DNA of 32,000 nt from an uncultured Actinomycetes bacterium. Lineage in GTDB: Bacteria > Actinomycetota > Actinomycetes > S36-B12 > CAIYMF01. Where the stretch lies: contig CAWJMG010000003.1 of NCBI GenBank assembly GCA_963843975.1, positions 2,640,001 to 2,672,000 of the forward strand, given 5' to 3'. The position numbers and the translations under genes are program-made. The notes beneath the pieces are model-generated. The model saw only the letters and a list, made by a program, of their open reading frames with translations, was not told where the DNA came from and made no database searches. Shown here piece by piece: positions 1 through 32,000 of the stretch. Position 1 is the stretch's first letter. Every line of letters begins with the position of its first letter.

Positions 1-954
1 GCGCTCGTGCTGCTGCGCGCCGCGGGCCAGTCCTTCCTCGGCCCCGCGTGGCAGACGTGGCTGCCGTCACTCGTCCCCGCCGAGCGCCTGACGGCAGCGC
101 TGTCGAGCGTGCAGACCGCGACCGCCACCGCAGCCCTGGTCGGGCCGGTCCTCGGTGGTGTCCTCGTCGCAGCATCGGGTGCCCGCTGGGCGCTCCTGCT
201 CGACGGCGCGACGTTCGTGCTCATCGCCGTCGCCGCCCTCGCCGTCGCGCAGGTGCCCGAACGCAGGTCGCCGTCCCGCGGTGGTGAGGGTCGCGAGCCC
301 GGTGCTCTCACGGCTGGCCTGCGCGTCGTGGCCGCCGACCCGGTGATCCGCGGCTTCGTCGTCGTGGTGGCGACGGTCGTGATCGCGCTCGGCGCGCTCA
401 ACGTCGCCGAGGTCTTCCTGATCACGCAGGAGATCGGTGCGGGCCCCACGGAGTACGGCCTCGTCGCGACGGTCTTCGCCGCCGGCCTCATGGCGGGGTC
501 GTGGCTGGCGCGGAGGGTGGACGGTGATCGCGCGGCCGCCCTGGCGCTCGTCGGCGGAACGCTCCTGATGGCCTGTGCCGCAGTGCTTCTCGGCCTCGCA
601 CCGACGGTGCCGGTGGCGGCCGCCGCGGCCGCACTCATCGGGGTCGGCAACGGCCTGCTCAACGTGCTCGGCCAGGTGCTCATGGTGCGCCGCGCGCCGC
701 GCGAGGTGCTCGGCCGGGTGGTGTCGGTGCTGCAGGCCGTCGTCGGGGCCGGTGCGCTCGTGGCCACCGCCGTCGGCGGCCTTCTGCTGGCGGTCGTGGA
801 CTCCCGCGCCGTCGTGGTCGGCAGCGGCATCGCCACGGCGCTCGCACTGCTGCTCGTGGGCCCCAGCCTTGTGCGGGCGGCGTCGATGGCCTCCCCCGCC
901 GATCAGCCGGTGGCCGACGTCGCAGCAAGGGGAGAGGCGCGCGCAGCGGCCTAG
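1..954 (+). CDS. MFS transporter, C-terminal ~315 aa (5' end outside window)
   Basis: ORF 7..954 is open to the window edge. Ala/Val/Leu/Gly-rich polytopic sequence with about 8 hydrophobic helices and short Arg loops, typical of MFS exporters. Stop TAG at 952-954. Confidence 0.7.
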   Translation, partial: ALVLLRAAGQSFLGPAWQTWLPSLVPAERLTAALSSVQTATATAALVGPVLGGVLVAASGARWALLLDGATFVLIAVAALAVAQVPERRSPSRGGEGREPGALTAGLRVVAADPVIRGFVVVVATVVIALGALNVAEVFLITQEIGAGPTEYGLVATVFAAGLMAGSWLARRVDGDRAAALALVGGTLLMACAAVLLGLAPTVPVAAAAAALIGVGNGLLNVLGQVLMVRRAPREVLGRVVSVLQAVVGAGALVATAVGGLLLAVVDSRAVVVGSGIATALALLLVGPSLVRAASMASPADQPVADVAARGEARAAA

Positions 955-1336
955 CGCAGTGCGACCCGCCGCGCTCGGCGGCGCTGCGGACGACGCAGAG
1001 CTCGTTGCCCTCGGGGTCGGCGAGCGTCACCCAGCCGGTGCCGTCCTCGTTGCGCAGGTCGGCGACGAGCGTGGCGCCGAGCCCCAGCAGGCGCTCGACC
1101 TCCTCGTCGCGCGTGCGGTCGCTCGGCATGAGGTCGAGGTGCCCGCGGTTCTTCATGACCTTCGCGTCCGGCACCTGCACGAAGAGCACGTCTGCGCCGG
1201 GCGAGCTCACCAGCGCCTCCGGATCGCCGGGCTGGTCGAGGTCGGACATCGGCACGTCGAGCACCGCGCACCACCACTGCGCCTGGGCGTAGGGGTCGAG
1301 CGCGTCGAAGGTCACGGTGTGCACGAGGGAGGCCAT
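680..1336 (-). CDS. VOC (glyoxalase/bleomycin-resistance fold) family protein; only ~960-1336 looks like the conserved domain
   Basis: ATG at 1336 gives MASLVHTVTFDALDPYAQAQWW...DGTGWVTLADPEGNELCVVRS, a small VOC-domain pattern. The frame has no stop until 680, giving an Arg/Pro-rich tail that overlaps the convergent MFS gene. Confidence 0.55.
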   Translation of the reverse strand: MASLVHTVTFDALDPYAQAQWWCAVLDVPMSDLDQPGDPEALVSSPGADVLFVQVPDAKVMKNRGHLDLMPSDRTRDEEVERLLGLGATLVADLRNEDGTGWVTLADPEGNELCVVRSAAERGGSHCARPLRAPLPLLRRRPPADRRGRPSTPPAQGWGPRAAVRAPWRCRCRPRRRGSPRPPAEGRRRRWPRAHRPRRRPAAPTPPGRAPRAARGAP

Positions 1337-1469
1337 GCGCAGATCGTCGTACGCCGCAGCGCGCACGTCGAACGGGTTCGCACCGGAACCGTCACGATCG
1401 GGCCGACGTCCGAGCGTCAGACACCCCGGCGCGCGTAGCGTCGGTGCTCCGGCACGAAGGGGGACGGCG

Positions 1470-2390
1470 ATGACTCCACCATCCGGTCTGCTGAGGGTTG
1501 CGGGCGCGCTCGCCTCGGTCGCCCTGCTCACGGCAGCGTGCGGCACCGAGACGGCTCCCGGCGCGGGCTCGCCGAGCGCCGGATCGCCGAGCACGAGCTC
1601 TTCCGGTCCGGCGCAGAGCAGCCCCGCCGCGCTCAGCAGCCTCGACGTCACGTCGCTCATGGGCAACTGGTTCGTCATCGGGATAGGCGTCGAGCCGGAC
1701 CTCATGGTCACGGTCGACGCCGGCGAGTTCCGGGTGTGGCAGGCATGCGGCGCCGCATTCGCCGGGTGGCGAGGGTCGACGTCGGGGCTCTTCGCCGCCG
1801 ACGTGTCGTCCTGGTCGGGCACGTGCACCGACAAGCCCGACCTTCCGTGGCTGGAGACCTCGACGGGGTGGCAGCCGGACGGCGACGGCATCGCGCTGGT
1901 CGGCAGCGACGGCGCCACCCTTGCCCGCCTCGCTCCGGGTGCGTCACCCACGGCCGACAAGAACACCATGGACTCGCTCGCCGACCCACCCGTGGTGACG
2001 GACGAGATCCGCGCCTTCCTCAACGCCTCCCCGTCGCTGCCGGCGGGCATCACCCCCGCGACCCGCGAGGCGCTCCTCGGAGCGTGGATCGCCGTGCGAC
2101 CGTCAGGCCGTCCGTCGCCGCAGTTCAGCCACAGCACGCCGCCCGGCGTGACGCTCAACGCGGATGGGTCGTGGGGCGGCTCGGACGGTTGCAACGGCGG
2201 GGGCGGCCGGTGGAACGCCGACGACGAAGGCCGCGTGATCGCGTCGTCCGGAGCATCGACTCTCATCGGCTGCGACAACATCGACGCGCCCGGCTGGTTC
2301 GCCGCCGCATGGCTCGCCGGCTTCGATGGCGACGCGCTGGTCACCTTCGGCCAGGACGGCACGGAGCTCGGCCGCTTCACCCGCGGCTGA
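1470..2390 (+). CDS. Lipoprotein with META (HslJ-like) domain
   Basis: ATG 1470 is preceded by gaaggggga. Signal peptide plus lipobox LLTAAC. The C-terminal GGSDGCNGGGGRW...ASTLIGC fits the META-domain GCN..G...T..C pattern. Confidence 0.6.
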   Translation: MTPPSGLLRVAGALASVALLTAACGTETAPGAGSPSAGSPSTSSSGPAQSSPAALSSLDVTSLMGNWFVIGIGVEPDLMVTVDAGEFRVWQACGAAFAGWRGSTSGLFAADVSSWSGTCTDKPDLPWLETSTGWQPDGDGIALVGSDGATLARLAPGASPTADKNTMDSLADPPVVTDEIRAFLNASPSLPAGITPATREALLGAWIAVRPSGRPSPQFSHSTPPGVTLNADGSWGGSDGCNGGGGRWNADDEGRVIASSGASTLIGCDNIDAPGWFAAAWLAGFDGDALVTFGQDGTELGRFTRG

Positions 2391-2417
2391 TCACGCCGCG
2401 CGTACGGCGTACCGGGA

Positions 2418-2993
2418 TCAGATCTCGGTGCGGTGGAAGTTCAGGTGGCTCTTGGACTGCGTCGGGCCGCGCTGACCCTGGTAGCGCGAGCCGTACTGCG
2501 CCGAGCCGTACGGGTGCTCGGCCGGCGACGACAGACGGAACAGGCACAGCTGGCCGATCTTCATGCCGGGCCAGAGCTTGATCGGCAGCGTCGCGACGTT
2601 CGACAGCTCGAGCGTGACGTGGCCGGAGAAGCCCGGGTCGATGAAGCCGGCGGTCGAGTGGGTGAGCAGGCCGAGGCGGCCGAGGGACGACTTGCCCTCG
2701 AGACGGCCGGCGATGTCGTCGGGCAGCGTGACGACCTCGTACGTCGAGGCCAGCACGAACTCGCCCGGGTGCAGGATGAACGGCTCACCCGTCTCGGGCT
2801 CGACCTGACGGGTCAGGTCGGGCTGCTCCTCCGCCGGATCGATGTGCGGGTAGCGGTGGTTCTCGAAGACGCGGAAGAACTTGTCCATGCGCACGTCGAC
2901 GCTCGACGGCTGCACCATCGCCTCGTCGAACGGCTCGAGGACGACCCGTCCCGACGCCAGCTCGGCGCGGATGTCGCGGTCCGACAGCAGCAC
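2418..2993 (-). CDS. dcd: dCTP deaminase (actinobacterial bifunctional dCTP deaminase/dUTPase type)
   Basis: Full-length 191 aa: MLLSDRDIR...QPSSVDVR...[11 protein letters not shown]...[32 protein letters not shown]. This is the canonical Dcd sequence. Confidence 0.95.
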
Positions 2994-3059
2994 AGTTCCT
3001 CCGGTTGCTCGCTCTGCCCCGGAGGCTACCCGGAGGCGGCCGGGCCTCGCGGGCTGGCC

Positions 3060-4247
3060 CTAGTCGCGGCGGACGAGACGGCGCAGGCGCTCCCCGGGCG
3101 AGAGGGCGTCCTCGGGGTCGACGTCGACGGCGGCCGAGCGCTCGTTGACGTCGTGGTCGAACGGGTCCTCAGCCCAGGGGCCGTGAGCGACCAGGGTGCG
3201 GATCTGGTCGACGCGGCCGAGGACGGTCACGCTGTCGAGGACGTCGACGACCTCGCGGTGCTCGGTGGTCGCCGCCACCGCCTGCCGCAGCCGGTCCGCA
3301 AGCGCCTGGTTCGCCGCCTCGCTCGCCTCGTCGACCCCGGTGGCTGCGACCAGGTCGAGGAGCGCCGCGAGGTCGATGAGCAGGGGCGCGTACGTCGTCG
3401 ACGGCAGTGCCGGCGGCTCGCCGGCGCGGTCGTACAGGCGGTCCGACGAACCGGCCAGGGCGCGGGTCTGGGTGGCGAGCACGGTGGCCCAGAGCCGCCG
3501 GCGCGCGAGCGGTTCGAGCTCGTCGCGCTGCGCCCGGGCGCGCGGGTTGAACCGCACCGACTCGACCGCCTCGACCATGGCGTCACTGACCTCCGCGACG
3601 TGCCCGAGCAGCTGCCGCGCCTCGCTCACGAACAGGTGGCGGGACGAGCCTGGCATCGCGACCTCGCGCGTGCCGACCCCTGCGGCGATGGAGCGGATGA
3701 GCGCGGCGATGTCGGTGAGGTACGCGTCGATCGCCGTACGCGCCTCGGCCACACGCGGTCGGGGCGGTGCGACGAACACGGCCCCGACGCCGATGAGCCC
3801 ACCGAGCGCGACGTCGACGACGCGCCAGAGGTCGGTCGTGAGATCCCCTGCGCCCAGCGCGATCACGAAGACGACGGCGACCGGCAGCTGCAGCTGGCCG
3901 ACGAGCCCGACGGGCAGCGCCCGCGAAATGAGGAGCGCTGCGAGGACGGCGAGGAACACCGACCACCAGGTCACCGGCACGTAGGTGACGTAGAGCGTGG
4001 CGACGGCAACGCCCAGACCGGTGCCGAGCACGCGCTGCGCCAGCATGCCGAGGGTGCTGAACGCGCTGGACTGCACCACGAGCAGCGTCGTCGCCGGCGC
4101 GAAGATCGGGAGCACCGACTGCGAGAACCGCAGCGCGACGAAGTAGGAGACCGTGGTCGCGATGGCCACGCGCAGCAGCATCGTCAGGCTGCCGAAGCCG
4201 CGCGTGCGCGTCTGCAGCGCCTCGGCGAGACCGAGGTCGGAGGCCAT
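3060..4247 (-). CDS. FUSC / aromatic-acid-exporter-like integral membrane protein
   Basis: Start set at MASDLGL (cat 4245-4247). N-terminal half has ~5-6 TM helices (LRVAIATTVSYFVA..., GLIGVGAVFVAPP). A long helical cytoplasmic C-terminal half fits the ArAE/FUSC architecture. Confidence 0.5.
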   Translation of the reverse strand: MASDLGLAEALQTRTRGFGSLTMLLRVAIATTVSYFVALRFSQSVLPIFAPATTLLVVQSSAFSTLGMLAQRVLGTGLGVAVATLYVTYVPVTWWSVFLAVLAALLISRALPVGLVGQLQLPVAVVFVIALGAGDLTTDLWRVVDVALGGLIGVGAVFVAPPRPRVAEARTAIDAYLTDIAALIRSIAAGVGTREVAMPGSSRHLFVSEARQLLGHVAEVSDAMVEAVESVRFNPRARAQRDELEPLARRRLWATVLATQTRALAGSSDRLYDRAGEPPALPSTTYAPLLIDLAALLDLVAATGVDEASEAANQALADRLRQAVAATTEHREVVDVLDSVTVLGRVDQIRTLVAHGPWAEDPFDHDVNERSAAVDVDPEDALSPGERLRRLVRRD

Positions 4248-4368
4248 GCTGCGGTCGGGCACGACGCGAGTCTCCCAGGTGGCGCGGACCCGGCAGCCAC
4301 CGTCCGGCTGGGGAAGCCTGAGGGCCTCTTGGGTCCGCTGGGGCACCCTCATCGGGAAACGTGTGCGG

Positions 4369-5946
4369 TCAAGGGGTGGCGGGCGGGGTGGGGTCGGGCG
4401 GAGGGGTCGGGCTCGGGGGGATGACGGGCGGCTGCTCGAAGAGGATCGGCGGCACCTCGGGCGGGCAGCCGGCGGTCGTGGGCGTGGCCGATGGCGTCGC
4501 GCTCGGCGACGGTGTCGGGAGGTCCGTGCCTGTCGGCGTCGGGCTGTCGGTGGACGTCGGCACGTCGGTCGGATCGGCGGCGCCGCAGGCCTCGACTGCG
4601 GCCTCGTACGCCAGCCGCGCGTTCTCCTGGTCGACCGTGAACTGCTGTGCAGCGCTCACCGCGGCCTCGTACGCCGCGAGGTCGCGCGCGTAGGCATCCC
4701 GGCCCGCGGTGATCGAGTCCCAGGCGGCGGCGACGACGCGCACCTGCTCGGCGTACTGCAGGAAGGCGGCGAGCTGCTCGTCGTACGCCGCTGCCTCACC
4801 GCGGTAGGCCTCCACGCGCAGGCGCCACCCCTCCTGCCCGACCGCCAGCTGCTCGCGCGCGGCGGACACCAACGACTCCACCCGGGCTGCCTCGTCGGCC
4901 GAGGAGAACTCAGGAGCAGTCACGCCGGTGAACGCCCAGCCACAGCCGGGGCCGACGGGATCCGGCGCGCGCGAGGCGATCACGGTCGCCGTCGGCTCCG
5001 CCCCGGGGTCGGCGGGCAGCGACGGGACGGCGACAGGCGACGGTAGGTCGGTAGGCCACACCGGGTCGGGAGGGCGCACCGGGAACGAGATCGACGGTGC
5101 CGGCACGACAGTCGGGAGCGGCGGGGCGTCCACGGCAGTCTGCAGCGGGTCGACCGCGACCGGCACGGGGACGAGCCGACCCGTGAACTCCACGCCCTCG
5201 ACGTACGGCGACCGCACGGCGTCGGCCAGCGTGGACGCCACCTCCGCGCACCGCCCTTGGAGCGCCACGAGGAGGCTGGCGTCGAGCACACGCGCACGGT
5301 CGGCGAGCCCGCCCGGGTTTCGTCCGGGTGCGTACACCGCGACCACGACGTCGCCCCGGCGCCAGCCCAGCACCGACACAGCGGGCAACGTGCTCGAGGT
5401 GCGGTAGGCGACGAACGCGTCGACGCCGGCGATCGTGGACGAAACTCCCGCCGTCACGTCCGAGCACGACGCCAGGGCCGCCACGCGGTCGCGGACCGCC
5501 ACCGGCCCCGCCCCAGCCGAGTACGCCGTGACGGTCACCGCGATGCCGCGCCCGGCGACATCGAAGCGTCGGGTCGCGGTGGTCGTCCCCGCGGGGACCG
5601 TTGCGTCACACCCCTCGACGAGAGGGTCCGACGCGCTGCGGACGACGGCGCCGGACGGCGTCCACCCGGGCGGGGCGGCGGACAGGAGGGAGTCGACCAC
5701 GACCTGCGCCGGCCGGGCGGTGAGATCGGCCGTGGCCCGCGGGGAGGCCGACGCCGCTGCTGCGCCGCCGTCGGCCGAGCGCGGGCCCAGCCCGACGCCG
5801 AGCGCCACGACCGCGCCGACGGTCCCGACCGGCAGGGCGATGGCGGCGAGGGTGATCCCGACGCCGGCCCGGCGCGAGGTCTCGCGCCAGTGCTGCTCGG
5901 TGGCACGGGCACGGCGCGACGAGCTGCGAGCACCCACGCGGTTCAC
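4369..5946 (-). CDS. Hypothetical membrane-anchored protein with coiled-coil region and Pro/Thr-rich C-terminus
   Basis: 525-aa ORF with one N-terminal TM (GITLAAIALPVGTVGAVVALGVGLG), an Ala/Glu-rich heptad-like segment and a PTPSPSATP...PPSPTPPPDPTPP tail. No recognisable catalytic motif. An alternative GTG start at 5937 has better GGGAGG spacing. Confidence 0.5.
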   Translation of the reverse strand: MNRVGARSSSRRARATEQHWRETSRRAGVGITLAAIALPVGTVGAVVALGVGLGPRSADGGAAAASASPRATADLTARPAQVVVDSLLSAAPPGWTPSGAVVRSASDPLVEGCDATVPAGTTTATRRFDVAGRGIAVTVTAYSAGAGPVAVRDRVAALASCSDVTAGVSSTIAGVDAFVAYRTSSTLPAVSVLGWRRGDVVVAVYAPGRNPGGLADRARVLDASLLVALQGRCAEVASTLADAVRSPYVEGVEFTGRLVPVPVAVDPLQTAVDAPPLPTVVPAPSISFPVRPPDPVWPTDLPSPVAVPSLPADPGAEPTATVIASRAPDPVGPGCGWAFTGVTAPEFSSADEAARVESLVSAAREQLAVGQEGWRLRVEAYRGEAAAYDEQLAAFLQYAEQVRVVAAAWDSITAGRDAYARDLAAYEAAVSAAQQFTVDQENARLAYEAAVEACGAADPTDVPTSTDSPTPTGTDLPTPSPSATPSATPTTAGCPPEVPPILFEQPPVIPPSPTPPPDPTPPATP

Positions 5947-6060
5947 CCTCCCGTCGCCTGTTCGTCACCTGGCCCGAGCATGGTCGCGGCGGCGATCCCG
6001 AAGGAGCGCCGCCGTCAGCCTCCATGGTGACGGCGGACGACGGAGAAAGCGAAATCCGGC

Positions 6061-8400
6061 ATGAGCCGCGCCGACGACGGATCCGACGCGCACGACGTCG
6101 GTCTCGACGGGCTGCTCGCCGCCGTCGGCCACGACGCGCCGCCGATGCCGCGCCGGTGGACGGCGCTGGTCCGGCTCGTCGTCGTGACTCCGCTCTTCGC
6201 GCTCGTCGTCGCCGGCCTCGTCGTGCCGGCGGTGCTGCCGCCGTCGTACGCGTTGCGCGAGGCCGCGTACGCCTGGGAGGACCTGCCCACCGCCCTGCCG
6301 CTCGACGCCGGGCTGCCCCAGCGCAACGTGCTGACCGACCGGAACGGCACGGTCTTCGCCGTCGTGCAGGGGCAGGACCGCACGCCCGTTCCGCTCGCGG
6401 AGGTCGCGCCCGTGGTGGTGGACGCCCTGCTCGCCACCGAGGACGACCGCTTCTACGAGCGCGGGCCGCTCGACCTCGTCGCCTTCGGGCGCGCGGCGCT
6501 GCGCAGCGGCTCCGGCGACGTCCAGGGCGGCTCGGGCCTCACGCAGCAGTACGTGAAGAACCTCCTCCTCACCGAGGCGCGCACGCCCGAGGAGGAGCAG
6601 GCCGCGACCGAGCAGACGCTCACCCGCAAGCTGCGCGAGCTGAAGTACGCCGTCGCCGTCGAGAAGCAGCTGAGCAAGGACGAGATCCTCGAGCGCTACC
6701 TCAACACCGTGAACTTCGGCGACGGCGCCTACGGCGTCGCGGCCGCTGCGCGGCACTACTTCTCCGTCGGCGCCGACGCGCTCACGCTGCCCCAGGCCGC
6801 GCTGCTCATCGGCATCCTCAAGTCGCCGACGTACTACAACCCGGTCGACAACCTCGAGCGCTCGCAGTCGAGGCGCAACGCCGTGCTCGCCCGCATGCGC
6901 GACACCGGGCGCATCACCGCCGCGGAGTCCGAGGCGGCGCAGGCGGCCGACGTGGAGCTGAAGCTCACCGATGCTCCGCAGGGATGTGGGGCGTCGAAGT
7001 ACCCGTTCTTCTGCCAGTGGGTCGTGCAGGCGCTCGCCGACGACAAGGCGTTCGGCGCGACGGCGCAGGCCCGCCAGGAGCGCCTGTTCCGCGGCGGTCT
7101 CACCGTCCGCACGTCCCTCGACCCGGCCGCGATGACGGCGGCGCAGAAGGCCACGGGCGCCGCGCTCACGCCGAGGAACCGCGTCGCCACCGGTGTCGCC
7201 GTCGTGGAGCCGGGCACGGGCCACGTTGCTGCGCTGGCAACCAGCAAGCGCTGGGGCCGTGATGCGGCTAGGGGCCAGACCCAGCTGATCCTTCCCGCGC
7301 TTCCGGCGTACCAGCCCGGGTCGACGTTCAAGGCGATCACCCTCGCGACGGGTCTCGAGCGCGGCATCCCGCTGACGACGCGCTTCACCACCCCGGACGG
7401 CTACGTGCCCGTCGGCCTCAACCATCCGCCCGGCGGCTTCCACAACGACGACAACCGCGGTCACGGCAACCTCGACGCGTACGCCGCCACCGCCGGCTCG
7501 GTGAACACCTGGTTCATCCAGCTCGAGGAGCGCACCGGGGTGCTGCCCGTCGCCGACATGGCGGAGCGGCTCGGCATCACGTCGCTGCCGCGTTCGGGCA
7601 AGCGGGCGATCACCCGGCTCGACGCGTCGCTGACCCTCGGCGCGTACGAGGTCTCGCCGCTGGAGATGGCGTCGGTCTACGCCACCCTCGCCGCCGGCGG
7701 CGTCGCGTGCCGACCCGTGGTGGTGCTGGACATCAAGGACAGCAACGGCGTGCAGACGCGCGGCCAGGACGCGAGGTGCCACCAGGCCGTCAGCCCGTAC
7801 GTCGCGGCCGGGGTCACCTCGGCCCTGAAGCGGGTCATGGGCGCGGGCGGCACCGGTTCGGGCCTCGGCCTGACCGCGCGTCCCACCGCCGGCAAGACCG
7901 GCACCACCAACGACTCCGCGGCGACCTGGTTCGCGGGCTTCACACCGCAGTACGCCACAGCCGTGTGGGTCGGTGACCCGCGCGGCGGCCAGAAGTTCCC
8001 GCTGCGGAACGTCGTCGCCTACGGCCAGACGTTCGGGAAGGTGTACGGCCGCAGCATCGCCGGCCCGATCTGGAAGCAGACGATGACGGCGCTGCACGAC
8101 GGCCTGCCCGTGCGGCAGTTCGACCGGCCGGGCGCAGCCGCACTTCTCGGTGCCCGGGCGGTCGTGCCGGACCTGCGCGGCCTGACGCGTGACGCCGCGC
8201 TCGCCGCCCTCGTGGGCGCCGGGTTCCGCGCCAAGGTTGCGGGCACCCCCGCCCTCCCCGACCCGTTGTACGTCGCCGGTCAGGTGGTCGCGCAGAAGCC
8301 CGCAGCCGGAACCCTCGTGGAGTTCGGCGCGACGGTCGTGGTCACGCTCGCCGACGGCTCCCAGGTCGACGTCGTCGTGCCGACCGCCTCCCCGCGCTGA
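6061..8400 (+). CDS. Class A penicillin-binding protein (GT51 transglycosylase + transpeptidase + C-terminal PASTA; PonA2-like)
   Basis: GT51 motifs ATEDDRFYERGPLD and GGSGLTQQYVKNL. Transpeptidase motifs STFK, SVN and KTGTTND. C-terminal PASTA-like VVPDLRGLTRDAALAALVGAGFRAKV. Confidence 0.9.
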   Translation: MSRADDGSDAHDVGLDGLLAAVGHDAPPMPRRWTALVRLVVVTPLFALVVAGLVVPAVLPPSYALREAAYAWEDLPTALPLDAGLPQRNVLTDRNGTVFAVVQGQDRTPVPLAEVAPVVVDALLATEDDRFYERGPLDLVAFGRAALRSGSGDVQGGSGLTQQYVKNLLLTEARTPEEEQAATEQTLTRKLRELKYAVAVEKQLSKDEILERYLNTVNFGDGAYGVAAAARHYFSVGADALTLPQAALLIGILKSPTYYNPVDNLERSQSRRNAVLARMRDTGRITAAESEAAQAADVELKLTDAPQGCGASKYPFFCQWVVQALADDKAFGATAQARQERLFRGGLTVRTSLDPAAMTAAQKATGAALTPRNRVATGVAVVEPGTGHVAALATSKRWGRDAARGQTQLILPALPAYQPGSTFKAITLATGLERGIPLTTRFTTPDGYVPVGLNHPPGGFHNDDNRGHGNLDAYAATAGSVNTWFIQLEERTGVLPVADMAERLGITSLPRSGKRAITRLDASLTLGAYEVSPLEMASVYATLAAGGVACRPVVVLDIKDSNGVQTRGQDARCHQAVSPYVAAGVTSALKRVMGAGGTGSGLGLTARPTAGKTGTTNDSAATWFAGFTPQYATAVWVGDPRGGQKFPLRNVVAYGQTFGKVYGRSIAGPIWKQTMTALHDGLPVRQFDRPGAAALLGARAVVPDLRGLTRDAALAALVGAGFRAKVAGTPALPDPLYVAGQVVAQKPAAGTLVEFGATVVVTLADGSQVDVVVPTASPR

Positions 8401-8464
8401 CGCCGTCCCGGCCCAGCCGCCCGGCGAGATATCATTCCCGTCGGCGCTCTCCCGAGAGCTCCAC

Positions 8465-8535
8465 GCGGGTGTAGTTCAATGGCAGAACATCAGCTTCCCA
8501 AGCTGACAGTGCGGGTTCGATTCCCGTCACCCGCT
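8465..8535 (+). tRNA. tRNA-Gly (anticodon CCC)
   Basis: Cloverleaf folded by hand. Acceptor GCGGGTG/CACCCGC, D arm GTTC-AATGGCA-GAAC, anticodon arm TCAGC-TTCCCAA-GCTGA, T arm GCGGG-TTCGATT-CCCGT, discriminator T. CCA is not encoded. Confidence 0.9.
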
Positions 8536-8873
8536 CCGCACAGATTTCCTGCCCTGTATGGGTTTTCTGGGATTCTCACAAAGCGACTTCTTGCCCGCTG
8601 GTGTCCGTATTCGACCCCTTCTGGCCCATGCTTAGCCCACGAGGAGCCCACGCAGGCCACGTCTTGGGGAGCGTGCGCCGGGTTCTTGGCTGCTACCGGT
8701 GGGCACCGCGGTCGCCTCCTCCTCAGTCCACACCTCGGGGTGGGGCCCTCACGCACCAGCAAGAGCGGAGACGAAACGGCCCGGCCATCCTCGCCGGAGT
8801 TGCGAGGACGACCGGGCTTGCTGCGGATCAGTCAGTACGGGAATGCTTCAGCTCTCTCCAAGGGTGCCGAGCC

Positions 8874-9512
8874 TCAGCGCACCAGGCGCTTGAGCAGCGT
8901 GAGGCCCGTCTTGGCCCCGACGCAGGTCTGCAGAACCAGGTCCGCGCGGACCTCGGGCATCGGTCCACTCTGGCGATTGAGCCGCTTGTGGCCGGTGACG
9001 ATGTAGGTGCCCGCCGCCCTGCCCTTGGTCACGACGACCTTCGCACCTGTGGGCACGAACGCGAGCCACTGCCAGCCGCGGTAGTTGTGGCCGGCGAGCC
9101 AGTAGGGCTTGTCCCACCACAGGACCAGCTTTCCCGTGTCGACAGCTGCCTGGGAGCCCATCCGATCCAGGTAGCTGCGGATGTAGATGGTCCGACGAGC
9201 GGTGGCAGGGCGGACCGCCGCCTTGGTGGTCGTGACCGTGCTCTGCGACTGCCCCGATCGCGCCACCGGCCGACTAGGTGCGGGGGAGGCAGTCGGGTTG
9301 CTCGGGGAGGCGACCGGGCGGGTGGGCGCCGAGGGAGCAGCCACAACGGCGGGCGCCGCGGCGGCGGCGGCCGCGGGCGTACCGCCGGCCGAGGAGGCCG
9401 GTGGTGGCGATCCCGCCGTCATGCCTGCGACGCCCGTGACCAGTCCTGCGGTCACTGCCAGGGTGGCGAGGCGGACGATCAGGGTGCTTCGCCGGCCTGC
9501 CTGTCGTGTCAT
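8874..9512 (-). CDS. Secreted/anchored protein, tentatively sortase-fold (class F-like)
   Basis: N-terminal TM/signal (LIVRLATLAVTAGLVTGVAG) and an Ala/Pro/Ser linker. The C-terminal domain has LAGH, LVLQTC and an Arg 12 residues after the Cys, matching His-Cys-Arg sortase triad spacing. Assignment is by motif only. Confidence 0.4.
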   Translation of the reverse strand: MTRQAGRRSTLIVRLATLAVTAGLVTGVAGMTAGSPPPASSAGGTPAAAAAAAPAVVAAPSAPTRPVASPSNPTASPAPSRPVARSGQSQSTVTTTKAAVRPATARRTIYIRSYLDRMGSQAAVDTGKLVLWWDKPYWLAGHNYRGWQWLAFVPTGAKVVVTKGRAAGTYIVTGHKRLNRQSGPMPEVRADLVLQTCVGAKTGLTLLKRLVR

Positions 9513-9546
9513 GCCCTAGGCATCGGCACGCAGCCGCGCTCGGGTT

Positions 9547-9566
9547 GATGAAGATCGCATGAAGCC
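9547..9566 (-). promoter_or_regulatory. Direct-repeat box a (GGCTTCATgcgatCTTCATC on minus strand)
   Basis: ATGAAG at 9548-9553 and 9559-9564, 11-bp phasing. Lies in the copZ / sortase-like intergenic gap, 34 nt upstream of the 9512 start. Confidence 0.55.
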
Positions 9567-9572
9567 GCGTCC

Positions 9573-9594
9573 GGCCGACGAAGGGTGGTCGGCC
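9573..9594 (-). terminator. Stem-loop downstream of copZ
   Basis: GGCCGAC (9573-9579) pairs with GTCGGCC (9588-9594) around an 8-nt loop, ~18 nt after the copZ stop. No U-tract, as is common in high-GC actinobacteria. Confidence 0.45.
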
Positions 9595-9611
9595 TGGCGC
9601 GACTGGTCGGC

Positions 9612-9833
9612 TCAGGCCTGGGTGAGCTGGTAACCGGCCTCGTCGATGGCGCCTGCGACCGTGCCGCGTTCGAGGGGGTGGTCGCTGGTGACCGTGACGT
9701 GGGAGGTGCCGCCGGTGACGAGGTCGACCTCGACATGGGTGACGCCGGGCAGGGCGCCGACTTCCTCCTGGACGGAGGTGACGCAGTGTCCGCACGTCAT
9801 GCCGGTGACGGGGTAGGTGATGGTGGTGCTCAC
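9612..9833 (-). CDS. copZ: Copper chaperone, heavy-metal-associated domain
   Basis: 73 aa, MSTTITYPVTGMTCGHCVTSVQEEV...: a single HMA fold with the MTCxxC motif, immediately downstream of the Cu ATPase. Confidence 0.9.
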   Translation of the reverse strand: MSTTITYPVTGMTCGHCVTSVQEEVGALPGVTHVEVDLVTGGTSHVTVTSDHPLERGTVAGAIDEAGYQLTQA

Positions 9834-9856
9834 GGTCGACTTTCCCTTCGGTGGGG

Positions 9857-12127
9857 TCAGGCCGCAGTGCGGCCGGTGAAGCGGCGCAGCCGCAGGCTGT
9901 TGGTGACCACGAAGACCGACGAGAACGCCATGGCGGCGCCGGCGACGATCGGGTTGAGCAGGCCGGCGACGGCAAGAGGGATCGCGGCGACGTTGTAGGC
10001 GAAGGCCCAGAACAGGTTGCCCTTGATCGTGCGCAACGTTCGGCGCGAGAGCAGGACGGCGTCGGCGGCGGCCCGCAGGTCGCCGGTGACCAGTGTCAGG
10101 TCGCTGGCTTCGATGGCGACGTCGGTGCCGGTACCCATGGCGATGCCGAGGTCGGCCTGGGCGAGTGCGGCGGCGTCGTTGACGCCGTCGCCGACCATCG
10201 CCACGACGCGCCCTTGGGCCTGCAGCCGTTTGACGACGTCGACCTTGTCCCAGGGCAGGACCTCGGCGACGACCTCGTCGATGCCGACCTCCGCTGCGAC
10301 GGCTCGCGCGGCGCGGGCGTTGTCGCCGGTGAGGAGGACGGGGGTCAGCCCGAGGTCGCGCAGCTCGCCGATGGCCTGGGCGCTAGTCGACTTGACGGTG
10401 TCGGCGACGACGGCCAGGCCGCGCACGGCTCCGTCCCAGCCGATGGCGATAACGGTGCGGCCGAGGGCTTCGGCAGCGTCCTGGGCGTCGGCGAGGTGGG
10501 CGGGCATGGAGAGGGACCACTCGTCTCGCAGCCAGCCCGAACGCCCGGCGACCACGGCGTGCCCCTCGACGACGCCCTGAACACCGCGCCCTTGCGCGGA
10601 GGCGAACGACTCGACCGGGCTCAGGTCGCCGATCCGGGCACGGGCGCCCTCGGCGATGGCGGCGGCGATGGGATGCTCGGACGCGTCCTCCAGCGAGCCG
10701 CCGAGCCGCAGCAGCTCGGCCGGGGAGATGCCCTCGGACGGAAGGACCTCGATCAGCTGCATCGAGCCTGTGGTGATGGTGCCGGTCTTGTCGAGCACGA
10801 CGGTGTCGACGCGGCGGGTCGATTCGAGGATCTGCGGGCCCTTGATGAGGATGCCGAGCTGGGCGGCGCGTCCGGTGCCCACGAGCAGCGCGGTGGGAGT
10901 GGCCAGGCCGAGGGCGCACGGGCAGGCGATGATGAGGACGGCGACAGCAGCGGTGAACGCGAACTCGACGCTCTCCCCGGCCATCAGCCATCCGACCAGG
11001 GTGATCAGGGCGATCGCGATCACGACGGGGACGAACACCGCCGAGACCCGGTCGGCGAGCCGCTGCACCGGTGCCTTGCCGTTCTGGGCGTCGGCGACGA
11101 GCTTGGCCATCTGCGCCAGCTGGGTGTCCGAGCCGATCCGGGTCGCGCGAACGACGATCCGCCCGCCCTCGTTGACCGTCGCACCGACGACGGGGTCGTC
11201 GGGCCCGACCTCGACCGGAACCGGTTCGCCGGTCAGCATGCTGGTGTCGATCGCGGAGGCGCCCTCCACGACGACGCCGTCGGTCGCAACCTTTTCGCCC
11301 GGGCGCACGACGAACAGGTCGCCGACCGCGAGCTCGCTGACGGGGCGGCGGACCTCGGCGCCGTCGCGGAGCAGGGACACGTCCTTGGCGCCCATTCCCA
11401 GCAGGGCGCGCAAGGCCGCGCCGGAGCGGGACTTGGCGCGGGCCTCGAGGAACCGCCCGAGCAGGATCAGCGTGGTGACCGCCGCGGCGACCTCGAGGTA
11501 GATATGGGCCGAGGCCGTGTCGCGGCTCGGGATGAGCTCGAAGCCCATCGTCATCCCGGTCATCCCTGCGTCGCCGAAGAACAGCGCGTACAGGCTCCAG
11601 AGGTAGGCGGCCGACACCCCGATGCTGATGAGGGTGTCCATGGTCGCGGCGCCGTGGCGGGCGTTGGTGAACGCGGCCTTGTGGAACGGCCACGCGCCCC
11701 ACACCACGACCGGGGACGCGAGAGTGAGGGACAGCCACTGCCAGTTGGGGAACTGCAGCGCCGGGATCATCGCCATCGCCACGACCGGGACGGTCAGCAC
11801 AGCGGAGACCACCACGCGCTGGCGCAGGCTGGTGACCTCGGCCGGCTCTCGCTCGGCTGCTTCGTCGTCGCCGGAGCCGACATCGGACGGCGCGGCGGCC
11901 GGTGGTGGGGCTGCCGTGTATCCGGTGGCCTCGACCGCTGCCACGAGGTCGGCGATCTCCACGTCGGCCGGCGCCTGGACGCGGGCGATCTCGGTGGCGA
12001 AGTTGACCTCCGCGCTGACCCCGGGCAGCCGATTGAGCTTCTTCTCCACCCGTGCGGCGCACGAGGAGCAGGTCATGCCGCCGATCTTGAGGTCGACGAC
12101 GCGAGCCGGGTTGTCAGTGGTGCTCAT
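9857..12127 (-). CDS. copA: Cu(I)-translocating P1B-1 ATPase
   Basis: Start MSTTDNP (cat 12125-12127) behind GGAGG. HMA GMTCSSC, TM CPC ([13 protein letters not shown]), [31 protein letters not shown]. Overlaps the upstream ATPase stop by 14 nt. Confidence 0.93.
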
Positions 12128-14741
12128 GGCGATCCTCCGGCTCGCCGACGGCGACCGTCGTCGGCTGTGAAGTGACGGTAGCGACGGCGTCGGTTCCACG
12201 GCCGGCCACAGGGCGCCCGGGGTGCGCGACTGGCAGCCGCAGTCGCCGCAGCATGACCGCGTTGATGGCGACGATCGCCGACGAGCCGGACATCGTGAGG
12301 GCTGCGATCTCGGGGCGCAGCATGAGCCCGAAGGCGGGCTCGAAGACTCCGGCCGCGATCGGCAGCGCGATGGCGTTGTACCCGATCGCCCAGGCGAGGT
12401 TCTGCCTCATCTTTCGCACCGTGCCGCGACCGATGCGCAGAGCGACCGGGACGTCGAGGGGGTCCGACCGCATGAGGACGACGTCGGCGGTCTCGATCGC
12501 CACGTCGGTGCCCGCACCGATGGCGATGCCCAGGTCGGCGGCGGCAAGCGCCGGGGCGTCGTTGACGCCGTCGCCGACCATGGCGACCTTTCGGCCCTCC
12601 TGCTGCAGCCGGCGGATGTGGTCGGCCTTGCCGTCGGGCATCACGCCGGCGATCACGGTGTCAATGCCGAGGCCAGAGGCGATGCGGCGTGCTGTGGCCT
12701 CGTTGTCGCCGGTGAGCATGACCACCTCGACGCCGAGCTCGTGCAGCGCAGCGACGGCAGCGGGTGCAGTGTCCCGGGGTGCGTCGGCTAGGGCGAGGAC
12801 GCCGACGGCTGTGCTGCCGCGGCCGACCAGCACGGCGGTCCGACCGGACGCTGCCAGCTCCTCCCGGCGCTGCGCCAACAGCTCGGGTACGGCCATGCCC
12901 GCCTCGGCGAGCAGGGCCGCTGATCCGACCGCGACCGGCTCGCCCTCCACGTCGGCGGTAGCCCCCCGTCCGGGAACGTTACGGAAGCCGGTCGCGGTGA
13001 GCGACGGGGCGGCCTGCGCGTCGGCGTACCGGACCACGGCCTCGGCCAGCGGGTGCTCGGACTCCCGCTCCACGGCGGCCGCCCAGGCGAGGAGCTGGCT
13101 CGCGTCCAGCCCGTCGCCGGTCACGACGTCGGTGACCTCCGGCTCGCCCCGGGTGAGCGTGCCGGTCTTGTCCATCACGACCGTGTCGATGCCGGCGGAG
13201 GCCTCCAGTGCGGTGGCCGTCTTGATCAGGACCCCGCGCTTGGCGCCCATGCCCGTCCCGACCATGACGGCCGTCGGGGTCGCCAGGCCCAGGGCATCCG
13301 GGCAGGTGATGACGACGACGGTGATCGCGAACAGCAGCGCCTCGTTCGCAGGCCGGCCCAGCGCCAGCCACACCAGGAAGGTGCCGAGGCCGCCGATGAG
13401 GGCGACGAGAACGAGCCAGAACGCTGCCCGGTCCGCCAGCCGCTGACCCGGCGCCTTGGAGTTCTGCGCCTGCTGGACCAGAGCCACGATCTGGGCCAGG
13501 GCGGTGTCCTGGCCCACCTTGGTGGCGCGGACACGCAGCGACCCGGTCGTGTTGACGGTCGCGCCGATGACTGCCGACCCCGGCTCCTTGAGCACGGGGA
13601 CGCTCTCGCCCGTGACCGTGGATTCGTCGACCTCGGACGTCCCGTCCTCGACGACGCCGTCGACGGGCACCTTGGCGCCGGGCCGTACGAGCAGCAACTC
13701 GCCGACCTGCACCTGTGCGGTGTCGACCTCGACCCACTCGGTCCCGCGCTGCACCAGTGCCTTCGCCGGAGCGAGCTCCAGCAGGCTGCGGATAGCCTCG
13801 TTGGCGCCGCCGCGGGCACGCATCTCGAACCAGTGACCGAGCAGCACGAACGTGGTGAGCACCGCAGCGGCCTCGTAGAACACCTCGCCACCGCCGAACA
13901 GCGTGACTGCCAGGCTGTACAGCCAGCCCGCACCGATCGCCACAGCGACCAGTACCATCATGTCCAGTGTGCGTTGCCGCAGGGCCCGGGCTGCACCGTC
14001 GAAGAAGATCCACCCCGCCCAGAACACCACCGGCAAGCTGAGCAGCAGGGTGAACACGTCGTCGCGCAGCCCGAACGGGGCCGGGACCTCAAACCCGAGC
14101 ACCTCACGTCCGATCGGCGACCACAGCAGGATCGGCACCGACAGGGCCGCGGCCACCAGGAACCGGCGTCGCATGTCGGCGACCATGTCCGCCATCGACA
14201 TGCCCCCGTGGCCCCCATGCCCCATGGCGTCATGAGGGCTCGTCGCCGCCGGCGCGTGTCCGGTATGCGCCGAGTGGTCGCTGTCCGAAGCAGGCGCCTT
14301 GTCCGACGCACGCTCGGGGTGCTCGGGGTGCTCGGAGTGGTCGACGTTCTCGGCGTTCTCGGCGTTCTCGGCGTTCTCGGCGTTCTCGGCGTTCTCGGAA
14401 TGCTCGGAATGCTCGGCCTGCTCGGCCTGCGCCGCGTGCTGGCCGTGGGCGACGTGCGCCGCGGAGGCCTGCGGCGCCAGCGCTACCGGTTCGGTCATCG
14501 GGCTGCACACGTGGTCGGGCACGGATCGCCCGGAGCAGTGATACCCGCATTCGCGCACCCAGCCAGCCAGCTCCGTCAGCGACGTGATGTCGGAGTCGTA
14601 GGTGACCAGGGCGGTCTGGTTCAGGTTGTTGGCCGCCACGGCCTCCACCCCGGGGCGACCCCGAAGGGCCCGCTCCACCACATCCTCGCTCGTTGCCCAG
14701 TGCAGACCGGTGACCTCGAGCACCACCGTGTGTGTGGCCAT
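12114..14741 (-). CDS. CopB-like (P1B-3-like) heavy-metal P-type ATPase with CPD instead of CPH/CPC
   Basis: GAGGAG RBS. N-terminal HMA-like fold lacks CxxC ([11 protein letters not shown]). His-rich tail ...[12 protein letters not shown]...[25 protein letters not shown] is CopB-like. TM motif [12 protein letters not shown] (codons 13296-13304). [29 protein letters not shown]. Confidence 0.88.
14311..14429. repeat. In-frame 9-nt tandem array (13 units; five perfect gcgttctcg units)
   Basis: 'ctcgg' recurs every 9 nt from 14313 to 14421. It encodes the E-x-x periodic tract [37 protein letters not shown] of the CopB-like ATPase. Confidence 0.9.
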
Positions 14742-14785
14742 GACGCACTCCTCAACTCGCAGGACGGCTTACCCGCCTCAACTCA

Positions 14786-14802
14786 ATACCCTATGGGGGT
14801 AT
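14786..14802. promoter_or_regulatory. CsoR/RicR-type operator
   Basis: ATACCCTATGGGGGTAT fits TACCC-N5-GGGTA. As I recall, it is nearly identical to the B. subtilis copZA operator core TACCCTACGGGGGTA. Sits 45-61 nt upstream of the ATPase start. Confidence 0.65.
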
Positions 14803-14825
14803 GCCCCGTCATGGCGGGTTCAGGC

Positions 14826-14843
14826 GTGAAGATCTGATCAAGG
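14826..14843 (-). promoter_or_regulatory. Direct-repeat box b (degenerate: CCTTGATcagatCTTCAC on minus strand)
   Basis: GTGAAG at 14826-14831 and ATCAAG at 14837-14842, 11-bp phasing, just upstream of the CsoR-type operator. Confidence 0.4.
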
Positions 14844-14928
14844 CGAGCTACCGAAGGCACCGCCCCGTCCCCCTAAGGACGGACGCCTCGCACGGATCGC
14901 GCCCCCGGGTGGGCTGGAGGAGCTGAGC

Positions 14929-16311
14929 TCAACGAGGCGTAGGCAGGGCCTTGACGAGCGGAGCCTTCCCGAGTGGCGTGCGCTCGATCGCCGGAACCAG
15001 GAGCACATCGACGCGCGCGCGATCGACGCCGAGGTCTTCGAGCGCCCGCACGACGCGATCGTGTGCGAGGCGGTCCTGCGTCGCTCGACCGGCCAGACGG
15101 ACGACGAGGCCGTCGGCCATCTGCTCGACCTGCCAACCATCGGGGGCCAGCGACTCGAGCGCGCTGTGGAAGACCACCGGGTGCACACGCACCGCCCCCG
15201 CTGTACCCGGCAGGGTCAAGGTGTCCTCGGTGCGGCCCTCCACGGCCGCGAGCAGTGCGAAGGGGCGACCGCACCCGCAACTGCCAGGTGCCAGCCGGAC
15301 TGCGTCGGTGAGCTCGTAGCGGATCAGCGGCAGGGTTCGGGTGAACAGCGGTGTGACGAGGAGCCGCGTCCCCGCTGTACCCGGTGGAACCGGCCGATAG
15401 TCGTCGTCGACCGATTCGGCCAGCACGAAGTCCTCGTAGAGGTGCCACCCGCCCTGCTCGCACGTGGACGCGATGCTCGCGGTCTCAGTGGCGGCATAGG
15501 TGTCCACCACGACGCCGGTACCCCAGGCTCGCTCAGCGGCTGCGCGGCCGTCGGCCACCAGCACCTCCGATGCGGCGACAACTTTCGACGGCGCGATGCG
15601 GAGGTCTCCCTCCAGCTGTGCGCCCGCCAGGACACCCAGCATGGAGGCGTAGGAGACGAGGAGCCGAGGCTGGAACTCGTTCAGCGCCAAGACGAGTTCG
15701 CCCAGTGGTGTGCGTGCATCCAGACGCAGCGTCGGGACCAGGCGCGAGCTGAGGCTCGCCCCGACCACGGCCGACTGGTGCGTGGGATTGAGGGAGCTGA
15801 CGAAGGCGGCTCGGACCGGGTTGCGGAGGTCGATGCCGATGCCGGCCCAGTCGTTGACGCGGGCGTACGAGGTCAGGACCTGTGCCCACTCTGCCCTGTC
15901 CCACGCAAGCGCAGCGCGGCGCCCGGTGGTCCCTCCCGTGGCAGCAACCCACCAGCGCCCGCGCGACGCACGACCAGGCTCAAGCTGCCCTCGTTCCTCC
16001 TCGGCCAGCCGATCTACGACGTCGGCCAGACGGAGGGAAGGATTGGTGCAGATGCGGTCCCATTCGGCCATGAGCGTGTACTTGCTGAGCACAGGCAGCT
16101 CGTCCAGTGGAGCATTCCCGAGGCCCTTGAAGGCTGTCTGGTAAAAGGCGGAGTGGCGGGCGGCGTACGCGAGAAGCCGGGCAAGAGCCCGGTCCTGGTG
16201 CCGCAGCATTCGCTCACGGGGCCAGTGGTCGCGGCGCTGGGACCGCGATCGACCGGCAAGGACACGGGTCAGCAGCAGCGGATCGGGCCCCATCGCGACC
16301 TCCTGGCTCAC
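14929..16311 (-). CDS. Adenylate-forming enzyme, phenylacetate-CoA ligase (PaaK)/F390-synthetase-like family
   Basis: 460 aa with WWVAATGGTTGRRA (P-loop-like A3), TYAATE (A5), a conserved C-terminal lid and the overall PaaK-family layout. Substrate is not inferable. Confidence 0.6.
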   Translation of the reverse strand: MSQEVAMGPDPLLLTRVLAGRSRSQRRDHWPRERMLRHQDRALARLLAYAARHSAFYQTAFKGLGNAPLDELPVLSKYTLMAEWDRICTNPSLRLADVVDRLAEEERGQLEPGRASRGRWWVAATGGTTGRRAALAWDRAEWAQVLTSYARVNDWAGIGIDLRNPVRAAFVSSLNPTHQSAVVGASLSSRLVPTLRLDARTPLGELVLALNEFQPRLLVSYASMLGVLAGAQLEGDLRIAPSKVVAASEVLVADGRAAAERAWGTGVVVDTYAATETASIASTCEQGGWHLYEDFVLAESVDDDYRPVPPGTAGTRLLVTPLFTRTLPLIRYELTDAVRLAPGSCGCGRPFALLAAVEGRTEDTLTLPGTAGAVRVHPVVFHSALESLAPDGWQVEQMADGLVVRLAGRATQDRLAHDRVVRALEDLGVDRARVDVLLVPAIERTPLGKAPLVKALPTPR

Positions 16312-16364
16312 TCATCCGGTCCAGCGGCCACCTCTGCCCCGTGAGATCGAACGGGCTCCACTGT

Positions 16365-16391
16365 GGCATCGGCTCGTGAACGAGTGATGCC
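16365..16391 (-). terminator. Hairpin between NlpC/P60 and PaaK-like genes
   Basis: GGCATC-GG-CTCG tgaa CGAG-T-GATGCC (16365-16391). No U-tract. Confidence 0.35.
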
Positions 16392-16436
16392 GACCGAGGT
16401 GAAGGAACGACGAAGAACCGCACTTGCGGCGGCCGG

Positions 16437-17546
16437 TCACCCCAGGGGGCGGCCGGCGAAGCTGAATCGCTCACGGCTCCAGGTGTTCCAGGCATCCTGC
16501 ACCTGCACGCCGTTCTCGGGACTGGCCGCCTCCACGAGCTTGCCGCCGCCGATGTACATGGCGACATGCCGTGCACCCTTGAAGTAGAACAGCAGGTCGC
16601 CCGGCTGGAGCTCGCTGACGCTGATGCGCCGGACCTGCTGTGCCTGCGCCAGCGAGTAGGGGGTCAGCGAGACGCCCGCCGCGGCCCAGGCTGCTGTCGT
16701 CAGCTTGGAGCAGTCCCAACTATTCGGCGGCTGCGCGTTGTAGCTGTACGGCTCCCCCACCTGCGCCAGGGCGTAGCGGACGGCCGTCGCAGCCCTTGAC
16801 GACCCGGCCCCGGTCTGCCCGCCGCCACTGGTGCCGCTGCCGCCGTTGCTGCTAGACGAGGGACGGTCGCGGGACGGTCGCTGGGCTACCGCTTCGCGTG
16901 CCTTGCGGGCCGCAACTGCGGCCGCGGTGCGCCGCTGCTCGGCGAGCGCGGCCAGCCGCTTGCGGTCCTCCTCACGCAACTGCGCCACCACGCGCTTGGA
17001 CTGGGCGAGCGCGTCGTTGATCTCACGTCGGTGCGCCGCCATCTGCTCCGCAACCGCCTTAGCCGCCGCCTGCTGCTGCGCCAGGGCAGTCTCTGCCTGC
17101 GCGAGGACTAAGCGCTTCGCCTGCACCCGTCGGAGGGACGTGTTCTGCGCCCGTGCTACCTGCTCTATGGCGCCAGCCCTCTCAAGGTAGTCGGAGGCGT
17201 CGTCAGAGAGAAGGAGGACGAGGCTGGGATCGACGCCCGATCCGCCCATGTACGCCTGGGCCGCCATGCGGTCCGTTGACTCGGCCAGTGCCGCGACTTC
17301 GGCACGGGCCGCATCCGCCCCAGCCCGTGCTCGTTGCACCTTTCGCGTGGCGTCAGCGAGCTTCACCTCGGCCTCGTTGAACTTTTCCGAGGCCGTCTCC
17401 GCCTGCATCTCCAGGGCCTCGAGCTCGGCCTGGGCCTGGGAGAGGCTCTTTCCCGGTTCGGCAGAGCCCGGCGATGACACCGCGAGCGTGGCGACCAGGG
17501 CGACGACGACGGCGCCAGCGGCACCGCGCAGCGTGCGAGCGCGCAC
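16437..17546 (-). CDS. NlpC/P60 (C40) peptidoglycan endopeptidase with N-terminal coiled coil (RipA/RipC-like)
   Basis: GTG 17546 behind GGGAAGG. Signal peptide, long Ala/Glu/Gln coiled coil, C-terminal YSYNAQPPNSWDCSKL...HVAMYIGGGKLVEA (Cys-His C40 core). Confidence 0.85.
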   Translation of the reverse strand: MRARTLRGAAGAVVVALVATLAVSSPGSAEPGKSLSQAQAELEALEMQAETASEKFNEAEVKLADATRKVQRARAGADAARAEVAALAESTDRMAAQAYMGGSGVDPSLVLLLSDDASDYLERAGAIEQVARAQNTSLRRVQAKRLVLAQAETALAQQQAAAKAVAEQMAAHRREINDALAQSKRVVAQLREEDRKRLAALAEQRRTAAAVAARKAREAVAQRPSRDRPSSSSNGGSGTSGGGQTGAGSSRAATAVRYALAQVGEPYSYNAQPPNSWDCSKLTTAAWAAAGVSLTPYSLAQAQQVRRISVSELQPGDLLFYFKGARHVAMYIGGGKLVEAASPENGVQVQDAWNTWSRERFSFAGRPLG

Positions 17547-17559
17547 GTTGAAACCTTCC

Positions 17560-17686
17560 CTTCGGCCGCCTACCGGGTTAGCTGACGGGCTCGGGCTAAG
17601 GGATGCCCTACGCAGCGCGTGGCCGCGATTCGCCCCGGTGGACCTGGGTCCCCGGCTTCGACGTGATCGAACTCGGCGGTGATAAG
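17560..17686 (-). promoter_or_regulatory. c-di-AMP riboswitch (ydaO-yuaA class) in the NlpC/P60 leader
   Basis: Minus-strand RNA: CACCGCCGAGUUCGAUCACGUCGAAGCCGGGGACCCAGGUCCACCGGGGCGAAUCGCGGCC...GCGUAGGGCAUCCCUUAGCCCGAGCCCGUCAGCUAACCCGGUAGGCGGCCGAAGGGAAGG. It contains the GGGGACCCA, CGGGGCGAAUC, GUAGGG and CCCGUCAGCUAACC..GUAGGCG blocks. P1 is CCGCC/GGCGG, running into the RBS. Confidence 0.85.
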
Positions 17687-17757
17687 TGTTGAGACGTTGG
17701 TTCGAACCTACCGTCCAGCCACGGCTCGGGAGAACTTCCGGGGCCCATCCGAGCGGA

Positions 17758-17777
17758 CCTTCATCGAACCTTCATGG
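17758..17777 (+). promoter_or_regulatory. Direct-repeat box c (CCTTCATcgaaCCTTCATGG)
   Basis: CTTCAT at 17759-17764 and 17770-17775. Its flank (CCATCCG.G.GG) is shared with box h. Confidence 0.6.
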
Positions 17778-17876
17778 TCACGAACGGCTCATCCGGCGGT
17801 TCTGACCGAGCCAGCTCGAGCCGTGCTCCGAGTCGCGCGCCCCCCAAGAGCAACGGCGGCGGAGTTTGAGGGCCGG

Positions 17877-18217
17877 ATGTCTCCCCTGTCTTGTTGCCGC
17901 CTTCCGCTGGCACCCGGCTACCTGTCCTGCGCGGCGGGGCTCGGCAGGCCTGATCTCGACGGTCGACCGTCCGGAGCAGGCCAACCTCCACGGCACCGCT
18001 AGTGACGTGCGAACCACGTCCCGTGGGCCTCGGCGTCCCCTTCGATGAACTCTGACTCTGCGCCATCGCACGCTCCGGGCAGCGGGTGGAAGCGCCGTGA
18101 GGGCGAAGTGTCCTCAGGACCGGGAGAGCCCTGTTCACGCTCATCGGACTGCTGGCTTCGGGCATGACGGCGATGGTGTTTGTCGGCGCCGGGAGCGATG
18201 TCCGGTTCGATGGATGA
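17877..18217 (+). pseudogene. Relic of a CcdA/DsbD-family gene
   Basis: Frame 17877-18002 encodes MSPLSCCRLPLAPGYLSCAAGL. This is colinear with the intact CcdA in this window (FFSPCCLPLVPGYLSYVTGL). A different frame (18101-18217) encodes the TM-like RALFTLIGLLASGMTAMVFVGAG. Only ~340 of ~820 nt remain. Confidence 0.5.
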
Positions 18218-18232
18218 AGAATCGATGAAGGC
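18212..18232 (-). promoter_or_regulatory. Direct-repeat box e (GCCTTCATcgatTCTTCATCC on minus strand)
   Basis: ATGAAG at 18214-18219 and 18225-18230, 86 nt upstream of the methyltransferase start. Confidence 0.55.
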
Positions 18233-18317
18233 TTCCGCATATGTGCCCACACGACCTTGTTAACTCTCTCATCGGGTTCAACTATGAGAACTCGCTCACC
18301 CGACACCGAAGGCGCTC

Positions 18318-18878
18318 ATGAACCTTATCCACAGGCGTTACTGCCGCTCCCAGCGCTGGGGGGGCCACGTGTCCCGGCTCCTCCCTTGGGCGACGGACGG
18401 TGTGGACCTGACAGGCGCAGACGTGCTGGAGCTGGGCAGCGGCCCCGGTCTGACGACCGACTGGCTCGCCCCACGGTCGGGCACTCTCACCGCGTTGGAG
18501 TACGACGAGACAGACGCGACGTCGCTCGCCGCCCGAGCACCCGCCGTAACGGTGATCCACGGCGACGCGCGATCCGTGCCACTACCCGATGCCAGCGTGG
18601 ATGTGGTGGTCTGCTTCACGATGTTGCATCACCTGCCCAGCCCGACCGCACAGGACGAGCTGTTCGCTGAGGCAGCCCGGATCCTCCGGCCCGGAGGGAC
18701 CTTCGCCGGCAGCGACAGCCGGTTCGGTCCGTTGTTCGCGATCGCCCACATCGGCGACACCATGACACTCGTGGATCCGGCCGGTCTCCCCGTGCGCCTT
18801 CGGACCGCCGGGTTCGCAGACGTGAGCACAGACATCGCCGGTCGTGCTGTGCGCTTCCGCGCTCGACGTCCCGCCTGA
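18318..18878 (+). CDS. Class I SAM-dependent methyltransferase
   Basis: Motif I VLELGSGPGLTT, then LEYDE, VDVVVCFTMLHHL and LRPGGTF (Methyltransf_11-like). Confidence 0.8.
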   Translation: MNLIHRRYCRSQRWGGHVSRLLPWATDGVDLTGADVLELGSGPGLTTDWLAPRSGTLTALEYDETDATSLAARAPAVTVIHGDARSVPLPDASVDVVVCFTMLHHLPSPTAQDELFAEAARILRPGGTFAGSDSRFGPLFAIAHIGDTMTLVDPAGLPVRLRTAGFADVSTDIAGRAVRFRARRPA

Positions 18879-18947
18879 TGGGCGACAGCGGCGCACCGAC
18901 ACGACTTCTTCACGGGCACACGCTGGATACCTCATTGCATCCAGCCG

Positions 18948-19477
18948 ATGAAGGCCGTGATGATGGCGCCCATGGCGCCGATCGCGGACGGTGCGCTGTC
19001 CGCGCTGGCCGACGCCGGCCAGGGTCTGGACTCCCGGGCTGCGGATCACCGCCTCGTGCTCGCCTGCCGAACGGCCGGGGCGGTCGCCATGACAGAGATC
19101 CCACTGGTTATGTTCGCGGCCATCGTCTTGGGTGCTGCGGCACCCCTCGTGGTCGCCGGGGTGCTCTGTCCGCAGGTCTGGCCGTAGGCGCTGGCGTTCG
19201 GGGTCACCACCGCGACCTACGTGCTCGTGGGCCTGATGCTAGGACCGCTGTTTGGTCGCGTCACCGCCCACATGGCAGTCCTCCCGACTTCCCCGACCGG
19301 GGCACCCGGCAAGTTCCCTGATCGCCGGCCACAGCCCTGCGTTCGCGCCGTATGTCCCGGTTACGGCGCCGGGGAGGTCCACCTGGACGACGCCCTCACG
19401 GCGTCGTACGACCAGACCGGCCCGTGTTGCTGGCGATGCTCTGGGTCCTGGGGTTGACGGTCGCGTTCGGGCTCTAA
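18948..19477 (+). pseudogene. Possible decayed membrane-protein gene (in-frame TAG plus frameshift)
   Basis: The high-GC3 frame ...EIPLVMFAAIVLGAAAPLVVAGVL... stops at TAG 19185-19187 and resumes in the same frame (ALAFGVTTATYVLVGLMLGPLFG). Another frame ends PVLLAMLWVLGLTVAFGL* at 19475-19477. Family not recognised. Confidence 0.3.
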
Positions 19478-19582
19478 GTGGCACACGACCCCCGCAACCC
19501 CCAGCGGCCGCTGCCGAACTCCACGCGCTCAGCCTCAGGTGACGACGGGTGAGTCGCCTCGCGGAGGAGGAGGCCAACGACA

Positions 19583-21175
19583 TCAGTTCATGCTCTGTCG
19601 GCGTCGACGCCAGCCCAGCAGAAGTGGCAGGAGCACCGCCAGTGCTCCCCCGGCAGCGAGGAAACCTCCGGCCGCCCCTCCGAACCTCACCGCAGGCGTC
19701 ATCCCCTCGAGGATGTCCACCCGGCCGCTCACCCATCCCGAGCGGCCGTCCTCAAGACTGCCGACGAGCACGCCGTCCGGTGAGATGATGGCACTCACGC
19801 CGGTCGTCGAGGCCACCAGCACGGCGCGCCCCGTCTCCATAGCCCGGAACCGCTCGATGGCCAGCTGTTGGAGCGGCTCGGCACTTCCCGCATAGGTGGC
19901 ATTGTTGGACGGCACGAGGATGAGCCCCGCGCCCCCTCGAACCGCCTCCTGAACCTTGTCGTCGAAGGCCACCTCGTAACAGATCAGAACTCCTGCCTCG
20001 ACCTGACCAACGTCCAGAGTTGGGGGGCCGTCACCGGCGATCATGTCCCGCGGCACCCGCGACACCGACGGGACAGCGGCAGCGAGGAGCGACCTGAAGG
20101 GCACGTACTCGCCAAAAGGAACCAGCCGGCTCTTGCTGTACTCCGGTCCCGGGCCTGACTCGGGCCGCCAGAGGATGGCCTGGTTGAGCAGGCGCCCGGA
20201 TCCGTCAGGTGACTCGGTAAGAGCGCCCACGACCACGGGCGCTCCGACCGCCACCACGGCGCCCTCGACCGTCCGGCTGGCCCAGTCGTCCTGGAGCGGA
20301 TCGATGTCGGCCGCGTTCTCAGGCCAGACCACTAGGTCGAGCACCTCCGTCGAACTGGCTGCCAGCTCTCGCGTCACACGGGCATGAGATTCAAGCACCG
20401 CCCGCGACTGCGACCCTGACGTACTGGGCGGCTGCGGCCCGCCCTGAACCACAGCCACGAGCAACGAATTTGAGGACTCGCGCTGCTGCCCCGGCGATCT
20501 CACCGCTTCAAGCCAGGGTCCAGGAATCGCAAGGGCGACCACGACCACGCCCACCGCTGCAACGACTGAGCCCGGCCGGCGCACACCCGCGAGCAGCACT
20601 CCGGCGAGGCAGGCGCCTGCTGCAGCGAGGACGAAGCTCAGGCCGTACACCCCGAGGTAGGGGATCAACCACTCCCAGGGGCCGTCCACCGCGGTGAAGC
20701 CGAGGCGTGCCCAGGGGAACCCACCGAACGGCCAACCCGACCGCAGCCACTCGACGAGCACCCAGACCAGCGGGACCAGCAGCAGCCCCGCACGCTGGCG
20801 CAGTATGTAGGACATGAAGGTGAGCAGCAGAGACCACCACACCGCGAAGTACGCCACGACGCCGATGAGCGCTTCAGGGGCCACCGCCGCGAGCCAGTTC
20901 ACGGCAGTGAGGGCAAACGCGGAGCCGGCCAAGGCGCCGATGACGGCGGTCTGGCGCGGTCTGAGCCGGGCACCCGACACGGAGAGCACGAGCAGTGCCA
21001 CGCCCGCCGGAGCCGCCCACCACCAGGCTGTCCCGGGGAACGCCGTCGCTGTCAGCACCCCGCCGAGCACCGCGCCGACGAGGCGCGGAGCGGTCCGACG
21101 TCGGCCTCGGGGCGTGCTCACCCGCCGACTGCTGGGGAAGGCCGGTCTGCGCAGCGTGACCGTGGTGACCGGCAC
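19583..21175 (-). CDS. lnt: Apolipoprotein N-acyltransferase
   Basis: Polytopic N-terminus with EWLRS..PFGGFPW, then a CN-hydrolase domain with VVWPE, YSKSRLVPFGEYVP and ICYEVAF (Glu-Lys-Cys triad). The GTG start overlaps the upstream stop by 1 nt. Confidence 0.9.
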   Translation of the reverse strand: MPVTTVTLRRPAFPSSRRVSTPRGRRRTAPRLVGAVLGGVLTATAFPGTAWWWAAPAGVALLVLSVSGARLRPRQTAVIGALAGSAFALTAVNWLAAVAPEALIGVVAYFAVWWSLLLTFMSYILRQRAGLLLVPLVWVLVEWLRSGWPFGGFPWARLGFTAVDGPWEWLIPYLGVYGLSFVLAAAGACLAGVLLAGVRRPGSVVAAVGVVVVALAIPGPWLEAVRSPGQQRESSNSLLVAVVQGGPQPPSTSGSQSRAVLESHARVTRELAASSTEVLDLVVWPENAADIDPLQDDWASRTVEGAVVAVGAPVVVGALTESPDGSGRLLNQAILWRPESGPGPEYSKSRLVPFGEYVPFRSLLAAAVPSVSRVPRDMIAGDGPPTLDVGQVEAGVLICYEVAFDDKVQEAVRGGAGLILVPSNNATYAGSAEPLQQLAIERFRAMETGRAVLVASTTGVSAIISPDGVLVGSLEDGRSGWVSGRVDILEGMTPAVRFGGAAGGFLAAGGALAVLLPLLLGWRRRRQSMN

Positions 21176-22581
21176 TAGCTGCGGCCAACCGACCGTGTGC
21201 GGGCCAGGGTGATCACGAAGGGTCGCACTGGGTCATTCACTGTCTGTTCGTGCAGGATGTCGAGTCCGAGCGCACGCGCAGCGCGGCGGTGCAACGCCCG
21301 ACCGTCGGCGGCCCCGTGCAGCATGAGGAAGTCCCGCTGCTCGCCCGGCGTGGCTGCGAGAGAGCCGAGCGCATCGCGTATGGCCCGAGCGGTGACGAGG
21401 TAGTACAGGACCTCTGCGAGGACGACGCAGTGCGGTTGCTCGGCGTTCGCCAGCCGTGCGGCGACCTCGTCAGGCGGTACGACGTGGGCGTTGCCGAACC
21501 CCCGCGTCCTGCGACGGGCCACGTCTAGGGCTCGTGCGGAGACGTCGGTGCCCAGGACGATGGCCGCTGGGCAAGCCCGCGCCAGGGCCTCCACGTTGTG
21601 CCCGTCGGCGCAGCCGACCTCCACAATCGTCTTATAGCGTCCTCGTAGCGAGGCCACCAGATGCTGCTGCTTGCGCCGTTCGTAGGCAGCCGTGTAGTCC
21701 CACGGGTCAGCCGACACGGAAAACATGGAGTCGAATACGCGGCGGCGCACGAGTCCCCTGCTGGGTTCAGGTGCCAGCCCCAGCAAGGCGAACGCTGCCC
21801 GGTGGGCCAGCCGGGCGCCATCTCGCGCCAACGCGGAGTCCGAGTCGGGCGCCGGCACGGGCCGACGGGCGAGCATCAGCAGGACTGCCCCGCCGATCAA
21901 CCACCCGGCCCACCAGAGCACGACACCGGCCAGGCCGACATCGACCGGCAAGCCGGTCGCCCCTACAAGCAAGACGAGGGGGAAGGAGGCGAGCGCGACC
22001 CCGGCCTTCCATGAGGCGCCCAGGACGTGGACGAGCCGAGCGGCGATCACGATGGTTGCCACCTCGAACGGGATCAGTGCCGTTGCATCCGAGGCAGTCG
22101 CCACGCTTACTACAGCGGTGGTGATCGCGATCAGCACCGCCATCTCTGCGCTGATCGCCAGGCCGACCAGGTGCGGCGACCTACGTGCCGCGGTCGTACC
22201 TCGCACCTCGGTGCGCAATCCCCCCAAGCGGAGGACTGCAGCCGCGGACACGGTCACGGCGCCGATCGCGAGGAGCACGCCGATCGCCGTCCGATCGCCA
22301 CCCAGGACCACTGCTGAGGTGGAGGCCACGACAACCAGGACTGCGACGAGTGCCGCGTACGGCCTCGGCCTCGACACGACCGCCGGACCACCACCGGGCC
22401 GCCGAGCACGATGGGCGCCGGCGATCAACGCTTCAGGCCAGGTGAGGGCAGGCTCCATCGCCCGGGTGAGCAGTGCAGGCTCGGCCACCCTGGCGGCGGC
22501 GGAGGCAACGAGTGAAACGCCGACCAGCGCCTCGGAACGGACGACCAGGGCCGCCGCATCGACGAGCACCCACGCGCTCAC
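21175..22581 (-). CDS. Fusion protein: ~6-TM membrane domain + NodS-family SAM methyltransferase
   Basis: N-terminal ~270 aa has six hydrophobic helices. The C-terminal SADPWDYTAAYERRKQQHLV...IVEVGCADGHNVEALA...LGTDVSARALDVARRR matches the NodS-type DPW..Y..YE..K plus motif I. Coupled to genes on both sides (4-nt and 1-nt overlaps). Confidence 0.7.
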   Translation of the reverse strand: MSAWVLVDAAALVVRSEALVGVSLVASAAARVAEPALLTRAMEPALTWPEALIAGAHRARRPGGGPAVVSRPRPYAALVAVLVVVASTSAVVLGGDRTAIGVLLAIGAVTVSAAAVLRLGGLRTEVRGTTAARRSPHLVGLAISAEMAVLIAITTAVVSVATASDATALIPFEVATIVIAARLVHVLGASWKAGVALASFPLVLLVGATGLPVDVGLAGVVLWWAGWLIGGAVLLMLARRPVPAPDSDSALARDGARLAHRAAFALLGLAPEPSRGLVRRRVFDSMFSVSADPWDYTAAYERRKQQHLVASLRGRYKTIVEVGCADGHNVEALARACPAAIVLGTDVSARALDVARRRTRGFGNAHVVPPDEVAARLANAEQPHCVVLAEVLYYLVTARAIRDALGSLAATPGEQRDFLMLHGAADGRALHRRAARALGLDILHEQTVNDPVRPFVITLARTRSVGRS

Positions 22582-22904
22582 GAACGGTCCGCGCCGTGAC
22601 GGGCGGCTGCGGTGCCGCCTCGGGTGCTCACAGCGAACGAGCAGTCCACGATCACCATCTTCCCGGCCGCCCCCAGCGGCCTGAGAGCTTCGGCGAAACC
22701 GCCGGCGTAGCCAGCATCAGCCGGTTGCTTGTCCAGGAGCAGCGCCCGCCCGCACTCGCTGGCATCGATGTCGCCCGCGGCGACTCGGCGGTCGAGCAAC
22801 GGAAGCGGGGGCTCGAACGACCGACAGTGCGAGGGCCAGTTGGCAGCCCAGAGCACCGCCCGCACAGCAAGAGGGACCGCCGCTCCGGACAGAGGCAGCA
22901 TCAT
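22578..22904 (-). CDS. Hypothetical 108-aa protein, first gene of the MT-lnt operon
   Basis: Start MMLPLSG (cat 22902-22904) behind GAGGAG with 4-nt spacing. High GC3. Its PADAGYAGGF segment is faintly GT-A/DUF2064-like. The frame stays open upstream (see findings). Confidence 0.5.
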   Translation of the reverse strand: MMLPLSGAAVPLAVRAVLWAANWPSHCRSFEPPLPLLDRRVAAGDIDASECGRALLLDKQPADAGYAGGFAEALRPLGAAGKMVIVDCSFAVSTRGGTAAARHGADRS

Positions 22905-23018
22905 GCCGCTCCTCGACAGCCAGCCGTACCAGCCCCTCAACCCGCTTCTCCAGACATGTTTCCTCTCACCATTTGTCTGGTCAGCGTGAGCGAACGACGT
23001 CAAGCCCGGGCAGGGATT

Positions 23019-23039
23019 CGATGAAGATTCGACGAAGCC
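23019..23039 (-). promoter_or_regulatory. Direct-repeat box f (GGCTTCGTcgaaTCTTCATCG on minus strand)
   Basis: ATGAAG at 23021-23026 and ACGAAG at 23032-23037, 115 nt upstream of the 22904 start. Near-identical to box a. Confidence 0.55.
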
Positions 23040-23210
23040 GCAGGCGAGGCCGTGGCTCGGCTCGGTGGCCGGTCGGGGCAGTTCGAATCCGTCCGACGCC
23101 GCGCATGTCGGGTTCAGCGTGGTGATGCGCCGGCTGGCAGCCATCTTGGGCGAGGTGACAACGCTGTGCTCGGGGACATCCGTCACGGCCTCGACGACCG
23201 GCATGGTGCA

Positions 23211-23336
23211 CTAGCCGTTGCCGTCGTCAATCTCACACCTGGATCCGGCGCAGTGCGCGGGCTTCGGAGTGTCGAAGTCCCCGATGCCCGTCGGGCTTAC
23301 CGTGAACAGGTCCGCTTGCTTCTTGAGAACTAGCAT
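23211..23336 (-). CDS. Candidate 41-aa Cys/His peptide ORF (or the head of a TAG-interrupted pseudogene)
   Basis: ATG 23336 to TAG 23211-23213: MLVLKKQADLFTVSPTGIGDFDTPKPAHCAGSRCEIDDGNG. 33 of 41 codons end in G/C. No convincing SD. Same frame as the ORF starting at 23204. Confidence 0.25.
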   Translation of the reverse strand: MLVLKKQADLFTVSPTGIGDFDTPKPAHCAGSRCEIDDGNG

Positions 23337-23393
23337 CAAAGTGCGGAACCGAATGTTGGACTGGAGGTGATCTCAAGCGGGTGTTCGAGAGCT

Positions 23394-24544
23394 TCAACTG
23401 TTCGCGGGTTGACCGGCCGTTGCTCCCTTTGCCGTTGCGGGCCGTCCCTCGGCGAGAGGGATGGTGAAGGTAAAAGTGGCGCCCAGGCCCGCGCCCTGAC
23501 TGTCCGCCACCAGACTGCCCCGATGATCGGTCACGATCGCTCTCGCGATTGTCAAGCCGAGCCCGCTGCCGCTCCCGTCCAAGCTTCGTCGAGAGCTATC
23601 CACCCGGTGGAACCGTTGGAACACCGATTCGAGCTGATCATCAGGGATCCCCTCACCGTTGTCGCTGACGGCGACCCACGCCCCGTCGCGGTCTTCGCTC
23701 ATGCGGACGCTGACGGCTCCCCCGGGTGAATGGCGGAGGGCGTTGTCCAGCAGGTTGGAGAGCACCTGCTGAAGCCTCACTGCGTCGGCATCGACCGTGA
23801 CCTCCCACGGGGAAAGTTCGAGGGACAGGGCCACCCCTGCCGCTTCGTAGCGTGGCCGCGCCGCCGCCACGGAACCGGAAACGATGTGATTGAGGCTGGT
23901 GGGCTCCAGGTGGATGCCCAGCGCGTGCTCCTCGGCCAGTGCGACCTCACGCAGGTCACCGGACAGGCGCCGCAGCCGCTCGATCTGCTCGCGCATCGTG
24001 GCGTACGACGGCGCGTCGCCCGCCACGACACCGTCCTCGAGGCCGTCGACGTATGCCTCGAGTGTCGCCAGCGGAGTTCGCAGTTCGTGGGCGAGGTCCG
24101 ACAGCAGACTGCTGCGGCTCGTCTCACTGTCTGCGGCTTGTGAGCCATTCGTTCGAACGCGTCGGTGAGCCGCTCGATCTCGCTGCTGAAGGGGTCCACC
24201 GGAACGCTCACGTCGAACCTGCCCGATGCGAGGGTCTCGGCGGCGTCGGCCAACTCTTCCACCGGGTGCGCGACGCGACGGACGATGAACCACGACACCA
24301 GGAACGCCGCGACCAACGAGACGCCGGTCGCGACCAGCAAGGAGATCGCGAACGAAGTAGCGAAGGCCTGCTCGGCGTGCTGCAGGACGGTCGGGGAATC
24401 CTCACCCGTTTCGGCGAGGTGATGATGAAAGAGTCCAGGGCCGACGATCACCGCGGACCCGATCAGTGCGGCAGCGCCCGCGCCTATGACCAGGGTCTGG
24501 GCTGCCATCAGCCGCCGGGCGAGGCTCGGTCGCTGCCCGTTCAT
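23394..24544 (-). pseudogene. Sensor histidine kinase (CopS-like architecture), interrupted by a -1 frameshift
   Basis: The N-terminal frame (ATG 24544, ATGA overlap with the RR stop) has TM1, the loop GPGLFHHHLAETGEDSPTVLQHAEQ, TM2 and HAMP ...EIERLTDAFERMAHK. The H-box LLSDLAHELRTPL plus N, G1 (DNGEGI) and G2 (GSGLGL) boxes are in another frame. Span is 1151 nt, not a multiple of 3. Junction is ~24126-24139. Confidence 0.75.
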
Positions 24545-25245
24545 CCCCGACCCATCCCATAGCCGACGCCGCGGACGGTTCGGACGAACCGGGGCTCGTT
24601 TGCCTCGTCGCCGAGCTTCTTGCGCAGGTGCCCGATGTGGACGTCCACGACGTGCTCGTCCCCGTACCACTCGCCGCCCCAAACACCTTCGATGAGCTGG
24701 CGACGGGAAAAGGCCGCGTGGGGTCGTGCGGCCATAACCGCAAGGAGGTCGAACTCGGTGCGTGTGAGCTCGACGTCGCCGCCGTCGACCAAGACGACCC
24801 GGGCCTCGGGATCGATAACGAGCCCACCGACGGTAAGTGGGGGCCGGTCCTGCTGCTCCTCCTTCTGCCGAGGCCGACGCAGCATTGCTTTGGTGCGGGC
24901 GATCAACTCGCGTGGCGAGAACGGCTTCACGATGTAGTCGTCCGCGCCGACTGCTAGGGCGACCACCTTGTCCGTCTCGTCGTCTCGAGCGGTGAGCATG
25001 ATGACATAGGCGTCGGTGAATTCGCGGACACGCCGGCACACCTCTACCCCGTCGAATCCAGGCAGCATGAGGTCCAGCACGATCAGGTCCGGCCGGGTCG
25101 CGGCGGCCTGCGCCACCGCGCTAGGACCGTCGTGGGCCAGGATGACGACAAATCCCTCCTTCTCCAGGTAGCTCGCGACGATCTTGGCCAGCGGTACCTC
25201 GTCGTCCACGACCAGCACAGTTCCCTGGGAGTCCAGCACGCGCAT
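24541..25245 (-). CDS. OmpR/PhoB-family response regulator
   Basis: MRVLDSQGTVLVVDDE...DLIVLDLMLPGFDG...ADDYIVKPFSPRELIAR plus a winged-helix C-terminus (ELTRTEFDLL...VRGVGYG). An alternative GTG start lies at 25275. Confidence 0.9.
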   Translation of the reverse strand: MRVLDSQGTVLVVDDEVPLAKIVASYLEKEGFVVILAHDGPSAVAQAAATRPDLIVLDLMLPGFDGVEVCRRVREFTDAYVIMLTARDDETDKVVALAVGADDYIVKPFSPRELIARTKAMLRRPRQKEEQQDRPPLTVGGLVIDPEARVVLVDGGDVELTRTEFDLLAVMAARPHAAFSRRQLIEGVWGGEWYGDEHVVDVHIGHLRKKLGDEANEPRFVRTVRGVGYGMGRG

Positions 25246-25326
25246 CTCCTCTGTCTCGTTCACGCATCTCACCACCCGAAGACCGGATGAGACAGCCCCA
25301 GCCCCCTCGACGCCTCAGAAGACATG

Positions 25327-25348
25327 GGATCTTCATCCTGCGCCCCGG
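25327..25348 (-). promoter_or_regulatory. Half-box i with a flank shared with box g (CCGGGGCGCAGGATGAAGATCC on minus strand)
   Basis: A single ATGAAGATCC unit plus the same CCGGGGCGCA flank as box g, ~80-100 nt upstream of the RR start. Confidence 0.35.
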
Positions 25349-25351
25349 TCG

Positions 25352-26200
25352 CTACCCGGCTCCGCGGACGTTGACGGACCCTGTTGGATCGGAAGGCGAC
25401 GGGCTCGACGTGGAGCGCGGGCGCGACGGGTACCCGGTGTCGAAGTGCATGTAGTCGGGAACCTTGATGTCCTGCCAGACCCATCCGCGCGCGGTGAACA
25501 GGTCGACGACTGCGGACCCGGCGCGGATGACGCCACCGCCTTCGGTTGCGCGCGCGTAGCGGGTCGAAGGCACCCAGCACGCGCAACGCGGGTCCTTCCA
25601 AGGGTTCTGGAGCGGATTGATGTCCACGGCGCGGCCGTTCGCGTGTGGCGAGTCCGCTACAGGCGCGTTGATCTGGCTGGCGCGTCGGCAGTTGAAGGCG
25701 GAGGTGTTGTTGGCGCGCAGGCTCCGATAGACGTCGCCCCCGAACCGCTCCACCGGATCCATTCGCTCGATGGGGAAGCCGACCTGGAAGAGTGACGAGA
25801 AGATCGTCACCATGTCGGCTGCGCTGTCGGCATGGACTATGAGTTGGCCGCGCCCGATGCCGCCCTGGAACGTGTGGAAGTTGATGTCGACCCGTCGCAG
25901 GTCCACCTGTCCGACGGGGCAGCCGGACCGCCAGGTGCCGCTCTTGACGACCGTCTCCCATTGGCGATCCGAGATGCGGCTGACCGTCGCATCCGCCTGC
26001 ACCGGCCGCGTCGGTGATTTCGTCGGGGACACGTCCTGCGTGAAGGCTGGCGTGCCGGAAGTCCCCTCGGTTGCCGGATAGGTCGACCCACCGCCAGTTG
26101 GACGCCCTGTGGATGACACCAGCCAAGCGCCCACGGCTGCGACAATCACAACGGCCACGACCAGCGCGGTCCCGACCCGCACCCGTGTGGCCCGATTCAT
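25352..26200 (-). CDS. M15-family zinc D,D-/L,D-peptidase (VanY/LdcB-like), membrane-anchored
   Basis: Start MNRATRVRVGTALVVAVVIV (ATGA overlap with the GNAT stop). Zn ligands SPHANGRAVDI (H-x6-D) and PDYMHFD. Confidence 0.8.
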   Translation of the reverse strand: MNRATRVRVGTALVVAVVIVAAVGAWLVSSTGRPTGGGSTYPATEGTSGTPAFTQDVSPTKSPTRPVQADATVSRISDRQWETVVKSGTWRSGCPVGQVDLRRVDINFHTFQGGIGRGQLIVHADSAADMVTIFSSLFQVGFPIERMDPVERFGGDVYRSLRANNTSAFNCRRASQINAPVADSPHANGRAVDINPLQNPWKDPRCACWVPSTRYARATEGGGVIRAGSAVVDLFTARGWVWQDIKVPDYMHFDTGYPSRPRSTSSPSPSDPTGSVNVRGAG

Positions 26201-26883
26201 CGCCGCTCGGTTCCGTCCAGGCACTTCACCATCCGTACTAGTCGACGTCCGTCGCGACTCGTGGCCTCGTCCTCCGTAGTCCATCCCCGTCGCTGGTACA
26301 GCCCGGTTGCCACCGTGTTGACCGTCTCGTTGACCAGGTGAACCCTGGAGGCTCCGGACGCTGCGGCTTGCTGGAGGAAGGTGTCATGAAGTGCTGATCC
26401 GGCGCCCCGCAGGCGGTGACCTGGTGCCACGAAGATGGACAGAAGCTCGGCTGACCTCATCTCGCCTTCCGTCCGTTCGCCGCGAGTGTCGCCGCCGGCA
26501 CGGACTCCTCGGGCCAGTCGACGCAGGTACCACAGCGACCACACCCGCAGGAACTCCCCCCACAGTCCGGGGCGACGACGCAGGGCGGCGGCGCTCGCCC
26601 GCGCCAACGGCGACGCTGCGTGCCGGGCCTTGTGCGTGCGAAGCCGCTCGTCGTCCAGGGAGCCGAGCAAGTAACCGATCACCAGGCCCGTGCGAGGGTC
26701 CACGGCGGAGAAGGACGCAACGGCGGGGGACTTCAGGTGCTCACGTACGTCACTGACCATGAAGTCGGGACCGAGCCGTGAGTAGAAGCAGTGCGGGAAG
26801 TTCTGGAGGTGCCACTCCACCACCGCGGGTACGTCCACGGGGCGCATGGGCCTCACCTGCACGACGGTGCTGCGTTCGATCAT
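26197..26883 (-). CDS. GNAT-family N-acetyltransferase
   Basis: Start MIERSTVVQVRPM (cat 26881-26883, GGAG upstream). Acetyl-CoA motif IFVAPGHRLRGAGSAL and C-terminal LYQRRGW. The ORF could extend to 26961. Confidence 0.7.
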   Translation of the reverse strand: MIERSTVVQVRPMRPVDVPAVVEWHLQNFPHCFYSRLGPDFMVSDVREHLKSPAVASFSAVDPRTGLVIGYLLGSLDDERLRTHKARHAASPLARASAAALRRRPGLWGEFLRVWSLWYLRRLARGVRAGGDTRGERTEGEMRSAELLSIFVAPGHRLRGAGSALHDTFLQQAAASGASRVHLVNETVNTVATGLYQRRGWTTEDEATSRDGRRLVRMVKCLDGTERR

Positions 26884-27011
26884 GCGCGTGCTCCAGTGGG
26901 CGCGAAAGCAGGGACCGGAACGGCAACGATGCAGCCGCCATTCGAGCGCGGAACGCCTCACCCACCGGTAAGGAGAGCCTCACACGAGCCCGCACCCAGG
27001 ACGGCCGGGGC

Positions 27012-27032
27012 GCATGAAGGTTCGATGAAGAT
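27012..27032 (-). promoter_or_regulatory. Direct-repeat box g (ATCTTCATcgaaCCTTCATGC on minus strand)
   Basis: ATGAAG at 27014-27019 and 27025-27030, in the divergent gap between the GNAT-M15 genes and the M23 peptidase gene. Confidence 0.6.
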
Positions 27033-27194
27033 CCTTGCAGTCGCTGCCTGCGCTTCCACTCGGAGCAGGAGCCGATACTCCATTCCCTGCAGGCTATATC
27101 AGCGGATCGCCCAATGCGCGGGGTGAGTGCTACGGTGCCATCCGTCACGTCACCGACGCGATGCAGGAGAGGGACGCCGAGTGCTGCCCGCCCA

Positions 27195-27342
27195 CTCCTG
27201 CCGAGTTCTGCGCACCGCTTTGGGCAGGAGTGGGGGACCCACGTAGCGGACGCCCACCCAGGCGCCTAGGGGTGAAGCAGGGCGCAGCCCTGCCGGTCAG
27301 GATCCGACGACCGAACCCGACAGCTAACCCCGCAGGCGAGTC
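27195..27342 (+). promoter_or_regulatory. c-di-AMP riboswitch (ydaO-yuaA class) in the M23 peptidase leader
   Basis: CCUGCCGAGUUCUGCGCAC...GGAGUGGGGGACCCACGUAGCGGACGCCCACCCAGGCGCCUAGGGGUGAAGCAGGGCGCAGCCCUGCCGGUCAGGAUCCGACGACCGAACCCGACAGCUAACCCCGCAGGCGAGUCGGGAAGAGG. It has the same conserved blocks as the 17560-17686 copy. P1 is CCUGC/GCAGG, followed by the RBS and ATG 27356. Confidence 0.85.
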
Positions 27343-27355
27343 GGGAAGAGGTCCC

Positions 27356-28153
27356 ATGGATTCGTCACGTCGAGACGCCCGCCGATTCGGCCGCATCGGC
27401 TCGATCGCACTCACCACCGGTGTGCTGACAGGGCTTCTCGCCTTGTCCGGCGCAGCCGTACCGGCCTCCGCCGCACCATCTCCGAGCGGAACGCACCAGG
27501 TGGCGCGACCTGCCTGGGCGACCATGCCCGCCCTGGAACCAGGCGCACAAGGCCGGGCGGTGCAGGTTCTGCAGGGTCGACTCGGCGTGATCCAGTCCGG
27601 ATGGTACGGACCGATCACGCTGCGCAAGGTCAAGGCCTTCCAGTCCAGCAGGGGGCTTCGGGCTGCGGGCTATGTGGGTCCTCTCACCTGGCGTGCCCTG
27701 CTCACCATCCCCAGCAGGGACGCGACGGCGTCCCGCTCGTCGACGCGGTCCGCGATGCCAGCTGGCCGCGTCTGCCCGGCTCCGGGCGCGGGATTCGGGC
27801 AGGGATGGGGAGTGCCTCGCGCCGGCGGGAGGCTCCACCAGGGAGTGGACATGCCGGGACGCCGCGGCAGCGCCATCGTTGCGATCGAAGACGCCAGGGT
27901 GCTGCGCGAGGGGCGCCAGAGCAACGGGGCCCTACGCATCGTCCTTCAGGGCTCGAGCGGCGCCAAGTTCTACTACGGTCACATGGACAAGGACCTCGTC
28001 CGGCCTGGCCAGCGCGTGGCCCGCGGCCAGAAGATCGGTCTGATGGGTGATAGCGGGAGTCCTGGCGCGGTCCACCTGCACTTCGAGTACTGGCGCTCTG
28101 GTGGCGAGTCTGCGGCAGTCGATCCAGCAGCGCTGCTGCGCAGCATCTGCTGA
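27356..28153 (+). CDS. M23 metallopeptidase with N-terminal peptidoglycan-binding domain
   Basis: Start MDSSRRDARRFG behind GGGAAGAGG. Signal peptide, PG_binding_1-like GRAVQVLQGRLGV...GPLTWRALL, and M23 motifs HQGVDM and GDSGSPGAVHLHFE. Confidence 0.85.
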   Translation: MDSSRRDARRFGRIGSIALTTGVLTGLLALSGAAVPASAAPSPSGTHQVARPAWATMPALEPGAQGRAVQVLQGRLGVIQSGWYGPITLRKVKAFQSSRGLRAAGYVGPLTWRALLTIPSRDATASRSSTRSAMPAGRVCPAPGAGFGQGWGVPRAGGRLHQGVDMPGRRGSAIVAIEDARVLREGRQSNGALRIVLQGSSGAKFYYGHMDKDLVRPGQRVARGQKIGLMGDSGSPGAVHLHFEYWRSGGESAAVDPAALLRSIC

Positions 28154-28202
28154 CTCCGGCTGGCCGCGGGGCACCGCCCCCGTCCCGTGGCCAGCCGGGC
28201 AC

Positions 28203-28221
28203 GTTGACCGAACCTTCACAG
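28203..28221 (+). promoter_or_regulatory. Weak direct-repeat box j (GTTGACcgaaCCTTCACAG)
   Basis: The second unit CCTTCAC is good. The first unit GTTGAC matches only 3/6 and could equally be a -35 hexamer. Confidence 0.3.
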
Positions 28222-28303
28222 GCTGGCCGCGGAGATCGATACCCGAGCCCCCGATGGTGGAGACCGGAGATCGGCGAAGGGTCGGTCCCGCTCGGGAGTG
28301 ATC

Positions 28304-28891
28304 ATGATCAGCCACGACGGACCAGCCACCCGCCAGTTCGAGGAGCCGTCCGCCCGGACCAGCCCGCGCGCCCGCCGTCCCCGACGGCCGGTTCGGTCGA
28401 TCTCACCCGCAAGTGCTGGCATTGGGCTCCTCGCGACTGCGGCCATGGCGACGCTCTACGTCACCGTGCTCACGTGGGCGTCAGGATGGGGCCATGTCGG
28501 CGACCAGTTGCGCGCGTCGGGTCCGCTCGTGCCGGTGCTCTGGGTCGTCTTCGGGGTCCAGGTGGCCTTGATAGCCGATCTGCGTAGAAGGGCCCACCCC
28601 ACTGGTGGTGCGACGGCAGTCGATGCAGCGGGGGCGGGCGCGACCACCGTGGGCATGCTCGCCTGCTGCGCTCACCACGCCGTCGAGCTGCTTCCCCTCG
28701 CCGGCCTGGCTGGCGCTGCAGGTGTCGTCGCCGGGGCTCAACAGCAATTGCTGTACCTCGCTCTCGCGGTCAGCTTGGCGGGACTCGTCTGGACCGCGCA
28801 CCGATGGAGCCGGGCTGGGCACGCCGTGCCCTCCGAAGCCTTTACAGTTCCCACCGAGCGCAAGGATGCGATGCTCGCATGCGATCGTTGA
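28304..28891 (+). CDS. 4-TM membrane protein with intramembrane CCAHH motif
   Basis: ATG 28304 behind GGGAG (GTG 28298 also possible). Four predicted helices, the third carrying TTVGMLACCAHHAVELLP. No family recognised. Confidence 0.55.
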   Translation: MISHDGPATRQFEEPSARTSPRARRPRRPVRSISPASAGIGLLATAAMATLYVTVLTWASGWGHVGDQLRASGPLVPVLWVVFGVQVALIADLRRRAHPTGGATAVDAAGAGATTVGMLACCAHHAVELLPLAGLAGAAGVVAGAQQQLLYLALAVSLAGLVWTAHRWSRAGHAVPSEAFTVPTERKDAMLACDR

Positions 28892-29310
28892 CGATTCGCA
28901 CCCTGGTGGCACTCATCGCGAGTCTGGGACTTGCAGCCTGCGGGTCGGCTCCTGCGGCTATCACTACTGGAACTGCCACTGGGACGCTGCCGACCCAGTC
29001 GCAGGAGGCTGACGGAGTAACCGTCTCCGTCACACAGGCGCGCCTGACCCCGGACGCCGCTACCTTCGATGTCGATCTGACCGCCCACGCCGGCGAGCTG
29101 TCGAGCGATCTCACCACATCGCTGCTCACCGTGGACGGAACCAGTTGGGGTACCGCCACCTACGTCGGCGACGGGCCCGGCGGACACCATCGCAGCGGGA
29201 CCATAACGTTCGTCGGCCGCCGCCCGACCGCTGGGAAGGTGGTGCTGAGCATCCCCGCCGCCGCGGGGTCGGTAACCTTCCGCTGGACGAGCGGCCCCGC
29301 AGCAAGCTAA
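28879..29310 (+). CDS. Lipoprotein with His pair (GPGGHH), unknown function
   Basis: MRSLTIRTLVALIASLGLAAC|GS lipobox. Beta-rich mature part with TAHAGEL and GDGPGGHHRSGTITF. Overlaps the preceding gene by 13 nt. Confidence 0.6.
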   Translation: MRSLTIRTLVALIASLGLAACGSAPAAITTGTATGTLPTQSQEADGVTVSVTQARLTPDAATFDVDLTAHAGELSSDLTTSLLTVDGTSWGTATYVGDGPGGHHRSGTITFVGRRPTAGKVVLSIPAAAGSVTFRWTSGPAAS

Positions 29311-29340
29311 CGAGGGTCGGCTCGTCCATCCGCGGTCGCA

Positions 29341-29360
29341 CCTTCATCAAACCTTCATGG
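29341..29360 (+). promoter_or_regulatory. Direct-repeat box h (CCTTCATcaaaCCTTCATGG)
   Basis: CTTCAT at 29342-29347 and 29353-29358, 42 nt upstream of the predicted resA start. Confidence 0.6.
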
Positions 29361-29400
29361 CACTTGGCGACCGACACACGCGCCGGGCGCCTAGCCTTCA

Positions 29401-30051
29401 GTGGCCATGGCAGATCCCGCACGTCGTCCTATCGCTGCCGCGCCAAGTAGTCCGATCCTCTCCGGCCCGCGCGATAGCCGCGGCAAGAGTGCGGTGGCCG
29501 CACTGACTGCGGTCCTCGTCCTGACCTCCTGCTCCACGAGTCAAGGGTCAACCGACGGCACGCAACGCTACGTCGCCGGCGACGGAACAACGACTCTGCT
29601 CGGCGCGGATGAGCGCCAAGCCCCCGTCACCCTGGTCGGAGCCGCGCTGGACGGTGAACCGATCGATACCGCTCAGTGGCGAGGACGGGTGGTAGTGGTC
29701 AACCTGTGGGCTTCCTGGTGTGCACCCTGCCGCGCGGAGGCCCCCGTCCTGGAGGCGGTCGCTGCGGAGACTCGTCCCCGGCAGATCCGGTTCCTGGGGA
29801 TCGTGTCCGGCGGCAAAGACTCCATCGAGAACGCACGGGCCTTCCAGCGCCGGTACGGGGTGAGCTACCCGTCCCTGTTCGACGGCGACAACTCCCTGGT
29901 CCTAGCCTTCCGCGGCCAGCTTCCGATGGCCGCCATTCCCACCACGTTGGTCCTTGACCGGCAAGGTCGCGTCGCGGCCCGTGCGTTGGGCCAGGTCGAC
30001 AGGTCACGGCTCCTGGCGATGATCGAACCGATCCTGCGCGAGCCCTCATGA
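29401..30051 (+). CDS. resA: TlpA/ResA-family thiol-disulfide oxidoreductase lipoprotein
   Basis: Lipobox VLVLTSC and thioredoxin fold with VVNLWASWCAPCRAE. Precedes ccdA with an ATGA overlap. Confidence 0.85.
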   Translation: MAMADPARRPIAAAPSSPILSGPRDSRGKSAVAALTAVLVLTSCSTSQGSTDGTQRYVAGDGTTTLLGADERQAPVTLVGAALDGEPIDTAQWRGRVVVVNLWASWCAPCRAEAPVLEAVAAETRPRQIRFLGIVSGGKDSIENARAFQRRYGVSYPSLFDGDNSLVLAFRGQLPMAAIPTTLVLDRQGRVAARALGQVDRSRLLAMIEPILREPS

Positions 30052-30869
30052 CCGTGACCGGAACGATCATGGACGGTTCGCTGCTGCTCGCCTTCCCCCT
30101 CGCCCTCCTGGCGGGCGCCGTGTCCTTCTTCTCCCCCTGCTGCCTACCGCTGGTCCCCGGCTATCTGTCCTACGTCACCGGTCTGTCCGGCACGGAGCTC
30201 GCCGGGCAGTCTCGGCCCATCCCTGCACAGATGCCCGATGGCGGAGGGCGGGCGATCACGGCGCCCGCGCCGGCGCGCACGCCCCAGTTCGTGCGGACGC
30301 GGGTACTTGCTGGATCTCTTCTGTTCGTCGCGGGCTTCACCAGTGTCTTCGTCGCCTACGGCGTCCTGTTCGGAACGCTGGGCGAAGTGCTTTTCCGCTA
30401 CCAGGGGACGATCACGCGGGCCCTTGGCCTCGTGGTCATCGCCCTGGGACTTTCATTCCTCGGCGTCGTTCCCGGTATGCAGCGCCAGTGGCGTTCCCGC
30501 CGGCTGCCGCAGGTCGGGCTCTGGGGGGCGCCGCTGCTCGGAGTGGTGTTCGGCTTGGGTTGGACTCCGTGCATCGGCCCGACCCTGGCCGCGGTCCAGA
30601 CACTCGCGTTCACCGAGGCCAGCGCGATGCGAGGAGCATTACTCTCCCTGGCGTATTCGCTCGGTCTCGGTGTGCCGTTCGTCGTGCTCGGCCTGCTGTA
30701 CCGGCGGACGCTCGGGACCGTCGGTTGGGTGCGCCGCCACGGCGATGTGGTCATGAGGGTCGGTGGCGTGATGCTCCTCCTTGTCGGTCTGCTCCTGGTG
30801 ACCGGTACCTGGGACGCCCTGACGATCGGGCTACGGTCGTGGGTCAGCGGGTTCGGGACTCCCTTGTGA
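30048..30869 (+). CDS. ccdA: Cytochrome c biogenesis thiol transporter CcdA (DsbD family)
   Basis: FFSPCCLPLVPGYLSYVTG and GWTPCIGPTLAAV: two conserved TM cysteines in a 6-TM protein. Confidence 0.9.
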   Translation: MTVTGTIMDGSLLLAFPLALLAGAVSFFSPCCLPLVPGYLSYVTGLSGTELAGQSRPIPAQMPDGGGRAITAPAPARTPQFVRTRVLAGSLLFVAGFTSVFVAYGVLFGTLGEVLFRYQGTITRALGLVVIALGLSFLGVVPGMQRQWRSRRLPQVGLWGAPLLGVVFGLGWTPCIGPTLAAVQTLAFTEASAMRGALLSLAYSLGLGVPFVVLGLLYRRTLGTVGWVRRHGDVVMRVGGVMLLLVGLLLVTGTWDALTIGLRSWVSGFGTPL

Positions 30870-32000
30870 CTGATCCGAGAAGTGGCGCCCAGGAGCTCGC
30901 CGCCGCCCACGCGCGCCTCTCGACCGCCCCCGCCGAGCCCACGCCACCGGGCGGCCGCAGCTTCGGGGTCCTCGGGTGGGCGCGGTGGGCGTGGCGCACC
31001 CTCACCAGCATGCGCACCGCGCTGGTGCTCCTGTTCCTGCTAGCGGTCGCCTCCATCCCTGGATCGGTGTTCCCTCAACGAGGGACGAACCCGGGGGCCG
31101 TGCGCCAGTACCTTTCCGACGACCAGGTCAAGGGGCCCATCCTTGACCGGCTGGGCATGTTCGAGGTGTTCGCCTCCCCGTGGTTCGCCGCCATCTACCT
31201 CCTGCTGTTCATCTCGCTGGCCGGCTGCGTGATCCCCCGGGGGGTGCTCCACTGGCGAGCGATGCGTGCTCGCCCACCGGCCGCGCCGCGCCACCTCGAT
31301 CGCTTCCCCGAGCACCGACGGGTCTACTACGAGGAACCTGCCTCCCTAATTGTCGAGGTGTGCGCGGACCACCTGCGCGCATCGCGCTGGCGGGTGGACG
31401 TGACCACTGAGACGGTCGCAGCCGAGAAGGGATACTCGCGCGAGGTGGGGAACCTGGTGTTCCACCTCTCGCTGCTGGTGCTCCTCGCCGGCATGGCAAT
31501 CGGCGCGCTGGGAGGGTTCCGCGGCAACGTCGTCGTGCGCGAAGGTACGTCGTTCGCGGGCAGCACAGCGCAGTTCGATTCCTTTGCCCCCGGTCGGCTG
31601 TTCGGGCCGGAGTCGCTACCGCCGTTCAGCCTCACCCTGGACGCGTTCAGCGCGGACTTCCAACGTGGGGGGCAGCAAGACGGCGCTCCGCGCCTGTTCC
31701 GCGCCGACGTGACGCTGGTTCCGCGCCCGGGCGAGAGCGCGCAGCAGCGGCGCATCGAGGTCAACGAACCGCTCGAGGTCGATGGGGTGAAGATCTTCCT
31801 CGTCGGGCACGGATATGCGCCCACTCTCTCGGTGCGCACCAAGGCTGGGGACGTGGTGTTCCGCGACTCAGTGGTATGTCTGCCGCAGGATGCGGGCTTC
31901 ACCTCCACCTGCGTGGTGAAGGTCCCCGACGTCAGCCCCCAGCTCGGGTTGACCGGCTTCTTCCTGCCGACCGCGGCCCTGGACCAGGTGCGCGGACCTT
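30866..32000 (+). CDS. resB: Cytochrome c biogenesis protein ResB/Ccs1 (3' end outside window)
   Basis: Absent from the ORF track because no stop falls in the window. GTG 30866 (GTGA overlap with the ccdA stop) opens a stop-free frame to 32000: ...LTSMRTALVLLFLLAVASIPGSVFPQR...EKGYSREVGNLVFHLSLLVLLAGMAIG...VNEPLEVDGVKIFLVGHGYAP. Confidence 0.85.
   Translation, partial: MTDPRSGAQELAAAHARLSTAPAEPTPPGGRSFGVLGWARWAWRTLTSMRTALVLLFLLAVASIPGSVFPQRGTNPGAVRQYLSDDQVKGPILDRLGMFEVFASPWFAAIYLLLFISLAGCVIPRGVLHWRAMRARPPAAPRHLDRFPEHRRVYYEEPASLIVEVCADHLRASRWRVDVTTETVAAEKGYSREVGNLVFHLSLLVLLAGMAIGALGGFRGNVVVREGTSFAGSTAQFDSFAPGRLFGPESLPPFSLTLDAFSADFQRGGQQDGAPRLFRADVTLVPRPGESAQQRRIEVNEPLEVDGVKIFLVGHGYAPTLSVRTKAGDVVFRDSVVCLPQDAGFTSTCVVKVPDVSPQLGLTGFFLPTAALDQVRGP

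Follow-up and report, generated by a model that had tools for sequence, protein, structure and literature searches.

The closest described system is CopRS of Corynebacterium glutamicum, in which the CopR operator TGAAGATTTgaTGAAGATTT, defined by EMSA and mutagenesis and correctly given in a sequence-only reading of the present DNA, is the only one in the genome and serves two divergent operons (Schelder et al. 2011, PMC3140484). The window analysed here, a 32,000-nucleotide stretch from an uncultured Actinomycetes bacterium, holds 8-11 such operators, and related loci typically carry 2-6 each. Alike in the two systems are an OmpR-type regulator, a neighbouring HAMP-HisKA kinase whose loop is short and His-rich, a direct-repeat operator phased at 11 bp whose core is TGAAG(A/G)TT, autoregulation and a target set with a Cu P-type ATPase, an HMA protein and a thioredoxin-like protein (both predicted for the window), location in a high-GC, horizontally acquired region, and the presence of a separate cytoplasmic CsoR pathway (PMC3140484). 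The sequence-only reading knew of no description of such a regulon composition; it is less novel than that suggests, since its core (Cu-ATPase, thioredoxin-like protein, autoregulation) had already been described for CopRS. The kind of system is known; what the island adds is cell-envelope genes behind the boxes. Compared with CopRS, the window is without a multicopper oxidase, contributes Lnt, M15/GNAT, sortase-fold and AMP-ligase-like proteins and a full ResA-CcdA-ResB, and carries a CsoR-type operator within a promoter of CopR type.

On mobile copper-resistance elements of Listeria and Enterococcus, lipoprotein acylation by lit2-lgt2 is copper-induced (Armbruster et al. 2019, cited in PMC8275575). 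The likeness is a lipoprotein N-acylating enzyme on a mobile copper island, co-regulated with copper resistance; the enzyme there is Lit rather than Lnt, however, phylum and regulator differ, and the link in the window is predicted from promoter architecture only (PMC8275575). We also examined Streptomyces CutRS, because the box was not found with the approximately 60%-identical Streptomyces regulators in our locus set and CutR has been characterised as an OmpR-type regulator of Streptomyces. Both are actinobacterial OmpR-type two-component systems, whereas CutR has the motif TAWATAAA and CutRS controls secretion stress (PMC12802291).

Regulator, kinase and direct-repeat boxes

The two signalling genes are:
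24541-25245, minus strand, OmpR-type response regulator with receiver and Trans_reg_C domains (Pfam)
23394-24544, minus strand, histidine kinase (Pfam); in this record one nucleotide is deleted near 24135, which the sequence-only reading did not mention

The regulator is 55% identical (234 bits, E 2e-82) to a Corynebacterium-type CopR, the comparison sequence being taken from metagenomic Corynebacterium-type cop regions, where it lies beside an operator identical to the published one and at the same distance from it. RegX3, the best solved regulator, scored lower, at 184 bits. We consider CopR orthology likely, with identity, context and operator similarity rather than phylogeny as its basis. 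The short His-rich sensor loop of the kinase, VGPGLFHHH...LQHAEQ, resembles that of CopS (VGPTLFHDH).

The CTTCAT-N5-CTTCAT boxes are real. In the window, ATGAAG-N5-ATGAAG was matched 7 times with up to one mismatch and 9 times with up to two, against 0.01 and 0.33 expected from dinucleotide shuffles. Each functional box is a head-to-tail pair of 11-bp units with the consensus (A/T)(A/T)C(C/G)ATGAAG(A/G)(T/A)TCG ATGAAG. A 25-nt weight matrix (PWM) was derived from 76 distinct sites of other genomes, with the window left out, and returned eight window sites scoring at least 14 (boxes a, b, k, c, e, f, g and h below) against a null mean of 0.05. All eight are non-coding on our gene map, in a segment right of the tRNA-Gly of which about 15% is non-coding, and they are confined to 9.5-29.4 kb; the window scan gave no match of 8 or more left of 9548. 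Weaker matches fall at 28203 (box j, 11.2), 26375 (8.7, within the GNAT coding sequence) and 25320 (box i, 8.5). All nine boxes of the sequence-only reading were recovered within 1-2 nt of where it had placed them, and its statement that the left 8.4 kb has none holds; it overlooked box k (16399), and of its two weaker variants j has a -10 at the canonical offset while i is essentially a half-site. It had proposed shuffled controls, which gave the excess above, and phylogenetic footprinting, which was strongly positive.

The boxes are as follows, each with its PWM score and, where found, the -10-like hexamer and its offset:
9548..9564, minus strand, box a, CTTCATGCGATCTTCAT, 21.6
14826..14842, minus strand, box b, CTTGATCAGATCTTCAC, 18.6, upstream of ATPase2-ATPase1-CopZ; TAGGGT at 14788-14793, offset 32
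16399..16415, minus strand, box k, CTTCGTCGTTCCTTCAC, 16.0; CACAGT at 16360-16365, offset 33
17759..17775, plus strand, box c, CTTCATCGAACCTTCAT, 35.5, pointing into a ccdA relic; no -10 found at offset 32/33
18214..18230, minus strand, box e, CTTCATCGATTCTTCAT, 32.6, overlapping the stop codon of the relic; no -10 found at the canonical offset
23021..23037, minus strand, box f, CTTCGTCGAATCTTCAT, 30.4; CACGCT at 22983-22988, offset 32
27014..27030, minus strand, box g, CTTCATCGAACCTTCAT, 32.2; GAGGCT at 26976-26981, offset 32
28203..28219, plus strand, box j (weak), GTTGACCGAACCTTCAC, 11.2; GATGGT at 28253-28258, offset 33
29342..29358, plus strand, box h, CTTCATCAAACCTTCAT, 33.0; TAGCCT at 29392-29397, offset 33

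Promoter layout and conservation in relatives

The boxes are directional. Among 116 distinct sites in relatives, 105 carry an xAnnnT hexamer beginning at offset 32 or 33 when the site is read as CTTCAT; no comparable peak was found in the ATGAAG direction, where the maximum at any offset is 13. A recognisable -35 was not found at the box promoters. A box with a -10-like hexamer 32-33 nt downstream and no -35 is, judged by its sequence, the layout of an activator-dependent promoter, each functional box being shown as one half of a putative composite promoter. Boxes b, f, g, h, j and k follow this canonical grammar and box a is a conserved closer variant; a, c and e, which are among the best-scoring, are without a -10 at the canonical offset. 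The hexamers mostly begin with G instead of T, and that of box a has no final T. The region yielded no canonical sigma-70 promoter, as expected if its promoters are activator-dependent. The OmpR/PhoB-family operator geometry that the sequence-only reading had recognised is matched, with an OmpR-type regulator encoded in the island. Orientation and fixed -10 spacing were not part of that reading.

In PhoB/pho-box promoters, two 11-bp direct-repeat units are bound head-to-tail, there is no usable -35 and activation depends on orientation; the pho box takes the place of the -35 and reaches to about 10 bp of the -10. The window boxes share the head-to-tail units, the missing -35 and the predicted orientation dependence, whereas 32-33 nt separate the end of their core from the -10, which places them roughly two helical turns farther upstream, so that contact with RNA polymerase is probably different.

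The 1.12 Mb surrounding 80 regulator homologues contain 86 boxes at up to one mismatch, where about 0.35 would be expected by scaling up the shuffle expectation of the window. A box lies within 650 bp upstream of the regulator gene at 27 of 31 loci whose regulator is at least 63% identical, and at 13 of 39 where identity is below 63%. Boxes are also present on the Rhodococcus plasmids pRWAY03 and pRHL3. The genes they drive in relatives encode multicopper oxidase, DUF305, DsbD_2 with a cupredoxin domain, SHOCT small protein and P1B-ATPases; multicopper oxidase and DUF305, hallmark targets there, are absent from the window. Strict in relatives of the window system, the grammar is absent in the Corynebacterium-type region, where no canonical -10 was found at offset 32/33 on either side of the box; it is therefore not universal in the family.

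Individual sites are footprinted as well. Box a keeps its distance from the start codon of the sortase-fold orthologue in L208, L209 and L210; box b with its CsoR palindrome recurs at identical spacing in five lineages (L001, L003, L084, L208 and L209); box f is followed by small protein, methyltransferase and Lnt in L002; box k has a counterpart ahead of SHOCT and the AMP-ligase orthologue in L084 and L209; and boxes h and c have theirs in L208.

Genes behind the boxes

8874..9512, minus strand, secreted sortase-fold protein, behind box a
9612..14741, minus strand, copper-efflux operon behind box b
9612-9833, minus strand, CopZ-like HMA chaperone with an MTCGHC motif
9857-12127, minus strand, P1B-ATPase 1 (Pfam HMA, E1-E2_ATPase, Hydrolase)
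12114-14741, minus strand, P1B-ATPase 2 (Pfam HMA, E1-E2_ATPase, Hydrolase)
14786..14802, minus strand, predicted CsoR type-2-like operator, ATACCCCCATAGGGTAT, TAC-X9-GTA
14929..16293, minus strand, AMP-ligase-like (F390-synthetase-related) protein behind box k, partial NCBIfam matches
17859..18222, plus strand, truncated and degenerate ccdA relic (tblastn with the window's own CcdA)
19583..22940, minus strand, operon behind box f
19583-21175, minus strand, apolipoprotein N-acyltransferase Lnt (Pfam LNT_N, CN_hydrolase)
21175-22581, minus strand, NodS-like methyltransferase-domain protein (Pfam NodS/Methyltransf)
22578-22940, minus strand, SHOCT-like small membrane protein with a TTG start and homology to the L002 small protein
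23394..26883, minus strand, operon behind box g: GNAT, M15_4, regulator, kinase (Pfam)
25352-26200, minus strand, M15_4 peptidase (Pfam)
26197-26883, minus strand, GNAT acetyltransferase (Pfam)
28298-28891, membrane protein with a CCAHH motif, after box j
28879-29310, lipoprotein, after box j

The sortase-fold gene begins with an ATG (9512) located 35 nt downstream of box a; in between, a -10-like GATGCC (9519-9524) is separated by 23 nt from the box and by 6 nt from the ATG, an arrangement that suggests a leaderless transcript. The protein gave no Pfam, NCBIfam or PDB sequence matches. Its AlphaFold2 model has block-mean pLDDT of at least 90 for residues 111-210, and the top Foldseek PDB matches are all sortases; His142 and Cys197 are invariant and Arg209 near-invariant among 19 aligned homologues. 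The gene is syntenic after CopZ in L208-L210.

The CsoR-type operator spans the -10 of the box b promoter, its palindrome lying 23 nt from the box; the streptomycete CsoR consensus is ATATACCCCTNAGGGGTATAT (PMC3902906). This operator was missing from the sequence-only reading. Box k follows the NlpC/P60 stop and precedes the AMP-ligase-like gene, whose orthologue in L084 (68% identical) stands between SHOCT and ATPase2. A 208-aa ORF running over box f is probably mis-called. The small SHOCT-like gene behind this box, likewise new relative to the earlier reading, belongs to a family with weak Pfam SHOCT matches in relatives L012 and L084. Box g is the predicted autoregulatory promoter of GNAT-M15-RR-HK; in the closest relatives, L001-L003, the regulator likewise lies within a longer box-driven operon. 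Nine nucleotides beyond the TAGCCT of box h is the ATG (29407) of ResA-CcdA-ResB (Pfam Redoxin, DsbD_TM, ResB). TAGCCT-N9-ATG is also found in L208, and a box precedes Glrx-like-DsbD-Redoxin in L209 and L210.

The sequence-only reading placed Cu ATPases, Lnt, a sortase-like protein, resA-ccdA-resB and three peptidoglycan hydrolase classes under one regulator. All are predicted targets here except that the hydrolases were overstated: M15 is the only one within a box-driven operon. NlpC/P60 and M23 were considered and rejected as targets, each having its own c-di-AMP riboswitch and being located at boxes c and g on the non-promoter (ATGAAG) side; they are read as divergent neighbours only. In syntenic L208 the counterpart of box c drives CcdA-ResB, not NlpC/P60.

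Predicted copper regulon and competing readings

The boxes are likely to be the operators of the island-encoded CopR-subfamily regulator (24541-25245), forming a copper-switched island regulon, and the whole segment right of the tRNA-Gly would behave like an acquired copper island. The kinase, with its CopS-like His-rich extracytoplasmic loop, would detect copper outside the cytoplasm and then phosphorylate the regulator, whose dimer could recruit RNA polymerase from a core box at about -62 to -46. This would switch on the regulator's own operon, GNAT-M15-RR-HK, together with the ATPase2-ATPase1-CopZ, AMP-ligase-like and SHOCT-like-MTase-Lnt units, the membrane protein and lipoprotein, ResA-CcdA-ResB and the sortase-fold protein. 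Efflux would require two signals together at the ATPase promoter, one from outside through the two-component system and one from inside through release of CsoR. Boxes c and e, which flank the ccdA relic, are probably orphans. The region of box c (17745-17777) is 86% identical to that of box h, and its L208 counterpart has TAGCCT at offset 33 followed by intact CcdA-ResB; box c probably survives from the operator of a ccdA-resB copy that has decayed.

The operators might be genuinely CopR-type in a circuit that is decaying or inactive in this genome, the boxes being largely fossils; we regard this as unlikely. The 1-nt kinase deletion fits it: signalling may be broken here, unless the record is in error. 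The deletion, one gapped base over 6.6 kb (99.985% identity), may be strain-specific or such an error; the same sequence was assembled independently in L081 and L082, where the called kinase is intact at 383 aa, which speaks against decay. An in-frame stop (19185-19187) breaks a membrane-protein ORF, and the ccdA relic (tblastn E 8e-6, residues 19-54 of the window CcdA) is flanked in inverted orientation by boxes c and e, for which no -10 was found at the canonical offset. Against an inactive circuit, six boxes keep box and -10 at exact spacing, and apart from the kinase the target ORFs are intact and have high GC3.

With the same regulator and boxes, the signal could instead be envelope or thiol-disulfide stress, the copper pumps being incidental to an envelope-repair regulon. 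Cargo rich in envelope functions (M15 peptidase, Lnt, sortase-fold protein, ResA-CcdA-ResB) and the missing multicopper oxidase and DUF305 would suit such a signal, but the box-driven genes of relatives are overwhelmingly copper proteins, the characterised homologue is copper-responsive (PMC3140484), the sensor loop keeps its His cluster and a CsoR-type operator is co-wired into the ATPase promoter, which together make it distinctly improbable.

That the repeats are sites of another DNA-binding protein or a mobile-element or recombination repeat family is highly improbable: the segment looks horizontally acquired (tRNA-Gly boundary, GC drop), an integrase and a TrwC relaxase adjoin the system in L084 and boxes c and e are inverted around a degenerate segment, yet the boxes track the regulator gene through dozens of lineages with fixed orientation and 32-33 nt to the -10, match the experimentally defined CopR site and have no flanking transposase, target-site duplication or extended repeat.

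Two gene assignments of the sequence-only reading are corrected: 18318-18878 encodes a methyltransferase, and the M23 gene starts at 27356, after its riboswitch.

Direct-repeat boxes of the copper segment

The window is high-GC actinobacterial DNA, with a GC content of 72-77% to the left and 66-72% to the right of tRNA-Gly(CCC), and the copper segment begins directly after this tRNA gene, with the drop in GC. Genes were mapped by GC3 and Pfam.

Features of the copper segment
8465-8537, tRNA-Gly(CCC)
8874-9512 (-), secreted protein without family match (sortase-fold gene)
9612-9833 (-), CopZ
9857-12127 (-), HMA P1B-ATPase (ATPase1)
12114-14741 (-), HMA P1B-ATPase (ATPase2)
14929-16293 (-), AMP-ligase-like protein
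16399-16415, box k (new), intergenic, between the AMP-ligase-like gene and NlpC/P60
16437-17546 (-), NlpC/P60
17551-17688 (-), c-di-AMP riboswitch (Rfam RF00379, 84.9 bits), directly upstream of NlpC/P60
18318-18878 (+), methyltransferase
19583-21175 (-), Lnt
21175-22581 (-), NodS-like methyltransferase-domain protein
22578-22940 (-), small ORF (SHOCT-like)
23394-24544 (-), histidine kinase
24541-25245 (-), OmpR-type regulator
25352-26200 (-), M15_4 peptidase
26197-26883 (-), GNAT (start 26883 as placed by the gene caller used for assembly L081)
27189-27352 (+), c-di-AMP riboswitch (Rfam RF00379, 58.7 bits), directly upstream of M23
27356-28153 (+), M23 peptidase
28298-29310 (+), membrane protein and lipoprotein
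from 29407 (+), ResA-CcdA-ResB

The copper genes present are the two HMA P1B-ATPases, CopZ and the ResA-like redoxin; a multicopper oxidase is absent from the window. Because its riboswitch lies directly upstream, the M23 gene is taken to start at 27356 and not at the long-ORF start 27035. Some decay of the segment is shown by a ccdA relic and by an in-frame TGA (19185-19187) that breaks a membrane-protein-like frame of high GC3 (18879-19457, +), possibly another pseudogene. Neither a direct repeat of the tRNA-Gly 3' end nor an integrase was found in the window; in the comparison locus L084 (11850-16860) a CopRS-type system adjoins a tyrosine integrase, a TrwC relaxase and an HTH_17 protein. 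A consensus scan for sigma-70 promoters and terminators returned nothing useful except a strong terminator-like hairpin (8779-8817, -; 16 pairs, 12 of them G-C) just 3' of the sortase-fold gene, at the tRNA-proximal end of the island.

The sequence-only reading had listed CTTCAT-N5-CTTCAT direct repeats (ATGAAG-N5-ATGAAG on the other strand) and proposed that they define a regulon of the OmpR-type regulator. Every listed box was found in its place. With up to one mismatch the window holds seven copies, far above the shuffled expectation of 0.01, and with up to two mismatches nine, against 0.33 expected. As an independent test, a 25-nt weight matrix was built from 76 distinct sites in other genomes only; eight sites in the window scored at least 14, against a null mean of 0.05, namely boxes a, b, c, e, f, g and h and the new box k. 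All of these strong sites fall within the non-coding part, roughly 15%, of the right-hand segment, and no site scoring 8 or more lies left of 9548 in the window. Chance or coding bias as the origin of the boxes is ruled out by the shuffles and by the matrix trained on other genomes, and an origin as terminal repeats of a mobile element was rejected, there being no extended flanking similarity beyond the paralogy of c and h. Weak matches are j (11.2) and i (8.5), the latter essentially a half-site. A one-mismatch box, CTTCATGACACCTTCCT, also occurs inside the GNAT coding sequence (26375-26391), about 175 nt before the M15 gene begins; this box scores 8.7, has no -10 at the canonical offset and is probably not functional.

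Kinship of the regulator and its operator to CopRS

The boxes are real, and the core idea of a regulon is largely correct: it is most likely of the CopRS type. The window regulator has the domains of the OmpR/PhoB family (Pfam Response_reg, 1.4e-29; Trans_reg_C, 6.2e-26). The operator of Corynebacterium glutamicum CopR, established by EMSA and mutagenesis, is TGAAGATTTgaTGAAGATTT, the sole site in that genome (PMC3140484), and agrees with the one given in the sequence-only reading. The window boxes are direct repeats of a TGAAGATTT-like half-site in 11-bp phase, and the consensus of window and relatives is ATGAAG(A/G)(T/A)TCGATGAAG, to be compared with the published site. About 20 metagenome contigs (about 65% GC) contain the exact published 20-mer, and they show the CopR geometry that was published, with a regulator-kinase-ATPase cluster 59 nt downstream of the site. 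The CopR encoded beside this exact operator is 55% identical to the window regulator (234 bits, E 2e-82), and the best regulators in the PDB score lower (RegX3, 184 bits; MtrA, 177 bits); the window regulator falls under the cut-off of every NCBIfam equivalog. By these scores it is closer to characterised CopR than to other characterised regulators. We know of no experimental characterisation of CopRS outside C. glutamicum.

The adjoining kinase contains HAMP, HisKA and HATPase domains and the loop GPGLFHHHLAETGEDSPTVLQHAEQ, and the sensor loop begins alike in both kinases (VGPTLFHDH in the Corynebacterium type, VGPGLFHHH in the window). In the present record its gene carries a single-base deletion at about 24135 (AAGC-CGCAG versus AAGCTCGCAG), which splits the kinase into two frames. 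In two independent Logan assemblies of the same sequence (L081, L082) the kinase is intact at 383 aa, the sequences being otherwise 99.985% identical over 6.6 kb; the deletion may be a real mutation or an error. The idea that CutR is the closest relative was rejected: Streptomyces CutR binds TAWATAAA (PMC12802291), and the roughly 60%-identical Streptomyces regulators in the locus set have no box.

Phylogenetic footprinting bore out the association of box and regulator. Around 80 relatives of the regulator (53-77% identical, in loci from species-representative genomes), 86 boxes with up to one mismatch occur in 1.12 Mb, against about 0.35 expected. Where the regulator is at least 63% identical, a box lies within 650 bp upstream in 27 of 31 loci; the exceptions are L025, without a box, and L001-L003, whose regulator, like that of the window, belongs to a longer operon, which puts the box at a greater distance upstream. 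Below 63% identity a box was found in 13 of 39 loci, and the Streptomyces and Actinoplanes loci of the set have none. Plasmids of cultured bacteria carry the box too: on Rhodococcus sp. WAY2 pRWAY03 it precedes SHOCT-RR-HK and a multicopper oxidase, and on R. jostii RHA1 pRHL3 the box separates SHOCT-MCO from RR-HK and also stands before an ATPase cluster.

The genes that follow the boxes in relatives are copper genes, encoding multicopper oxidase, DUF305 lipoproteins, DUF6803, DsbD_2 fused to a cupredoxin domain and followed by a P1B-ATPase, and a small SHOCT-domain membrane protein ('MMGWY...'), usually before the regulator. Whereas CopRS of C. glutamicum has one operator, related loci usually have several box promoters. 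The pair of regulator and operator occurs widely among high-GC actinobacteria, on islands and on plasmids, pRHL3 included. The Kocuria rosea plasmid NZ_CP126484.1 (L087) has the variant box CCTCAAGATTCCGTGAAGA and a 59%-identical regulator-kinase pair, in whose vicinity are genes for an M23 peptidase and for cytochrome oxidase assembly.

Directional layout of the box promoters

Spacing was examined in 116 distinct sites from relatives only, each scoring at least 20. In the CTTCAT direction an xAnnnT hexamer, typically GATGCT, GACACT, GACGCT or TAGCCT, starts 32 nt after the box in 48 sites and 33 nt after it in 57; other offsets have mostly 0-7 sites, two reaching 11-14. In the ATGAAG direction nothing like this peak appears, no more than 13 of the 116 sites falling on any one offset. 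Conservation is lacking where a -35 would lie, and the island yielded no canonical sigma-70 promoter. Setting the -10 at -12 to -7 places the 17-bp core box at about -62 to -46, and start codons come at consistent distances, such as the 69 nt before that of the SHOCT gene, which has a good ribosome-binding site. This is the layout expected of an activator-dependent promoter, in which the boxes would be the directional halves of composite promoters. We infer copper as the signal, the exact transcription starts, and activation as the mode, the last because of this layout and the behaviour of CopR in C. glutamicum. An ECF-type reading, with GGAAC-like bases after the box as a -35, was rejected, as their distance to the -10 is about 27 nt. 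So rigid and directional an architecture offers a sequence-only rule for predicting copper regulons; if it holds, the box-N32/33--10 grammar would let CopR regulons be read from Actinomycetota genomes, plasmids and MAGs.

The Corynebacterium-type region departs from the 32/33 rule. There is no -10 at either offset, the small ORF/cg3286 side included, and the 2011 puzzle is therefore not solved by the grammar. In the contig L164 (3304-3390) and about 20 similar metagenome contigs, GATACT stands 7 nt upstream of the copR ATG, and in Corynebacterium-type copR a GATACT lies 50 nt from the box in the ATGAAG direction. A leaderless mRNA of Corynebacterium-type copR is suggested, which might explain the unmappable transcription start of the 2011 study.

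Box promoters predicted in the window (offset, nt from box to -10-like hexamer; L numbers, comparison loci from other genomes or assemblies)
Box b: -10 TAGGGT, offset 32; ATPase2-ATPase1-CopZ; conserved in L001, L003, L084, L208, L209
Box k: -10 CACAGT, offset 33; AMP-ligase-like gene; conserved in L084, L209
Box f: -10 CACGCT, offset 32; SHOCT-like-MTase-Lnt; conserved in L002
Box g: -10 GAGGCT, offset 32; GNAT-M15-RR-HK; same-sequence contigs only
Box j: -10 GATGGT, offset 33; membrane protein-lipoprotein; no clear counterpart found
Box h: -10 TAGCCT, offset 33, then 9 nt to ATG 29407; ResA-CcdA-ResB; conserved in L208
Box a: -10-like GATGCC, offset 23, 6 nt before ATG 9512; sortase-fold gene; L208, L209, L210

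The predicted -10 hexamers at the canonical offset occupy 14788-14793 (box b), 16360-16365 (k), 22983-22988 (f), 26976-26981 (g), 28253-28258 (j) and 29392-29397 (h). The orthologue of the AMP-ligase-like gene comes after a box-driven SHOCT gene in L084 and L209. The small protein behind box f is homologous to one in L002, which has the same operon; automatic callers give a 208-aa ORF running over the box (22578-23204, -), and comparison with the 83-aa L002 protein indicates that the real gene is probably the C-terminal 120 aa, with a TTG start at 22940. The membrane segment of this small protein is unusually poorly hydrophobic. Box g would provide autoregulation through the predicted unit GNAT-M15-RR-HK. 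The TAGCCT-N9-ATG arrangement of box h recurs in L208 before CcdA-ResB, and L209 and L210 have a box before Glrx-like-DsbD-Redoxin. The hexamer of box a is one helical turn closer than canonical, and a spacing of 35 nt from box to ATG is kept before the orthologue in L208, L209 and L210; box a appears to be a conserved variant, with a transcript that is probably leaderless.

Boxes c and e, which face each other across the ccdA relic, have very high scores, but neither is followed by a -10 at the canonical offset. The surroundings of box c share 86% identity with those of box h, and in the syntenic L208 the equivalent of box c precedes an intact CcdA-ResB, divergent from a riboswitch-NlpC/P60 unit. 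Because of this likeness and this equivalent, box c is best read as the putative operator of a decayed second ccdA-resB copy. No counterpart was found for box e.

The ATPase promoter combines two elements. Upstream of the copZA-type operon, 14786-14802 is a TAC-X9-GTA pseudopalindrome with a G-tract, ATACCCCCATAGGGTAT, which contains the -10 of box b and fits the streptomycete CsoR consensus ATATACCCCTNAGGGGTATAT (PMC3902906). The distance from box to palindrome is 23 nt in the window and in L001, L003, L084, L208 and L209. No csoR gene was seen among the examined ORFs of the 32-kb window, a set not exhaustive for small ORFs; the Rhodococcus plasmid loci have csoR nearby. The efflux-pump promoter would join an outside signal, through CopR-type activation, to an inside signal, through CsoR de-repression, much like an AND gate. 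The conserved fusion of a CopR-type box with a CsoR operator makes ATPase promoters a concrete and testable example of how signals from periplasmic and cytoplasmic metal may meet at one promoter.

Envelope genes behind the boxes

The regulon as originally proposed stands in large part: a box-driven status is supported for the M15 peptidase, Lnt, the Cu-ATPases with CopZ, the thiol relay and the sortase-like gene, whereas NlpC/P60 and M23 are not supported as members and are instead riboswitch-controlled divergent neighbours. The AMP-ligase-like gene is also supported as box-driven. Regulation of NlpC/P60 and M23 by boxes c and g is not supported, since each gene has a c-di-AMP riboswitch of its own and is found on the ATGAAG side, where there is no general -10 peak; moreover, the L208 equivalent of box c drives CcdA-ResB instead of NlpC/P60. 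One hint of such regulation is that the NlpC/P60 leader has its best -10 candidate at exactly 48 nt from the box, counted from the ATGAAG end, both in the window (17700-17760, -; TAGGTT) and in L208 (1317-1400; TAGAGT); the sequence between is not conserved, and two cases make no rule.

Both Lnt and the thiol relay have precedents on the copper side. According to PMC8275575, copper induces the lipoprotein-acylating genes lit2 and lgt2 of a mobile copper element in Listeria and Enterococcus, a precedent for Lnt on a copper island, and copper binds diacyl lipoproteins at their free N-terminus. The CopR targets of C. glutamicum include the thioredoxin-like tlpA, and the copper stimulon of this species contains cytochrome c maturation genes (PMC3140484), a precedent for the thiol relay. 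The envelope cargo behind the boxes fits independent evidence that copper disturbs lipoprotein maturation.

Tentatively, and with some doubt, we suggest that a mobile CopRS-type island recruited Lnt, M15 with GNAT, the sortase-fold protein and ResA-CcdA-ResB under the same extracytoplasmic copper sensor, with an AND-gate-like efflux promoter. If so, the island would reveal the envelope steps at which copper strikes in actinobacteria, namely lipoprotein N-termini, transpeptidation that depends on Cys and cytochrome maturation that depends on thiols, and cells would have inducible spare parts for them. Lnt, the sortase-fold family and the thiol-relay genes are candidate pointers to copper's envelope targets, and this cargo, with M15/GNAT, is worth following alongside the promoter grammar and the CopR-box/CsoR hybrid promoter.

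The sortase-fold protein had no match in Pfam, NCBIfam or PDB sequence searches, and only fold comparison gave a lead. Its AlphaFold2 model has a block-mean pLDDT of at least 90 over residues 111-210, and the top Foldseek matches in the PDB are all sortases, weakly (E 2.5e-3, TM 0.35-0.53). Across 19 aligned homologues His142 and Cys197 are invariant and Arg209 is near-invariant. The gene comes after CopZ in three other contigs (L208-L210), with the conserved box 35 nt before its ATG. This is an unannotated protein family with a predicted sortase-like fold and conserved His, Cys and Arg, found after CopZ in copper islands.

Follow-up and report, generated by a model that had tools for sequence, protein, structure and literature searches.

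A putative accessory lnt, probably copper-induced, coupled to a membrane-methyltransferase fusion gene in an actinobacterial copper island

The window (the whole 32,000-nt stretch of DNA that was analysed, from an uncultured Actinomycetes bacterium) contained three overlapping genes on the minus strand at 19583-22904/22940: a small ORF, a membrane-methyltransferase fusion gene and lnt (Table 1). Read directly from the sequence, the overlap between the small ORF and the fusion gene was 4 nt long (GTGA, 22578-22581), and that between the fusion gene and lnt was 1 nt long (TAGTG, at 21175). All elements of the three-gene coupling reported in a preliminary description of this DNA were thus present.

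Table 1 Features of the operon and of its surroundings in the window
Feature	Position	Strand	Remarks
CopR-type box	17759-17774	+	between NlpC/P60 (16437-17546, -) and methyltransferase 18318-18878 (+)
CopR-type box	18215-18230	-	88 nt upstream of methyltransferase gene 18318-18878 (+)
Lnt (apolipoprotein N-acyltransferase paralogue, methyltransferase-linked copper-island clade)	19583-21175	-	530 aa
Membrane/methyltransferase fusion gene	21175-22581	-	468 aa
NodS-family class I SAM methyltransferase domain	21175-21711	-	fusion aa 291-468 and stop; predicted cytoplasmic
Divergent LPG_synthase_TM domain (PF03706, MprF flippase-like)	21712-22581	-	fusion aa 1-290; seven hydrophobic helices and amphipathic linker
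Small ORF, divergent (degenerate) SHOCT-type single-pass membrane protein	22578-22940	-	start uncertain
TTGACG, candidate -35 hexamer	22998-23003	-	18 nt downstream of box f
Box f, candidate CopR-type operator	23022-23037	-	upstream of operon; direct repeat CTTCG-N6-CTTCA, 11-bp period
CopS-like histidine kinase	23394-24540	-	two TM helices, short His-rich loop, HAMP, HisKA, HATPase
OmpR-family response regulator, CopR-like candidate box binder	24541-25275	-	Response_reg and Trans_reg_C
CopR-type box	27015-27030	-	divergent region, GNAT-M15-RR-HK genes (-) / M23 peptidase gene (+)
CopR-type box	29342-29357	+	upstream of redoxin and DsbD/CcdA operon

Lnt is the enzyme that attaches the third fatty acid to lipoproteins. 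The Lnt of the operon scored 269.7 bits in the profile search with TIGR00546 (cut-off 132.9) and carried the Pfam domains LNT_N and CN_hydrolase. Its E-K-C triad was intact: alignment with E. coli Lnt showed that WPE, the K in YSKSRLVPFGE and the C in LICYE were all kept. In a neighbor-joining tree, this Lnt and its relatives formed one clade, separate from the ppm1/ppm2-type actinobacterial Lnts and from the Lnt-GT2 fusion, which agrees with the earlier remark that it is unlike the usual ppm1-linked type. The fusion gene adjoined an Lnt of this clade in all 13 loci surveyed (Lnt identity, 42-100%); in Intrasporangium calvum, it followed Cu-ATPase and multicopper oxidase genes, without any Lnt. 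Among 1.84 billion representatives, the fusion family accounted for only 38 clusters, and the module was rare and patchy rather than universal core synteny. A second Lgt gene adjoined the module in L004-L006, which suggests the lipoprotein pathway.

The length of the small ORF is 108 aa from the ATG at 22904 and 120 aa from the TTG at 22940, NCBI annotates 107 aa, and other gene callers give 208 aa; the 108-aa protein described earlier thus stands as an ORF, with an uncertain start. It was 45-58% identical to orthologues of 83-85 aa (L011, L041 and L042), of which the L041 protein matched SHOCT (PF09851) in the HMM search with E = 8.7e-6 and 25.8 bits (GA 27). In the window, the ancestral ATG (22957) was +2 out of frame, and a C-terminal extension of approximately 45 aa was found there only. 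Judged from its sequence, the small ORF is a decayed gene of a SHOCT-type membrane protein. Its coupling to the fusion gene was absent in relatives, so the conserved unit is the pair of Lnt and fusion, not the trio first proposed. In more distant relatives its place was taken by an NlpC/P60 gene translationally coupled to the fusion gene by a 1-nt overlap, and NlpC/P60 was linked to the fusion gene in approximately 7 of the 13 loci.

Five copies of CTTCATCGAAYCTTCA were found in the window, compared with 0.08 expected, and one of them is box f (CTTCGTCGAATCTTCA), whose position upstream of the operon was confirmed. With up to two mismatches, CTTCATCGAAYCYTSM gave five matches in the window, a number reached in none of 100 shuffles. 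The redoxin preceded by a box is a lipoprotein (lipobox LTSC). The box agreed at 15 of 20 positions with TGAAGATTTgaTGAAGATTT, the EMSA-validated CopR site of Corynebacterium glutamicum (PMC3140484); the agreement extends to the 11-bp period and the GA linker. In L011, L042 and L043, the orthologous operon was likewise preceded by a conserved box and TTGAC; in L011 the box was conserved and its flanks had diverged, and CTTGAC of the candidate -35 region was kept. Further boxes preceded the NlpC-methyltransferase-Lnt genes of L007 and L012 or, in L003, lay between the DsbD and NlpC genes. Overall, the related loci (190 kb) contained 12 matches vs. 0.1 in shuffles, with no box at two or fewer mismatches in L004, L013 and L044-L046. 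No promoter matching the full sigma-70 consensus was detected for the operon; we infer the -35 assignment from the hexamer.

Genes for an OmpR-type regulator and a kinase lay next to the module in most loci, the window included, and regulators 55-77% identical adjoined the module in five of them (L003, L007, L011, L015 and L016). The kinase gene of the window was frameshifted owing to the loss of a single T between 24136 and 24135, with its domains spread over two frames; an intact 383-aa kinase gene was present in L002, the contig being otherwise identical. Control of the regulon may thus be disturbed in this strain, or the frameshift may be an assembly error. The window also encoded a Cu-ATPase (TIGR01511, 573.8 bits, cut-off 397). 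The related loci carried genes for Cu-ATPase, multicopper oxidase, CopD, DUF305, DsbD/redoxin/VKOR/DsbA and NlpC/P60, and VanW, M15 (VanY-like), M23 and Acyl_transf_3 genes recurred in the copper islands. This copper context was seen in the loci with enough flanking sequence; loci of the wider fusion family, L009 and L018 among them, had no copper context. The copper link suspected from box f was thereby borne out by the operator similarity, the adjacent CopRS-like system and the copper genes around related modules, and the survey of co-occurrence gave strict adjacency of Lnt and fusion. That the gene is a putative accessory lnt, probably induced by copper, is well supported.

These observations bear on the reading of the gene as an ordinary housekeeping lnt beside unrelated genes, with boxes that belong to a general envelope-stress regulator and not to copper. 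The regulator and kinase had no specific NCBIfam equivalog, with MtrA, YycF, CseB and BaeSR scoring alike, and many members of the putative regulon are cell-wall hydrolases, as this reading would have it. It is nevertheless improbable given the rarity and patchiness of the module, a clade apart from the ppm1-linked Lnts, the surrounding copper genes where flanks suffice, the GC content of the module (0.66-0.70, below the 0.70-0.77 of the core genes of the window) and the resemblance of the operator to the CopR site.

The same islands could instead be stocks of replacements. If copper inactivates exposed thiols and catalytic cysteines, then the island would supply copper-induced NlpC/P60, Lnt and Lgt substitutes together with thiol-redox repair; the fusion protein would act in cell-wall and not in lipoprotein chemistry, and its link to Lnt would be no more than co-regulation. 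A polyprenyl-linked peptidoglycan precursor is one example of a substrate that the fusion protein might then methylate. The coupling of NlpC/P60 to the fusion gene, the recurrence of VanW, M15, M23 and Acyl_transf_3 genes and the presence of the DsbD/redoxin/VKOR/DsbA genes are consistent with such a role. To our knowledge, the methylated carboxylates of mycobacterial lipid II have no assigned enzyme, which also fits. Copper blocks lipoprotein maturation in E. coli (PMC6538781). However, the fusion gene is linked more closely to Lnt (13 of 13 loci) than to NlpC/P60, and co-regulation alone does not predict that an Lnt clade should follow the fusion gene; we consider this account a possible but rather doubtful one.

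The N-terminal ~240 aa of the fusion protein were hydrophobic. The membrane domain of the preliminary description therefore held, with seven hydrophobic segments counted and not six TM helices. The Pfam search gave no direct hit, PF03706 included, for the N-terminal part of the window protein. Within the family, 4 of 7 members matched PF03706 (best E = 1.2e-4), the distant members P0170 and P0172 exceeded its gathering score over the full length, and hhalign aligned the family with PF03706 across TM4-7 and the linker (98.3% probability, E = 2.4e-14), only the C-terminal half of PF03706 being detectably conserved. This identity, that of the MprF flippase-like domain, changes the mechanistic reading. 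The motif P-x-PGG-LG-x-D, common to PF03706 and the other family members, was lost in the subclade of the window (GASWKAGVALASF in the window), and, because the window protein also has no Pfam match to PF03706, its membrane domain may be a mere anchor. The K/R-rich loops were at aa 31-73, 120-136 and 238-290, a charge distribution that, by the positive-inside rule, places the methyltransferase domain in the cytoplasm as predicted topology.

The C-terminal domain matched Pfam NodS at aa 291-409 with 42.2 bits (GA 24), far under the cut-off of the NCBIfam NodS equivalog (49.8 bits, cut-off 300). Both motifs named earlier were recovered, DPWDYTAAYERRK (the DPWDY..YERRK motif) at aa 292-304 and motif I, EVGCADGHN, at aa 321-329, and both were invariant across the family; assignment to the NodS family stands. 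The family profile matched the NodS structures 3OFJ (4.8e-14) and 4ISC (8.8e-15) ahead of all others (next match 7.6e-7), family patterns retrieved Bradyrhizobium nodS, and NodS 3OFK was the best Foldseek match in the PDB. The lead of NodS over other class I methyltransferases was marginal in the fold search, and the methyl acceptor atom may be O, S or C instead of N. In the same taxa, PIG-L de-N-acetylases, which generate free amines, were fused to sister NodS-like domains, and one fusion-family member, P0149, had a GNAT N-acyltransferase behind the methyltransferase.

NodS methylates an amine that is later acylated in Nod factor synthesis. By analogy, it had been proposed as one option that the alpha-amino group of lipoproteins is N-methylated by the NodS-like enzyme and then N-acylated by Lnt, and both the family of the domain and its strict linkage to Lnt speak for this. 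A SAM-requiring domain in the cytoplasm, however, could not reach that amine, which arises only after Lsp cleavage, at the outer face (PMC12345273, PMC6538781), and neither an export signal nor an extracytoplasmic methyl carrier was evident. Direct N-methylation of lipoproteins is thus extremely improbable.

A further reading has a non-protein amine lipid as the substrate of the pair: the fusion protein would N-methylate and flip it, and the Lnt paralogue would N-acylate it outside or use it as its dedicated acyl donor, in the manner of NodS and NodA. The constant adjacency with a separate co-evolving Lnt clade, P0149 and the PIG-L/NodS-like fusions point in this direction, although we know of no amine lipid of this N-methyl/N-acyl kind. 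The Lnt, moreover, scores at the standard equivalog level with all catalytic motifs kept, and the co-occurrence with Lgt suggests a lipoprotein substrate, which together make a lipid substrate unlikely. Bacillus offers a precedent in favor: there, a lipid loaded on the cytosolic side serves a lipoprotein N-transferase that faces outward, and flipping has been proposed to bring it across (PMC12345273).

Our tentative interpretation, to which we give slightly less than an even chance, is a copper-stress envelope-remodelling operon in a horizontally spread actinobacterial copper island, controlled by a CopRS-type two-component system that would drive it through the CopR-type operator, box f. The accessory Lnt would N-acylate the free alpha-amino group of diacyl lipoproteins at the outer face of the membrane, and so might maintain lipoprotein maturation under copper attack or remove copper-binding amines; in E. 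coli, copper impairs lipoprotein acylation, and cutE is lnt (PMC6538781). The cytoplasmic NodS-family domain would act on a lipid embedded in the membrane and modify its head group, for which an amine is the most plausible identity, and the PF03706 flippase-like domain would then hold the modified lipid or translocate it to the outer leaflet. The Bacillus precedent, P0149 and the PIG-L/NodS-like fusions speak for this reading as well. The outcome would be fewer free surface amines (copper ligands), a lipid reserved as partner of the accessory Lnt, or both. The two conserved components, Lnt and the MprF-like two-domain enzyme, would be co-evolving, and their presence in a copper island suggests that copper stress leads to remodelling of the cell-membrane surface.

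The closest parallel is lit2. According to PMC7387801 and PMC12345273, lit2, the gene of a lipoprotein intramolecular transacylase, is copper-inducible and lies in copper-resistance operons of mobile elements in Listeria and Enterococcus (Armbruster et al. 2019, as cited there), with induction by copper in Listeria via a CopRS system; the earlier mention of a Firmicutes lipoprotein transacylase in copper-resistance operons was correct. The operon would share with it a gene for lipoprotein N-terminal acylation, additional to Lgt-Lsp, in a mobile copper-resistance island with a CopRS-type system. The enzyme, however, is an Lnt of the CN-hydrolase family and not Lit, so its product would be a triacyl and not a lyso-form lipoprotein; the phylum is Actinomycetota; the obligatory PF03706-like/NodS-like fusion partner has no counterpart in lit2 operons; and copper induction is predicted here from the operon's context. 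The pairing of Lnt and fusion would thus be a variant of copper-induced lipoprotein remodelling beyond the lit2 case.

Actinobacterial Lnt/Ppm2 is paired with Ppm1 in M. smegmatis and C. glutamicum, and the two are fused in the Ppm1 of M. tuberculosis; Streptomyces and M. bovis BCG have a second Lnt paralogue. The Lnt of the window likewise combines LNT_N and CN_hydrolase and neighbors a cytoplasmic enzyme that would modify a membrane lipid, but this partner is a SAM methyltransferase with a flippase-like domain, not a GT2 mannosyltransferase, and the clade and the copper-island context are distinct. Among solved structures, NodS of Bradyrhizobium (PDB 3OFJ/3OFK) comes closest in both profile and fold comparisons, with a DPW...YE(R)xK N-terminal motif, an E(V/I)GCA.G motif I and AEVLYYL in common, whereas identity is approximately 20-37% in the core only, and the fusion protein is membrane-fused without nearby nod genes. 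Like the lysyl-phosphatidylglycerol synthase/flippase MprF, the fusion protein appears to join a PF03706-type membrane domain to a cytoplasmic domain that modifies lipid head groups, and by analogy it may serve envelope defence; unlike MprF, its catalytic domain is a NodS-like methyltransferase and not an aminoacyl-PG synthase, PF03706 is detectably conserved in its C-terminal half only, and the hallmark PGG motif is lost in the subclade of the window. Finally, compared with CopRS of C. glutamicum (PMC3140484), the window has at least five candidate operators and not a single one, and the putative regulon would be larger, including peptidoglycan hydrolases, Lnt and methyltransferases. Both systems have an OmpR-type regulator and kinase, a direct-repeat operator of the type TGAAG(A/G)TT(T/C)-GA-TGAAG and a horizontally acquired island with divergent targets that include a Cu-ATPase, a thioredoxin-like lipoprotein and secreted proteins.

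The gene for the membrane domain-methyltransferase fusion adjoined an Lnt gene in all 13 loci compared, namely, the window and the related loci L003, L011, L041, L042/43, L004-6, L007/8, L012, L013, L014, L044, L045, and L046 (identity 42-100% for Lnt and 35-100% for the fusion, the window being counted). In 12 loci the fusion gene was located directly upstream of the Lnt gene in the same direction; in L045 it was directly downstream and convergent. In a neighbor-joining tree (without bootstrap), the Lnts paired with the fusion formed a single clade, outside of which were Streptomyces, Rhodococcus, Frankiales "ppm2," and one Lnt-GT2 (Ppm1) fusion. The fusion was rare (16 word-index matches among 5.8 billion clusters). 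The membrane-domain profile retrieved 38 clusters from 1.84 billion representatives (E up to 1e-3), nearly all of 470-570 aa and with the fusion architecture. More distant fusion relatives exist without Lnt: the fusion gene of Intrasporangium calvum follows multicopper oxidase and Cu-ATPase genes and has no adjacent Lnt, and the context of the relatives in loci L018 and L009 was not copper-related. I. calvum PheN6 is a cultured strain that carries one of these fusion relatives, and the loci can serve as testable models. Universally conserved core synteny of the small ORF, fusion, and Lnt genes, considered in the preliminary description, was ruled out by the replacement of the small ORF by NlpC/P60 in most relatives and by the rarity of the whole module.

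The arrangement first described for the window was confirmed: three co-directional genes with 4-nt and 1-nt overlaps (junction sequences GTGA and TAGTG), together with box f, the NodS-type domain, and Lnt, were all present. A promoter and terminator consensus scan of 19300-23450 found nothing. The product of the last gene exceeded the cutoff of the equivalog-level model TIGR00546 (269.7 bits vs. 132.9) and matched Pfam LNT_N (5.3e-26) and CN_hydrolase (3.2e-19). In the alignment with E. coli Lnt (6NWR), VVWPENA, YSKSRLVPFGEYVP, and LICYEVA of the window paired with IWPESA, YNKNHLVPFGEFVP, and AICYEII. The catalytic Glu-Lys-Cys was completely retained (Glu of WPE, Lys of YSKSRLVPFGE, and Cys of LICYE), and the PFGE and CYE motifs of the E. 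coli enzyme were also found. Judged from these matches, the protein is a bona fide Lnt, with predicted N-acylation of diacylglyceryl-Cys lipoproteins. A further lnt of the window genome was sought by the length of its longest contig (2,758,296 bp), and none appeared among the 120 of 2,477 Lnt homologs listed.

Positions of the features discussed, in the window and in related loci.
Locus	Positions	Strand	Feature
Window	12114-14741	-	Cu-ATPase gene
Window	14304-14456		Tandem 9-nt units in Cu-ATPase gene
Window	14929-16311	-	460-aa gene
Window	16437-17546		NlpC/P60 gene
Window	17741-17775, 18214-18248		Arms of inverted repeat
Window	18318-18878	+	Soluble methyltransferase gene
Window	19583-21175	-	Lnt gene (530 aa)
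Window	21175-22581	-	Fusion gene (468 aa)
Window	22578-22904 (longest version up to 23204)	-	Small ORF
Window	22957		Ancestral ATG of small ORF
Window	23022-23037	-	Box f
Window	23394-24540	-	Kinase gene
Window	24135-24136		1-nt deletion in kinase gene
Window	24541-25275		OmpR-type regulator gene
Window	25352-26961	-	GNAT, then M15_4 (VanY-like)
Window	29401-30051	+	Redoxin gene
L001	7507-7698		Frame change in NlpC/P60 gene
L004	13029-14279		Second Lgt gene (PF01790)
L010	277-2367		Triple fusion P0149 (696 aa)
L016	12470-13150		Separate PIG-L gene (I. calvum)
L021	4442-5905		PIG-L/NodS-like fusion (Ornithinimicrobium MAG)
L022	7718-9166		PIG-L/NodS-like fusion (Ornithinimicrobium MAG)
L046	9245-10797		GNAT, then M15_4

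By comparison with relatives, the first overlap is a peculiarity of the window strain, because the ancestral ATG (behind GAGAGGAAAC) is +2 out of frame, the small-ORF frame overruns the ancestral stop by ~45 codons up to the fusion start, and relatives have ~125 nt between the two genes. Orthologs in L011, L041, and L042/43 were 83-85 aa long and contained MMYDWNGGWGSW, a TM helix, and LDRRLA(S/A)GE(V/I)DADxY. Direct Pfam and NCBIfam scans of the window small ORF were empty, and its assignment was derived solely from orthologs. The closest ortholog, that of L041 (58% identical), matched SHOCT (PF09851, E = 8.7e-6) with 25.8 bits vs. a GA of 27; the L011 and window copies had no match, and the motif LLDRRVAAGDIDASE aligned with the L041 ortholog. 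The helix of the window copy has gained Pro and Arg residues, and the gene may be decaying. Its sequence was present in two independent short-read assemblies. A 208-aa version of the small ORF was rejected: only aa 91-164 were retained in L011, and the wobble positions of its upstream part are shared with a plus-strand frame, so GC3 gave no support.

The N-terminal ~240 residues of the fusion are hydrophobic. The window protein did not match Pfam PF03706 (LPG_synthase_TM; no Pfam family was matched up to an E of 10); the family was matched by four of seven fusion-family relatives (best E = 1.2e-4). The profile of the TM-domain family retrieved the proteins P0170, P0172, and P0173. Both P0170 (50.5 bits) and P0172 (60.6 bits) matched the full length of PF03706 (GA 33.4) and carry a NodS-like domain as in the fusion family. 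The hhalign comparison of the fusion group with the P0170/P0172 group covered TM4-7 and the linker (142 columns, 98.3% probability, E = 2.4e-14). Profile matches and transitive homology point to a PF03706, MprF flippase-like membrane domain, with lipid translocation as its predicted activity. A caveat is that other family members have P-x-PGG-LG-x-D, as in PF03706 proteins, but the window subclade reads GASWKAGVALASF. The AlphaFold model of the fusion (38 sequences; pLDDT 86.8, pTM 0.83) contained, besides a Rossmann domain, seven helices of a length to span the membrane and two amphipathic ones. Because loops rich in K/R (seven in aa 31-73, four in aa 120-136, and nine in aa 238-290) alternate with short uncharged loops, the methyltransferase domain would face the cytoplasm, as the need for SAM also demands. 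Given this cytoplasmic placement, we reject the original suggestion that the lipoprotein alpha-amine is methylated directly.

The C-terminal domain of the fusion matched Pfam NodS (PF05401) with 42.2 bits (GA 24). The NodS-family motifs DPW, YExxK, motif I EVGCA.G, and AEVLYYL were invariant in the fusion family and aligned with NodS 3OFJ; DPWDYTAAYERRK and EVGCADGHN were likewise invariant across the family. Against the PDB, the best matches of the family profile were P. syringae 4ISC (8.8e-15) and NodS 3OFJ (4.8e-14), followed by a match at 7.6e-7, and P0172 alone matched NodS at 2e-12 (next match, 7e-4). Foldseek ranked NodS at the top for both models, although its lead over other class I enzymes was only approximately tenfold. 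Two signature peptides of the fusion family retrieved Bradyrhizobium nodS genes. The domain is not a NodS ortholog: it scored 49.8 bits vs. a cutoff of 300 (NF041650), and the window lacks nodA/B/C genes.

Ornithinimicrobium MAGs (loci L021 and L022) encode a PIG-L de-N-acetylase fused to a related NodS-like methyltransferase, a combination (deacetylation, then methylation) that recalls NodB/NodS. A separate PIG-L gene is located near the fusion gene of I. calvum, and the family member P0149 is a triple fusion of membrane domain, NodS-like methyltransferase, and C-terminal GNAT. The PIG-L/NodS-like fusions and the GNAT-bearing member lead us to favor an amine as the putative methyl acceptor.

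Box f was one of five matches to CTTCATCGAAYCYTSM in the window, against an expectation of 0.08; each of 100 shuffles gave fewer than five. The five box targets were a set of NlpC/P60 (RipC-like), an F390-synthetase-like gene, and two heavy-metal (Cu-type) P-type ATPases; a small soluble methyltransferase gene; the small ORF-fusion-Lnt operon; a divergent GNAT-M15-regulator-kinase/M23 peptidase region; and a redoxin-DsbD pair. Read on the opposite strand, the box is TGAAGGTTCGATGAAG. The C. glutamicum CopR operator, validated by EMSA and mutation, is TGAAGATTTgaTGAAGATTT (PMC3140484). The two were equal at 15 of 20 positions and had the GA linker as well as the 11-bp period in common; their only differences were A/T to G/C changes. 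In L011, the box and the TTGAC located 18 nt downstream of it were retained before the orthologous operon, with diverged flanks. Boxes also preceded the homologous operons in L042, L043, L007, and L012, and L003 had a box in the DsbD/NlpC intergenic region. Over 190 kb of related loci, 12 matches were found vs. 0.1 in shuffles. An OmpR-type regulator and a HAMP/HisKA/HATPase kinase are encoded directly upstream of the operon; neither had a specific NCBIfam equivalog, and both were resolved only to the OmpR/BaeS/MtrB level. From the overrepresented, conserved CopR-like boxes and the adjacent regulator and kinase, we infer on good grounds that the operon is under copper control.

The gene for the CopS-like histidine kinase of the window has a 1-nt deletion (AAGC-CGCAG vs. 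AAGCTCGCAG in L002, an otherwise identical metagenomic contig). The kinase of L002 is intact (383 aa), and in the window the HAMP and HisKA/HATPase parts are in different frames; the frameshift would be either a true sensor loss or an assembly error. Two of the CopR-type boxes lie in the divergent region (770 nt) that separates the NlpC/P60 gene from the soluble methyltransferase gene, where they belong to a 35-nt inverted repeat with 71% complementarity.

The loci of the pair are copper or metal islands. The pair was surrounded by Cu-ATPases, multicopper oxidases, CopD, DUF305, and cation-efflux genes, by redox genes (DsbD/redoxin/VKOR/DsbA), and by peptidoglycan enzymes (NlpC/P60, M23, M15, VanW, and Acyl_transf_3). 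The coupling to NlpC/P60 and the many cell-wall genes suggest, as an alternative reading, that the methyltransferase substrate may be a peptidoglycan precursor. VanW genes recurred in L004, L007, L044, and L046, and a GNAT gene followed by an M15_4 (VanY-like) gene adjoined the module in both the window and L046 (a 48%-identity relative). The NlpC/P60 protein of the window has a complete P60 domain; in the short-read contig L001, a frame change near the C-terminus results in a call of 444 aa instead of 369 aa. L004 (as well as L005 and L006) has a second Lgt gene, convergent with the Lnt gene and overlapping its end, and the same island encodes a patatin-like lipase. The box-regulated redoxin of the window (TlpA/ResA-like) has a lipobox (AVLVLTSC, Cys44) and is thus itself a predicted lipoprotein substrate.

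The GC content was 0.70-0.77 in window positions 1-16000 (PBP1A and dCTP deaminase) vs. 0.66-0.70 in 17000-32000 (boxes and operon), as would fit an island gained by horizontal transfer; the integrase fragment in L042 is a further sign of horizontal acquisition. A tblastn search for plasmid carriage, with the fusion protein against PLSDB, gave no match. The 90% clusters of the window dCTP deaminase and PBP had hardly any other members, which indicates sparse sampling of the host lineage. Between its HMA domain and membrane part, the Cu-ATPase contains an acidic, His-rich tripeptide repeat encoded by ~14-17 tandem 9-nt units, which may be an extra metal-binding tract. The box-preceded soluble methyltransferase scored best with "DVU_1556 family methyltransferase," and the 460-aa product encoded after NlpC/P60 scored best with "F390 synthetase-related" and next with "DVU_1553 family AMP-dependent CoA ligase," all below cutoff; both DVU-named models derive from one uncharacterized Desulfovibrio cluster. 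A methyltransferase similar to the soluble one is encoded beside DsbD in L041.

In our best reading, the putative accessory Lnt would secure or extend lipoprotein N-acylation under copper stress, and the fusion would work like MprF, with a lipid head group, most plausibly an amine, modified inside and exposed outside. Because phosphatidylethanolamine amines bind Cu2+, capping of both lipoprotein and lipid amines would constitute one coherent copper defense. The data suggest that membrane-surface amines (of lipoproteins and perhaps of lipids) are a copper liability actively capped by cells. Alternatively, the function may be a simple spare-parts one, or a lipid may serve as substrate of Lnt itself. 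We consider it rather unlikely that the fusion and the clade-specific Lnt form a new lipid pathway, in which an amine lipid is N-methylated inside and flipped, and Lnt then N-acylates it or takes an acyl group from it. If true, copper would induce a membrane surface free of amines, the Lnt family would have a second class of substrates, and the NodS/NodA-type N-methyl/N-acyl logic would be reused for metal defense.

Accessory Lnts and copper-induced lipoprotein remodeling are each already known. Their combination in Actinomycetota, the CopR-type operator, and, most notably, the obligatory PF03706-like/NodS-like partner were not found in the literature searched, and nothing relevant was found on a PF03706-methyltransferase fusion or an Lnt-fusion gene pair. 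This rare, uncharacterized architecture gains its first functional context. The open question addressed is why bacteria vary lipoprotein N-termini so much, copper being a proposed selective force.

MprF has an aminoacyl-phosphatidylglycerol synthase at the C-terminus, whereas the fusion has a class I methyltransferase there. In Bacillus, an outward-facing N-transferase uses a lipid carrier that was loaded on the cytosolic side; the carrier has been proposed to be flipped through the membrane by an as yet unidentified process (PMC12345273). In E. coli, copper interferes with the acylation of lipoproteins, and lnt was originally discovered under the name cutE (PMC6538781). In Listeria, the mobile lit2 is induced through a CopRS system, and N-acylation has been proposed to eliminate a copper-binding site (PMC7387801, PMC12345273). 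The window acyltransferase is Lnt rather than Lit/Lit2 by TIGR00546 and Pfam, and its likeness to Lit is one of function and context. The copper proposal has so far come mainly from the one Firmicute case of lit2 and the old cutE genetics of E. coli. In Actinomycetota, a lipoprotein N-acyltransferase, sometimes with Lgt, appears to have been placed independently under a CopR-type operator in copper islands, and such independent placement in a second, unrelated phylum provides comparative support for the copper idea.
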